64,000 bases of DNA from Penicillus capitatus (lineage: Eukaryota; Plantae; Chlorophyta), in assembly GCA_965649825.1 (NCBI GenBank), contig OZ287695.1, forward strand, positions 1,601,288 to 1,665,287. Direction: 5' to 3'. The position numbers and the translations under genes are program-made. Under the pieces are notes generated by a model. It made no database searches. It was not told where the DNA came from and saw only the letters and a list, made by a program, of their open reading frames with translations. Below, one piece after another: positions 1-64,000 of the stretch (the stretch's first letter is position 1; the number at the start of each line of letters is the position of its first letter).

Positions 1-565
1 GACACCGTGTTGCGTTGTGCTTCTGAAGAAGCTTCATGAAAGCGTTGATGATTTCATCATTGAGCCATTCGCCCTTATCCAGCAAACGAATATCGCAGGC
101 CTTCAGCATGAGAACCTCCATGGGCAGTCCCATTCGAGCATCGCGCATTGTCTGATCATATGATGTGACATCTTCAGATGTGACCGTCACCACTAAGCCT
201 CCCTCCGTCCTTACTGATGACTCGGATAGATCTGATGGGAGGTCATCCGCGACGGGCGAGTCAACACGGAGGCGTCCGAGTTGCGCATCTACAATGGATG
301 TTAGGAATGTTTCGGATCGACGTGGATGCGCTTAACTGAGATCGTCAATGGTGTCTTTATGGAATCTCCCTTCGCGCGTCTCGTCTTTCATAGCGTCCAC
401 TCCGTCTGCAGCGCTGACTTCGCCCGAGTCACGTTGTAAAGCGGATTCCACATGTACATCCGTATTCTGCAACGCCATTATGGCAGACGAACGGTACGCG
501 GAACGCCGCTCGCGGTCGTATAGGATGATGGACGATGTCTCGTCCATCCACTTCAAGGTGGGCAT
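1..565 (-). CDS. Ulp1/SENP-like SUMO/NEDD8 protease (peptidase C48), 5' part; runs off the window start
   Basis: Manual minus-strand translation of 1-300 gives DIRLLDKGEWLNDEIINAFMKLL, the start of the C48 catalytic domain. It joins ORF 332..643 through a ~48-nt intron (GTTAAG..TTGTAG). Start at ATG 565 is inferred. Confidence 0.72.
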
Positions 566-649
566 ATTGATCGATCGATTTAACGACTTCGCGTTATTTT
601 TGATCACTGTTGAAACGCTCTGCTTCGTCCTTTTTTGTGCCAACGAGTG

Positions 650-1585
650 ATGATTCGATACGTCCTGCAGAAGAGCTCATGCATCCGTCTCTTGAGTACA
701 CCTCTTGTCGAATCTCTGGCATCTCACTCTTCCATGACACCGACTTTTGAGAAGCCGCAGATTCCTTCCCCGCTGTTCGCGCGTTCCTCGACTCCCTTTC
801 ATTGGGTGCTGCGTACGTCGACGACTCAAGCAAACGTGAGCTATGCAGAGTCGAGAGATTCTGACTCGGACTCGGACTCTTCATCGGACGATGATACAAT
901 CAGGGGTCGTCGCCGCGAAGGAGTCGAATTACTGCGCTCTCTTAATGCCTATAACTTTCGCGAGCATCTCAAAAGTCTCAGTCAGAGCAGGAGTTTTATT
1001 CGTTATGACGATATGGTGACTCTTGCGCAGCAGAAAGGAGCAGCAGGGACTCGAGCTGAAAGCATGGAACTCTGTAATACACTCATCTCAGCTGGAGTGG
1101 TATTCCGTTTTCGAGATGTCGTGTACCTCGGTACAGACGAAGTGGCAGAGACCATTCTGGCCTCATTGCCCGATACGAAAATGGAATCGAAGAAACGCAT
1201 GGAGGAGCTAAAAGCTGAGCTGAAGTCACTCGAGGCGCAGAAAAAAGACTACGATGCACATCTCGATCAATACAGAACGCGAATGTCGGTTGGTTTACTT
1301 GCTCTGCTGGTGCTCCATTTTGGTGGGTTTGTCCGATTGACTTACTGGGAGTTATCATGGGATGTCATGGAGCCCATCGCGTATTTCACAACTCTGGCTT
1401 ACGGTATCGCTTTTCTGGGATACTTCGTCTACACAAAAGAGATTTTTGAGATTCCAAAAGCCTCTTCCAAAGCGGCGGCGTATCTGACACGCAAACACCA
1501 CTATGATTACGATAAAGAAAGATATTCCCAACTTTTGAAAGAATTCCAACGTTTTCAGAAACGTGGTATGCGATTTCGACTTTAA
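650..1585 (+). CDS. MCU: Mitochondrial calcium uniporter (MCU family), single exon
   Basis: Two TM helices flank the selectivity motif SWDVMEPIAYF, preceded by a coiled coil. First ATG at 650. Confidence 0.92.
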   Translation: MIRYVLQKSSCIRLLSTPLVESLASHSSMTPTFEKPQIPSPLFARSSTPFHWVLRTSTTQANVSYAESRDSDSDSDSSSDDDTIRGRRREGVELLRSLNAYNFREHLKSLSQSRSFIRYDDMVTLAQQKGAAGTRAESMELCNTLISAGVVFRFRDVVYLGTDEVAETILASLPDTKMESKKRMEELKAELKSLEAQKKDYDAHLDQYRTRMSVGLLALLVLHFGGFVRLTYWELSWDVMEPIAYFTTLAYGIAFLGYFVYTKEIFEIPKASSKAAAYLTRKHHYDYDKERYSQLLKEFQRFQKRGMRFRL

Positions 1586-1614
1586 CAAGAGGCAGAAAGA
1601 AATCTGGTCTAACA

Positions 1615-2757
1615 TCAGACGAACGGATCCTCGTGCATCGGCTGAAGATTTCTGGCACGAGTAAACAAGGAGAAGGGACAGTTGCTTTTATTTTTGGACG
1701 TGACAACGCAACTGGTAATTCGCCTCTGCTTTTTATATTCTTGGTCTTGCTCCCAAGTTACTTTGACACCATTCTTGTCTAGTAACCTATGTCATAAATC
1801 GACAATGTTCATCTTAGGAACCGATAACGTTCGTACTTTACACATGTTGTCCAACTGAAACGCACATCTGATAAGAATCCAAAGACGGGATCCATTTCCG
1901 TTTGTAACCAATGAGTTGTATGAGGATCCGATGGATACCCTGATCCTATGTTTACATCCCCATACCTCTTCTGAATGACATTGATGTCTCTATCACGCAA
2001 GACCTAGTACTATACAATTCATTCGCTGTTGTTGATCTAAGTATTGAACAAACCTTTGCCATGATGCTCGCCAAGCTGACGATCGGAAAATGCACATCTG
2101 CTTTTGCTCGCACCGTAAAATGCAGATCCGGAAAGACAGCTTCGAGTCGCTTGGCATGCGTTGCTGCGGGTCCAACAGTGTCCACATAAATCTGACGCAC
2201 ATTGTATTTGAATCGCAGTCTCTACGATAAACACGCGCGAAAGAACATGATCAATGACAAAGCCACGTTTCCGGATGGCTTTCAAGATCTTGATCGTCGA
2301 TTCCAAGGCGATAAGATTGAGACTGACAGGCTTCCTATATAATCTCCCTCCTGTTGGGTAACTCCTTTACGGAGTAGCACTTTTCGAGCATCTTATATGA
2401 TATGACACTGGGAGGAATCGCATTTGCACAGTATCCAATTTCAAGTGTCTCCTGGACCTTCTGAAAGTGTTCTTCGCGCCGTTGCGCCGTCAGCGATTTC
2501 GAATCTGCCACCCCACTGAGCGAGCCCACAGTTCAACACACTCGCCTGTAGATCTTCGCGATCTCACCTCTCTTCGAGTTGTTTCAGAAACGCGACAGGA
2601 CAGTAGGCCGCAGCGTAGACCATGGGCCCCACAACCGGTCCTCTGCCCGCCTCGTCTGCAACGGATCCGCAAGGAGGACAAAAGACAAGGCGGCGGTCTT
2701 ACCGATACCCACCATCCATGGACCCGAAATGCCGCTGCCCGCTTCTTTGCACTGCAT
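1615..2757 (-). CDS. RNASEH2A: Ribonuclease H2 subunit A, multi-exon
   Basis: Spliced motifs MVGI|[47 protein letters not shown] and GSGYPSDP. Confidence 0.92.
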
Positions 2758-2827
2758 CGCGGTATCGTTTCTGTCGCGGATGTGTAGATGGGACGCATTG
2801 CGCGACGTCCTTCCGTCATCTCACCAC

Positions 2828-4496
2828 ATGTCGGTCATAACAGGCGGAGGTCCGGCGCCTTCTTCACTCCTCTCTGACGCAAGTGGTTTGACACGCAGAT
2901 GATGTCAACGCGATCGTCGTGGACTGTGGCTCGGGCAGCACCCGAGTCGGCTATTCGGGAGAAGATATGCCCAAATGCATCTTTCCTTCGGTGACCCTAC
3001 TTTCCTCTCTCCGTCTCAATCGATCTCTTTATGTTCAGTTGGTTGGCCGCACGATTCAGTCGGATGGAATGGAAGTCGATGAAGCAGCGGCATCGAGATT
3101 TGTGGGTCAGGCTCAACTCGGTTATCGCCGAGACGACGTCGAAATTCAGTGGCCGTTCACTTCCGATGGTCTCTATCGTGACTGGGAGGCATTGGCAGAT
3201 CTTTGGTCGCATTCCTTTCGAAATCAGCTGAAACTCAATTTGGAAGAACATCCCCTTCTCTTCTGCGAACCGAGTCGATTGACAGAGAGTCTGAGAGAGA
3301 AGCTCGTGGAAACGATCTTTGAAAGCTATGCCACACCGGCTGTGTTCCTGGCCAAGCACTCCGTTCTCTCTTCTTTTGCTTCTGGCCGACAGACATCCCT
3401 TGTCGTGGACTGCGGATATGCCGGATCGACAGGTGACTTGCAGCAGAAAGGATGATATAGATGTATGGATGTTCGCGCAGTGTCTGCTGTCTATGATGGT
3501 TACCTGCTGAAGAGGAGTCTGCGGTGGACGCCGGTCGGTGGACGTTTGCTGACCGAATGCATGCGAAAGAGCATCGACCCAGATGGGACAGTATTGAGAC
3601 CTCGATACGAAATCAAGAGAACGCATCTTGGACAAGGAAACTTCAGTGTAGACCGCTCTCTCCACAGACGTCTTACAGCATAGGCCGACTGTGACCTATA
3701 GAGTACGATCATGGAGTTTCCGAAGACCCATGCAAGTTATCGCGCTTTCTGTGTGGATGCCATCGCGGCAGATGTGAAAGAAGGAATCTGTCGAGTCTCG
3801 GATCTGGCTTTCTCGGATGGAGATAACTCCAATATGCCAACCGTCGGCTATGAGGTCCATCGCATATTCGTGCATCACTCTTGCCGATTACTCTTCTGGC
3901 AGTTGCCAGATGGAAATGAGATCCATGTGGGTCCTGCCCGTTTCAAAGTTCCAGAGATTCTCTTCAATCCAGTCCGTACATGTTCCAATCGTCATCCCTT
4001 TGCCACTGCAATCTGTGCCTTAGGACGTACTGAAGAGCTTTGAGAATGTCTCTCCCGTTTTTCCAGAACCTCAGTCGTTGCCTTCTCTGATCATCGACGG
4101 CATTCAGAGTTGCGATATCGACATTCGACGCGAACTCTTTAGCGGGATCATTCTCACAGGTCCCCTCCGTAACTTCTCATCCCTCTGCTTGTCTCTGAAG
4201 ACCATGGATGGCACAGGAGGGACATCTATGTTCTCGCAGATGCGCGATCGACTGGAGAAAGAGCTGATGGATATCACGACTCAGGCGGTAAAGATCAAAG
4301 TCGTGACTCCTGCAAACACGAGTGAACGAAAATTCAATGTCTGGATCGGTAAGGTCGATTCGGGAAGAGCAGTTGGCGAGAATTGCTGACAGGCGGGTCG
4401 ATTCTTTCGTCCCTTGGGACATTTCAGCAGATGTGGATGTCGAGGATGGAATACGAAGAGCACGGCGCTAGTCTGATACATCGCCGTGCTCCCTGA
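2828..4496 (+). CDS. ARP4: Actin-related protein 4 (nuclear ARP), multi-exon
   Basis: [31 protein letters not shown] at the N-terminus, EHPLLFCEP, and C-terminal [22 protein letters not shown] typical of plant ARP4. Confidence 0.86.
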
Positions 4497-4567
4497 AAAC
4501 AAATATCATTGTATGGATGCGCTCGATTTACTGTAACGGAATCGCGCGTCAAGTGGCCATCCGCGAG

Positions 4568-5376
4568 ATGTCGTCAAAGAAACGCAGAGCGGTCGATCGT
4601 GGCGAAGCGACCTCGCAGAAAAGACCAGCCACCGAATCTGCCAACAGCCTTTCGCAGACGCAGTTGTCCAGCGGCGTTCCTCGCTGGAAAACAAAAAGGA
4701 ACTGCCTCATCTACAGGTATACCTGCCGTAGTATTTGTGTTGGAATGTGTGCGTCGAAATCAGGAGAAGTGGCGATCGAGGGCAGCTCGCCAAAGTGGCA
4801 GCCTTTGACTTGGATGGCACGCTTGTACACACAAAGGGCAGATCGCCCTTTCCTCGAGATGCCGATGATTGGCGCCTCTTCCATCCTAACGTCATCACAG
4901 AGCTACAGCGTTTGCGTGAAGATGGATACAGACTTGTGATCTTCAGCAACCAAGGCGGCATTCGATCCAAGCTCGATGGTCCTCTCGCCACTCGAATCAA
5001 GAAGAGGATCGACCAAATCCTCAAGGAAGTGCGTGGCGTCTCTGGACCGGCATCTCGTAGGGAATGAGATGGGTTAGGTCAATCTCCCGATCGATGTCTT
5101 CTTGGCTACCGAGAAGGACGCCATGCGCAAACCAGAGATTGGAATGTGGGAGACCTTTCTCGAGATGGCGAAGAAAGACAGTGATGATGCGGTGGCATTC
5201 GACAAGCAGAAGAGTTTCTACGTGGGCGACGCTGCAGGAAGACAAGGAGATTTCAGTGACAGCGACAAGTATATGTGCCCCACTCGTGCAGCGTCCTCGC
5301 CAACTTGCTGCCGCCTAGAGTGTTCGCTGCGAATATCGGATTGCCATTCATGACACCGGAAGACGTGTTCATGTGA
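4568..5376 (+). CDS. Polynucleotide 3'-phosphatase (PNKP/ZDP/Tpp1-type HAD phosphatase domain)
   Basis: AAFDLDGTLV (HAD motif I), VIFSNQGG, RKPEIGMW and FYVGDAAGR across 4 exons. No kinase domain seen. Confidence 0.85.
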
Positions 5377-5636
5377 GGCATCTTCGCCAATTCTCACTCC
5401 CTTGCCCATCTCGTCTGCAGAGACGGCCAAGCGAAGGACACGGTCATGTCAAGAGAGCAGCCGCCTGCAGAGAGTGAGATAGTGCATCCGGGACCCCTCG
5501 AAGATCCATCGACCGGCTGAGGGGTGTCTGCATCGTGTCATGATCGTTTGACAGCGACCTGCTTAGAGATCTCGTGCCACGCCATCTGCTGTCTTACTGA
5601 TCTGTCGCGTACATTATTCGTCGGTGCTTCGCACAA

Positions 5637-6611
5637 ATGGCTTCCTTTCGTTCTCTTAAGATCAGGAACAGTCTCGGTTGTCCGAAACCATCACGTCCTA
5701 TCCTCGATCGTCCGGGTCGAAACATCGCCTCCCAAAAACGGCACCAACTGACGGACTGTTTCGCACGACGACGAGTGCCTTCGGTGTGTCCAGCCATCAG
5801 CCAAGACGACCTTGCGAACGCCGAGTCACGTTGGAACGCCCAGGTCTGGAACCCCACACACTCCTTCGCTACGTCTGATGCACGCGCGTCCGCAGATTCG
5901 GGAGGGCAAAGTGCGCAACACAACACCCAAGGGCGCTGCAAACCTGATCAACGTTCTTCTTGAGAATCCATCGCTCGGCGGGGAGAATCAATCGCTGTTC
6001 GTTGTAGGAAGGTTGGACAGTGCTCGATGTTCGACCTCCATCTGAGATCAAGATCGCCTCCATCCAGAATGCCGTCGAAGTGCCGTTGTTTCTCCCCGAC
6101 GAAAAACTCAACCCTGGCAGTCTGCTGAAACAAATGTCTGCCTTTGGTATGGGTGGATGGTGGTTGGGCGGTACCCATATGGAAGCCAACAAGAATTTCT
6201 TGCCGGATGTTCAACAGAAGATCCCCAAAGATGCCAAACTCATTGTCACCTGCCAAAAGGGATTGCGTTCCCTCGCTGCATGCGAGCAGCTATCGCGGGC
6301 GGGGTATCAGACACTGGCATGGATCAATGGAGGACTCGATACGGCGAAGCCGGGCGAAATACCGAGTGTCGATGACAAGGATCTGAGATTGGCTGGAATC
6401 GGCGGCGTGTCTGCTATGTTGGGATGGACAGAACTGCAGCAAGAGGGAAAGAAAGATGTTAGCGACAATCTCCAGAACATCTTCAAAGCGGTATGTCGAC
6501 AATCGATGCCTTCTCTTCTATAAGCAATCCAAAACGCAGGTGGCTGTTATCGTGCTTCTGGACATTTTGGTGTTTGGCTATGAGCAAATTCAGTACATGA
6601 CGAGTCAGTAA
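5637..6611 (+). CDS. Rhodanese-like domain protein, probably chloroplastic (STR11-like)
   Basis: VLDVRP, VTCQKGLRSLAACEQL, WINGGL, an N-terminal transit-peptide-like sequence and a C-terminal hydrophobic exon. Confidence 0.82.
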
Positions 6612-6864
6612 CCACTCTTTTCTGAATTTTGTGTCGATCGGCAAATGGATGTGTTTGGTTGTGTTTTTGTGCGACGAGCCCTTTTCTGCTTGCTCTGTCT
6701 CGGTTGTATCCGAACTGCGAAACGTTTGTGGACGAAAACATGGTGTCCTATGTGAGAGCATCACATGCCTCAATAACGGTCGCTTCACAATTCACAACCG
6801 TCAAACAGAAATGCAGTCATTGCAAATCAATGACAAATGAAGACATCGATGGCTACTCGGAAAT

Positions 6865-7657
6865 CTACGTCACCGATTCTTTGGCCATGATCCAAATCTC
6901 GTTGTGTCTTCCCCACAGACGGAATGGCGAATCATAGCCGCTTGCATAGTAGTGTTCGGTCACGATACTAATGCCTTTGTTCTTCAGCGTCTCGACGAGT
7001 GTGGCGGCACGACGAATCACATCTCTTTCGTTCATGTACCCGCCGAAAGACGCCACATAGACTGTCATCTCTGGCGTCTCTTCAATAAAGACGTCTTCTG
7101 TTGATGGCTTCGGAGTTTTCTCCTGTGTGAACATATCCGTCACATCAATCCAATCGCAAGAGTGACATGCCGAGTAGTCGAAGGGCACAAAGAAGGAGAC
7201 CGTGAACTTGGTGGCGCAGAAGGGCCCATCGCCCGCGGTGATGTAGGAACGCACTGGACATGTCATCGGAACCTTCTTGCCATCCTCATTTGCGCCACTG
7301 ATGTAATCGAACAGCTTCTGCGCAGACAGATCGTATGGAACATGGATTTGGAAAAAGCGGAATCTTACGCGGAAGCCGATATTCTGAGCCTTGACGAAAT
7401 GGACGTCGTCAATCGTGGTCGAAACCCATTTGGCTAACACCCACAACGATGACGTTGAGATCGACATGGATAAAGGAGAACACACATGCAGCGTATTTTC
7501 GCACTTCATACTCCGAAGTTTTCTCAACGACTGTGTAGATCGGACAGTCGAGGCCATGGCAGAACGATGGTTTGCGAAACGTCGTTTCTTCTGCTGTTGC
7601 CATGCGTAATGCGAGAAAGCTCGCCGCGAAGGCAGAAAGGCAAAGGAAACGCTGCAT
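6865..7657 (-). CDS. SOUL/heme-binding family protein with signal peptide
   Basis: CHGLDCPIYTVV, YEVRKY, LFDYISGANE, PMTCPV and GYDSPFRLWGRHNEIWI. Confidence 0.9.
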
Positions 7658-7757
7658 GGTGAATAGGAAACATTGCGTCGTGGTGAGCGGCGTTTTATGC
7701 GCCGGCCTCGTCACGATTGCGTTGGATGACGTAACCCGCTCGCTACGCCGCATCGAG

Positions 7758-9489
7758 ATGAAGCGAGTGGTTTGTTCGACTGAAGGCCGCGCGCCGCGTT
7801 TGCCAGCACGGAGAGGACGACAGAATCGGCAGAGTGGTCGGACGGTTTCCAGAGAAAGGCAGCTCGCTTGGGAAGATACGCAAGACAATACGTCTGTCGC
7901 TGAGGGTCGACGATTGAATCGCGGCAGAAGACAGGAGCTTGGGTATGTGCAGCAACCCAGGCTGTAAGAAACGAAACAGGATCGCCACTCAACTGATATC
8001 TTTACGTCACAGGCCATCTATAACTTACAGTGATGTCTGCAACGGCGTGGCATGGTATAAGATCTTGGTGAAATCTGACCATCGGCGTATGTGGCAAGAG
8101 TGTGAGGAACATGGTTTAGGTGTCTAAGAGCAAAGAAGAAGTTGTGGCTGAGGAATTGGCAGAAGAGATAAAGGAATAGCCGCCGATAGCAGAATCTGAA
8201 TATCTGCGAGAAGAGCGTTATTTTTCGGCGTGGATTCCGAGGAAACGCGCGACCTTTATCACTGAGAAGTAATCTGCCACGTATCCGTATGACAGATTTC
8301 TGCAAGTTGTGATGCGTAGGAATAAGAGAGGTGTAAGGCGAATGACAAAGTATGGTGTGCTGAAAGGGGAGATCTTGTTCGTGGCATGCCATATGGATGC
8401 TAAGATCTATCCACTTATAAGAAGACACCGCTACGTGCAGGGTTTTGTCCATAGACATCCCCTAAAGGTAAGATAGCAGATAGAACGATCCTTTCTATCT
8501 GAGTCTTCCTTCGTGCCAGAAATCTATTCCTTTGCCCTGTCCAGCTACAGAGCTGCATGATGTTTTTGACTGGCTTTGGAACGATGAGAAGATCAAAGCA
8601 GGAGAAGAACCAACCATGCCACGGTTGCCACCTATCAGAGGCGGCAAGAACGAGAAGGACATTATTTTCGAAGTGGACAGCGTGCCATGCGTACGAGATA
8701 GGATGTGGGGACAGGAGACGGAATTCGATACAGATGGTGAAGTTCCATCCGAGTATGGGCCAGGATGGAAACAGAGGCAGAACCGCTTTTTCCGAAGACA
8801 ACGAGCGGATGATCGACAGGCAAGAGGCAGGAGAGAAGACAGAACAGACAAGTATATGTGCTCAAATCAGATGCAGATCGATCTGTGTCTTTGCAGTCGT
8901 GTTACAAGAGGCAGATGGAGAGGCAGAAACTTTGTGGCAGAGAGACAACGGTACTCAGTCCTCTTGAGTTTCGCAGAAAGAAGGTTTTCTGTCTGCCAGG
9001 CAGATCGTGAGGGATGACTACAAAGTGACGAAATGGTACGATGGCAGTGCCGATGCAGACATGACATTGGACGTGAAAGAGAATCAGTTCGAAGTAAATC
9101 ACCCGTCGCAATGTCTACACACACTTGATCCAAATACATGAGCATCCAGACGTCTTACAAATCGAGTGATGTGGATACGGATTCCTCAAGGGATCGAGCT
9201 AAAGAAAAGAAGGGAAAGGGAGCCCCTGAAGATGTCATGTTTTCTGAGGCGGATTCTGAAAATGTCGCTCCGGTACGGCAGGCAGAGTGTATATGGGTGG
9301 ATCCCTGACACAGAAGATTGCGTTCCGTAGGAGGTGGGCCGGGAAGTGCTCGTGCTCTCTGGACCTTATGCAGAGCTCAAAGGGACAATCCGTCAAATGC
9401 AGAACCGTCGTGCCATTGTGAAGGTGGACGTGCTTGGCAAATCGACAGACGCTTTCTTTGCCTTCGACGAGATTCGAGTGTTGGAGTGA
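7758..9489 (+). CDS. NusG/KOW-domain protein (PTAC13-like, organelle-targeted), multi-exon
   Basis: Last exon EVGREVLVLSGPYAELKGTIRQMQNRRAIVKVDVLGKSTDAFFAFDEI is a NusG-type KOW. Upstream exons include NGN-like WYKILVKS and VQGFVH. Internal exon structure is uncertain. Confidence 0.55.
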
Positions 9490-10470
9490 GAATGGATATA
9501 TGAGACATGGACTTGATTACAAACTAAGCAGCTGGTTTTTAATTACAAGAGCAGAATGCAGACCTTCGTTTTCATGACTGTGGTGCTCCCTTGACCAACT
9601 CCATCTTGTAAAAACCCAATATTGATCTAAATCATCTTTCCAGTCCAAACGGACATGGAATGCGTCGTGCACTCATTTCGTTGATATTGCTATTATAATA
9701 GAAATTCGCATGACGCCAAAATTGTCATTGACTCGGAACAAAACAGCACGGCAAGAGTGATTAGCCACATCAACCATTCTTCTAGACATGAAACATATTC
9801 AGTTTCTTCTCTGAAAATCCAAAAGCAAAGAGCAAGGAAATGCATGAGCCAGTGAAACGGCGAGGATGTTCAGAAGGATTGGCGACGCAAAATTCGAAGA
9901 AGAGGGACCTTTAGACAATAATGTACCATCTGACACCCCGTCGACCGAAGTAATGAAACTAGCAAGTAAAGGGGACGGGAGATACCACCGTTAGTGACAA
10001 CCAATACCCCTTGAACTACCGTCAAAAATAGGAAGTGTGTGATTCAAATGTCAATAGCCGGCTCACTTACAGGAATCCCGGAAGAATAAGTGTTTTTTGT
10101 TGCTGTCGTGTCAAAGATCTTTGCGAACGCGTTGTCTGCCCCACCAGACATGCCTACGCACTCCTCATTCGTTTCACAGAATCAGGAGCGCTTCCTGAAG
10201 GACTCTACCAAGGAAACATAGATCGAAATCCCAGCACTTGTGCAATGACCCCACTCAAAACCAACTTGTGCACGAACAGTTGAGAGTTTGATCGGTAGAC
10301 TTGACCAGCCCTGTACACCACCCGATGGCTACGAAATAACTGGTAAGGTTTTCTGGCTGATATGGCAGCTCTCGGATCATCGAGTCCAATGAACAACAAA
10401 TCAACGAGAAGGGATATATAGAAAGGAGCGCATCGATAATCATTCCCTCTTCCACAGAAACTGGAACCGC

Positions 10471-11320
10471 TTAATAATGACTATGAGAATGACTGGACTT
10501 CATTCTTGCGCTCCCTTTAATCTGTTCCTTTACTTGACGGCGACAAATAGGACAGTCACCCCGTGTACGCAGCCATCTAAACAGACAAGCGACCAACGAA
10601 TGTAACGTCAGCTTCCCATTGGTCAATAGATGAATGGGCAGATCTCACCGTACGAGACATTTTGAGTGGTATACATGTTTGCAGCTTGGCAGTATCATGA
10701 TCTTGTCTCCCTTTGTATAGTCTTGCAGGCAAATGGGACAGGATACTTGATCACTGCGTGGCTCATGAGTCGGATTGCCACAGTCAAATAGTTCTGTATC
10801 GAATTCGATCGTTTTCAGCACTTTGACTTCGTCCCTTGTAATAGCTGGAGGCGTTGGATGACCACCAAACAACTCATACAGCTCATCATATGAAAGGGTG
10901 TCAACAATCGTCTCCATTTGACGGTAGACGTACATCAGTTGCCAAGGGACAGAGCCTAGGCACCACCACCATACAGTCTTAGGTCAGTCCACAAGGCATG
11001 CAAACAGCACCATTGGTTTCTGTTATTCGACGAGCAATTGTGTGAACGCGCGCTTGCCATCGTGATGTCAGTAAAAGACGGGGATTGCCGATGGCGACAT
11101 CGAGCAGCTGTTGCAAATCTCGGCAATGCAAATTCTATCAAAGCCCTCAGGTCATCATTTCTCTTAAGCAGTGTGAGAGACGGACCAAATCTATGGTTAT
11201 GGGATCGGAATGGTCTTCATGGCTAGAAGTCCGTCTGCGATTTCGTCGCCGAACACGACGACGACGTATAACTACACACCAGTAAACACGGTTCACAGTT
11301 GGCAGACAACAGGTACGCAT
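10471..11320 (-). CDS. RING-H2 zinc-finger protein (probable E3 ligase)
   Basis: CPIC-x14-PSCKHVYHSKC|LVRWLRTRGDCPICR is reconstructed across an intron. Start is uncertain. Confidence 0.8.
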
Positions 11321-11526
11321 GTCTAGGAAGAAAAGACAAGACGATGTCAAACGAGGCGCTCGCATTAATGATATCGCGCAGTCGTTTTGTTGTGGACTGT
11401 GAATACTACCGGCTCCGGCAGTGAGACAGGCGCCAACAATCAATTGCGGCAACATTGTTGGAAAATTGCCCCCTCGTCTTCGACGCGCTAAAATGACGCA
11501 CAAGGCGCAAAAATGGAGTTTGCTTA

Positions 11527-12538
11527 ATGCAGCGAGATCCCGCGTATGATGTATTTGAAGAAGCGACGGTCAGCAGTGGCATCGATCACCTGCCATCACA
11601 GTAGAATGTGAGCTTAGGGGACCGACGGTTTTCTCACCATCGCGGGATTCGGTTCACTCTTATCTGGTGAGATGTCCATCGACGGAGCGTAGGCGGGATG
11701 TGTGATGTCTAGAGCTTAGTGCCAGGTCTACCTTCCCAGAGCTTCGAAATTTCCGCGTTGGAAAGGTACAGTTGTCTCGTTGCGGAGTAGTGGGGACCTC
11801 AAGAAGGGTGCATTATCTAGATATTTGGTTATCGACGGGTTTTCGCACACTGTGCACCGATCTTCTTTGAGAGAGGCATTGCCAAACCCGAAACAGTATC
11901 CCACACGCTTTTACACAATCTCACGCATTTGAAGACACTCATCTGTAGGCGGAGATTTCGAGTGTCGGCGTCGAACCGACAAGTGACCAAAGGGAATTAA
12001 TCGTCACGCTATTCGATATTCAGAGCACATCCACATCAGCAGATGTTGTCATCTCCGAGAACTTCTAGGCTCCCTGACTGCTCGCTGTCTCTTGCAGGCA
12101 CTGATCGAACGCGAACACGAATTCCTATTTACTGCCGTTTGGCCGTATACCATGGATGGTGGTCGTGAACCTGGCAAGGCCGTCATTTGTTGTCGATGGA
12201 ACGATGAAGACTATCGCCGAACACGTTGTCCTCCAGATGTCTTTCAGCAAAAGTTCGGTAGACATGGAATTGAGAAAGTGTACAGGTCAGACAACTTGAG
12301 ATCTGATACATACCTGAATGACACTTTAAGTAGGGATGACATACTTCCATGTAGAGTGTACCTTCGACACTGCTACCTGGCTGCAAAAAACCTGATATCT
12401 CCCGTTGCTTTGGACAACTTTTTGGACAACTCCTTTCTGGGAGACCGAGAGACGACAATTCGGGAGTACCTAAACCGGCATCCAGAGATCTTGACGACCG
12501 AGCCTCCCGCAAGTGTGGCCCCTCGTTACTCCGGCTAG
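11527..12538 (+). CDS. Conserved green-lineage protein with a gamma-glutamylcyclotransferase-like N-terminal motif
   Basis: Spliced exons AGFGSLLS|ELSARSTFPELRNFR|IFGYRRVFAH..FFERGIA and C-terminal ILPCRVYLRHCYLAAKNL..FLDNSFLGDRETTIREYL. Confidence 0.6.
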
Positions 12539-15239
12539 TCTGCTTCCTCTTATCGAATGAGAACAGTAAAATGATCGATTGTCTTTGTACCCTGAATGTG
12601 GAAAGCAAACAAATGGCCGTGTCCAATCGATCCGAAGACATGCGCCTGAGCAAGAGAGTTGAGTACACAAGCCGTGCGTTTGTGGCGAATGAGTGGGATA
12701 TTCGGATTCTAAAGCGCAAGGCCCCGTAATCGACGACAAAAGCTCGGGTATCCCCTGGAAGCTAGATTTCGTTCGCGGAAATGAACGCCGTCTTTGGTGA
12801 CGGTCCACGATGGTTATCAAAGCCGGGAGGTCGCCGCCTCGAAGGACCCGTCGCTCTGACCGTCTCTCGCCGACACATATTGTCCGCATCGTCCGCGTCG
12901 ACCGACGGAACTTAAACTAGGAAACTGCACCTGCTACTCACCGAAAAGCTTCGAGGAGCAGAAAATGCACCGCATGGCGCGAACACCATTTGCTTGGCAT
13001 ACGCCGAGGCGCGCAGTCGTGAACAGACGGGTAGACTTGGCCTTTCGGACGACGCATAAGACGGAGCATGTAAAGCGCGACTGCAAAAACGGAGCGTTTG
13101 GAATTGTGGCTACGAGAAAAAAGTCACGCTCCTTCGGCTAAAAGAAATCGAAGGTCGAGGGGACAAAAGTTTTTGTCCGGGTGGTGACCCTACGTCGGCC
13201 CCCGAACTTAGCTCGACGCTGTCCTTTCCCCGCCGTAACCCATCCAACTCGGCGCGGGCTCGCCAGACACAACCGGGTTAACTCTGATGGGACGTCCCTC
13301 CTCTGTGTCCGGCGCAGGAATCGAACCCCCGCGGTCGTACTTCTCGAACTGGTCCAACTGCACCATCCGCTTCGGGTCGATCCCGCAGTCAAGAAGACGC
13401 CGGCCCCATCGTATGCCCACCGGTGACGACTTCGCTGACGACTCCCCCGATCACACCCTGACGACTTTGTCCGCCGTCCACCGCGCGCCTACGACCTCCA
13501 AAAGCACATTCTTGACGACTCTCCTGATTGCTCCTTGACATGTCAAGTGGACAGACACGTTATTGCTTCGATTCTATACGCCCGGATCCGAAAAACGAAC
13601 TCCGTTGTCCTTGTTGCGGCGTACAAGATGGAGAGGCAGCTCTAAACCATCCGGCGGATGGTTTTCGTTGACGTGTCACCTCAACTTTCGAAGTTGCGTG
13701 GTATGTCAGGTTGAAAATAAGGGTCTCGCTAGAAACTTATTTTTTTGCAGCTTACTTGTTGTCGGCCTTTTGGTATTTCGTCTTCGACCAACATTGTATA
13801 TTCTGTCCACATCTTCAAGTAGGTCGATGGTAGTTCTTAGCGAACTCGGTGTGTAACGCCCGTTTTCTTGTAAAGAGTCGCGAACGGTTTGTAAATTATC
13901 TCTTTTCACCGTAAAAGAAACATTTCTAGGTAGGCGATGCCGATCATGCCAGCATAGTGGGTCAATCTTGTTTGCGTGTTCAGGGTACGTTGCCTCCGAT
14001 GTCTAGGGTCTTCTTTGCTTTTAAGTTTATTCTTTACTAATGGTTTCATCGCGTGCTGCTTGTGCCTGTTTAAAGTCCGCTGCCCGATTCAGACTTCAAA
14101 TGATTATTGCAAGATAACTTATACACTTTGGTTTAAATCCGATAACGAGAGCACTCTTTCTCTTGCATATCCCCAAAGCAACCCTAAGTTTGGATTAGAC
14201 TCGGCTGAGTCGTGTTGACTTTACGATAGAGTTCGTGCATTGAAGATTCGAGTTGTCACACCTAACGTACATGATGAGCTCATCGCGCGTCTTTAGAATG
14301 GAACGATCTATCTGTCGGAAAACGGGTTCGATGGCGAGTAAATTGATGCAACAACTACTATGAAAACAAGTATGAAACTGTTTGTTTGTGCATTCTCCTT
14401 TGTAAAACTCTTGTTTTCGGGTTGTTTTCTCGAGGATTTTTATACTATCCGCATTGTAATCAATCAATTTCTTCTGACACGATGGAGATTACCCAGGGAA
14501 GGTTACAATCGTCCATCCAACGGAGAGTGAGTATTGTCTATCGTGTTCCACGGGGCATTCGAGGGGACTCTACATGAGCGCTCCTTATCATTTTAACAGA
14601 ACGGCTTCCTGGAAAGTGACTTGCACAGAAGCTAGACAAACAAAAGTTTTCGTGTCGTGAGTAGGAGGTATACCAAGCCAAAGGAAGTGAGGTGTGTTAT
14701 GAGTGACATCGACGAGTCCGATGGTCCGTTTGATTTGGTCCATTGTGGACACCGGGGTCGGATGAGAATCCGCACCAAACTCCAAGAAAGAAAGAAGATA
14801 CCATGCGAGTCTTGAGAAGTTCATTTCTCGTCTTTTAGAGTACATAGGGTTTACCATTCGTCTGACTCCGTTGTGCCCACCTCTGACAAGCCATCTCCGG
14901 CCAAGCGGCCAGAGATCGGACGCGGATTCTGCTTCCCAGGGCAAGCGCGTCGCACAGCACAAGGCAGTCGTGTTGCGCGTGCACTGTTAGTAATAACCAC
15001 ACGCGCGTCAACAGATGGACAGAACAGACAGGGTTCGTCAGAATAGCTAACCGCAACGCCAGTCGTGGGCCGACCGTCCTTTCGAACCGTCGCGTGATCG
15101 TGGTGGTGATTTAGTCCACTGCCTTAAGAAAGAGAAGCCACAAGATTCGTTTGTCGTCGGTAGTGCGTGCCTCAGCAGCGTGTGCTCCAATTCTTTCTTT
15201 CTGCCAGAGCACTCAAACTTCCAGGGCTTCTTGGGCCCA

Positions 15240-16921
15240 ATGCAGAGAAACCACAGGGTCATCGCCGCTGCCTTCTTCGCGGTGTCCGTTCTCCTGCTGT
15301 CCTCGTGGTTCGGAGTGCTGGAGGGCCCCATTCAGTTTCAAACCGCGCGCTGGCAGGGACAGTCGTATCCTCCGAGGGCTTCCAACACCGGGCAGACACC
15401 GCGATGCCGAGACCCCTCGTCCGCTCCTCCGCGGCAGCTGCCATATCAGATTCCTTCGCGGTCGGGGACCCTGTGCCTCCCGCGCCGTTCCGCGTGGTCC
15501 AGTTCCCGCGTCTGACGGACGCCGTCTCCCGCGTCTGCTCGCAAGACTCTGAAGGCTGTCTGCTCTACGAGCAGTTCATGCGAGCGCTCAGCCAGCGGGC
15601 GACGTTCGCCGGCTCGGGGGCCCGTCTCCACGTCGTCCAGCTGGATCCTCTGGTCTGGCTGCGCAACGTCGACGAGGTCGTCTACGGACACGTGGTCGAC
15701 GAGATCGCCGACGGGATCAGGACTTCGCGGGAGCACATCCGGTTCAGGGGATCCGACTTCCTCCTCGTCTGCCTGACGCGCTACTGCCAGAGGTTCGCCG
15801 AGGAGCTCGCCCCGATCATCTCGAAGGACATGGGAACGCGCGTCATCTTCGCCGGGGTGGACATCGACGTCCACCGACTCAAGTGGCCCTGTCCGCTGAG
15901 GCTGATCAGGATCGACGCGGGGAAACTTGCAGACCTGGGCCGACTGTCGGACGAACTCGTGCACCTGGCCAGCGTCATGGTCCATCGCTCGAACCGATGG
16001 ATCTGCTACGACGGGGAACGCGCGGCGAGCTACTTCGGAGAGCACACCGCGAACAAGTCGGCCGGCGGGATGTGGTTGGAAGAGTATCCAAACGCCGCGT
16101 CTGTCGGAACGGGAGACATCTGCCCGTGCTGTGTCTGTTTAGGCAAAACCTGCTCATGTGTCACATCCCAAAATGCGGCAGCACCATGACGACGTTGTTG
16201 GTCCGTCGACTCATGCACAGGGAAGACTGGAATTCGACGAACGGTGGCCTGCCTCACAATCCGTCGAAGAACGGGGTGATCTATGTCGGAAACAAAGAAG
16301 CCTTCCAGCGGACGAAGGCGAGTTCCACTGTTTGCTCTGCCGAGTCCTTACGTTCCCTTTGGACTCCAGAGGATCTACGACGACCCGCATGTTATAAATG
16401 CCGTCATCGTCAGGCACCCCATAGCCCGATTGCTCTCTGGCTACTTGGACAAGATAGTAGCGCGTTCTGAGTACTGGCGAATAGAGGATCTTCCAGCCTA
16501 CGTCGCGGAGTATGGAGTTCCAAGCTTTCCGCAGTTTGTCGACTTTCTGTTCGAGAAATACCCGGATCCCTACAACGTCGACGACATCCATTTCAACATC
16601 CAATCAAACCACTGTGGCCTGCAGCACCACTCCATGGACTTCGTAGGGCATCTTGACGATCTCGGTCCTGACTTTGAGGAGTTCGCCAAATCCGTAGACA
16701 TCTGGGACGACTACGTGTCGACTGGCTGGGGAAAAGACGGCTCCCAGGCATTCGGTGCGAAGTCCTACGAAGAAGTCCAGCACCACTCGGAGGACCACCT
16801 GTGGGAGCAGTACACGACTGAGCTGGCGAACAAAGTCTTCCAGTACTACAGGGACGACTTCCTCCGCTTCGGTTTCTCCCTCCAGTCGATAATGGACAGA
16901 GAGCCCGACAGCCATCCCTGA
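15240..16921 (+). pseudogene. Carbohydrate sulfotransferase (Sulfotransfer_2-like), frameshifted duplicate
   Basis: PAPS motifs CHIPKCGST and VRHPIARLLSGYLDK are present. A 1-nt deletion at ~15370 (TATCCTCCGAG versus TATCCCTTCGAG in the other copy) uncouples the TM anchor from the rest. Confidence 0.75.
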
Positions 16922-17193
16922 TCATCGCTGCTTCGTCTTTCTCGACTTCTTTGCACGGAATACCTTGTTTGATGCGATTATTTCTTTCTGGGCGGAGGAG
17001 CTTTCTTCTTTCTGACTGTTCTTGGTCTCTGCGAGCAAGTCTGCGTTGATTTCTGCGACGGTGCGAGGAAGGGGGCATCTGTCGTCTCAAGACCGGAGTC
17101 AATTCAAGACCGATGAGTCCCGTTTCTGTGACACGACTTTTTACAAAACTGTTTGCGCTAAAAAGACTCGCCGCGCGACCGCCGTCTTCGTTC

Positions 17194-18169
17194 TCACTCT
17201 TGTTCCTCGTCTTCCGTGTCCAGTCCTGTCGCGGAGAAACGAGACTCGAGGTCGTCGTCGCCTCCGATCCACGCTGACCTGGAATGTAGAGCAGTTGGAC
17301 GTCGATGACGAGTGGAGTGTTCGCCTCGACCCTCGGTCTGCAACCAGTCCACGTCTGTCTGTCTGTCTGCTGGATGCTAATCACCTTCCGGGCGCCGCCT
17401 TCAGGTCCTTCGTGAACCCGAGGCTGCCGGGAACGTAGAGACGACGCGTGCTGCCGACCCTCATCGTGGACAGACCCTCCTCCAGTCCCGCCAGGACCTG
17501 CCCGCCTCCCACCCTGGACGGGCCGCTCGGTCGTCGGCTGAAGGATGGAGACTGCGAACTCGCCTGATGTCGTAGGGCACGTTGCGCTCCTTGCTGCTGT
17601 CGACCTGCTGTCCATCCCGAGTCAGTGTGACCACGTGCGCGACCACCTGCGACGAACGACCGACTGCCTCGACGGAATCCTCATCGCGTTGGATGCCTCG
17701 CCAGGAATCCCGTCGGCGGTTTTGGCCCTCTGCCGACGACCAGATCCTTGAATTGCAGTCCGGAGGATGTGGTCACCGTCTCGATGCTGTCCAGTCGGGC
17801 AGCACAGTCTTCGTCGCAGATCGGCGTGGTGGGCATCGAATCCGCCAGTCCCTCGCTGAACAGAGACAGACAGTCTTCCCGGGGCTGCGCCGACGAGAAA
17901 CTTCTCACCCGGACTGCAGGAACGGCGCGACGGACAGAGCGGTTCCGCCGATCAGTGTTCTTCTCGAGAGGAAGCCGTCCGTCTTCGGGGCAGATTTGTG
18001 AACGGGACGGACACCCTGTCGAAACAGTGATGGCGAGCGAACGCCGAGTCGTCGCTCGGGATCTGTTCCGAAGACGGACGCGAACTTGTCGCTCGGCGCA
18101 GGGCGATCTGAATTCGGCGCTCGGCCGAAGTTCGACGGCGTTGCGAATCTCCTTCGTCGTCGAACGCAT
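17194..18169 (-). CDS. FKBP16-3: Thylakoid-lumen FKBP peptidyl-prolyl isomerase (FKBP16-3 type), duplicate copy
   Basis: Near-identical to 35082-36044, with Tat signal FLSRRTLIGGTALSVAPFLQSGEGLA. No disabling change seen after splicing. Confidence 0.78.
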
Positions 18170-18259
18170 TCTGTCTAGAAATCTGTTGAAATGGACACGA
18201 TGTACGCAGCTGATTGGATCGATTTGTTGGCAGTCCGTGTCATCGCCGACTTGTCTCTG

Positions 18260-19169
18260 ATGTTCTCGATCGATGATTTACTGAGACAAAAGAGCGCAGC
18301 CGAGAGGCTGTCGGACGGACTCGTCCATCTCAAGGCCAAGCCTCCGAATGGGATGTTTCGTTGGGAAGGCGTTGTCAGTCGGAGTGGCATCGCCACTGCC
18401 GTAAACAATGTCATACGACCCAAGGTCAACCTCCTGCCGTCGCAGCAGCCTCGAGCTCCTCTCTGCCTCAGGGACCCGGAACGTGTGACCACAACAGGAC
18501 GGAGCGGATAGCAAACATCCTCACGTCGATTCCATTCCTGGCAGTAGGCGTCCACACCATACGGTCGACGATCGTTTTTTCCCCGAATTGTCTGAAGAGC
18601 CTCTCTGTCCAGAAAAAGGAGGACCTCTGCTGGAAAGCTGTATGGAGGGAGTCTGATAGGTGTGGGTGCTGCTTCGGGAATGTTCCATGCTTCGAAGGGT
18701 CGCTGGAGGGCATTGGCCAGGAAGATCGATTACTGGACGTGTGCTGTGTCTGCCACGTGTTTGTCCAGATGTCTGTTTCCTGAAATGCCAAATGTGGTCT
18801 TTGTGGCCTGTCTGGGGATGATTCCCTTTCGGCCTCTGCTCGTCACCTCTCTGAACACAGTTGCTGCCGAGGTAGGCTTCCGATCGAAACACTTTGATCA
18901 AAGGTTTTCCTCCCACGATGTAGGCTCAGTTTCATCGAAGAAGCATTGATAATCATCGACTGAAAACTTGTCAGTTGCGGCATAATGCTGCCACCGCGAT
19001 AGGGGGCAGCCTTTTCTTTGTCGAGAACAAACAAACTAAAATACCTTTGATGCATGCCGCATGGCATTTGGTCTCTTGTGTGGCTTTAGGCACAACGAAT
19101 GGTCTGTTGTTAGATGTCGAACAGACCACCATTGATTCGAGAACTGACGATCCCTGTCATCTTTACTAA
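18260..19169 (+). CDS. Multi-pass membrane protein, CREST-superfamily-like, copy 1
   Basis: GPGTCDHNRTERIANILTSIPFLAVG, ASGMFHAS (SxxxH), RKIDYW and HAAWHL (HxxWH); 4 exons. Confidence 0.7.
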
Positions 19170-20022
19170 TGCACTCTTCCATATCTCGAAATTGAGAGAC
19201 ATAAATGGAGACACGTTGCCTTGCTCTGGTTGAAAAACTAAACGCTTAACAAATGCCATGATATCGGGTGTAAGGGGGAACTGTTCTTCAATCGGACCGC
19301 AGATAGTATCGAAACCTATCAATCGTTCGCAGAGTCGCACCAGACGCCAATCCTCCGCGGCATACAAAAATTTGATGACAGCACGTCGCCCACGGCTGAC
19401 TGCGTTTTTGCCCGATCTTCATTGCTTATACGAAACATCGACGACTGTGTCCGCCGTCTGACTTTTCAAGATATCCGTCGCTCTATTAGGTTTCCTCCTG
19501 TAAGACAAACAGACGGAAGTACCTTTCCCTCTCGAGAGAATAGAGCACATCGTTTCCTGCATCTCGCTATTTTGAATCCTGGAGTTGAGATTACAGATCT
19601 CCTTTGCCAAGCAATACGACGCAGCATTCGGCTACTTGAACGCAGGTCGACGACAGATAGTACAGTCCAGACGGTTCTGCGATAAGTATGGAGGTGACTG
19701 ACGTTCACAACATATAACCGCAGCGTCCCACGCTCAATTAAGAAGGGGATTAGGTCACGCCGTGATCTCTCTCCACTTCAATCGCAGCATTCGGCGCCGA
19801 TCCTTTGGGTATTGAATGGCAGTCATGTGGCAATCGCTTCAGAATTTCATATCCACATGCATGAGAATGTCCACAGCGTATGTGTCGAGCCGAGCGGTTG
19901 GGGAGACTTAACAGCGCGGATTCGCTTCCATTTCATCCGCGGCTTTTGCATTACACAGGCACTTCGCACTTCGCTCTTGTTTTGACAGAAAGCATTCGCA
20001 ACCTCCCTATAGATGCGACAGA

Positions 20023-20960
20023 ATGAGTCAGTCGCCGATGGAAGACGATAGCTCGAGACGCCCGGATGGCAGATTGCCTGAAGACATGAGATCTATGGGT
20101 AGCGCCGCCTTTCGTGTTTGCCCTTGACGTTTCAGGCTAGGTCGTCTTTGCTGCAGATATCAAGACGGGCGAACTGCGTCAGCCTTCCGGTTCAGCGTCG
20201 ATGTCGGTCGGCTCTACCCGAGTTCTCGTTGCCGCGTACGTCTTCCTATCCGGGCGGTCGCTCGTTATCCAGACGGTTTTCCATCCACATGTCTGTCTAG
20301 TTATGGGCCCAAGCCTCTGGAACGTCGACAGGCTTTCTCCAGTACGGGAATTATTTCGTGTGACATCAAAACATCTAAAGGCGTGAGCAAAGTACAGTGA
20401 TGATAAGAATTCTAACCTATCATGCCATTCTCTCTTTCGGATAGGAGACCTCGAGAATTGTTAAGAACGTGTTAGAGGCCACACTTCATTTGGAAACCTT
20501 TCCCAATGCCTGTTTGGAAGTCCAGGGGGTGGTCCTCCAGTCGGACGGTGCAGAACTGGGGACATTGATCAACACGACCAGTCTCGCTGTTGCACATGCC
20601 GGTATTGATATGACGGATACAGTGACAGCCTGCCACATGGTCTGTCGCATAAGAGCGAGGATGGCCATTCCTACCAATGGTCTCTCTATCCCGCAGGTGG
20701 GGCATGGGGATGTCTTCCTGATGGATCCAACAGACAAGGAGCAACAAGAAGCAGACTTCGAAATGATCCTCGCTGCACATCCCTCTACAGATCAGGTAAC
20801 GCGGCACAACAGATCTTCACAGAGATCTCAGGTTGCGTGATAGGTATGCCATTTCTCTATGAATGGCACAATCGAGGATGCATTAATGACAAGAGCATTG
20901 GAGCGTTGTCTGCAAGGATGCGCCGAAATCAAAGAACGTATAAGAAATGCATTGACGTAA
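20023..20960 (+). CDS. Exosome RNase PH-like subunit (MTR3/RRP41-like)
   Basis: RRPDGRLPEDMR, GSASMSVGSTRVLVAA|YGPK, FPNACLEVQGVVLQSDG and DPTDKEQ. Confidence 0.82.
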
Positions 20961-21242
20961 CGTGCGTGCGCATCGAATTTCCCTTAAACCCAAAACTTAC
21001 CAACATGTATTATATGATCGTTTCATGAGCCTATAAACCCAAGGGTACAATGATTCGGTTGTTTTTCATTATTGACGTGGCAAATCTTCATGACGACGTG
21101 ACAATGAGTTGAAAATCTATTCCTTCAATATGACGACTGCGATCGGCGCGCATTGCCCGTCGTATTATCAAATCGTCACATCGTTTGACGTTCGCCCATC
21201 GATTGTACATCGTCTGTGACCGAAGCGCGCTGCTGCTCTGGT

Positions 21243-22477
21243 ATGGTGGCGAATGAAGCACATATTCTTGCAGCGTCGTCTCCACGTCGTCGGCCGAATG
21301 CTCTCTTCAGACGCAAGGTGAAAATGGACGGCGGCGGAGTAAGGCGTCGACTCCCACCGTTCTCGGTATTTGGCTTTGCGCCAAAGTTCTTCTACAATCC
21401 ACTCGTCCTGCTGCTGGAGTATGAACATCGCCTTCTGGCACAGCCGCTTCGCAGAGTGCACAAATTCGTGGCACAGGTACTGCTTCCCAGCTGTATTATG
21501 CTCCTCCAACGGTTGGGCAGACGGTACAGGACGGGTTGCTGCGGTCTTTGATATCGTTTCTGTCCAATAAAAAGTCGAAAAGGGATGCATCGCGTCTGAA
21601 AGGATCCGAACGGCATCCCAGACGGTACGTCTATCGATGCTGATTTTCATCAAATAACACTCAGTGGGATGCACAGTGCTCGTGCAGAGGCGAAGCGCTG
21701 TTGGGAGAAGGCTCAGCGGCTTGAAAAAGACATGGATTTGAAGGGAGCCATTGCTTCTCTTGAACACGCCGTCGATCTACAACCGAAAAACATGAAATAC
21801 TTGGGACTGCTTTCGAAGCAGTATACAGACATGAGCTTCTCACCTGGCATTTCTCAAGAAGAGGCACGCGAATACAATAAAAAGGCGTTAGACGTGGCAG
21901 AGAGAATGGTGATTGCAGATCCGAAGAATCCAACCGGTCACATCGCGCGATGTGTGAGCAAAGGACGCCTCGCCTATTACAGTGACAACCGAACAAAGAT
22001 TGAACTGGCCAAAGAGGCCCAGGAATCAGTTAAAGACGTTTTGGAATTGGATCCAAATTCGGAGTTTGGACATCATCTCATGGGACGATTCGAATACGAG
22101 ATGGCAGGACTGAACATCCTGTGTCGCACAATTGTTCGCGTGGTCTACGGGACAAGTCTCAGTCCAGGATCGTATTCCAGTGCACTGGAAGCGTTCCGAA
22201 AAGCACACGATCTTAATCCGGAACGTGTGATTCACAAAGTCCTTCTGGGCAAGACTTACATGAAACTGGGTCAACACGAACTGGCTATAGAAGCTCTGCA
22301 GGTAAAGAGAGCGATTCATCCCTGTCGTCGATCATCATTGTCAGCGAGTCTGTTGTTTAGGAAGCTGTGCATCTTGATGTGACAGACATTAATGATCATC
22401 TCGAGCGTCTAGATGGAGAAAAGCTGCTGATGACCCTGAATAATAAAAAAAGAAACCGACTTCCATCCAAATCCTAA
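21243..22477 (+). CDS. TPR protein resembling regulator of microtubule dynamics (RMDN/FAM82)
   Basis: Helical repeats KALDVAERMVIADPKN, GHHLMGRFEYEMAGL and YSSALEAFRKAHDLNP in ORF 21669..22382. The 5' exons are tentative. Confidence 0.65.
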
Positions 22478-22711
22478 CGCTATTCGTCGCATTCACGATT
22501 TGTTTATTTGACATCAATGATAGCTGTAGAATATGAGGTTAACGTACAGATTCTGTCTATCATGTGTCTTAATTTTGCTGTGCGAACGTTGGGCCCGTAG
22601 GCGGGACAGAGAGTGGGTAAACGATTTAAACTTAGTAACGGGTTTTCTCCGAGTGTAAAGTCTTAGAAAAATGGATGGAGATAGATGCATCGACTGACGT
22701 CATTTCGGAAG

Positions 22712-23884
<1,173 letters not shown>

Positions 23885-24069
23885 TGGATATCTCAAAAGC
23901 GAACGATCTCGGTTTTTGTGTTCTCTTCTGAAAAAGACCCTCAGTTAAAACGCCTGGAGAATCCATTCTCTTTCTGTTGCTTGCCGAAAACGCGCATTGA
24001 TTTTGTGCATCTGACGAAAGGGCCAAAACATTCAGTTCTTGGAGCTACAGAGGTAGGGGACGACGCGAC

Positions 24070-25306
24070 ATGCAGTTAGGAGCTTTGCGCCGTGTGGTTT
24101 CGCAACCGAACGATATCCTCAGACGCCTTCTGTGTCGATCACGTATGCATCGTGTTCCTTTGCGATGCCAACGACCCTGGTCTGGTTCAGTCTACGAGAG
24201 CAGAGTGGATCTCACGACTCCGGGAGAGGATAGACGAAATGACAAGGTCGGCGATCACAGAGTCCTTGGAATCGCATTTGATACTGCTGCCGTTGTCTAT
24301 AGAAGAAAAGAAAGACCCGTTTGGACGAGTACCTCATCGGGCAGTATCCTCAGCATTCCGAAGCTTCGTTGAGAGCGTGGATTGCCCGTCGGAAGGTGAA
24401 AGTCGATTCCAAAGTGGTGGAAAAGGCAGGGGCAAGCGTATCCGAAGGCCAGCGAGGTTAAACACGCTTTATCTTGGATTAAGAGATCGGGACGTGTATC
24501 CACTTTAGTCGTTCTAAATGTACAGGAGACACGTTTCGTGTCAAGAGCGGGGTACAAACTGGATGCGGCGATTCAGCATTTCGGAATCCACGTAAAGGAT
24601 AAGTATTGTCTCGATGCTGGGATCGGAACAGGCGGATTCACGGATTGTCTATTGCAATACGGTGCTATCAAAGTTGAGCGCGTCCATGTACAAGGGACAA
24701 ATCATGAACGCAGCTTATGGAGTAGGTGTATGGCGTGGATGTGGGCTATGGTGATGTTGACTACTGCCTTCGGACCAATCCACGTGTTGAACTGCTCGAA
24801 AGGACGAATCTGCGATATCTGGACCCGTCCTTGATCGAACATGCAATTGACCTTGTCACCCTCGATCTCTCGTTTATCTCTGTTCTGAAGGTGACGACTG
24901 TGATTCTGCCTTGTGCAAAGAGCAGAGGTATTTGGACTGTCAGGTGATACCTGTTGTGGCCGATCTGATGAACTCGAACGGCGAAATGGTTGTTCTCATA
25001 AAGCCACAGTACGAGGCCAACAGGGAGGATGTGCAAGAAGGCGGTATTGTCAATGATCCAAGGGTACATGAAGAAGTCATTGAGAAAATCAAGCACGGTG
25101 CGTTACCGATAAAGTATGAAGGATCTGGTAGATCGTATCATAACGCTCCTCAGGCATCGAGGATGAAGGGTTCGAATGCTCAGGTGTGATCGCATCACCA
25201 CTCAAGGTGCCAATACAGCAAGATATTGTATGCTCTATTGCGAGGAGGTGCTTAGGGAAAAGATTCTGAGAATATTGAATACGTGGCACACTTCCGATAT
25301 CTGTAG
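24070..25306 (+). CDS. TlyA/hemolysin-A-like rRNA 2'-O-methyltransferase (S4 + FtsJ), organelle-targeted
   Basis: S4 segment KTRLDEYL..WIARRKVKVD, FVSRAGYKL, LDAGIGTGGFTDCLLQ, YGVDVGYG, DLSFIS and LIKPQYEA. Confidence 0.88.
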
Positions 25307-25347
25307 TCGCTGTCAAAACTGGCGGATGTACAAAGTTTAGACGATGT

Positions 25348-26174
25348 TCACTCATCCGTGATTGTGATTCCCATGTTCAAGGCAGTTCCTTCGACGGTCT
25401 TGATGGCTGCTTCGACATTACGGCAATTGAGGTCTGGCAGTTTCGTTTCGGCAATCTCTTTGAGCTGTGCTCGAGTTACCTGCCCAACCGCTTCCTTTCG
25501 TGGATTGCCGGATCCCTTCTGAATCCCTGTTTCAAGCAACACATCCAAAAAGCATGGAACCGTATAGAGCATTCAAACCTGCTGCCTTTTTCAGAAGAAA
25601 CGAAGCAGGCGGTGTCTTGGTAATGAAGGTAAACGTACGATCCTAATTCGCATCATCCGTCATTCGGGGAAGACTGTCGAGGTAGAGAAAAACCTCGTAG
25701 ACAGTTATCTCGACAGGGACGATTTGACCCGTCTTGTCTGCTGTCTCTGCGTTGTATCGCTTGCAAAAATCCATGATATTCACACCCTAAAATCAATATG
25801 TGATGTGACATGTCGGCATCATGAGCATGGATACCCGAGCTCCCAAAGCTGGACCGACAGGAGGTGCAGGATTCGCCTTACCCGCCTCCAAAGCCAACGT
25901 TATCTTTCCAGTCGCTGGAAGTGAACAATGTTCAAGTCACGATCCTCATGTCGCGACACAGACGACCTTTTGCAGCCATGGCAAAAACAGAATGCGTCAT
26001 CTCCCGTCTCGTGTAGTGGGCACGTCGACGCAGAGCTCCTGGAGATGTTAGGGCACTCGATCTCTGTACAAAGCCGCTGGACGTCGAGCAGAGCTCAAGG
26101 GGTTTCGCCGATCGCCTCTCTGTCGCCGTGCGATTCATCGCAGAGCCATGGACAAAACCCGAACAAGACATCAT
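25348..26174 (-). CDS. RPL11: Plastid ribosomal protein uL11c
   Basis: [41 protein letters not shown] and [11 protein letters not shown], with a transit peptide. Confidence 0.9.
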
Positions 26175-26395
26175 CAAAAAATCCGCCGTCTAGAACGGAT
26201 CCGCTAGAGCTGACGAATAACGGGCGTTGTTCGTGTGCAGACGTTCGCTTTAGATGAAGGCGTATTTGTGAAAATGCATCATGCAACTTCAATGCGTTCG
26301 AATTGTGGTGGATAACGGTGTTCCTGCCTGTATGGTCAAGCCATAGCGCTGTTCAACACCATGACGGATGGTTGGCGTAAGATCTTTGACCCTTC

Positions 26396-27795
26396 TTAGT
26401 CCGAGAGCTTGAACTTCGCCCCCGTGAGCACTTTGATCTAAACGCAATACTAAGTGAGCAGAATCACATGACCTGTCTTTTCACCTTCTCGTAACACACA
26501 AACGCTAAAGAGATAGAAGGAACGACTTTCAGGTAGTTTGGCCACAACCCCTATACACATTCCATACGAATCCAGAGGCCGCGAGGCGGCAGCAGAGGTC
26601 TACTTTGAAGAGCGCTTTGAATCCTTCTTCTCTCACCGATCGCACGAAACAGTCGATCATTCCGTTGTATTTCACAGCTTGGCCGTGATCTGCATGCAAT
26701 TGCTTGACGCCTTGCCATCCAGAAACCTGAAGTCGTCGCCGAGCAACGTCAAAGGGATATGCCATTGTCTGTCCACAGGCGCCGGCAATGGCACCGCATC
26801 CCAGCATCTCGATCGTTGTCAGATCTCCATCGGAAGAATGGCCTGGAGCATCACACATGAGAGGAGGGAGGATTTGGTCGGCGATGGCGGCTGACCATGA
26901 TACATAGCCAAGTACGCTTTACTCGTTTCGTATACAGCAAAATTCAGACCGGCATAAGGAATGACCCCAATGACACTTGGCACCCATCCGCTATAAAAAG
27001 CAAAGAATCCTTCCTATAACCACAGTCCATGATGACAAATGTCTGTTGTATCGTCTGTTGTTTCGTACCCGTCGATAGATTTCCAGAGAGGCGTGCCAAA
27101 TGCCTTTGTACTCGACGCCTGCACCTTCCTGGACGGTTAGCCTTCCTCGAACCATGTCTAATGGATAGGTCGCTACGAATACAACACAAGTGAGATTTAT
27201 TCGGTAGCTACGATATACGCTCGACCTGTCATTGCTACGATCCCTGCGCATCCACCCGCTATAAGTCTGGTCACGGGCGTCATATTTCCATCGCCATATC
27301 GTTCTTTTCTATAGGCAGAGATGATCCTGAAAGCAATGGCATTCATTGGCATCTGTCTCACAGACGTCTCACTTCTCACTGTTTGAATTTCTCATATGCC
27401 AGAAATTTACAGGCTGAATTCGGAATAATTCGAATGCAATTGGTGCCGTTGCCTTTCATTAGACCTTTCACGCCATCCGTCTTGAACATCCGCACCAGTC
27501 CCTAAAGACGAGGATGTGTTTGTTCTTCGTGGTTGACTCGAAATCAGAAGAGTCGTTTGCGCACCTGCCATACGCCTGTGTAGACTTTCTCGTTTCCTTG
27601 AACCTGTAACACGATTTTGAGACGTTCCAGAGGCGCAACGGCCGTTCGAGAACTGAGACATGAACACAAAGGATCGGTTCGGATCTGGAAGAGCGTCGAG
27701 AGAATAACGTACATGCCACCAGCTGCACCTCCAGCAATGAGAGACTTTGCGAAATCGGCCCACGTCGTGGCGCCGTCGATGACAGCGGTGGACAT
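26396..27795 (-). CDS. Mitochondrial carrier, ADNT1-like adenine nucleotide transporter
   Basis: Three PxD/ExxK/R repeats (APLERLK, YPLDMVR, YPFDVAR), GNGTNCIRIIPNSAVKF, and the ending AKFKLSD. Confidence 0.88.
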
Positions 27796-28289
27796 CGCAG
27801 GAAGCCTCTCGCTTGGAATTGCGAAATGATCGTTAATGGTGCCCGATTCGAAAACGTATGCAGTCTCACGATGGACTGTCTCTTTCGGGCAAGGGATACT
27901 TGGATTGTGATCTCTACACATCCATGTGACAGATATCCGTAGCTGTTCACCATTGGAATCATCCTATCTCTCGTTGCAGAGTTCTGTAGATGAGCAAGGA
28001 AGAGCGAAGATCCACCGTCTTTCGTAGAAAACGCGAGGGCGTTTCTGATCAAGAGGCTTATCGATCATGTCTATAGTCTGTTGGACTATGTTTTACACGA
28101 GGACGCTTTTGGAGTCGAAGCTGAATTAAGGGCAGCATCCCTTCGACGACGAAGGTGGATGAGAATCAATGCACAAAAGTAGATAGAAGGTGTCGAAGGA
28201 GGCAAACGCAGCATCGATCTGTTTCTTTGCCGATCCATGCACTCATTGTTCCTGTTTAGCATTCGTCTACACAGCGTGTCCTTTTAGAA

Positions 28290-30317
28290 ATGTCGATCGA
28301 GACATCTTCATCGTCGCAATCTAACACGTTTCGCATCTGCTCGATGATGGCCGTCGCACCGAAGGCATCCGTCCGTGCGGCAGCCCATATCAAGAGCCGC
28401 GAAGAATACGATGAAATGTACGCCGCGTCCCTCAAAGATCCTGACGCATTCTGGTCCGACGCCGCCGAACAGTACTACTGGCACAAAAAGTGGACATTGC
28501 CTGTGTCTAAACATAACTTTGACACACGAGTGGGACGCGTCTTCGCGGAATGGTTTAAGGATGGCGAAACGAATCTTTGCTACAACGCCGTCGATCGGCA
28601 TGTTGAAGCCGGATGTGGTTCGCAGATTGCCTTCTACTGGGAAGGGAATGATCCCGGCGACGAACAACGCGTGACATACGAAGAAGTGTTGCAAGAAGTG
28701 TGTCGATTGGCGAACTATTTAAAGAGCATCGGTGTGGGTCGCGGAGACGATGTGACCATCTACCTACCGATGTTGGTCGCACTTCCAATTGCTATGCTCG
28801 CATGCGCACGCATCGGTGCTGTCCATTCCGTTGTCTTCGCAGGATTCTCAGCGAAATCATTGGCAAACAGAATTCTGGACAGCCGTCCGAAGGCCTTGAT
28901 CACAGCCACTGGTGTCAAACGCGGAGCAAAGTTTGTCGATCTTAAAACGATCGTCGATGAAGCAATCGTCATCTCAAAGAACGCGGAACACGATGTGCCA
29001 ACATGTTTAGTCTTCGACCATTCAGGAGCGGTGGATCGGGAGAAGGTGCCATTCCAGCCATCCAGAGACGTCTGGTGGCAAGATGTAATCCCACAACAGT
29101 CACATGAGTGTCCAGTGGAGTGGCTTGGCAGCGAGGACCCATCATTCAAGCTCTATACGAGTGGCTCAACTGGTAACCCGAAGGGCGTGCTGCATACGGT
29201 GGGTGGTTACATGATTGGAACGGGCATGACTTTCAAATATGTCTTTGACTATCACGAAGGTGATATTTACTGGTGCACAGCGGACTGTGGCTGGATCACA
29301 GGTCACTCGTACGTAACCTATGGCCCCATGCTCAACAGAGCAACGCAGATTATTTTCGAGGGCATTCCAACCTATCCCAATGCCAGTCGCTGTTGGGAAA
29401 TTGTTGATAAGTATGGTATTACTCAACTGTATACTGCCCCGACCGCTATTCGCTCTCTGATGTGCTGCGGCAATGATCCTGTGACAGCGACCTCACGCAA
29501 GTCACTCAAAATCCTCGGCACCGTGGGGGAACCCATCAATCCAGAAGCCTGGAAGTGGTATTACGAAGTTGTTGGCAACGGTCAATGCCCAATTGTCGAC
29601 ACCTGGTGGCAAACGGAGACGGGAGCACACATGATCACACCACTTCCTGGAGCAACCATCCTGAAACCAGGATCCGCCACATTGCCATTCTTCGGCGTGG
29701 AGCCAGTTGTTCTGTCAGACAAGGGCGTAGAGATCGACGGTGTGGGCTCTGGACTTCTCGCGATCAAGCGTCCCTGGCCAAGCATGTTTCGAACACTCTC
29801 TGGAGATCACAAGCGTTACGAAAACACATACTTTGGCATGTTTCGAGGATACTACCTCACAGGGGATGGCTGTCGGAGAGATGAGGATAACTACATATGG
29901 ATCACGGGTCGCGTTGATGATGTGATAAATGTCTCCGGTCACAGAATCGGCTCAGCTGAGATCGAAAGTGCTCTTGTCAGCCATCCGCTCTGCTCAGAAG
30001 CGGCCGTCGTGCCAGTGCACCATGATATTAAGGGACAAGGCATCTATGCTTTCGTGACGCTCATGGAGGGCTGCGATTATCCACCAGCGGATTCGCTGAA
30101 GAAGGAGTTGATTGCCCATGTGCGCAAAGAGGTCGGCCCCATTGCCACACTGGATGTCATCCACTGGGCGCCGGCACTTCCCAAAACGCGCTCAGGAAAG
30201 ATCATGAGAAGAATCTTGCGCAAAATAGCCTCGAAAGAAGAATCTCAACTGGGAGATGTTTCCACTCTTGCTGATACAACAGTGATCTCAACCCTGATTG
30301 CTTTCCGACAGGATTGA
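28290..30317 (+). CDS. ACS: Acetyl-CoA synthetase (AMP-forming), uninterrupted ORF
   Basis: YTSGSTGNPKG, DTWWQTETG, GRVDDVINVSGHR and LPKTRSGKIMRR. Confidence 0.96.
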   Translation: MSIETSSSSQSNTFRICSMMAVAPKASVRAAAHIKSREEYDEMYAASLKDPDAFWSDAAEQYYWHKKWTLPVSKHNFDTRVGRVFAEWFKDGETNLCYNAVDRHVEAGCGSQIAFYWEGNDPGDEQRVTYEEVLQEVCRLANYLKSIGVGRGDDVTIYLPMLVALPIAMLACARIGAVHSVVFAGFSAKSLANRILDSRPKALITATGVKRGAKFVDLKTIVDEAIVISKNAEHDVPTCLVFDHSGAVDREKVPFQPSRDVWWQDVIPQQSHECPVEWLGSEDPSFKLYTSGSTGNPKGVLHTVGGYMIGTGMTFKYVFDYHEGDIYWCTADCGWITGHSYVTYGPMLNRATQIIFEGIPTYPNASRCWEIVDKYGITQLYTAPTAIRSLMCCGNDPVTATSRKSLKILGTVGEPINPEAWKWYYEVVGNGQCPIVDTWWQTETGAHMITPLPGATILKPGSATLPFFGVEPVVLSDKGVEIDGVGSGLLAIKRPWPSMFRTLSGDHKRYENTYFGMFRGYYLTGDGCRRDEDNYIWITGRVDDVINVSGHRIGSAEIESALVSHPLCSEAAVVPVHHDIKGQGIYAFVTLMEGCDYPPADSLKKELIAHVRKEVGPIATLDVIHWAPALPKTRSGKIMRRILRKIASKEESQLGDVSTLADTTVISTLIAFRQD

Positions 30318-30478
30318 CATTCTGTCACTGGCATTCGATTTTGTTTAGCGCATACACGAACATTACAATTCTTCTCTCCGTGTCAAATCACAGCAATTGC
30401 CAAATCGTTATCCATGCTAACTACGTTAGATAGATGTCGACTGCACTTTCTCTACTGTCTCAAATAATGGACAGATGA

Positions 30479-31390
30479 TTAATAGAGGTAAGTTGGCTCT
30501 TCTGCTCTGGATGATTGCGTGCAGTGCTCGACTTCCAGCAACAGACCGTTCGTCGTGGCTAGTGCAACCGAAGAGGCCAAATGCCAAGCGGCGTGAATAA
30601 AGGGAAGTGTCGTTTGTTTATCTTCCAGACAGAAGAGACTTGTCCCTGTTAGAAAGGATGCATTGTGTTGCATTTGACAAACCCTTAAACGCCGTTCATT
30701 TGATCGGCTATACCGATAGAACTGCATCTGTTGCGTCATCAAATAGTCTCATATGAAAAACGAGTGTTTGGAAGCTCACCTCGGCAGCAAGAGCATTCAG
30801 TGAGGTGACCAGCAACGGCCGAAAAGGTATCATTCCACAGCACATACCCAACACCACATTTGACATTTCAGGGAACAGACATCTGGATAAACACGTGGCA
30901 GACACAGCACACGTCCAGTAATCGATCTTCCTGGCCAATGCCCTCCAGCGACCCTTCGAAGCATGGAACATTCCCGAAGCAGCACCCACACCTATCAGAC
31001 TCCCTCCATACAGCTTTCCAGCAGAGGTCCTCCTTTTTCTGGACAGAGAGGCTCTTCAGACAATTCGGGGAAAAACGATCGTCGACCGTATGGTGTGGAC
31101 GCCTACTGCCAGGAATGGAATCGACGTGAGGATGTTTGCTATCCGCTCCGTTCTGTTGTGGTCACACGTTCCGGGTCCCTGAGGCAGAGAGGAGCTCGAG
31201 ACTGCTGCGACGGCAGGAGGTTGACCTTGGGTCGTATGACATTGTTTACGGCAGTGGCGATGCCACTCCGACTGACAACGCCTTCCCAACGAAACATCCC
31301 ATTCGGAGGCTTGGCCTTGAGATGGACGAGTCCGTCCGACAGCCTCTCGGCTGCGCTCTTTTGTCTCAGTAAATCATCGATCGAGAACAT
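30479..31390 (-). CDS. Multi-pass membrane protein, CREST-superfamily-like, copy 2
   Basis: Same motifs and introns as 18260-19169. The C-terminal exon is diverged (HAAWHLASSVALATTNGLLLEVE). Confidence 0.7.
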
Positions 31391-31445
31391 CAGAGACAAG
31401 TCGGCGATGACACGAACTGCCAACAAATCGATCCATTCAGCCGCG
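30479..31445. repeat. Donor segment 1 of the inverted duplication (matches 18208-19169)
   Basis: Direct reverse-complement comparison. Confidence 0.92.
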
Positions 31446-32127
31446 GTGACCAGCGCAAATGCGTACCCGCATTCGATAATGCAAAATCGCTAACTTTTCG
31501 TGGCTAACCATTCACAAAGTATGTGTTGGTACAGAGAGGTCTACGTAACCAGGTATTCCCGATATTCCCTGCATAACCAATTACGGAGAGTTTGTCGATA
31601 GTTCGTTGACAGCAAATTGCAAATAATAACCGCAATGGCTAGTGGTCTGTAGCCCGAGTTTTGTATCTCAGTCTTAGAGACAGTCGCCAAGAATGTCGAT
31701 GCTGTTCTCAGGCAGATCGTATTTTCTGTTGTCTGGAACAGAATCTTGTGAAACACATTTTCTTTGTCGGTTTCAAATGTGGATCTTCAGTGGAATGATG
31801 TTGCCGGTCTCTTATTGACCAGCCTCCTACGGAATGCCGTCAGGCATGGGCGTAGGGCAAGATCGTCGTTGTTTCTGTATAGTACCCGGAATCGTATCTA
31901 TTCTGGTATGCGTCGGCGGCGACCGTCTCGCACCGACTGATTGCGAACGTCTATCGCCCGTTCTCTCTGTCGATAAATGCTCTTTGTATTTGACAAGACG
32001 GCAGTCACTGGCTTTTTGTCGGCGACTTAATCCGAAACGCTCCGTGACGTCGTCGGCGCGCGATCTTTTCTTTGACCATTTGACTTGGCGTCTTCATCAC
32101 CTTGTCCCTTCTGCACCGGCATCAGCA

Positions 32128-34025
32128 ATGGCTTCGACTGATGGCGCGCGCATCAACAAAGATTCCATCGCGCATACGTTACAGTCTCTGAATCTGACGC
32201 GCGAGGCAGTCGATTCATCCTCGAATGCGGCGTATGATGCATTTGGATTCCAATAGGAGGCCACAAAGATGGAGAAAGCATTCAAGGACCCCGAATTTCT
32301 CAAGCTCTTCGAGCAATACGCCGCCGACATTTCCAGTCCGGAGGTTTACCAGAGATCTCGTGCACCGAAATGCTTCCCGTCCTGCAGGCCTTACTGGAGC
32401 AAGATGCGTATCTGAGGCAGATCGAAGCCGATGGGACGGCCGAAGACGTTTACGGGAAAGGTCCTCGACACGACGACGCTGCGTTCGAACGGCTAACGGA
32501 GAAGTATCGTTTAGACGTGGAGCTGATTGTGCCGGAGCCGCATTTCGCAGTCGAGAGTCAAGCCACCGAGGGGAGAAAAATATTCATCAACGTCTGCTCG
32601 TGCCCTAAGGTGATATGAAGGACTGAGAGGGGGAGGTAGAGAAAAAGCGGTGCTCCAGGTGCGGCCTGCCTCTCCCTCACGGCCGTCCCCTCGAAGGGAT
32701 GTGCGTTTGGGCACCACGTGGAATATTCCATTCGTTTTGGGAAAGCTATACGAGTGCGCAGACACTGGAGGGTGAGGTTACTCCTCCGTCGGTCCCCCCT
32801 CAGAACCAGTGGGTTTAGAATTTCGAGCAAGGTCGTTGACTTTGTTGTACACGAGAAAACAATACATATGGCAAATGCCTCTGCTCCGTTCTGGTCTGCC
32901 TTGATCGATACTGTAGGGACAGGAGAGATGGGTGCGTTCTTAACACATATTCTTTGCAGGCGTTGGATCAGTTAGAGGGTGTACACAATGTGCGTTTCGA
33001 GAAGAAACCCCAACGACGCCTTCGGTGCAAATACAAAGCAAGGAGTGACGGTGCAAGGTCTGTTCAGCATCTGTGTGCATCGCTTTAGATGCTTTCTGGC
33101 TGTTTACTAGGCCTTCGGTCGTGTACGTGAACAGGCAGTGCCTCACTGCGACGGATCCCCACGAAACGTGCGCTGAAACCAGCGACCACTCCGAAAAGAA
33201 TAGCGTACTCGCGATCGACGTGTGACGCTGTTAAACGAAGTCTGTGCGATGCAGACGAGGCTACTGCCGTATCGCCTTTCGTATGTGTACGACGCGGATA
33301 TCACTGCTGCGTGGAAAGACATGGGGAGAAACCTGCATGTCTCAGACGCTCGCATTCCAAAGGCATGTGTATTTCGTCTGCCGAATCCCTCTGGAAGAAC
33401 GACTCTGTACTCGAAGGCGATAAAGATCAAAGTTCAGATCGAAAGTGTAACCTCCCAGGAAGAGATCAAACTGCAGATCGACTCGAAGACCGCAAGAGTG
33501 CATGTCTCCCACGAGGGTGACCTGAACGTCGAGTTACCCTTTGAGGTCGAAGAGAGAAAAGGCCACGCTCGATTCTTGACGGAGAAGAAAGAACTTGAAA
33601 TCACACTTCCCGTCAGGGCCAATCAATCCGGACTGCTCTCTCCGTCCCAATCCAGAGATCTTCCTGCAGCGGCAGACGGGTCCCGAGACAGCGTCTCTTT
33701 GCCAAGCGAGACGTGTCACGATCACAATGAGGATACCATTTCTGAAGAATCGAGTGCTTTGAGACCAGAGCACGTCACAAAGGGAGACCGTTCGGTATAC
33801 TGCACGGAAAACAAAAAAGATCGCCGACAGACGGCAAATGAAATCCAATGGACAAGGATCCACGCTCAACGGGGCGAAGGTATCGCCGAGTGTCGTTTGT
33901 ATCCGGTGCCCTCGATTTCACTAACAGATACTTCAACAGATGGTTCTCAAGTACAAACAGCCGATGGTGATGCAGTTTTCAAAGAACCGACGATGCGATT
34001 GGACAACATCATGACCATCGACTAA
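32128..34025 (+). CDS. DNAAF2: Kintoun/PF13/DNAAF2-like PIH1-domain axonemal dynein assembly factor
   Basis: LNLTRE|EATKMEKAFKDPEFLKLFEQYAADISSPE, IVPEPHFAVES..KIFINVCS, GTTWNIPFVLG, and a CS-like domain (LNVELPFEVEERKGHARF). Confidence 0.78.
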
Positions 34026-34067
34026 ATAAAGAATGCTCAATTGCTTCGTATCTCTTCTCGGACAGTT

Positions 34068-35020
34068 CTACAATTCCCATCCACGTTTCCTGAGTTCTGT
34101 TACGAGGGAAGAGACGCCTTTGAAGTGGATTCCATCGATTCCAAGCTGTTTAGCAGCAGCAATGTTGTTCTCTCTGTCGTCGATGAGCAACAAATCGGAA
34201 GGATCGCATCCGAGCGTTTCCAGCACCACTTCGTACGCCCTTGTTTCAGGTTTTCTGACTCCCTAGAAGCGTCACAGCGTACTACAGCGATCGATGTGGC
34301 GACAAGAGCAGACCTTCATGGGACCACAGCACGAAACAAAAGACCATTGGAGATAGCGACCGAGACTCAGCTTCGACTCGATGAATCTGTTCGACAACGT
34401 TATGTTCCTTACTTGTTGGAGGTGTTGTGTTTACCTGTACCAGTTGGAGTAGTTTGAAAAGGCATGCATCTCGATATCCATAGAATGCAGTTTCATGAGC
34501 AGGTTTTCCATTCCCTCGACGAAAACGTAGTGGTGTTTCTGCGCACGGCGTCAATCCTCATGCCTTCTGGAGGGGCATAGGGCGGAGCACTACCATCATG
34601 TTCACAAAAGCAAGGTGGTCGAACGGACGGCCATCTGTAAAGAAGTTCTGAAGAAAAGCCGCTTCGTCTACTTGTCCTCTCTCGAAAGAGAGCCACATCT
34701 CCGGATGTTTAACCTCGCAGAGCTCAGAGAAAGACAAATTGAAGAATTCGGGCACTCGGTGATAGAATGGATCACACACAATGGTGTCCTGAAGGCATAA
34801 AAATTCTGTTTGAGAGACCCGAATGACTTATCACCATGATATCCATGAGAAGGATGGGTCCAGTACTACCGGAGCGAGACGCTGCAGGGTATTGTGCAGG
34901 AGACATCGTGCTGGGCGTTCTGATTTGACAGACGTTGGTCAAAACAGTGTTGCCTACGCGTTCTCTGCCGTCGAGGCGAATCTGAGCCCTGCATGTGAAA
35001 GGGGTCAGTGCGTGCTGCAT
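34068..35020 (-). CDS. FHY1: Flavin mononucleotide hydrolase 1-like HAD hydrolase, chloroplastic
   Basis: PILLMDIM|DTIVCDPFY, KHPEMWLSFERG, HAFSNY, RKPE and LIDDRENN. Confidence 0.85.
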
Positions 35021-35081
35021 CGCGGATGATAAAGACGACTTTCGCGTAGATCTTGTCCATTTCAACAGATTTCTAGACAGA

Positions 35082-36044
35082 ATGCGTTCGACGACGAAGG
35101 AGATTCGCAACGCCGTCGAACTTCGGCCGAGCGCCGAAATCAGATCGCCCTGCGCCGAGCGACAGGTTCGCGTCCGTCTTCGGATCAGATCCCGAGCGAC
35201 GACTCGCCATCACTGCTTCGACAGGGTGTCCGTCCCGTTCACAAATCTGCCCCGAAGACGGATGGCTTTCTCTCGAGAAGAGCACTGATCGGCGGAACCG
35301 CTCTGTCCGTCGCGCCGTTCCTGCAGTCCGGGTGAGAAGTTTCTCGTCGGCGCTGCCCTTAACACTGTCTGTCTCTGTTCAGCGAGGGACTGGCGGATTC
35401 GATGCCCACCACGCCGATCTGCGACGAAGACTGTGCTGCCCGACTGGACAGCATCGAGACGGTGACCACATCCTCCGGACTGCAATTCAAGGATCTGGTC
35501 GTCGGCAGAGGGCCAAAACCGCCGACGGGATTCCTGGCGAGGCATCCAACGCGATGAGGATTCCGTCGAGGCAGTCGGTCGTTCGTCGCAGGTGGTCGCG
35601 CACGTGGTCACACTGACTCGGGATGGACAGCAGGTCGACAGCAGCAAGGAGCGCAACGTGCCCTACGACATCAGGCGAGTTCGCAGTCTCCATCCTTCAG
35701 CCGACGACCGAGCGGCCCGTCCAGGGTGGGAGGTGGGCAGGTCCTGGCGGGACTGGAGGAGGGTCTGTCCACGATGAGGGTCGGCAGCACGCGTCGTCTC
35801 TACGTTCCCGGCAGCCTCGGGTTCACGAAGGACCTGAAGGCGGCGCCCGGAAGGTGATTAGCATCCAGCAGACAGACAGACAGGCGTGGACTGGTTGCAG
35901 ACCGAGGGTCGAGGCGAACACTCCACTCGTCATCGACGTCCAACTGCTCTACATTCCAGGTCAGCGTGGATCGGAGGCGACGACGACCTCGAGTCTCGTT
36001 TCTCCGCGACAGGACTGGACACGGAAGACGAGGAACAAGAGTGA
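35082..36044 (+). CDS. FKBP16-3: Thylakoid-lumen FKBP peptidyl-prolyl isomerase (FKBP16-3 type)
   Basis: Spliced SRRALIGG Tat signal; TSSGLQFKDLVVGRGP; PYDIR|VGGGQVLAGLEEGL; RRLYVPG; APGR|PRVEANTPLVIDVQLLYIP|GLDTEDEEQE. Confidence 0.85.
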
Positions 36045-36312
36045 GAACGAAGACGGCGGTTGTGCGGCGAGTCTTTTTGCCACAAACTGTTTTGTAAACA
36101 AGTCGTGTCACAGAAACGGGACTTATTGGTCTTGACTCCGGTCTTGAGACGACAGATGCCCCCTTCCTCGCACCGTCGCAGAAATCAACGCAGACTTGCT
36201 CGCAGAGACCAAGAACAGTCAGAAAGAAGAAAGCGCCCCCGCCCAGAAAGAACGAATCGCATCAAATAAGGTATTCCGTGCAAAGAAGTCGAGAAAGCTG
36301 AAGCAGCGATGA

Positions 36313-37994
36313 TCAGGGATGGCTGTCGGGCTCTCTGTCCATTATCGACTGGAGGGAGAAACCGAAGCGGAGGAAGTCGTCCCTGTAGTACTGGAAGACT
36401 TTGTTCGCCAGCTCAGTTGTGTACTGCTCCCACAGGTTGTCCTCCGAGTGGTGCTGGACTTCTTCGTAGGACTTCGCACCGAATGCCTGGGAGCCGTCTT
36501 TTCCCCAGCCAGTCGACACGTAGTCGTCCCAGATGTCTACGGATTTGGCGAACTCCTCAAAGTCAGGACCGAGATCGTCAAGATGCCCGACGAAGTCCAT
36601 GGAGTGGTGCTGCAGGCCACAGTGGTTTGATTGGATGTTGAAATGGATGTCGTCGACGTTGTAGGGATCCGGGTATTTCTCGAACAGAAAGTCGACAAAC
36701 TGCGGAAAGCTTGGAACTCCATACTCCGCGACGTAGGCTGAAAGATCCTCTATTCGCCAGTACTCAGAACGCGCTACTATCTTGTCCAAGTAGCCAGAGA
36801 GCAATCTGGCTATGGGGTGCCTGACGATGACAGCATTTATAACATGCGGGTCGTCGTAGATCCTCTGGAGTCAAAAGGGAACGTAAGGACTCGGCAGAGC
36901 AAACAGTGGAACTCGCCTTCGTCCGCTGGAAGTCTTCTTTGTTTCCGACATAGATCACCCCATTCTTCGACGGATTGTGAGGCAGGCCACCGTTCGTCGA
37001 ATTCCAGTCTTCCCTGTGCATGAGTCGACGGACCAACATCGTCGTCATGGTGCTGCCGCATTTTGGGATGTGACACATGAGCAGGTTTTGCCTAAACAGA
37101 CACAGCACGGCAGATGTCTCCCGTTCCGACAGACGCGGCGTTTGGATACTCTTCCAACCACATCCCGCCCGCCGACTTGTTCGTGGTGTGCTCTCCGAAG
37201 TAGCTCGCCGCGCGTTCCCCGTCGTAGCAGATCCATCGGTTCGAGCGATGGATCATGACGCTGGCCAGGTGCACGAGTTCGTCCGACAGTCGGCCCAAGT
37301 CTGCAAGTTTCCCCGCGTCGATCCTGATCAGCCTCAGCGGACAGGGCCACTTGAGTCGGTGGACGTCGATGTCCACCCCGGCGAAGATGACGCGCGTTCC
37401 CATGTCCTTCGAGACGATCGGGGCGAACTCCTCGGCGAACCTCTGGCAGTAGTGCGTCAGGCAGACGAGGAGGAAGTCGGATCCCCTGAACCGGATGTGC
37501 TCCCGCGAAGTCCTGATCCCGGCGGCGATCTCGTCGACCACGTGTCCGTAGACGACCTCGTCGACGTTGCGCAGCCAGACCAGAGGATCCAGCTGGACGA
37601 CGTGGAGACGGGCCCCCGAGCCGGCGAACGTCGCCCGCTGGCTGAGCGCTCGCATGAACTGCTCGTAGAGCAGACAGCCTTCAGAGTCTTGCGAGCAGAC
37701 GCGGGAGACGGCGTCCGTCAGACGCGGGAACTGGACCACGCGGAACGGCGCGGGAGGCACAGGGTCCCCGACCGCGAAGGAATCTGATATGGCAGCTGCC
37801 GCGGAGGAGCGGACGAGGGGTCTCGGCATCGCGGTGTCTGCCCGGTGTTGGAAGCCCTCGAAGGGATACGACTGGCCCTGCCAGCGCGCGGTTTGAAACT
37901 GAATGGGGCCCTCCAGCACTCCGAACCACGAGGACAGCAGGAGAACGGACACCGCGAAGAAGGCAGCGGCGATGACCCTGTGGTTTCTCTGCAT
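36313..37994 (-). CDS. Type II membrane carbohydrate sulfotransferase (Sulfotransfer_2-like), intact copy, 3 exons
   Basis: TM anchor VIAAAFFAVSVLLLSSWFGVL; WLEE|QNLLMCHIPKCGST; VRHPIARLLSGYLDK; HFNIQSNHC; YYRDDFLRFGF. Confidence 0.82.
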
Positions 37995-39799
37995 TGGGCC
38001 GAGGAAGCCCTGGAAGTTTGAGTGCTCTGGCAGAAAGAAAGAATTGGAGCACACGCTGCTGAGGCACGCACTACCGACGACAAACGGATCTTGTGGCTTC
38101 TCTTTCTTAAGGCAGCGGATTAAATCACCACCACGATCACGCGACGGTTCGAAAGGACGGTCGGGCCACGACTGGCGTTGCGGTTAGCTATTCTGACGAA
38201 CCCTGTCTGTTCTGTCCACCTGTTGACGCGCGTGTGGTTATTATTACCAGTGCACGCGCAACACGACTGCCTTGTGCTGTGCGACGCGCTTGCTCTGGGA
38301 AGCAGAATCCGCGTCCGATCTCTGGCCGCTTGGCCCGAGATGGCTTGTCAGAGGTGGGCACGACGGAGTCAGACGAATGGTAAACCCTATGTACTCTAAA
38401 AGACGAGAAATGAACTTCTCAAGACTCGCATGGTATCTTCTTTCTTTCTTGGAGTTTGGTGCGGATTCTCATCCGACCCTGGTGTCCACAGTGGACCAAA
38501 TCAAACGGACCATCGGACTCATCGATGTCACTCATAACACACCTCACTTCCTTTGGCTTGGTATACCTCATACTCGCGACATGTCATCTGCTACTGGTTC
38601 CATGTTCTGGCGCTATGCTCAAATATGTAAAATGGTTTCTCCACGCGAAGAGACGCTGTCGGTCTTGCACGGCACTAATTCTTGCGGACAGCACTTCGAG
38701 GCACGTGTTAATGCAATCTACCATTTTTCCTATAGTTATTGAATAATCTGGCAGGTTTCGTTCTTCCAGGTCCTCTCCGACGGTTTTTGCTCATAGCAAT
38801 GACCCTACCGACCATGATGCAAGACCTGTCGCTCTGCAACGGATTTCTCCAACCTCCGTTCGAAAAAACAACTCTTTTCTCTTGCCATTCACTTCAATGC
38901 CGCACTCAATCGTTTAGAAAAGCCTTAGCATAGCAGTTTTTAGCGGAGCGCGCTGAAGGCAGCGAACAAGGAGGATGAATTTATCCAGCCAATTTTCGAC
39001 GTGCTACACAGGACGGGCGCGCAGTACTTTGACATGTGTTAAGGGACGGTCTTGGGCATCGGTTTGAACAGTACCCAATCTCTTGATAACCTGCATCCCC
39101 GTCGCGACACGTCCAAAAATCGTGTGTTTTCCATCGAGCGAGGGACATGGAGCCAGTGTCAGATAAAACTACATTGTCACGGGTCACTCTTTCTGAGAGG
39201 AATGAGTGAGAGATGTGACTTGACTGCCATTCGTGTTAGGACCTGAATTCGCCATGCAGAGAATCCCTGCCCCTGTGTGTTTCAGATCCCGTGTGATTTC
39301 GTCTTCAAACGTCGTGCCTTCTGCCGAGACACCTCCACGACCGGTCCCGGTCGGATCGCCTCCCTGAACGATAAAACCTGCGATGATGCGATGGAACTGT
39401 CGGAAGTACAGAGAGAGGCTAAGTGTTGTCGAGTGGGATGGTGGAGCTTACCATTGTTCCGTCATAATAGCCACGTTTGGCGAGTTCGAGAAAGTTGTGT
39501 GTGGCTTTCGGTGCGTGACGAACGTAGAGCTCCACGCAGAAGCTCCCTAACGTCGTGTCAATTTGAACCTGTGGCGCTTCCATGACGACGGCAATGCTTG
39601 CATAATGGACAATTTTAGAGAAGTGTGTATTAAACAGAAACGGGATGTAGACATCTCGAAGAGCCAGCCAGTATCAACTGTCAGCTATGAAATCGCCACC
39701 CACCGCTTCTACGACGCCCACGTGATACATAATAGCCGATCAAATGTACGACAGTAGACATAAAAGATAACAGAATGATAGGTTTCATTGACTAAATGT

Positions 39800-42700
39800 T
39801 TAGGTAAAGAAAAGAGTGTCTTTCAAGCTAGGGTGCACGGCATTCTCCGTGCTATGAGATTTGTTTGTCCAGAGAAGTTTTCCACGGGCTGCTGCATGAT
39901 GTGCATAATATGCTGGCGGGCAATACGACACGCTTCGTGTGCAGCGGCAGAAAAGGTGACACATCCAGTAGGTGAGCTTCTGCAGATCGTCCGACTTGAA
40001 ACCGACCTCGTCGATAAGAACTGAGTACATCGTCGGTCTGGAAGTGCCTTGGATTCCGGTGTGGCTGACGAGATAGAAGTCGAAGCCATGTCGATGACAG
40101 ACATGGGAATCCACCACCAGACCGGGACAGACGTTACCGGATCTGTCGGCGTCGGCTGAATTGCTGGGAAAGAATCTCATGCCGTGACGCTTCGAGACAA
40201 TGATGAAGGAGATGGGTGGACAGTACTCGGCAGACGGGTCTCCCATCTCGGCACAGGCGTCTCGGATGGCCTTGTACTCGTGCTCGACGACCTTCGGGAA
40301 TTCGCCCTGGGAGACGCCGTCTCGGTAGAAGAGGATCGCCTCCGGTTTGACTCCGTTGTTCTTGACGTAGTACGCCTTCAGCAGTTCCTTGACTGTCTTC
40401 TTGAGATCTCGGATGACCTCTCGGCCGGTGTCCGTGCATTCCTGGAACTGCGTCCGACAGGCATAGTGGGACAGCGTTCGATCCATCGAGGCCACGACAC
40501 CGACCACCGATCGCTTGTCTTCGCTGCTGGGTGGTGGATGCGTCAAGTCGGCGCCCAGAACCATGAAAGGTCTGTCTCCCAGCAAAGGGAAGGAGCATGT
40601 GCGGTGCTGCTGGCCCTGCAGATTGTAGAGAGTCGTGTTGATGCCTCCGAGTTTTGCATTGATCTTCAGCGTCAGGTTAGCAACATACGCACGGCGATTG
40701 TGGTCGGCTGCTCTGCCTTCGAGTCCTGCATTGGTTGTTCGGATGCACTGGGAAGGAATGCCGACCAGCTGATCAGAAGCCACTTTGGCTTCTATGTAGA
40801 GATCCTCGGTCGTGATAATGCTTCTTCCTTCCTTTTCTGCGAAGTCCGGCATAATGACCATGATAATCTGGCAAGGTTCTCCGCTGAACTTCTTTTTAGC
40901 TCCCTGAGCTACTTCTTCAAAAAACTGTTTGCACTGATGTCGATGTTTCTTATCGAAATCCATCTTGAAAGGAAATTCTGTGACTTCCATTCCCCTCCTT
41001 TTCATCATCTCCATTAAGGCGACAAAGAGATCCTTGATGTCTGGGTTTGCACACGATGAGAAGTTCGCCAAACCCCAAGAACGAATAGCCACTGGGGTCT
41101 GGAACTTGTAAGCACTGTCGTCCCATTCCCCTTTGTTTTGGACGTCTATGTGGGCTTGGTCCCCACCCTCGAGGCTGGGTCCAGGCAAAACACGTGCAGG
41201 AATGGTCGCCATCTCTTCCGCGATCTGGACACCCCAAGCGTCCAGATGGTTCTTGTTTCTGCCGTTGCCCAGCTGGTTCTTATGGCACGCTTCGATGAAT
41301 GCCTTCTTCTCCGTTGGTTTCTGGGAGGCGGCCTGGATCAGTCGCTCCAACTCCTTCTCGTTCATCTTTCTCTTGTATGGCACCGTCTTAATCATCAGGC
41401 ACTCCGGAGGGAATGCATGGTGCGAAGGCTTGTTCTTCTTGTAGATGGTCATCAGCCTGAGATTGGGGTAGCGAACTTGGTAACGGTTTTCGTCCAACAT
41501 GTACTGCGCGACAGTGACCCAGCCTCTTCTCGTCTCGATCTTCATCGTGGCCGCTGTCAGCTTTGAAAACTGTGCCAGCTTTTCGTGGATTTCCCGTCTG
41601 GGGTTATGTATCGTCTTGCACTGCAAACATACACCACGTGTCAAGTGACCGTTCGAGCAGACGAATGTGGCGAACCTTGAGTTTGTCGAGCTTCTCGGCT
41701 ATCCTTGCGTAGTGTCGCTCGTCGCGGTCGAGGTAGTGGTGGAGGTGTTCGGGCGGCACCTTCTTCCCGGCCACCTTCTCTTCGACGTAGGCCTGGATGA
41801 ACTGGACCACCGTCTGCTCCTGGATCATGGGCGTGAAGCAGGAGTTCATGTTCAGACAGAGTCCGAGCTGACAGGGCCTGGCGGACTGGTAGTATCCCGC
41901 CCACGCTTCTACGCCAGGACTGATGGTGCGAGCTCGATTGTCGCGTCGGAAGATCGCATTTCCCAGCGAGACCAATCCCTGCTGCATGTAGAAGAACTGA
42001 TGCAGTGCCACATCCAGCGCAGCCAGAGGGGCTGCTGGATACTCGACGTCGCCGTGGGACATGAAGCGAGACACGCTGGAGAGCGGCCACGAGGCCGTGA
42101 AGGACACGATGACCTGATACTCCTTCTGCTTGTCGTCCAACTTGATTGACGCCCTGCTCTGGAAGTTGTCGACCTTGCGCTGCGGCACGTAGAGGTTCTT
42201 CTGTCCATCGAAGGCGGCGCCTGGAGGCAGGATGTTTCCATTCCTCGTCAGCTCGGCCCACACGCGTTCTGCGATGTCCCTCTTGACGGTTACTGGACCA
42301 GCGGGGCGTGCTGGGGCCGCTCGACCACGACCTCTTCCTCTTCCTCTTCCACGACCACGTCCACCGCCTCCTGTTGCATCCACGTTGCTTGAGCTGCAGA
42401 AATGGCCACTGTGGGATCTCTCACTTGGTGGCGCGGCGACGGGTTGAATGTCCACGTCGTACTGATGAATGACGATCTCGCGGAACTGTATCGGAAAAAC
42501 GTTGGCGTAGACCTGAATACGCCGACCGAGTTTGCCTAACTCGGGTCTGACCACCATATCACCAACCTACACGTGTTAAATACATTTTCTCCGCGCGCAG
42601 CACAAAGGATGCCGTACCCGAGGTCGCGGCGACCTTTCTAGCTTCGGTGCGTGCGCTAACACCTCGTCAGAGACTGGTGATGCTCTCGAGTCAGTCGAGG

Positions 42701-42885
42701 GAGCACTCAAAGAAACAGATGCCAATAGTCCTACACAGATAAACGTTTGTGAGTTCATGATAACCAAATGATAGAGATGCAGCACCGTTCGGCGACGTGG
42801 GCGACATAGGTTGCTGCGTATCGTTTTTCGCAGCTTTCTTCTTTTGCCGTCTCTTGGCGCTCTTAGACAACTTGGAAGCATCCAT
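39800..42885 (-). CDS. AGO: Argonaute protein A (N-PAZ-MID-PIWI, DEDH tetrad)
   Basis: GRRIQVYANVF, PAZ, QC, KINAKLGGIN, GADLTHP, GREVI, YRDGVS and PAYYAHH. ORFs 41604..42557 and 39800..41644 are joined by a 55-nt intron (41621-41675). Two small upstream exons splice in frame from ATG 42885 (MDASKLSKSAKRRQKK). Confidence 0.95.
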
Positions 42886-44519
42886 TTTGATCGCGTCGAA
42901 CGAACACACGCACGGAGAACGTCAGATACGAGGAGAACAAAACAGCACAGGCGAAAACGTCTTTTTGTTACGTTCGCAAATGCGTTTGCAGTTGAGGTCT
43001 TTCGCGTTCTCTCGAAAACCAATTGTTCAAACACGCAAGAAAGCGAGAAATCACGGTATAAATATCCATGCAGTGCTGAGCACGGATGTGACAAGCACGA
43101 ATTAACACACACGAATGCAGCCAATTGGTCGTGGTCAGCACGGCAATACCCTAAAGGACGAACCTCTACAGAAGAGTTCCGCGAATAGACATCAAACGGC
43201 GAGTGGCGAAGGGAAAAGCAGCACTGAACAAGTGATGGCGAAACGGGTAGGTCGAGTTGGGTGCGGACACGTTGACGGATCGTGTCTGTCACGGGCGATG
43301 ATGCTGTCAGACGATCTCGGTGTGCGTCGTTTAAGAAAACCCAGCTCTCGTCTGTCTGAACTCTTCTGTCTCTTTAGTCTTTAGAGATCGATAAGGTATT
43401 GATTCTTCCGGTGTGGATCGCAGTTATGCATTAGTGGCTATTGTTGACTGCATCTTTACCGAACTGCATCCTTACCGATTGGCGTCATTTCTTCTCTCGC
43501 AAAATCTTCTTGAACATCGTCTGTTTTAGCGATCCAAATGATTTCTGGCTTACTATGCGATGCAAAGGTAATCGATTTCATGGAGTTGCCAAATACATGC
43601 ATCTGATTGAATCTCTGTGGACCACGGACAAGTGTATGCTTATCATTGTAACGTTTTTGAAAGAGACACGTTGTTCTCGACAGTTCTTCGATTCCAATTT
43701 CATCTTCAGGTGCTACAACAGTTGGAAACAGAAGAAACCAACGTGACATTAGCATTACAAGATGACATAAAGAATAAGATGCATTTGACATTCAAGGGGC
43801 TAATGTTTTTGGAAGCTTTGGGCATGGCGAGCTCGAATCCTTGCTTCCAAATGCACCTTCAACAAACATGGGCGCTAATGGATGACACAGCTGCAAGAGA
43901 CTGTACATTGAGACGCAAAGCACGGCTGAAGGAAGGCTGGATCCTCTTCCATGGGCGGCGGCGTTCGTCCAAAGATCATCTCACAAGACAAGTCTTCGAA
44001 ATTCGGATTCATGGTGACAGGCAGGCCGAAATCTTCGGTGAAGAATTTCTGTGTGGGGATCTAAAGACACACACCCTCCTGACGCTCGATTCCTTACAGC
44101 ACATCTCACACTTTACACATGTTGACACACATTCCTGTGCATCCACTGCTCTCCAGATATCTGCATTTCTTGATCTTCACAAGGCTCTTCCATTTCTCCA
44201 CATCTCCATCTGCTGTTGTGATATCTGTCTCTTCGACGTCGCAATCACCGACCAGCCACATGAAACCGATCTTCGTGATCCATGCATTTAATTCGGCCGA
44301 CCACTGGACTGGAGGAAACCAAGATCTGTGGACACGACAATGTCATGAACGAATGCTTCTGCCGGGCGAACCGAAATCGCTCTGCTGCTTCGGGAGGTGC
44401 TGTTGAGCTCAGAACATTCTGTACGACTCTCTGGGCATCTTTGGCAGATCCACGCTTCAAAACCTGCGCAGCTTATTTTACATGCGTACGATGTGTAGCA
44501 CATCCTTCACTTTTCTGCC

Positions 44520-45583
44520 GACTTCAATGAAGCTATCGTAGGTGATCTCCGAAGGAATGGGTTCTACAGAGTAAGGAGACATCGTAGGAGACAGCGACGT
44601 TCTGCATAACGACCGTTCAGTTGTTCACACATCCGAGCGGTGAACCATTTCAGAAAGAACTTCGTGACGATACCGTCGTTGTAAGAGATCTTCTCTGCGA
44701 AGGGATCCTAGTCACTCGGACATGTCACACTTCGCATACAGGAATCGATCGGGTTCCAATCACTTTAGAATTCTTCGTTTTTGACAAAGAAGAGGAAGGA
44801 GATGCGAAAACATGCCGTCCACGGTATCTTCCAGGCCCGGCAGCACGCCGATGGGAAAAAGGAACTGGCCGAAAACCAAAGCTTGTGCCGTTTACCGTAC
44901 GGGAGACCAACATCGAGCACGATGCTTTGACAAGACAGGGCTTCGAAGGTGCACGCGTCAGTGGACGACACGCAATTAATGAACAGCGTTTAACGCGAAC
45001 CACGATTCGCTAACTGGGACGTGTTCAGCATGAGATTCACATGTATAACACCACACATACACCTATGGGTTCTGGCATACAGCGCAATAGTGTATCCATT
45101 CTTTCCGTGTTCTGCCAATCACAGTGTTCATCATACAGAGAGATATCCGACGGCATTGGATCACCGTCTTCCGTTTTGGTTCGTTTTTGAACGTCGTCGC
45201 TTGAAAAGGCGTCAAACTGTTTTCGTCGGTCGGTGCAAAACAGCCAAGGCCATTCATCGGTTCCGATTCAAATGATGCAGAACAAAACGTATTTCCATCG
45301 ATGCAACAAGGAGGCACAGGTGCTGTTATTCACTTTTCTTACTCCGCTCCTCCGTTTCTCCTTTGCTTTTGCTGTTATCTGAGGTCGAGTGAACGGCAGT
45401 TTAGACGGATGCAATAGTTCTTCAGGCGTGTCTGGATCCCCAGCGAGTTCTTCTCGAGTGAAAGGAGCGAGGCACTGCGCATATGTCTCTTCATCGACGT
45501 AGAGATACCACCACTCCAGACGCGCGTCTTCGCTCAGCATCCCATCCAAAACCTTGCTCGTTGAACACGTCGCGGAAGCCATT
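44520..45583 (-). CDS. Hypothetical protein, multi-exon
   Basis: Protein-like exons (LEWWYLYVDEETY..; EWPWLFCTDRRKQF..) with plausible splice sites. No family recognised; boundaries approximate. Confidence 0.3.
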
Positions 45584-45675
45584 GCACGAGAGCGTACTGC
45601 TGCATCGGTCACGTCACTAAAACGACCGTTTAAGAATGTACGCACAAATTTGGTAGCAATGTCCTGTGGGGACCT

Positions 45676-47306
45676 TCAAGAATCGATAGCGGTTCTTAGG
45701 GCTTGAGGCTCTTCCTCATAGACAATACGATAGATGGAGTCAGCTTGGTCGTCCGAGATCAGCAGAGAACCATCTGGGAGTTCTTGGACATCCACTGGTC
45801 GCCCGAACGATTCGTCATCTTTCATCCATCCCTGAAAGGCGATTCAAGCAGATGGACATCACTAAGCCTCCGAACCGTGGCAAAGATTTCGTGATCGATG
45901 GCAGTTCTGTTGTCTTCTCCCAATTTGACGTTCACGACGCGATAGCCTTTTATGGATCACTCTTTGGAAATTGGCACAAGACAGAGGGAAAGGAACAGAC
46001 CTATTTTGTCATCTCTGTTCCAGCTACCGTGCTCAGCGATGAAAATGGAGTTTCTGTACTTGGGTGGGAACATCTTGCCAGTGTAGAATCGCATGCCCAG
46101 GGCTGCCACATGTGGACCGAGGGCTTGGACTGGAGTCCGTTGACGACGCCGTTTGGCTGAATTGGAAATCACACACAGAAATGAAGTGCTTTCAGACACA
46201 GAATGCCACGGACCTGTGCATCCGTCCCCATAGAGCTGATCCTTTATCGTCTTGAATGTACCGACATCTCGATGGTGTGGATCTCCCATTCCCTTCAGAA
46301 GAGATGGACACCTCAGACAAGCCATGCCCAACAGAACCTACTTTCACATGGCAGTAAGGGAAGCTGTAGTTTTGGCCCCTATCCACAGCCACGTGCAGTA
46401 CGTCATCTGGGAAGTCGTTGCCCATGTAGTCTGCACCGTTCTCTGTAAAGAAAAACTCTTTCGTGAATGGGTGCCAATCGAAGCCCACTGAGTTACGCAA
46501 TCCAGACACAAATAGCTTCAGATTTCGACCGTCTGGAAAGCAAAGGATTCTGTTAAGTGTGGACTCTTTGCCTAATGAACTCTCTTACCTGGATTCATCG
46601 TCATAATCGTACCGTCTATTACCTTTCCATACTCTTTAGGCTCGCAGAGGTTGCAAGCGAGACCGACAGCAATGAAGAGTTTTCCATCCGGACTGAATCC
46701 AATGTATTTCCAATAATGGTGAGGAGTGAGTGGGAAGTCGTCCCTCAACACTGTAGGCTTCCCGAATTTCTGAAAACGATTGGAAAAGTGGCATCATGTC
46801 AAACGTAGAAAACGAACGAACTTTGCCACTCAAGGCCAAACGATCCACATCGTCATAACGAAGGACGTCGGTGACAGTGGCAACGTATAGGGATCCGTTG
46901 CGATAGGCAATTCCATTGGGAACAAAAAGACGCTTCAAGACAGTATTCACACGATCGGCCACTCCATCGCTGTCGTCATCAATCACGGCAAAAATCTGAA
47001 AAGGCGGCAGTATATGTCCAAGATTAGATCACGTTTCTGTGTGCTCACTCTGTGATCTCGCCGAGTCGAGATGTATAAGATCGTTGCGTTGGATTCTGTG
47101 CAAGTGCTCAAAGCAATACTCCGTGCGTTTGGTACATTGCCACTCGCATAGTTCTCAATACGAAATCCAGTCGGCAATCGAATGTCCTTTAGACTAAATG
47201 CGTTGCGAGAAGATTTGCCACGGCGTTTCTTTTGACCGACGATACCATTGACGGAGAGCAAGAGGGCAACAATAACAAGAACCCGGTGAAAACGGCGAAG
47301 CGGCAT
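45676..47306 (-). CDS. Secreted PQQ-dependent sugar/sorbosone dehydrogenase-like beta-propeller (GSDH family)
   Basis: Signal peptide; LPTGFRIENYA; PNGIAYRNGSLYVA; GLRNSVGFDWHP; LGPHVAALGMRFYTGKMFP; AEHGSWNR; GRPVDV. Confidence 0.85.
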
Positions 47307-47349
47307 GGTTATGACGGATAAGTGAAAGGAATGAAACGACATCTGTAAC

Positions 47350-50300
47350 ATGCCGCGTGACGAGTATGTCGAAGGGCAGCTTTGCCGCTTCATCGACGCC
47401 GCAATGCACAGCGGCGGAACCCAAACGCAACCGGAAATACGCAGACGTGCAGTTCAAAAGCTTATGACGGCATGGGTCTGTCTTTCTGTGGTGTCTCATC
47501 ACCTGGGTGACGATGATGTATGTTCAGAAAGCGTCCTCTCAAAAAAGCAACGCATTGACGTTCTCTGAAACCAAGTTGCCGCCGTTTCCTGACCCGGTGT
47601 GCCGTTGTTGGTCCCGTTTTCCTGGCAACGAACGCGTTTCTAGGAAGTGTACCGTCGACTGGATCAGATACAGAGACAGCAATTGGCAGTATTGCTTTCA
47701 AAACTGCAGCAGAATTCGGCACTGATGCGTCGCGTGTCGTTTGGCCCATGCGACTCCCATCAAGAGCCGATGACAATGAAACTGCGGGATGCCGTTCTCT
47801 TCTTTCTGACGTTTCTCGCCAAAACGGATCGTCTCGGGACAGATGCACAGGCATCGCATGACGCGTCTGAAGCGGATGATCCTTTGCAACGATTCGTGGA
47901 CGCCATCGCACAGCTATCAATGCCAGAACCCTCGGATGAGGAATCCGACACGGAATCCTGGTTGTTGCCATGTTTTCGACGTGACGGCCTCTCTATTCAG
48001 AACATAGCAGAGCTGTTCGATTTCAGCGGAAAGGAAAGTGAAGAACCAGAGACCTATCAGCAACCTCTACGGCTGTGGGATTTCATCAGTAAGCCTCATC
48101 AACAGTATGAATGGACAGATAGGTATGTATTCTTCAGCGGCAAAGGGAACGGCGGTTTCTCAGCAAGAGACGGAGGAAGAAAACGGATGGAATCAGAGAC
48201 AGATCGAACTGGCAGAGTTCGAGAGGACGCCAGCATCCAATCCGTTGCTCTCAGGATTTGAAAGGATGGCAAATGGACTGTGTGAGATCGGAACGGATGA
48301 GACGACAGATGCTTCCACAACACATATCGTAACCGTAGATGTGGGAAATGAGACACCAGCAGCACATACCCGCGAGGCCTTTGAGAAAGAACTTATTCCT
48401 GTGATCACTCTGGCATTGGATGGACTGCTTCCGGCGATTCGATCTTTGGAAACGGCATCCAAAACGCAGAGGGCTGCTGCCTTGCATGGGCTGTTGACAA
48501 AAGTCACAAAGTACTGAGTTCTTGTCATTGTGCGACACGAATCGTGTTTGCCTTAGAGCTGGACGTGCCCGGATGGATCTGGATGCGTTTGTGGCTCTTC
48601 CTCTCCACCAAAATGCCACTCAGACAGCCTTTCTCTCAGCTGTTTCGTCCATCCTGCGTTTTCACTCTGCCACTCTGCAGACTCTGAAAGCATCGATACT
48701 AAAACGCCAGCGACTGGACTCTGGACTCTCTTTGACTGCATCCACTGGACAGATGCATATCTCTATCATAGAGGCGGTCCTTCATACAGAAGATCTTCAG
48801 AAACAAGTCATAGCTTTGGCAGGAATGTGCAGTTTGGATGAAGAAACGGATCCTGAAATGGCCAGAGAGAATCTTCCATTAGGCACTGATCTTCTTTCAA
48901 AGCTGTATGCAGAACTGTTGGAGGCCGACAATCGAACAGGGCCAATGATAAGGTAACGTCCATCACAGCTGCTGACATCTCCTTGTCGATCTACTGACCA
49001 GGTATCTCTTTTGCTGTACCGCTCGGCCCTTCTTGACACAAGTACGAAGATGGCTCTACACCACAGACGATGTCTTTGGGCACGAACTTGCAAAAGAAGG
49101 CTCTGTGCATGTGCCGGAATTCTTGCAGCCAGTCCGAGAGCTTTTCTTCGAAGCTGGGCACCAGCTCCGCATTATTGACAAACTCAGAACAGGGCTTGGA
49201 GTTGAATCGGCTGTTGTTCAAGCGATCCGTCAGATCTCAAAGTCTGAGGAACTTGAAATGACGAACATTTGCCAGAAATGCAATGATGCTTGGGCTCTCT
49301 GTCGAACAGAATTTGGACACGTTGGCGTCTCTTCCTGGTTTGCAGATGGTGGAAACCAATCAGCATTCTTACCATTTCAACACAATGCACTCCATGAAGT
49401 ATGCTTGCTCTTCGCAAAGATCGATTCTGAGTGTCTGAATGTTGCCAAGGTCGTAGATGCGATGAACAGAGCAGCTCAGGAGCGACGAAACGAGGTTCAG
49501 CACATATTGACAACGGCCCGGGAGATTCGTCGAGTGGAGAAGAAGATCACCGATGCCAAAGCACTGCTTTCATTTCAAGAACGAGCAGTGGCCATCGAAC
49601 GACAGAGGAGAGAGTCCATCCAACGCTTTTTACAGCAGAAAACAGAAAAACAGAAACTCTTGTCGGAACAGAAGGCGGCCATGAAAGAGGCCTCGGCACG
49701 GAAGACAGTTGAACGATCTAAAGTACAGCCCGACAACTTGCAAACTGCATCTCCAGACTGTTTACCCAGGAACTGCATCTGGAGCACGAAATGTTGAGAA
49801 AGGAAGCTCTGAAGGAGCATGCTAGGGCCATGGCAGACCTCAAAGCGGAAGTCGATACTCAGCTCCCTTGTGCGAATCGTGTTCGCCAGTTCGAAAGTCT
49901 AGGTGCTTGGAAGGCGAGAAAAGAAAGGAAGTGAGGCAGAGATGGAGGTCGAAGACGAGGGCGTAGCACTCGATTCTGAAGGTGATTGTGAGATGGCTCT
50001 GGACAGAGGACCCGATGAGACTGGCCCTTCCACTTCAGCCAATCCACCGAACCGACCGCGGTGGTCGCTTCCTGCTGACTCCTCAGATGTTCCATCATCA
50101 CAGGGAGACGAAAACGAACAAATGGATGCAGCAGACGATATACCTGCAGAAGAAAACAACCATCCAGGCATTGCAGAAACAAATCTCCCAGAGCACTGGA
50201 CGCCGAGAATGGATGATGATACCGTCGAAGAGACGTCGACGAGACGTCACAGTGAAGATTGTGATGACGTGTCGCTCGTTCCAGTATCTGCTGTCGTTGA

Positions 50301-51485
50301 CGGATGCATTGTGCAAAGCATTCTTTCCCAACACAGGTATAAACACTCCATCCGTTGACGCTTTGCAATGGGGTGGGTGCTCATAGATGCGTTAGTCATG
50401 CATTTTCTGTCCTTTTTTGCGAAGAGCTCGGTTTTGAAGCAGCTGTGTCATTTCTGAGGAAGCTCTGCTTCTCCGAGTCGACGGATTGGATACGGACGCT
50501 GGTTGATAAGATCCTTTCCCATGTTGCCGACGGCTTGCCATTCAGCAGAAGGGCCCTCAGTTTTCTCTACGAAGAATCTCTGATCGATTCTTCCTATTCC
50601 GATCTCCCTTCCAATCCGCACGTGACGATGTCTCTTCAACTGACGCCCGGCGTCTTGGAGGAAGAATTTACTGCAGATATTGCCAGTCAACAGCTCGTTT
50701 CTTGCATCCGCTTGAGTGCAACAGTGGCATGGCCACTCTCGTTGATCATCACCGATGCTCGAATCGAGGAATTCAATGCTGTATTCAGAATGCTTCTGCG
50801 CATAGGCCAGACAAGATGGTGGCTGTACCGTGTCTGGCCGAGATTCAATGACACCAAACGATATACCGATCCGTCACCGAAACTCAGAGATAGACTCAGG
50901 CTAGTGCGATTGTGGTATCAGGTACGCTTGGTTCTTGCCTTCTGCTATAGATTCGATAAGGAATGTACAGGATGCCCTGAGCCTCACGACAATGCTTCAA
51001 AGCTATATGCACCATGAACTCAACACAAGCCTTTGGGAGACGTTTCTTTCGAGGATTCATCGACCTGGTCTGAGTTTTGGAAAGATTCGAGAGGCCCTCT
51101 GCGACTTCCTTACCTCTGCTCTGGAAACGTCCTTTCAGAAAATCAATACCAAACGCTTGCGCAGCGTATTCCCTATCAATTTCTGTATTTCTCGTTCGCC
51201 ATCTTGCACATGCAGATGTTGGAATCGGCATTGCAGTTGATCATCCATTTCTGCAGTGTGCTGAGCGAGATGCCTCCCCATCCAAAGCCTCAGACATCTG
51301 TGCTCGTGAACCTGATTGAAGAGGATGAGGTCTGGGAGCAATTGACAAAGCTCTCTACGGAGTTAAAGCACCGCACCTGTGCCTTCTATAAGACGCTCAA
51401 GTACAGGGCAAATCGTGGAGAGTGTACAGAAGGGCTCTACGTTATGATGAGCTTCAATACGTATTACACTTCATTGAATAATTAG
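47350..51485 (+). CDS. Gamma-tubulin complex component (Spc97/98 family; GCP6-like by size and central coiled-coil insert)
   Basis: C-terminal GCP motif IRLSATVAWPLSLIITDARIEEFNAVFRMLLRI, central coiled coil, many exons. Confidence 0.75.
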
Positions 51486-54097
51486 GTCCAGGCGCGACAC
51501 AATAAGGACATACATACCAAGAAGCAACCCTTGTGTCTTCGTTCTCAGACGCTGTATAAGAAGACAGATCACTGGACGGCGTTTTGTCAAAGGAGTTTGA
51601 GATGTGCCAAAAGAAATAGTGTAGGAATCAACAATGTAGACATTTGTTGAAGCTTATTGGTACATTGTCTCAGATCAAAAGAGACAATGTGACGGATCTC
51701 TTGTAATCAGATGATGATGATGCACAGAACCTCCGCGACTTGAAATGGCGCTGAGAACTATCTCTCGCTGACTGATCGAGAAGGAGCTTGACAAATAAAG
51801 GGAGGGGGTGAGAATCCACGATCGTTGCAGACTATACCCAATAGGTTGCATCATCATTTCCTGTGCTGTGCGTTCCATCTTACCGAGTTCTCTCGGCAGC
51901 AAGCACAAGGTCTTTGGGTGTTATCTCGATGACAGTTTTTGTTGTTCTTCTCCCTTTTACAAGCACGATGTCATTCTCTACTGAGAATTTTTGCCGACGT
52001 CTCTTGCGTTTCGGTGAATAAGCGCGTCATATCGGTTAAACCGATGCTCGACGATGCACGAGCACATGTTAGTGGCAAAGGTACTTTCTGCATCGCGTGC
52101 CGGTCGAATACGGTTGTCCTGTGTTCGAACGTCTCCTGTTCGTCGACTCAGAGTCAGGATTCGATGGAAGACGTCGTTCGAAGCACTGCTCCGCGATCAT
52201 CGACAACTTTCCTATCCGTCGTGAGGAGACGCGGGTTCGTCGAGGACCAGGCGGCCGCGACACTCTTCAAACGTAATCGTCTCCTTTCAGGCAGATTGGC
52301 ACGGGTCTCAAGAACAGCTCCGGATGTGCGTGCCGTATACAGACACTGCATGAAGTATTGGGGTTATCGGTTATGGAAAATTAGCGCGGCAGTTTCTCTG
52401 AAATGGAATGCTGATATACATCAGAGTTCGGCGGACATACTTTGTGAAGCATTGATAAGGGGACGCCAAACGTATAACGGATATGGATTTCGGAAATCTC
52501 TTTCGCGTCGACATGCTCGCAGCTCCATTCCCTGAAGCTGAACCGACTCTCCTGGCAATCGTGCACAACAAATGACATGATGCCACGCTTGTCTGTGTAC
52601 CGAATTTCAGTTCGAGAGGATCTTTAGCGTCATCCCAAAACAGAACCTGGTGTTAAGAACGATAGCGCTCTCCTCGCTTAACCAACCAAGGCGCGAACGA
52701 AGTACGAACGGAAGTAAGATGCGGCAGATGACGTCTGTTAAGTGAGTTTGCCATCACAGCGTATAGTGTTCCGTGTTTGTTCCCCATTTCATTTTGCCTC
52801 GCGATGACGCACTACTACCATTTTAAAAAGGTAAAACGACGGAGACAGAAACAAAATTGCCTCCCTATGGAGAAACGTCTCTCTCCGCGACGCAACTGTG
52901 CGTCGGCATGGCTTCTCGACTGATGTCATTTTGGACAGGGCCCTCGTCTTCCAAGTCTCCAAGAGCTGTGTACACGTGTTCTCGTCGACAACAGACATAC
53001 GCTTGGTCGTTTTGTTTCTGGTGAGGGTGTGGGAAACGGTTGGCTTTCAGGTGACGTAGGGGATATTCCTGCATACCATCTGAATCCTGTACTCGCACAT
53101 TGCAGCCCTGAAGACCTACAGAGAATTGAAGATAAGACAATGTTCCATCGACTGTCTAAATATCTGTCGGGTCTCATTCGCTGTGTCTCAGGGAAAGATC
53201 AGGCAGAGATATCCGTTGGGATACCTGGCAGATCTGGAAGCGCATGTACGTCTCGAAATACGGAAAACCCAATCCGGATGAGGTATCGATCGTCTATGAC
53301 TCGTCTTTTCGTGGTATGGTGATGTGACAGGTGCCCGAACTGAGGGCATTGCCAGACAAATCGGTGGATCTAGATAACCTGCCAGAAGGCTTGGGTACTG
53401 TATTTCTGTTCTGCACGGTCAGCTGGACGATGGGATTTGAGAGTATAGGTGATTATCGAGCTCTGTACGAACGCAAAGTGCAACAGACAGATGCTCAAAG
53501 AGCCAAACTGGCAGAGAAGCTAAGAAGAATGAAGAAGAAGGAACAGATGTCCAGAGAAAAGACAAAAGCTAAGGTGACAGTGTCCTCCAATTAGCAGCAT
53601 TGACTCATCAAAGCAATATCTGTTGCAGAGAATCGACACGATCACGCCCAGAAAGCCACGTCCGCGAAGTTCTGCAGCGCGTGCTAGCCTCAAGAACTCT
53701 ACTGGTAAATGCTCTCCATCTCATGACAGGCAAGGTTTATCTGTTGATGCCCGCAGGAGTTTCAGCCCAGGACTTCTTTCAGAAACTCGGCATGTCCAAA
53801 AAGAGCAAACCAATCTTCAAACGCAGGTAATGTGATGCCCTCACAGAGGTGGTTTAGAAATCGTTGGGTGGTTGGATTGCAGATGAGGCATATACTCTAT
53901 TGTTTGCTTTGATCTTTGCACGAACATCTATTCACGCTGTTGTAGTTTTAACCATCTGTTGTGTACGAAGATCGCCGTTATTAGGCAGAACTTGCCCATC
54001 GGTTTTGTGACGGTTTCTTGTGGAAAGTGACATGGGTGGTTTACATAAAAAATGGCTACTGCAAAATTCTCTTCGCCAAAAAGGAAAGCAATCGATC

Positions 54098-55223
54098 TCA
54101 CATCTGAAAGATAATGGAATAGGCTCGATAGAGAAGATAAAGCATGGCCACGAGCGTCAGGAACGAGAGGGCATCACTCATGAAGGACTGATCCTCCCTC
54201 TCATAGAACTGCACAAAAACAAATGGCTGACGACTAAACCATCGATAGAGATAGGATTTCATCATCTACCGTATAAGGATCTCGTGGATCAACGAAGTAA
54301 GGTGATGAATCTTCATCTCCCAAACCGAGCTTCTGTCCCAGTTGTCGAAATCCATCTTGAGCATCTAAGCGAAAACACAAGTCTCCAACACTCTGTCATC
54401 ATCACACACCTTGCTGTAGTTGCTGAAGTGACCATAGCGTTCGACTGATCGTAAAGGCAGTGCCTGCCAAGGGAGAGCATTTTCCCAAGTCCCATGAATC
54501 GCTAACAAACACTCTCCACGTAAAGGTCATCGCAGGCGGATCCGGATGGGGTCACCGGTGTTCCATGATTCGACCGGAGAGTAGATTGAGTTTGATGATC
54601 GACCGAAAGCTAACGTCGATGGACTGGTTCAGAATAGCGCCGGTCAACGACCAGTCCACCGATGCCACATCTCTCTCCATCATTCTCAACTTGCTCACCT
54701 TCTACGCATCACAGAGATCGCACACCTGTTCGTCAAAGACAGCACAGACCACTCTTGGCCGATCCACCGATTCAGCAATCCAGTTCATGCGTTCATATTT
54801 CTCCTTCCCACGGAACGATCGTAATGGATCCTGCATTGCACGGCGGTGAGAAAATGGAGAGTGTGAACAATGGGGTGATGTTGCTTTGTAGATGACATCT
54901 CCTGGAAATCGAGTCATTGTCCAACGGCCTGGTCTCTGTAGATCGACGGCAAATGTTTTGATGGTCTCCTCGACCGACGGACTCGATGTACAGACAAAAT
55001 CATTACAGTACTCGCGATCGATTTCTTCGACTTCCAACGCATCTTCGACGCTTTCTTCACTTTCGGCTCGGGGACAGAGTTGCCATCTGTGTGATTTCTT
55101 TGGCGCTGTCCAGCGTCTCGTGAGAGGAGGCAGTCGGCGTTGAAGCAGCGCAGGAGAAGGGCTCAGCAGCGACACTGGCAACGTGCGCCACTGCATTTGA
55201 TCTCCAAAGAATAATGACGCCAT
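54098..55223 (-). CDS. Conserved plastid-targeted protein with an NTF2/SnoaL-like domain and C-terminal TM helix
   Basis: Transit peptide; REYCNDFVCTSSPSVE; DPLRSFRGKEKY; VDWSLTG; IMEHR|ESWDL; ending DPRDPYT|FYEREDQSFMSDALSFLTLVAMLYLLYRAY. Confidence 0.6.
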
Positions 55224-56037
55224 TTGACTTCTTGAAGGAGGGATACGGTAACACCGTGTTGCAGAAATGCGATTCGGGGATCTTACTCTCCTTTGGAAGA
55301 AGATTTCAAAGCGACAATACATAAAGTGCATTGACGCCTCGAAGTCTTCTTCCACAAAGACCTCGTACATGAGGATACGCCTCCCGGATCGACCGTGAGA
55401 AAAAAGACGATCTCGCCCTGTGATTCTTGAAATGTCTGGCATTGCATTCACCTTTCTCTTTGGGATACGAGTGGTGTGGTCTCAGAATTTCGTTTCATGT
55501 TTCCATGGACGCATTTATTGGTAATGGAGCTGCGGACAGTGTTCGAAAACACAGCGCTAAGGTGAGTTGCCATTCCCAAGGTGTTGCGATCTTTTGCGAA
55601 TGAAGACTTCAGCCCGGAACACCTGTGTAGGCTTAAGGGGCGGAGGGAATATCTGGCAATTCGAGATCTTGTCTGCGGCAGCGAAGAACTAACCGCACAG
55701 ATCGACGGATGACGGCCACGTCGTCGTGTTTGCTAACTATTCTTTTGGTTGTCCTCGCTGTCGATTCTTATGCGCTGTCACAGATCAAGATCGACATCTT
55801 GTGCCCATTTAGGATATGAGAATGGGTGCTGATCCAAAGTCGGCGGCGTTTTGGCGCTGAAAAGACGATTCCCTGGTGCATCGAGTGTCGGTGCGCGCAC
55901 CGATTTCGCGTCGCGCCGTAACCGGTAGGCTACGAACAGTAGTGTCCGTCAAACATTTTAACTTGCCTTTGGCAGAATCACTAAAAGAGTAGTAGCTTCA
56001 CTTCACCGTTTTCCGCAGAGCCATTTCGATTGCTGTT

Positions 56038-57158
56038 ATGGGAGCTGACGCGCCCGAAGTTTATCGCGCCGTCGAGTGGCTTAGAAACGGAAAAGAAGAG
56101 CAACAGTATCAAGCCGCTCTCGCTTTGCGTTCCTTAGCAGCAGACGCTGACAATAAGGACCTAATAAGAGAAGCCGGTGGTATACAGGAACTTATAAAGC
56201 TGCTTGACTCCGGACCCGATGCTTCACTGACGATTGTCTCTGCGGAAACCGTTTGCTGCCTCGTCGCAGACGATCTCGTGAATCGCGTAAGATGGCCCTT
56301 CTCACTTAGCACTCATGTGATGACAGCCTCCAGGAACTGCTGAGACATTTTGGAGGCGTCGAGAAACTCGTTAAGCTCCTCTATTATGGACCTAATAGCG
56401 AAAGCACGCATCGAGCATTGTTGGCGTTGAGAATTCTGACAGACAAAGAGATTGACAGATTAGCCATTCTGAGAGCTGGAGGCATTCGTCCGTTAGTAAG
56501 CCTCCTCTCCTCTGGCCCCGAATCAGAAGTGAAAACCCTCTCTTCATCTTCGCGGATGCGACATTTGGAACGCTCTAGATAACCGAGTACTCGGCTGCTG
56601 CCCTTGGAAACTTGGCAGCCGGTTCTCAAGAGATCAAAGATGCAATTCGTGAAGCAGGAGGGATTAAACCGCTCGTTGACTTGTTAAAAGAAGACCCGAA
56701 TGAGATTTCAGCAGAACTGGCAGCTGTCGTGCTGCGAAACTTGTCACTGCAAAATCCGACGAATCGTGCAGAGATCCAGGTGACATTGCTGCTTCGCATT
56801 GTCCGTCATCTCATCTGAAGCCTGTCTATCAGGCAGCGGGCGGATTGGATCCATTGTTACGTCTATTGTCCTCAGGACAAGAAGCTCTGCACGATCCACT
56901 TCCGTGTGTTGTGGAATACGTGGAATGCAAAACCACTGGAACGAAAACGAAATCGCTGGAAGGCATGTGTTGCTTCGACCCCACACACGGACATCTCTGC
57001 ATTGCTCCAAGGGAGATTCCAAAGTTTGGGTGTTTTGGACCTGGTCATGAACCGGACCCAAGGTGTATCTCCGCTTTGATGAGGATTGTGTGTCATGGAT
57101 GGATGTTGTTTTTATAGAGAGCGCAATGCTGAACGTTATTCGCTCTTGCGCAAATTGA
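56038..57158 (+). CDS. Armadillo-repeat protein
   Basis: Repeated IREAGGIxxLVxLL / AAxALxNL units. The 3' end is tentative. Confidence 0.8.
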
Positions 57159-57919
57159 CCATCGTGGAAGCAGAAAGCAACTCTCTGGAGCTCAATTTTA
57201 GTGCAGCGGAGAGAAACGTAAGCCGTCTGCTGCATCACGCACAGGGGTATTCCGAGTGATGTGCCTTTTTAGGGTGTGAGGCAAATTGACAAAGGAGGAA
57301 AGATCAAAAACCGCAGACTCCAACGGCTTCTTATCTGTCCATGTTCGGCAACAGAGGTCAAAGGATCGATCATGAGAATGTTGACCAGAATGCATCTCGA
57401 AAGAGAATTTCGAAACAAGCACACGTCTACGGTACAGACCAGCTCTACATTTGCTTCCGTGTCGGACACGGAGGCCTAACGTGATGGGATCATTAAATCG
57501 AAGAACGCAGTGGATGTTCATGGATCGGTGACTGATGGGTGAATAAGACATTCATTCTTCACACTGCGCGATAACGTACCATTCATGTATACTGACTTCC
57601 TTCGGTAAATGAGAGGGTTGCCGTTCACGCTTTTGCGTTCTCATTCGATGGCGGCTCGATGTGATTCTCTATCAAATACCCCTGGGCTCAGGACAGCGAA
57701 GTATATACATGTGTTGGTCCTCTGACAAGGGGAGGGTATATACGTACTGCTGATACTCCAAACATATCTATCTACTGCTGTCACATCAGCTGTTTACTGG
57801 CGGAATCTAATATACATCCATCCGTTAAAGCGGTGATCCCGAGGCTTTTTGCCACCAACGTTCACGCGTCTGTTCAATGTTGATGCAACTAAAAAAATGT
57901 TGGAAGACCGTGTGTCTTT

Positions 57920-58410
57920 TCATCTTGGTGTCGCGGTCACATCCTTCAGAGTTGGATTCATCCGTCTCGGAGCACAGACGTCTTCAGTGGGAGGCAGCGT
58001 TGGATAATCGAGGATCAACTCATGCAACTCGTCTGAGGTCAGCGTATCCACAATCATCTCCATTTGACGATAAATCATCAACAGCTCCGAGGGAACAAAG
58101 CCTGAATAACATAACACCGATGACGGATAGACACAAATCTCTGTGCCTTGTGATGCACATCATATATACCGTTTTCTACCGTTATCCGACGGGTAGCAAT
58201 CTGAACACGTGACTGCCAGTATGGTGTCCATAAGAGACGGGGGTTACTCATGGCGACATCGAGCAGTTTTTGCAGATCCTGTATCGCCACTGCTCAGTGT
58301 GTGCATGGTTTGAGAGAATGCGTTACCAGGTCAGTGGTAATGAAATCGATGCGACCCTTCTCGCCTGTCGTCCGTCGAATGCCTCGCTGCAATGCCCTTC
58401 TGTAGGACAT
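57920..58410 (-). CDS. RING-less paralog of the RING-H2 gene at 10471-11320
   Basis: Three exons align with the RING gene at the same intron positions (ITTDL|..DLQKLLDVAMSNPRLL..|..YRQMEMIVDTL). Stops before any RING. Confidence 0.65.
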
Positions 58411-59080
58411 AACTATACACACAACACATACATCTGACGGCGCCGCCGGAGATTTCTACGGTTTCGTGAAAACCGGAAGAAATTTTCTGCTCTGCGCGAC
58501 GCTATTGAAACGGCGATGCGTAACAATCATCCTACAGCGAAATCGGATCACTACCGGCTCCGGCTGTGAGACAGGCGCCAACGAGAAGTCGCGCCAACAT
58601 CGTCAGAAATGCTCCGCTTCTCCGACGCGATTAATGACGACAAAAGGCGCATTGCCTCACTTCGTACAACAGTATCCCACACGTGGTGCTTTGCAAAATC
58701 GTCAGCCATTAGCGGTGCTACGATCCACTGTCTCAACGAAACGTGTCCCTAGGGAAAGAAAAATGTGCTTCACACGACTGGAGGATTCGATCCGCGCTGA
58801 CCAGGTGCGATATCCTGCGATGGAATGCAAACGAATGCGTGACGTCTACCGTGTCAGGTAGGTCCACATTACTAAATCTTCAAGCGTTCCACATTGGAAG
58901 TCACACTAATTCTCACGACAGACAGTAAAAGAGTGTTTTCAGTATGCAATCCATAACCGTTCCACCTCGTCGACTGCTCAACATGGGTGCGATTGTCTTC
59001 TGCTCAATGCCCTTCCTTTCTACGCATCAGGCCATCGCAGGACTCGACATTTACAGGTATGTCTTCACATCGACGAGGCA

Positions 59081-59803
59081 TCAGTTCTTTCCCAAAGCGT
59101 TAATGAGTTCATTGTAAGCTGATTCTAAATCGAACAGGAGTTGGCGTTTGTCTTCTTCAGGCAGTTCATAGTTCGCCGCTTTGAGATGGAGTTTGGAAAC
59201 CCATGACTGCACGACACTCTTTGCTGTGCAATCCGCCGGAAGTGTCGTCAGTTTGTTGAGACTGACAAGCAGCTCTTTTAGTGAAGGCGAGATCTCATCG
59301 ACCGCGACCATTCCCAGACGAATAGAGTCCATTGTGGTGATAAAACTTGAGACGGCAGAAGCGACAGCCACATGTTGCGCAGACGTCTCGGTATCTGTCG
59401 TGCCGTGCTCGATTGTTGCCGGAACGCCAGCCTTTAATCGCGTGGATGCCAAGGGACAGTGCATAGAGTACTGTGCAATGAACCCATCGATGTCTGGCAC
59501 CTACATACAGTACATAACATTGAACTGGCTGAGAGGCATAGAGAGGCACACCGCATCACGCATGGAGTTCCATAGTGTCTTGAATTGGGCCAGAAGCTTC
59601 TTGCAGGCAGGTTCATAACTCTCAGCCGGTATGATATCGCGAACGTAAGCACGCTCGAGTCGCTCCACCGATTTCACCATCACGAAGATATCTGAACGCG
59701 TCAAGGCGTATCTGTAAAGTCACTGCGCTTGTTGAACATTGCCTGCGAGACTGTCGTGGTGACTTTGTTCCTTCGCATCGTTGGCGAGTCGGATACGAGC
59801 CAT
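59081..59803 (-). CDS. VPS28: ESCRT-I subunit VPS28
   Basis: LA|DIFVMVKSVERLERAYVRD, CPLASTRLKAGVPATIEH, FITTMDSIRL and RQLLFDLESAYN. Confidence 0.93.
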
Positions 59804-60024
59804 TGTGATGTAAGTGTTGTTGGTACGTGCGTGTCATCTCCGTGTTGAGCACGGCCTCATGTTCAAATAGCGTGTTACGCCAAGCAATTTTCAGTTCTTT
59901 CAATTGCTTCAGAGCAGTGAGCTTTCTGTATCCAAGCGAGATTGGACGAAACCAAACGCATAACGCTTAAGTGTGTTGCATATCGTCGTCTTTTAGTCAA
60001 CGACGAGTTGATTAGTTGACCGCG

Positions 60025-63000
60025 ATGGATCCTAAGAAATCGTCAAAAAGCGCGAAGAAGCGACATAAGAGGGCCGCCAAGCGGGCGGAGGCAAGGGACG
60101 CGTCGACGACGTCGACGAGTACTTACTTGCATCGATCACTCATCTAGGGATTGAATTTTTGACCTAGATCCCTCCTCCCTTGTCACATCGTCGGATGCTC
60201 CGTCGACGGAGTCTCTGTCGATGGCGTCGCTCGAGGCCACACTATCTCCGACCCCGCGAAGAGCTCAACGCCAGCGTGTATGAAATGCATGCATTTCACT
60301 GTAAGGATAGATAGACGAAGGATGTATTTAGGTCTGCGACATGGCGCCCAGATTAGACTATGGCAAACTCGGTCGGTGTATTCAGGTCTACGCCAACGTC
60401 TTTCCGATGAAGCCCCTCAAGATCGTCGTTCATCAGTACGACGTGGACATTCAACCCGTCGCTGCGCCACCAAGTGAGAGATTCCACAGTGGCCATTACT
60501 GCGGCTCAAGCAACGTGGATGCAACAGGAGGCGGTGGACGTGGTCGTGGAAGAGGAAGAGGAAGAGGTCGTGGTCGAGCGGCCCCAGCACGCCCCGCTGG
60601 TCCAGTAACCGTCAAGAGGGACATCGCAGAACGCGTGTGGGCCGAGCTGACGAGGAATGGAAACATCTTGCCTCCAGGCGCCGCCTTCGATGGACAGAAG
60701 AACCTCTACGTGCCGCAGCGCAAGGTCGACAACTTCCAGAGCATGGCGTCAATCAAGTTGGACGACAAGCAGAAGGAGTATCAGATCACCGTGTCCTTCA
60801 CGGCCTCGTGGCCGCTCTCCAGCGTGTCCCGCTTCATATCCGACGGCGACGTCGAGTATCCAGCAGCCGCTCTGGCTGCGCTGGATGTGGCACTGCATCA
60901 GTTCTTCTACATGCAGCAGGGATTGGTCTCGCTGGGAAATGCGATCTTCCGACGCGACAATCGAGCTCGCACCATCAGTCCTGGCGTAGAAGCGTGGGCG
61001 GGATACTACCAGTCCGCCAGGCCGTGTCAGCTTGGACTCTGTCTGAACATGAACTCCTGCTTCACGCCGATGATCCAACAGCAGACGGTGGTTGAGTTTA
61101 TCCAGGCCTACGTCGAACAGAAGGTGGCCGGGAGGAAGGTGCCTCCCGAACAGCTCCACCAGCATCTTAACGACCAACACTACGCAAGAATAGCCGAGAA
61201 GCTCGACAAACTCAAGGTTCGCCACATTCGTCTGCTCGAACGGTTGGGTTTGACACGTGATGGATGCTTGCAGTTTAAAACGATACATAACCCCAGACGA
61301 GAAATCCACGAAAAGCTGGCACAGTTTTCGGACAAGACGGCGGCCACGATGACGATTGAGACGAAAAGAGGGAAGAGGGTCACTGTCGCGCAGTACATGT
61401 TGGACGAAAACCGTTACCAAGTTCGCTACCCCAATCTCAGGCTGATGACCATCTACAAGAAGAACAAGCCTTCGCACCATGCCTTCCCTCCGGAGTGTCT
61501 GATGATTAAGACAGTGCCGTACAAGAGAAAGATGAATGAGAAGGAGTTGGAGCGACTGATCCAGGCCGCCTCCCAGAAACCAGCGGAGAAGAAGGCGTTC
61601 ATCGAAGTGTGCCACAAGAACCAGCTGGGAAACGGTAGAAACAGGAACCATCTGGACGCTTGGGGTGTCCAGATCGCGGAAGAGATGGCGACCATTCCTG
61701 CACGTGTTTTGCCTGGACCCAGTCTCGAGGGTGGAGACCAAGCCCACATAGACGTCCAAAACAAAGGAGAATGGGACGACAGTGCTTACAAGTTCCAGAC
61801 CCCGATGGCTGTTCGTTCTTGGGGTTTGGCGAATTTTTCTGAATGCCCAAAAGACGCAGTGGAAAAACTGACGACTGACCTAGTAGAGATGATGCACAAT
61901 AGGGGTATGGAAGTCGCAGACTTCCCTTTTGACATGGACTTCGACCGCAAAGACCGATTTAGAGCCGAAGAATTCCTTCGCGAAGTAGCTCAGGGAGCTA
62001 AAAACAAGTTCGGCGGAGAACCTTGCCAGATTATCATGGTCATTATGCCGGACTTCGCTGAAAGGGAAGGAAGAAGCATTGTCACGACCGAGGATCTCTA
62101 CACAGAAGTCAAAGTGGCTTCTGATCAGCTGGTCGGCATTCCTTCCCAGTGCATCCGAACAACCAATGCAGGACTCGAAGGCAGAGCTGCCGACCACAAT
62201 CGCCGTGCGTATGTTGCTAACCTGACGCTGAAGATCAATGCAAAACTCGGAGGCATCAACACGACTCTCTACAATCTGCAGGGCCAACAGCACCGCACAT
62301 GCTCCTTCCCTTTGCTGGGAGACAGACCTTTCATGGTTCTGGGCGCCGACTTGACGCATCCACCACCCAGCAGCGAAGACAAGCGATCGGTGGTCGGTGT
62401 CGTGGCCTCGATGGATCGAACGCTGTCCCACTATGCCTGTCGGACGCAGTTCCAGGAATGCACGGACACCGGCCGAGAGGTCATCCGAGATCTCAAGAAG
62501 ACAGTCAAGGAACTGCTGAAGGCGTACTACGTCAAGAACAACGGAGTCAAACCCGAGGCGATCCTCTTCTACCGAGACGGCGTCTCCCAGGGCGAATTCC
62601 CGAAGGTCGTCGAGCACGAGTACGAGGCCATCCGAGCCGCCTGTGCCGAGATGGGAGACCCGTCTGCCGAGTACTGTCCACCCATCTCCTTCATCATTGT
62701 CTCCAAGCGTCACGGCATGAGATTCTTTCCCAGCAATTCAGCCGACGCCGACAGATCCGGTAACGTCTGTCCCGGTCTGGTGGTGGATTCCCATGTCTGT
62801 CATCCACATGGCTTCGACTTCTATCTCGTCAGCCACACCGGAATCCAAGGCACTTCCAGACCGACGATGTACTCAGTTCTTATCGACCAGGTCGGTTTCA
62901 AGCCAGACGATCTACAGTTGCTCACATACTGGATGTGCCATCTTTTCTGCCGCTGCACACGAAGCGTGTCGTACTGCCCGCCAGCATACTATGCGCATCA

Positions 63001-63097
63001 TGCAGCAGCCCGTGGAAAACTTCTCTGGACAAACAAATCTCGTAACACGGAGAATGCCGTACACCCTAACTTGGAAGACACTCTCTTCTTTGCGTAA
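60025..63097 (+). CDS. AGO: Argonaute protein B (N-PAZ-MID-PIWI, DEDH tetrad)
   Basis: 918-aa ORF 60341..63097 with the same motifs as Argonaute A. Two upstream exons splice in frame from ATG 60025 (MDPKKSSKSAKKRHKR). Likely in-frame introns at 60474-60527 and 61217-61273. Confidence 0.96.
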
Positions 63098-64000
63098 CTT
63101 TTGCTCGGTTGCTTCTAGACAATGGATGCAAAACGTAACGTTGCCTATTTTGCCACGCATTGTTTGTCCCAAATTTTGGATTAGACTTTGCATTCTTTTT
63201 CGTTTACAGTAATCACCTGATATGTTCAGGTCATGCAGAAACAGAGGGCAGTTTGGTAATGCATGAGGAGTTTGGTATCTATCCCTACCACTGTTATGTC
63301 CCCTTTCAAATTCTGTCTCCGAAGCAAATGCAGTACTCTACTTGCAGATGAACGCATTGCTCATTATCGTAGTAACTATTGAAGACGTATACGATGTAAG
63401 CTATCTTGGTCGTCACGAGGCCGACCTGCAGAGCTAAGATGCGTCCCTTGATGCACACGTTCCGCAATCGAAGATCTGTAAACGCCCCCTCTTGTCTGAA
63501 TCTTCAGATTTATCATCGGTACGACATTTTTTGTGTGACCTCGAGTGAGGCACTCCGATCGTCATCGTGGCCAATTGGGTCAAAGATCCGACAACCATCG
63601 ACGATGGTTTACCAAGAATTATTGCTCAACGCTTTACAAATAGGATGAGTGAGGACACATGAACACAAGAGAAATGATAGCATCGTGCACACTTTTCTGT
63701 GTTTGTATCGCATTCGAGATCATCTTTCAAAGGTTGTTCACAGAAAAGATAAGGGCAGTGCTGTTGCGATGGACAGGTCGACGGATGCTGATAGCACCTT
63801 CGGTTAGTGAACCGCTTTTCTCTTTAGCTTCTCCCAAACATGACGCATAGACATTACACCTATACGTCGTTTCCATGCCGGGAAGCGGAAGCGTGTCATT
63901 TTTCGCGAGCACCTCTTCATTCTCTGAGCGCCAGCTTCGCAGCAATCGGAATGTGATTCGAGGGCGCCATTGCATTGGGCATTGGTCGAAGCTTGACATG

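Follow-up and report, generated by a model that had tools for sequence, protein, structure and literature searches.

Two divergently oriented Argonaute genes

The window, a stretch of 64,000 nucleotides of Penicillus capitatus DNA, holds two Argonaute genes that point away from each other. AGO-A occupies 39800..42885 on the minus strand and AGO-B 60025..63097 on the plus strand, each from start to stop codon, and each consists of five exons and four introns. The AGO-A exons lie at 42885-42786, 42730-42618, 42566-42425, 42370-41676 and 41620-39800 (-), separated by introns of 55, 51, 54 and 55 nt, and those of AGO-B at 60025-60118, 60168-60277, 60332-60473, 60528-61216 and 61274-63097 (+), with introns of 49, 54, 54 and 57 nt. 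The spliced coding sequences are free of internal stop codons and yield products of 956 (AGO-A) and 952 (AGO-B) amino acids. An earlier note on this DNA had described a divergent pair roughly 17 kb apart with shared intron positions, which agrees with these models, as all introns are of the GT-AG type and lie at homologous positions. The spacer between the start codons (42886..60024) measures 17.1 kb and contains GCP-like and VPS28-like ORFs among others.

Splicing matters for how these genes are read. Without it, AGO-A appears as two ORFs of 317 and 614 amino acids, and the seeming frameshift between them falls within intron 4. We therefore considered and rejected the idea that AGO-A is a frameshifted pseudogene: the 2-nt indel in question sits in this GT-AG intron. 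AGO-B, on the other hand, presents an unbroken ORF of 918 amino acids only because neither intron 3 nor intron 4 shifts the frame or contains a stop. Homologues in Caulerpa lack the residues that the intron sequence would encode, and the PAZ score of AGO-B rises from 19.8 to 26.2 bits once intron 4 is removed. The practical lesson is that ORF-based calls on metagenomic eukaryotic contigs would make AGO-A look like a frameshifted pseudogene and AGO-B like an intronless gene.

For comparison we used a second species, represented by two haplotypes, and a second assembly from the species to which the window belongs, which together provide two assembly-derived alleles per locus. We denote the window copies A and B, other haplotypes or alleles of them A2, B1 and B3, and their orthologues in the second species C and D, respectively. 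The divergent arrangement and the flanking genes (GCP and a D27-like gene on the A side; VPS28, a zinc-finger gene and GOGAT on the B side) recur on contigs ctg340427, ctg303591 and ctg303811, and for A only on ctg336807. Between the two species the spacer is collinear and shows no inversion. Intron 4 varies in length among the copies (55, 57 or 53 nt), and splicing yields an intact protein from each of the nine copies. As to taxonomy, the GOGAT fragment carries no signal, its bacterial and plant hits all scoring 60-67%; MCU and the Argonaute hits indicate a chlorophyte at a coarse level.

The spliced AGO-A protein has the Pfam order ArgoN, L1, PAZ (weak), L2, MID (weak) and Piwi. In the spliced proteins of both genes, ArgoN (49 bits), ArgoL1 (41.5) and Piwi (273) exceed the Pfam cut-offs, and ArgoL2 (32.5-33.1), PAZ (20.8-26.2) and ArgoMid (about 22) fall slightly under them in the correct order. 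Full-length matches to the structures of Arabidopsis AGO10 and human AGO2 reach E = 1e-103 to 1e-104 (1e-104 for AGO-B against AGO10, 7sva), and the N-terminal extension of AGO-B encoded by exons 1-2 matches Caulerpa P0004. The earlier note's statement that the D-E-D-H slicer residues are kept was borne out, in that the motif columns (GADLTH, G-R-E-V-I-R-D-L, YRDGVS, YYAH) are unchanged in all nine aligned copies. The E of the tetrad is presumably the residue that we assigned by its distance from the YRDG motif, with human AGO2 as the reference. Judged by sequence, AGO-A and AGO-B are thus intact eukaryotic Argonautes of the AGO clade with a full domain set and a conserved DEDH tetrad, and their cleavage activity is putative.

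A mosaic of identity between the two genes

The two genes form an inverted repeat with arms at 39800-42569 (-) and 60329-63097 (+), separated by 17.8 kb, in which five gap-free blocks show 87-96% complementarity. The arm in AGO-B (60329..63097, plus strand) begins within the final bases of intron 2, takes in introns 3 and 4 and ends with the stop codon; the arm in AGO-A (39800..42569, minus strand) shows no difference from the second assembly (ctg340427). Homology between the genes thus begins with exon 3, continues for 2.77 kb at 93% identity up to the stop codon, and falls to the random level upstream of 60329 and downstream of 63097 in B coordinates.

Within the arms, identity is patchy. 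In windows of 50 columns it amounts to 92-100% at B positions 60362-61160, 61406-61805 and 62006-63055, to 72-90% at 61162-61405, which holds indels of 6, 2 and 3 nt, and to only 54-72% at 61856-62005. The earlier note had placed near-identical tracts at about 60420-61060, 61400-61800 and 62000-62800, and diverged sequence in the 5′ exons, in a PAZ-entry segment with 6-nt and 3-nt indels and at 61840-62000, with unrelated 3′ flanks, and our profile reproduces each of these. It had also called the C-terminus clearly diverged. Divergence is indeed present there, but it is modest, with about 6 differences per 100 nt and one paralogue-diagnostic site (63074).

This patchiness is far from uniform divergence. 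The variance-to-mean ratio of differences per 100 columns is 11.7 between A and B, compared with 1.2-1.3 in orthologous pairs, and the longest difference-free A-B tract spans 266 columns where 77 are expected, a length reached in none of 5000 permutations. (The significance of tracts comes from our own permutation tests of the GENECONV type, not from the GENECONV program itself.) Differences between A and B are therefore strongly clustered, and those between orthologues are not.

Introns follow the same division, with 51 of 54 columns identical in intron 3 and 49 of 57 in intron 4, and introns 1 and 2 unalignable. The 5′ part of AGO-B, comprising exons 1-2 and introns 1-2 (60025..60331, plus strand), retains homology to A at the peptide level (MDPKKSSKSAKK..) and is not homogenised, with about 48% nucleotide identity. 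The corresponding part of AGO-A (42567..42885, minus strand), likewise not homogenised, is 78% identical to its orthologue C and 48% to B.

The L1/PAZ-entry segment, at 61118..61376 (+) in AGO-B and 41521..41780 (-) in AGO-A, is of intermediate divergence; two of its indels (6 and 3 nt) fall in exons and the third (2 nt) in intron 4. In this segment A stands apart from the other copies: both A haplotypes are fixed for specific changes (HHYLDRDER.., SKLTAATMKIETRRG-W), and the B protein almost equals C and D. Accordingly, dN is 0.135 for A-C compared with 0.040 for B-C, at an A-B dS of 0.30. The A-specific segment gave no support for positive selection (dN/dS 0.35).

Homogenisation of the gene body within species

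Most of the gene groups by species. Gene-body identity is 93.2% for A-B and 94.9% for C-D, compared with 83-84% between species, and neighbour-joining trees of the body group the copies by species with 100% bootstrap. In the body, 303 quartet sites favour (A,B|C,D) and 31 favour (A,C|B,D); of these 31 sites, 26 lie at 61854-62033. The opposite grouping, by paralogue, is obtained with 100% bootstrap for the 5′ exons, the 3′ flank and an internal island in the MID domain. Orthology of each copy, as read from synteny and the unconverted parts, shows that the duplication predates the species split, as the earlier note had supposed in speaking of an old duplication.

A comparison of silent sites with those of orthologues, which the earlier note had suggested, gives a dS of about 0.1 within species against about 0.7 between them (outside the island, 0.108 for A-B and 0.089 for C-D versus 0.68-0.80). 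Constraint on the PIWI and MID domains of Argonautes is high (dN/dS is 0.07-0.09 for the gene outside the island), and the two copies could in principle be kept alike by strong purifying selection or by codon bias, with no exchange of DNA. However, the same codons that differ at dS 0.1 between paralogues differ at 0.7-0.8 between orthologues, introns 3-4 are homogenised as well, and derived polymorphisms are common to the paralogues; the dS and intron data thus already refute this explanation. The paralogues have been homogenised within each species, silent sites and introns 3-4 included.

Could this homogenisation reflect a single recent large replacement, or a partial re-duplication, in each species? 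Paralogue divergence is uniformly low over most of the body (dS of about 0.02-0.05 at codons 30-180 and 540-780), as such an event would predict. Yet the gene shows three classes of A-B dS along its length (about 0.02, about 0.2-0.3 and, where the island peaks, 1.15), one event cannot spare an internal island of 180 nt at the same borders in both species, and shared derived polymorphisms and allele-specific tracts mark events younger than the current alleles. A single replacement is thus quite improbable, and the earlier note's proposal of repeated homogenisation by ectopic gene conversion is supported by the species grouping of the body, the dS classes and the shared polymorphisms.

These polymorphisms also bear on timing. 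Among polarised allelic differences, the derived state is also found in the paralogue at 23 of 68 sites for B, 6 of 20 for A, 26 of 57 for D and 17 of 23 for C, proportions (30%-74%) that are based on only two assembly-derived alleles per locus. Conversion therefore appears to be ongoing. The alleles B and B1 have about 92 differences within the gene and none upstream at 51500-59960, and they differ by alternating tracts that match A. Sites at which one of the two alleles matches A form 25 runs where 45.5 are expected (runs test, p = 1e-5). Such allele-level mosaics (B vs B1 and B3) could in part be consensus, graph or assembly noise. GC-biased conversion found no support, with weak-to-strong to strong-to-weak ratios of 17:38 at shared and 28:51 at private derived sites. 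No third close paralogue that might act as donor was found in the protein collection, where two clusters at 90% contain only A-type and B-type copies, and a private cluster of four substitutions in B (60413-60419) has no donor in the window or the retrieved loci.

A further question is whether the near-identical tracts were made by the assembly, through collapse, chimeric graph paths or polishing with reads of the other copy. Contigs do break near the repeats (ctg340427 ends at window position 38557 and ctg336807 at 46223), and one contig of the same sample, ctg340203_5x, joins 60%-GC bacterial DNA to a B-like copy 5 nt inside exon 3. The copy on this bacterium-alga chimera is A-like at 60358-60869 and then B1-like. 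However, a single contig carries both copies in the window, and so do three further haplotype contigs, two of which have about 155-162x coverage and repeat the pattern; A is base-for-base equal in two assemblies; and the contrast between species and paralogue signal is alike in both species. Collapse, moreover, should leave a single copy rather than a pair that differs by 7% and retains a conserved island. An artefact on this scale is thus very improbable.

Our preferred account is that AGO-A and AGO-B arose by a duplication older than the split of the two species, and that, after the split, short non-crossover conversion tracts between the inverted copies have repeatedly overwritten the exons from the third onwards, up to the stop codon, together with the introns between them. 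Such overwriting would explain why paralogues within a species (about 93-95%) are closer than orthologues (about 83-84%). The 5′ exons and the 3′ flank would lie beyond conversion because homology ends there, and in neither species has conversion crossed the MID island. We regard this account as a whole, including retention of the island, as highly probable. A gene tree of the body alone would mislead, as it would suggest a recent duplication, separate in each species.

A spaced inverted repeat of this kind recalls the palindromes of sex chromosomes. Arm-to-arm gene conversion occurs in the palindromes of mammalian Y chromosomes. The palindromes of willow sex chromosomes also undergo it (PMC7023750). 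Shared with the Argonaute pair are the placement on one chromosome, intrachromosomal non-crossover conversion and the lack of any visible inversion of the spacer. On the other hand, palindrome arms are more than 99.9% identical, whereas the Argonaute arms are 93% identical and cover the gene body only (2.77 kb), the 17 kb spacer holds ordinary genes, and homology is bounded by an intron and the stop codon.

The MID-domain island

The island spans 180 nt, at 61834..62012 (+) in AGO-B, with the B-type sequence ..AVEKLTTDLVEMM..DRFRAEEFLREVA.., and at 40885..41063 (-) in AGO-A, with the A-type sequence ..DIKDLFVALMEMM..HRHQCKQFFEEVA.., which is identical in A and A2. It corresponds to alpha1, beta2 and alpha2 of the MID fold, directly upstream of a candidate Y/K motif of the 5′-phosphate pocket (DLY.E.K), and the structure model predicts helices for exon-5 residues 193-209 and 225-245 (pLDDT 81-92). 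Within the island, identity is 63.6% for A-B, 75% for B-D and 79.5% for A-C, and dS is 1.19 for A-B compared with 0.87-0.93 for orthologues. There are 29 fully paralogue-diagnostic sites, 27 of which lie at 61852-61980, where the four A-type copies are fixed for one state and the four B-type copies for a different one; the other two, 60428 (I/V) and 63074 (K/E), stand isolated amid homogenised sequence. The earlier note's claim that some patches stay different holds here, since the island groups by paralogue and its borders agree between the species (61834-62012 and 61841-62014).

What keeps the island distinct is less certain. It might be neutral: a fast-evolving stretch that passed a mismatch threshold and now blocks conversion tracts, with A and B not divided in function. 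In two Caulerpa paralogues, the homologous stretch is less conserved than any other part (40% vs 63% elsewhere), so relaxed constraint and a mismatch barrier could explain the island, which is also AT-richer than the gene body and whose dN/dS between species (0.17-0.26 for each type) exceeds that of the rest of the gene. However, purifying selection persists on both island types across species, the 27 sites are fixed differently in the A-type and B-type copies, the borders are equal in two species, and the two isolated diagnostic sites persist inside homogenised sequence. We thus consider a neutral island possible but on balance unlikely. Judging selection from dN/dS below 1 and the conserved borders, we infer that selection for two MID variants maintains the island, helped by a mismatch barrier to heteroduplex formation. 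(We also considered whether the two types are orthologous to the two Caulerpa paralogues, which would imply a much older duplication, and rejected this, as identities are 28-36% in all combinations and carry no signal.)

The process itself is well known, and this is a clean case of classical concerted evolution with a conversion-resistant island. Models of concerted evolution in which divergence islands persist have been reviewed (PMC3924837), and examples include the GOT1 paralogues of Tigriopus, with interlocus conversion and selected divergence islands (PMC3728101), and CEACAM1, which escapes conversion (PMC7042247). The Argonaute pair shares with these systems paralogues closer than orthologues, a mosaic of tracts, polymorphism common to the paralogues and a sharply bounded resistant island; it differs in that the genes are Argonautes and in that the island, a structural unit within the MID domain, has matching borders in the two species. 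Our literature search for gene conversion in Argonautes returned no positive case. GENECONV found none between the ago-1a/1b duplicates of aphids (PMC3536612), conversion was neither ruled out nor demonstrated for dipteran AGO2/Piwi duplicates (PMC4824172), and it goes unmentioned for the tandem AGO clusters of Phytophthora (PMC6284064). These duplicates resemble ours in their local origin and in later divergence that is read as pathway specialisation, but conversion dominates the history of AGO-A and AGO-B. Concerted evolution with a conversion-resistant island is thus apparently undescribed for Argonautes.

If the MID variants are indeed under selection, then the AGO-A and AGO-B proteins would be distinguished by some property that depends on the MID domain, for instance the choice of partners or the sorting of small RNAs. 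The two small-RNA pathways that the earlier note thought possible would gain indirect support from the conservation of each island type between species (dN/dS 0.17-0.26). These 60 residues are the only region that the otherwise homogenised Argonautes have kept distinct across speciation, and they are a precise, testable candidate for what sets the specificity of the two proteins. A more far-reaching version holds that the island is the sole separator of two Argonaute functions, in which case nature in effect ran a domain-swap experiment, and that conversion from A generates diversity at the B locus, which would resemble conversion-driven variation in immune genes. To this version we assign a low probability. 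In each of the two species, allelic dS at the B locus (0.08-0.09) is roughly double that at the A locus (0.04).

Structure and relatives of the inverted Argonaute genes

The two divergent Argonaute paralogues, A (−; 39800-42885) and B (+; 60025-63097), contain five gap-free inverted blocks that pair 39800-42569 with 60329-63097 at 87-96% complementarity in the repeat search, with 17.8 kb from arm to arm. In 50-column windows of the full alignment, A and B are 92-100% identical at B 60362-61160, 61406-61805 and 62006-63055, 72-90% identical at 61162-61405 and 54-72% identical at 61856-62005; beyond the arms, identity is at the random level. The coordinates and description of the pair in the earlier note are therefore accurate.

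An ORF listing gives B as an unbroken 918-aa ORF and A as overlapping 317-aa and 614-aa ORFs, but to read B as intronless and A as frameshifted on this basis is misleading, as introns were found and both genes translate cleanly. A GT...TTGCAG segment adjoining the residues KLK (57 nt in B, 55 nt in A and 53 nt in C, the orthologue of A in a second species) falls where Caulerpa homologues read KLKVKTIHNP without interruption, and a second segment, GTGAGA...CAACAG (54 nt in A and B, 52 nt in C), is missing from the Caulerpa homologues. Two more introns divide two short exons at the 5′ end (B, MDPKKSSKSAKK...; A, MDASKLSKSAKR...), for which Caulerpa protein P0004 has a match in its N-terminal extension. 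With these four GT-AG introns, located at homologous positions, B translates cleanly to 952 aa and A to 956 aa. Intron 3 (B 60474-60527, +; A 42371-42424, −) is a multiple of three and stop-free in both genes, and intron 4 (B 61217-61273, +; A 41621-41675, −) only in B, which is why B can be read as an intronless 918-aa ORF and A as a pseudogene with a frameshift. In a public collection, gene calls based on ORFs break up all Argonaute copies.

Both proteins have the domain order ArgoN-L1-PAZ-L2-MID-Piwi. B matches the structures of Arabidopsis AGO10 and human AGO2 with E = 1e-103 to 1e-104, and the DEDH motif columns do not vary among the copies examined. The genes belong to a green alga of the chlorophytes. 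The best named relatives are two Caulerpa lentillifera proteins (45-50% identity), while the nearest proteins come as ORF fragments from ENA metagenome assemblies, whose contigs we fetched for comparison. From ERZ25074695 come three contigs: ctg340427 (43x, 687 kb), which is from the window's species and carries copies A1 and B1; ctg336807 (27x), which holds A2, the A locus on a second haplotype, and is 98.6% identical to the window; and ctg340203 (5x), with a B-like copy, B3. A second species is represented in ERZ26696514 by ctg303591 (155x), with the pair C and D (D being the orthologue of B), and by its other haplotype, ctg303811 (162x), with C1 and D1. Flank identity between the species is ~82%. 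Among the fetched contigs the pair is head-to-head divergent in every case. The A-type copy has GCP and D27-like genes on its upstream side; the B-type copy has VPS28 on its upstream side and, downstream, a zinc-finger gene and GOGAT. No spacer inversion was seen across the contigs compared, as the spacer is collinear.

Paralogues compared with orthologues

From exon 3 to the stop codon, paralogues are more alike (A-B 93.2%, C-D 94.9%) than orthologues (A-C 84.3%, B-D 83.7%). The order is reversed in a stretch of the MID domain, hereafter the island (B 61835-62010: A-B 63.6%, C-D 67.6%, A-C 79.5%, B-D 75.0%), and in the 5′ exons with introns 1 and 2 (A-B 48%, C-D 58%, A-C 78%, B-D 56%). The last B-D value, from a ten-sequence alignment, is probably too low, because a pairwise BLAST of the B-side loci spans the 5′ region at 82% overall. 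Quartet sites in the body of the gene (exon 3 to stop) support A,B|C,D at 303 positions, A,C|B,D at 31 (26 of them in 61854-62033) and the third split at 6. Neighbour-joining bootstrap support is 100% for grouping by species in the body minus the island, and 100% for grouping by paralogue in the island, the 5′ exons and the 3′ flank. This pattern supports an old duplication homogenised by ectopic gene conversion, as the earlier note had proposed.

Without the island, dS is 0.108 (A-B) and 0.089 (C-D), against 0.68-0.80 between species; within it, dS is 1.19 for A-B against 0.87-0.93 for orthologues. Intron 3 (51 of 54 columns identical between A and B) and intron 4 (49 of 57) are homogenised, while introns 1 and 2 are not. 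Protein constraint as the cause of the A-B similarity is ruled out, since silent sites and introns 3 and 4 are homogenised too; because these behave like the rest of the gene, DNA exchange between A and B is required.

A-B differences are strongly clustered: per 100 columns their variance-to-mean ratio is 11.7, where A-C and B-D give 1.2-1.3. The longest A-B tract without a difference is 266 columns (77 expected), which is still significant without the island. Sliding-window dS, suggested in the earlier note, is uneven along the gene: ~0.00-0.05 at codons 30-180 and 540-780, ~0.2-0.3 at codons 180-420, and a peak of 1.15 in the island. These three levels indicate conversion tracts that differ in age. 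In the window's species, each copy is also starting its own divergence: at the L1/PAZ entry (B 61118-61376), where dN is 0.135 for A-C versus 0.040 for B-C, A has changes of its own together with two in-frame indels, and the opening codons of exon 3 hold changes private to B. C and D are nearly identical at both places.

Allelic variation and ongoing conversion

Between the window and ctg340427, A is identical, as is 51500-59960, and ~92 differences lie within B. A further 8 fall in the window's final 430 bases, and the remaining overlap (on the A side, 38557-51393) has 12, all at 45784-46570, a stretch that may mark a haplotype switch or contain a variable element; ctg336807 ends at 46223, within these 800 nt. 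Sites at which only B or only B1 matches A form 25 alternating runs versus 45.5 expected (permutation p = 1e-5), and two indels are among them: at one of 2 nt in an intron it is B1 that agrees with A, and at a 3-nt codon indel it is B. When allelic differences taken from the assemblies were polarised against the other species, the derived allele was also present at the paralogous locus for 23/68 (B), 6/20 (A), 26/57 (D) and 17/23 (C), whereas independent mutation would yield such sharing in a few percent at most. Interlocus conversion is thus ongoing, and its shared-polymorphism signature recurs in the high-coverage second species. Together with the alternating runs and the several dS levels, these shared derived alleles bear out the earlier suggestion that conversion was repeated. 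Alleles of the B-type locus differ with dS of 0.081 and 0.094, ~2x the values for the A-type locus (0.044, 0.043). Four substitutions within 7 nt (60413-60419) are private to the window's B, giving the peptide KPLK versus FRE in the eight other copies, and no donor for them turned up in the window or in any of the loci fetched.

The locus is not free of assembly errors. The contig ctg340203_5x (L005:1-14491), listed under two samples, joins bacterial genes of 60% GC (AraC, HxlR, Crp, ADH, isochorismatase) to a B-like Argonaute at a point 5 nt into exon 3. Its junction, L005:8990, corresponds to window 60337, exactly at the start of A/B homology, and its Argonaute copy is A-like over 60358-60869 and then B1-like. 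This contig is clearly chimeric. However, the four other haplotype contigs and the window concur without it, A is identical in two assemblies, and collapse could not yield two copies that retain a conserved island. Concerted evolution, the central result, is independent of ctg340203_5x; the allele-specific tracts are known from assemblies.

The process itself is known: it is concerted evolution of the classical type, in which an island stays divergent (PMC3924837, PMC3728101, PMC7042247), and it resembles conversion between palindrome arms (PMC7023750). Our literature search found no earlier positive report for Argonautes. A conversion test on aphid ago-1 duplicates was negative (PMC3536612), a dipteran Argonaute study could not rule conversion out (PMC4824172), and a paper on a Phytophthora AGO cluster does not discuss it (PMC6284064).

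The MID island and neighbouring features

The island has nearly the same borders in the window's species (B 61834-62012; A 40885-41063) and in the second (61841-62014). Across all copies, 29 sites are fixed as A-type versus B-type; 27 lie at 61852-61980, which leaves 60428 (I/V) and 63074 (K/E), the latter seven residues short of the C-terminus. In a predicted model of the exon-5 protein (mean pLDDT 72.8; 81-92 over the island part), the island maps to the alpha1 and alpha2 helices of the MID fold and the beta2 strand that joins them, between beta1 (WGLANF) and beta3 (QIIMVIM) and before the 5′-phosphate motif DLY.E.K, which is in homogenised sequence.

Each island type is conserved, as orthologue dN/dS is 0.17 (A type) and 0.26 (B type), under weaker constraint than the rest of the gene (0.07-0.09). 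We favour selection for two MID variants, which would maintain the island, with a mismatch barrier as reinforcement. A purely neutral mismatch barrier is a serious rival: the weaker constraint speaks for it, as does the island's counterpart in two Caulerpa paralogues, which is their least conserved part. The island is AT-richer than the homogenised body (GC 40.6% in A and 46.4% in B versus 54.9%), despite which polymorphisms show no weak-to-strong bias. Two small-RNA pathways, as the earlier note envisaged, would be a plausible functional reading, with the MID domain defining each.

The window holds a second inverted segmental duplication of ~4.1 kb (14653-18801 versus 30850-31445 plus 35044-38581; 97-99% identity), the right arm of which is split by 3.6 kb (31446-35043) bearing a PIH1_CS ORF. 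This repeat was not found beside the A orthologue in the second species; ctg340427 ends at its edge, at window 38557. The second haplotype, ctg336807, stays collinear with the window no further than 31529, beyond which it has a Ty3-like pol ORF (L006:14725-16427; RVT_1, RNase H, integrase) that the window lacks there. The left part of the window carries ordinary eukaryotic genes: a mitochondrial calcium uniporter (635-1585; best named relative Monoraphidium, 41%), a SOUL haem-binding protein (6865-7557) and a 675-aa acetyl-CoA synthetase ORF that appears to lack introns (28290-30317).
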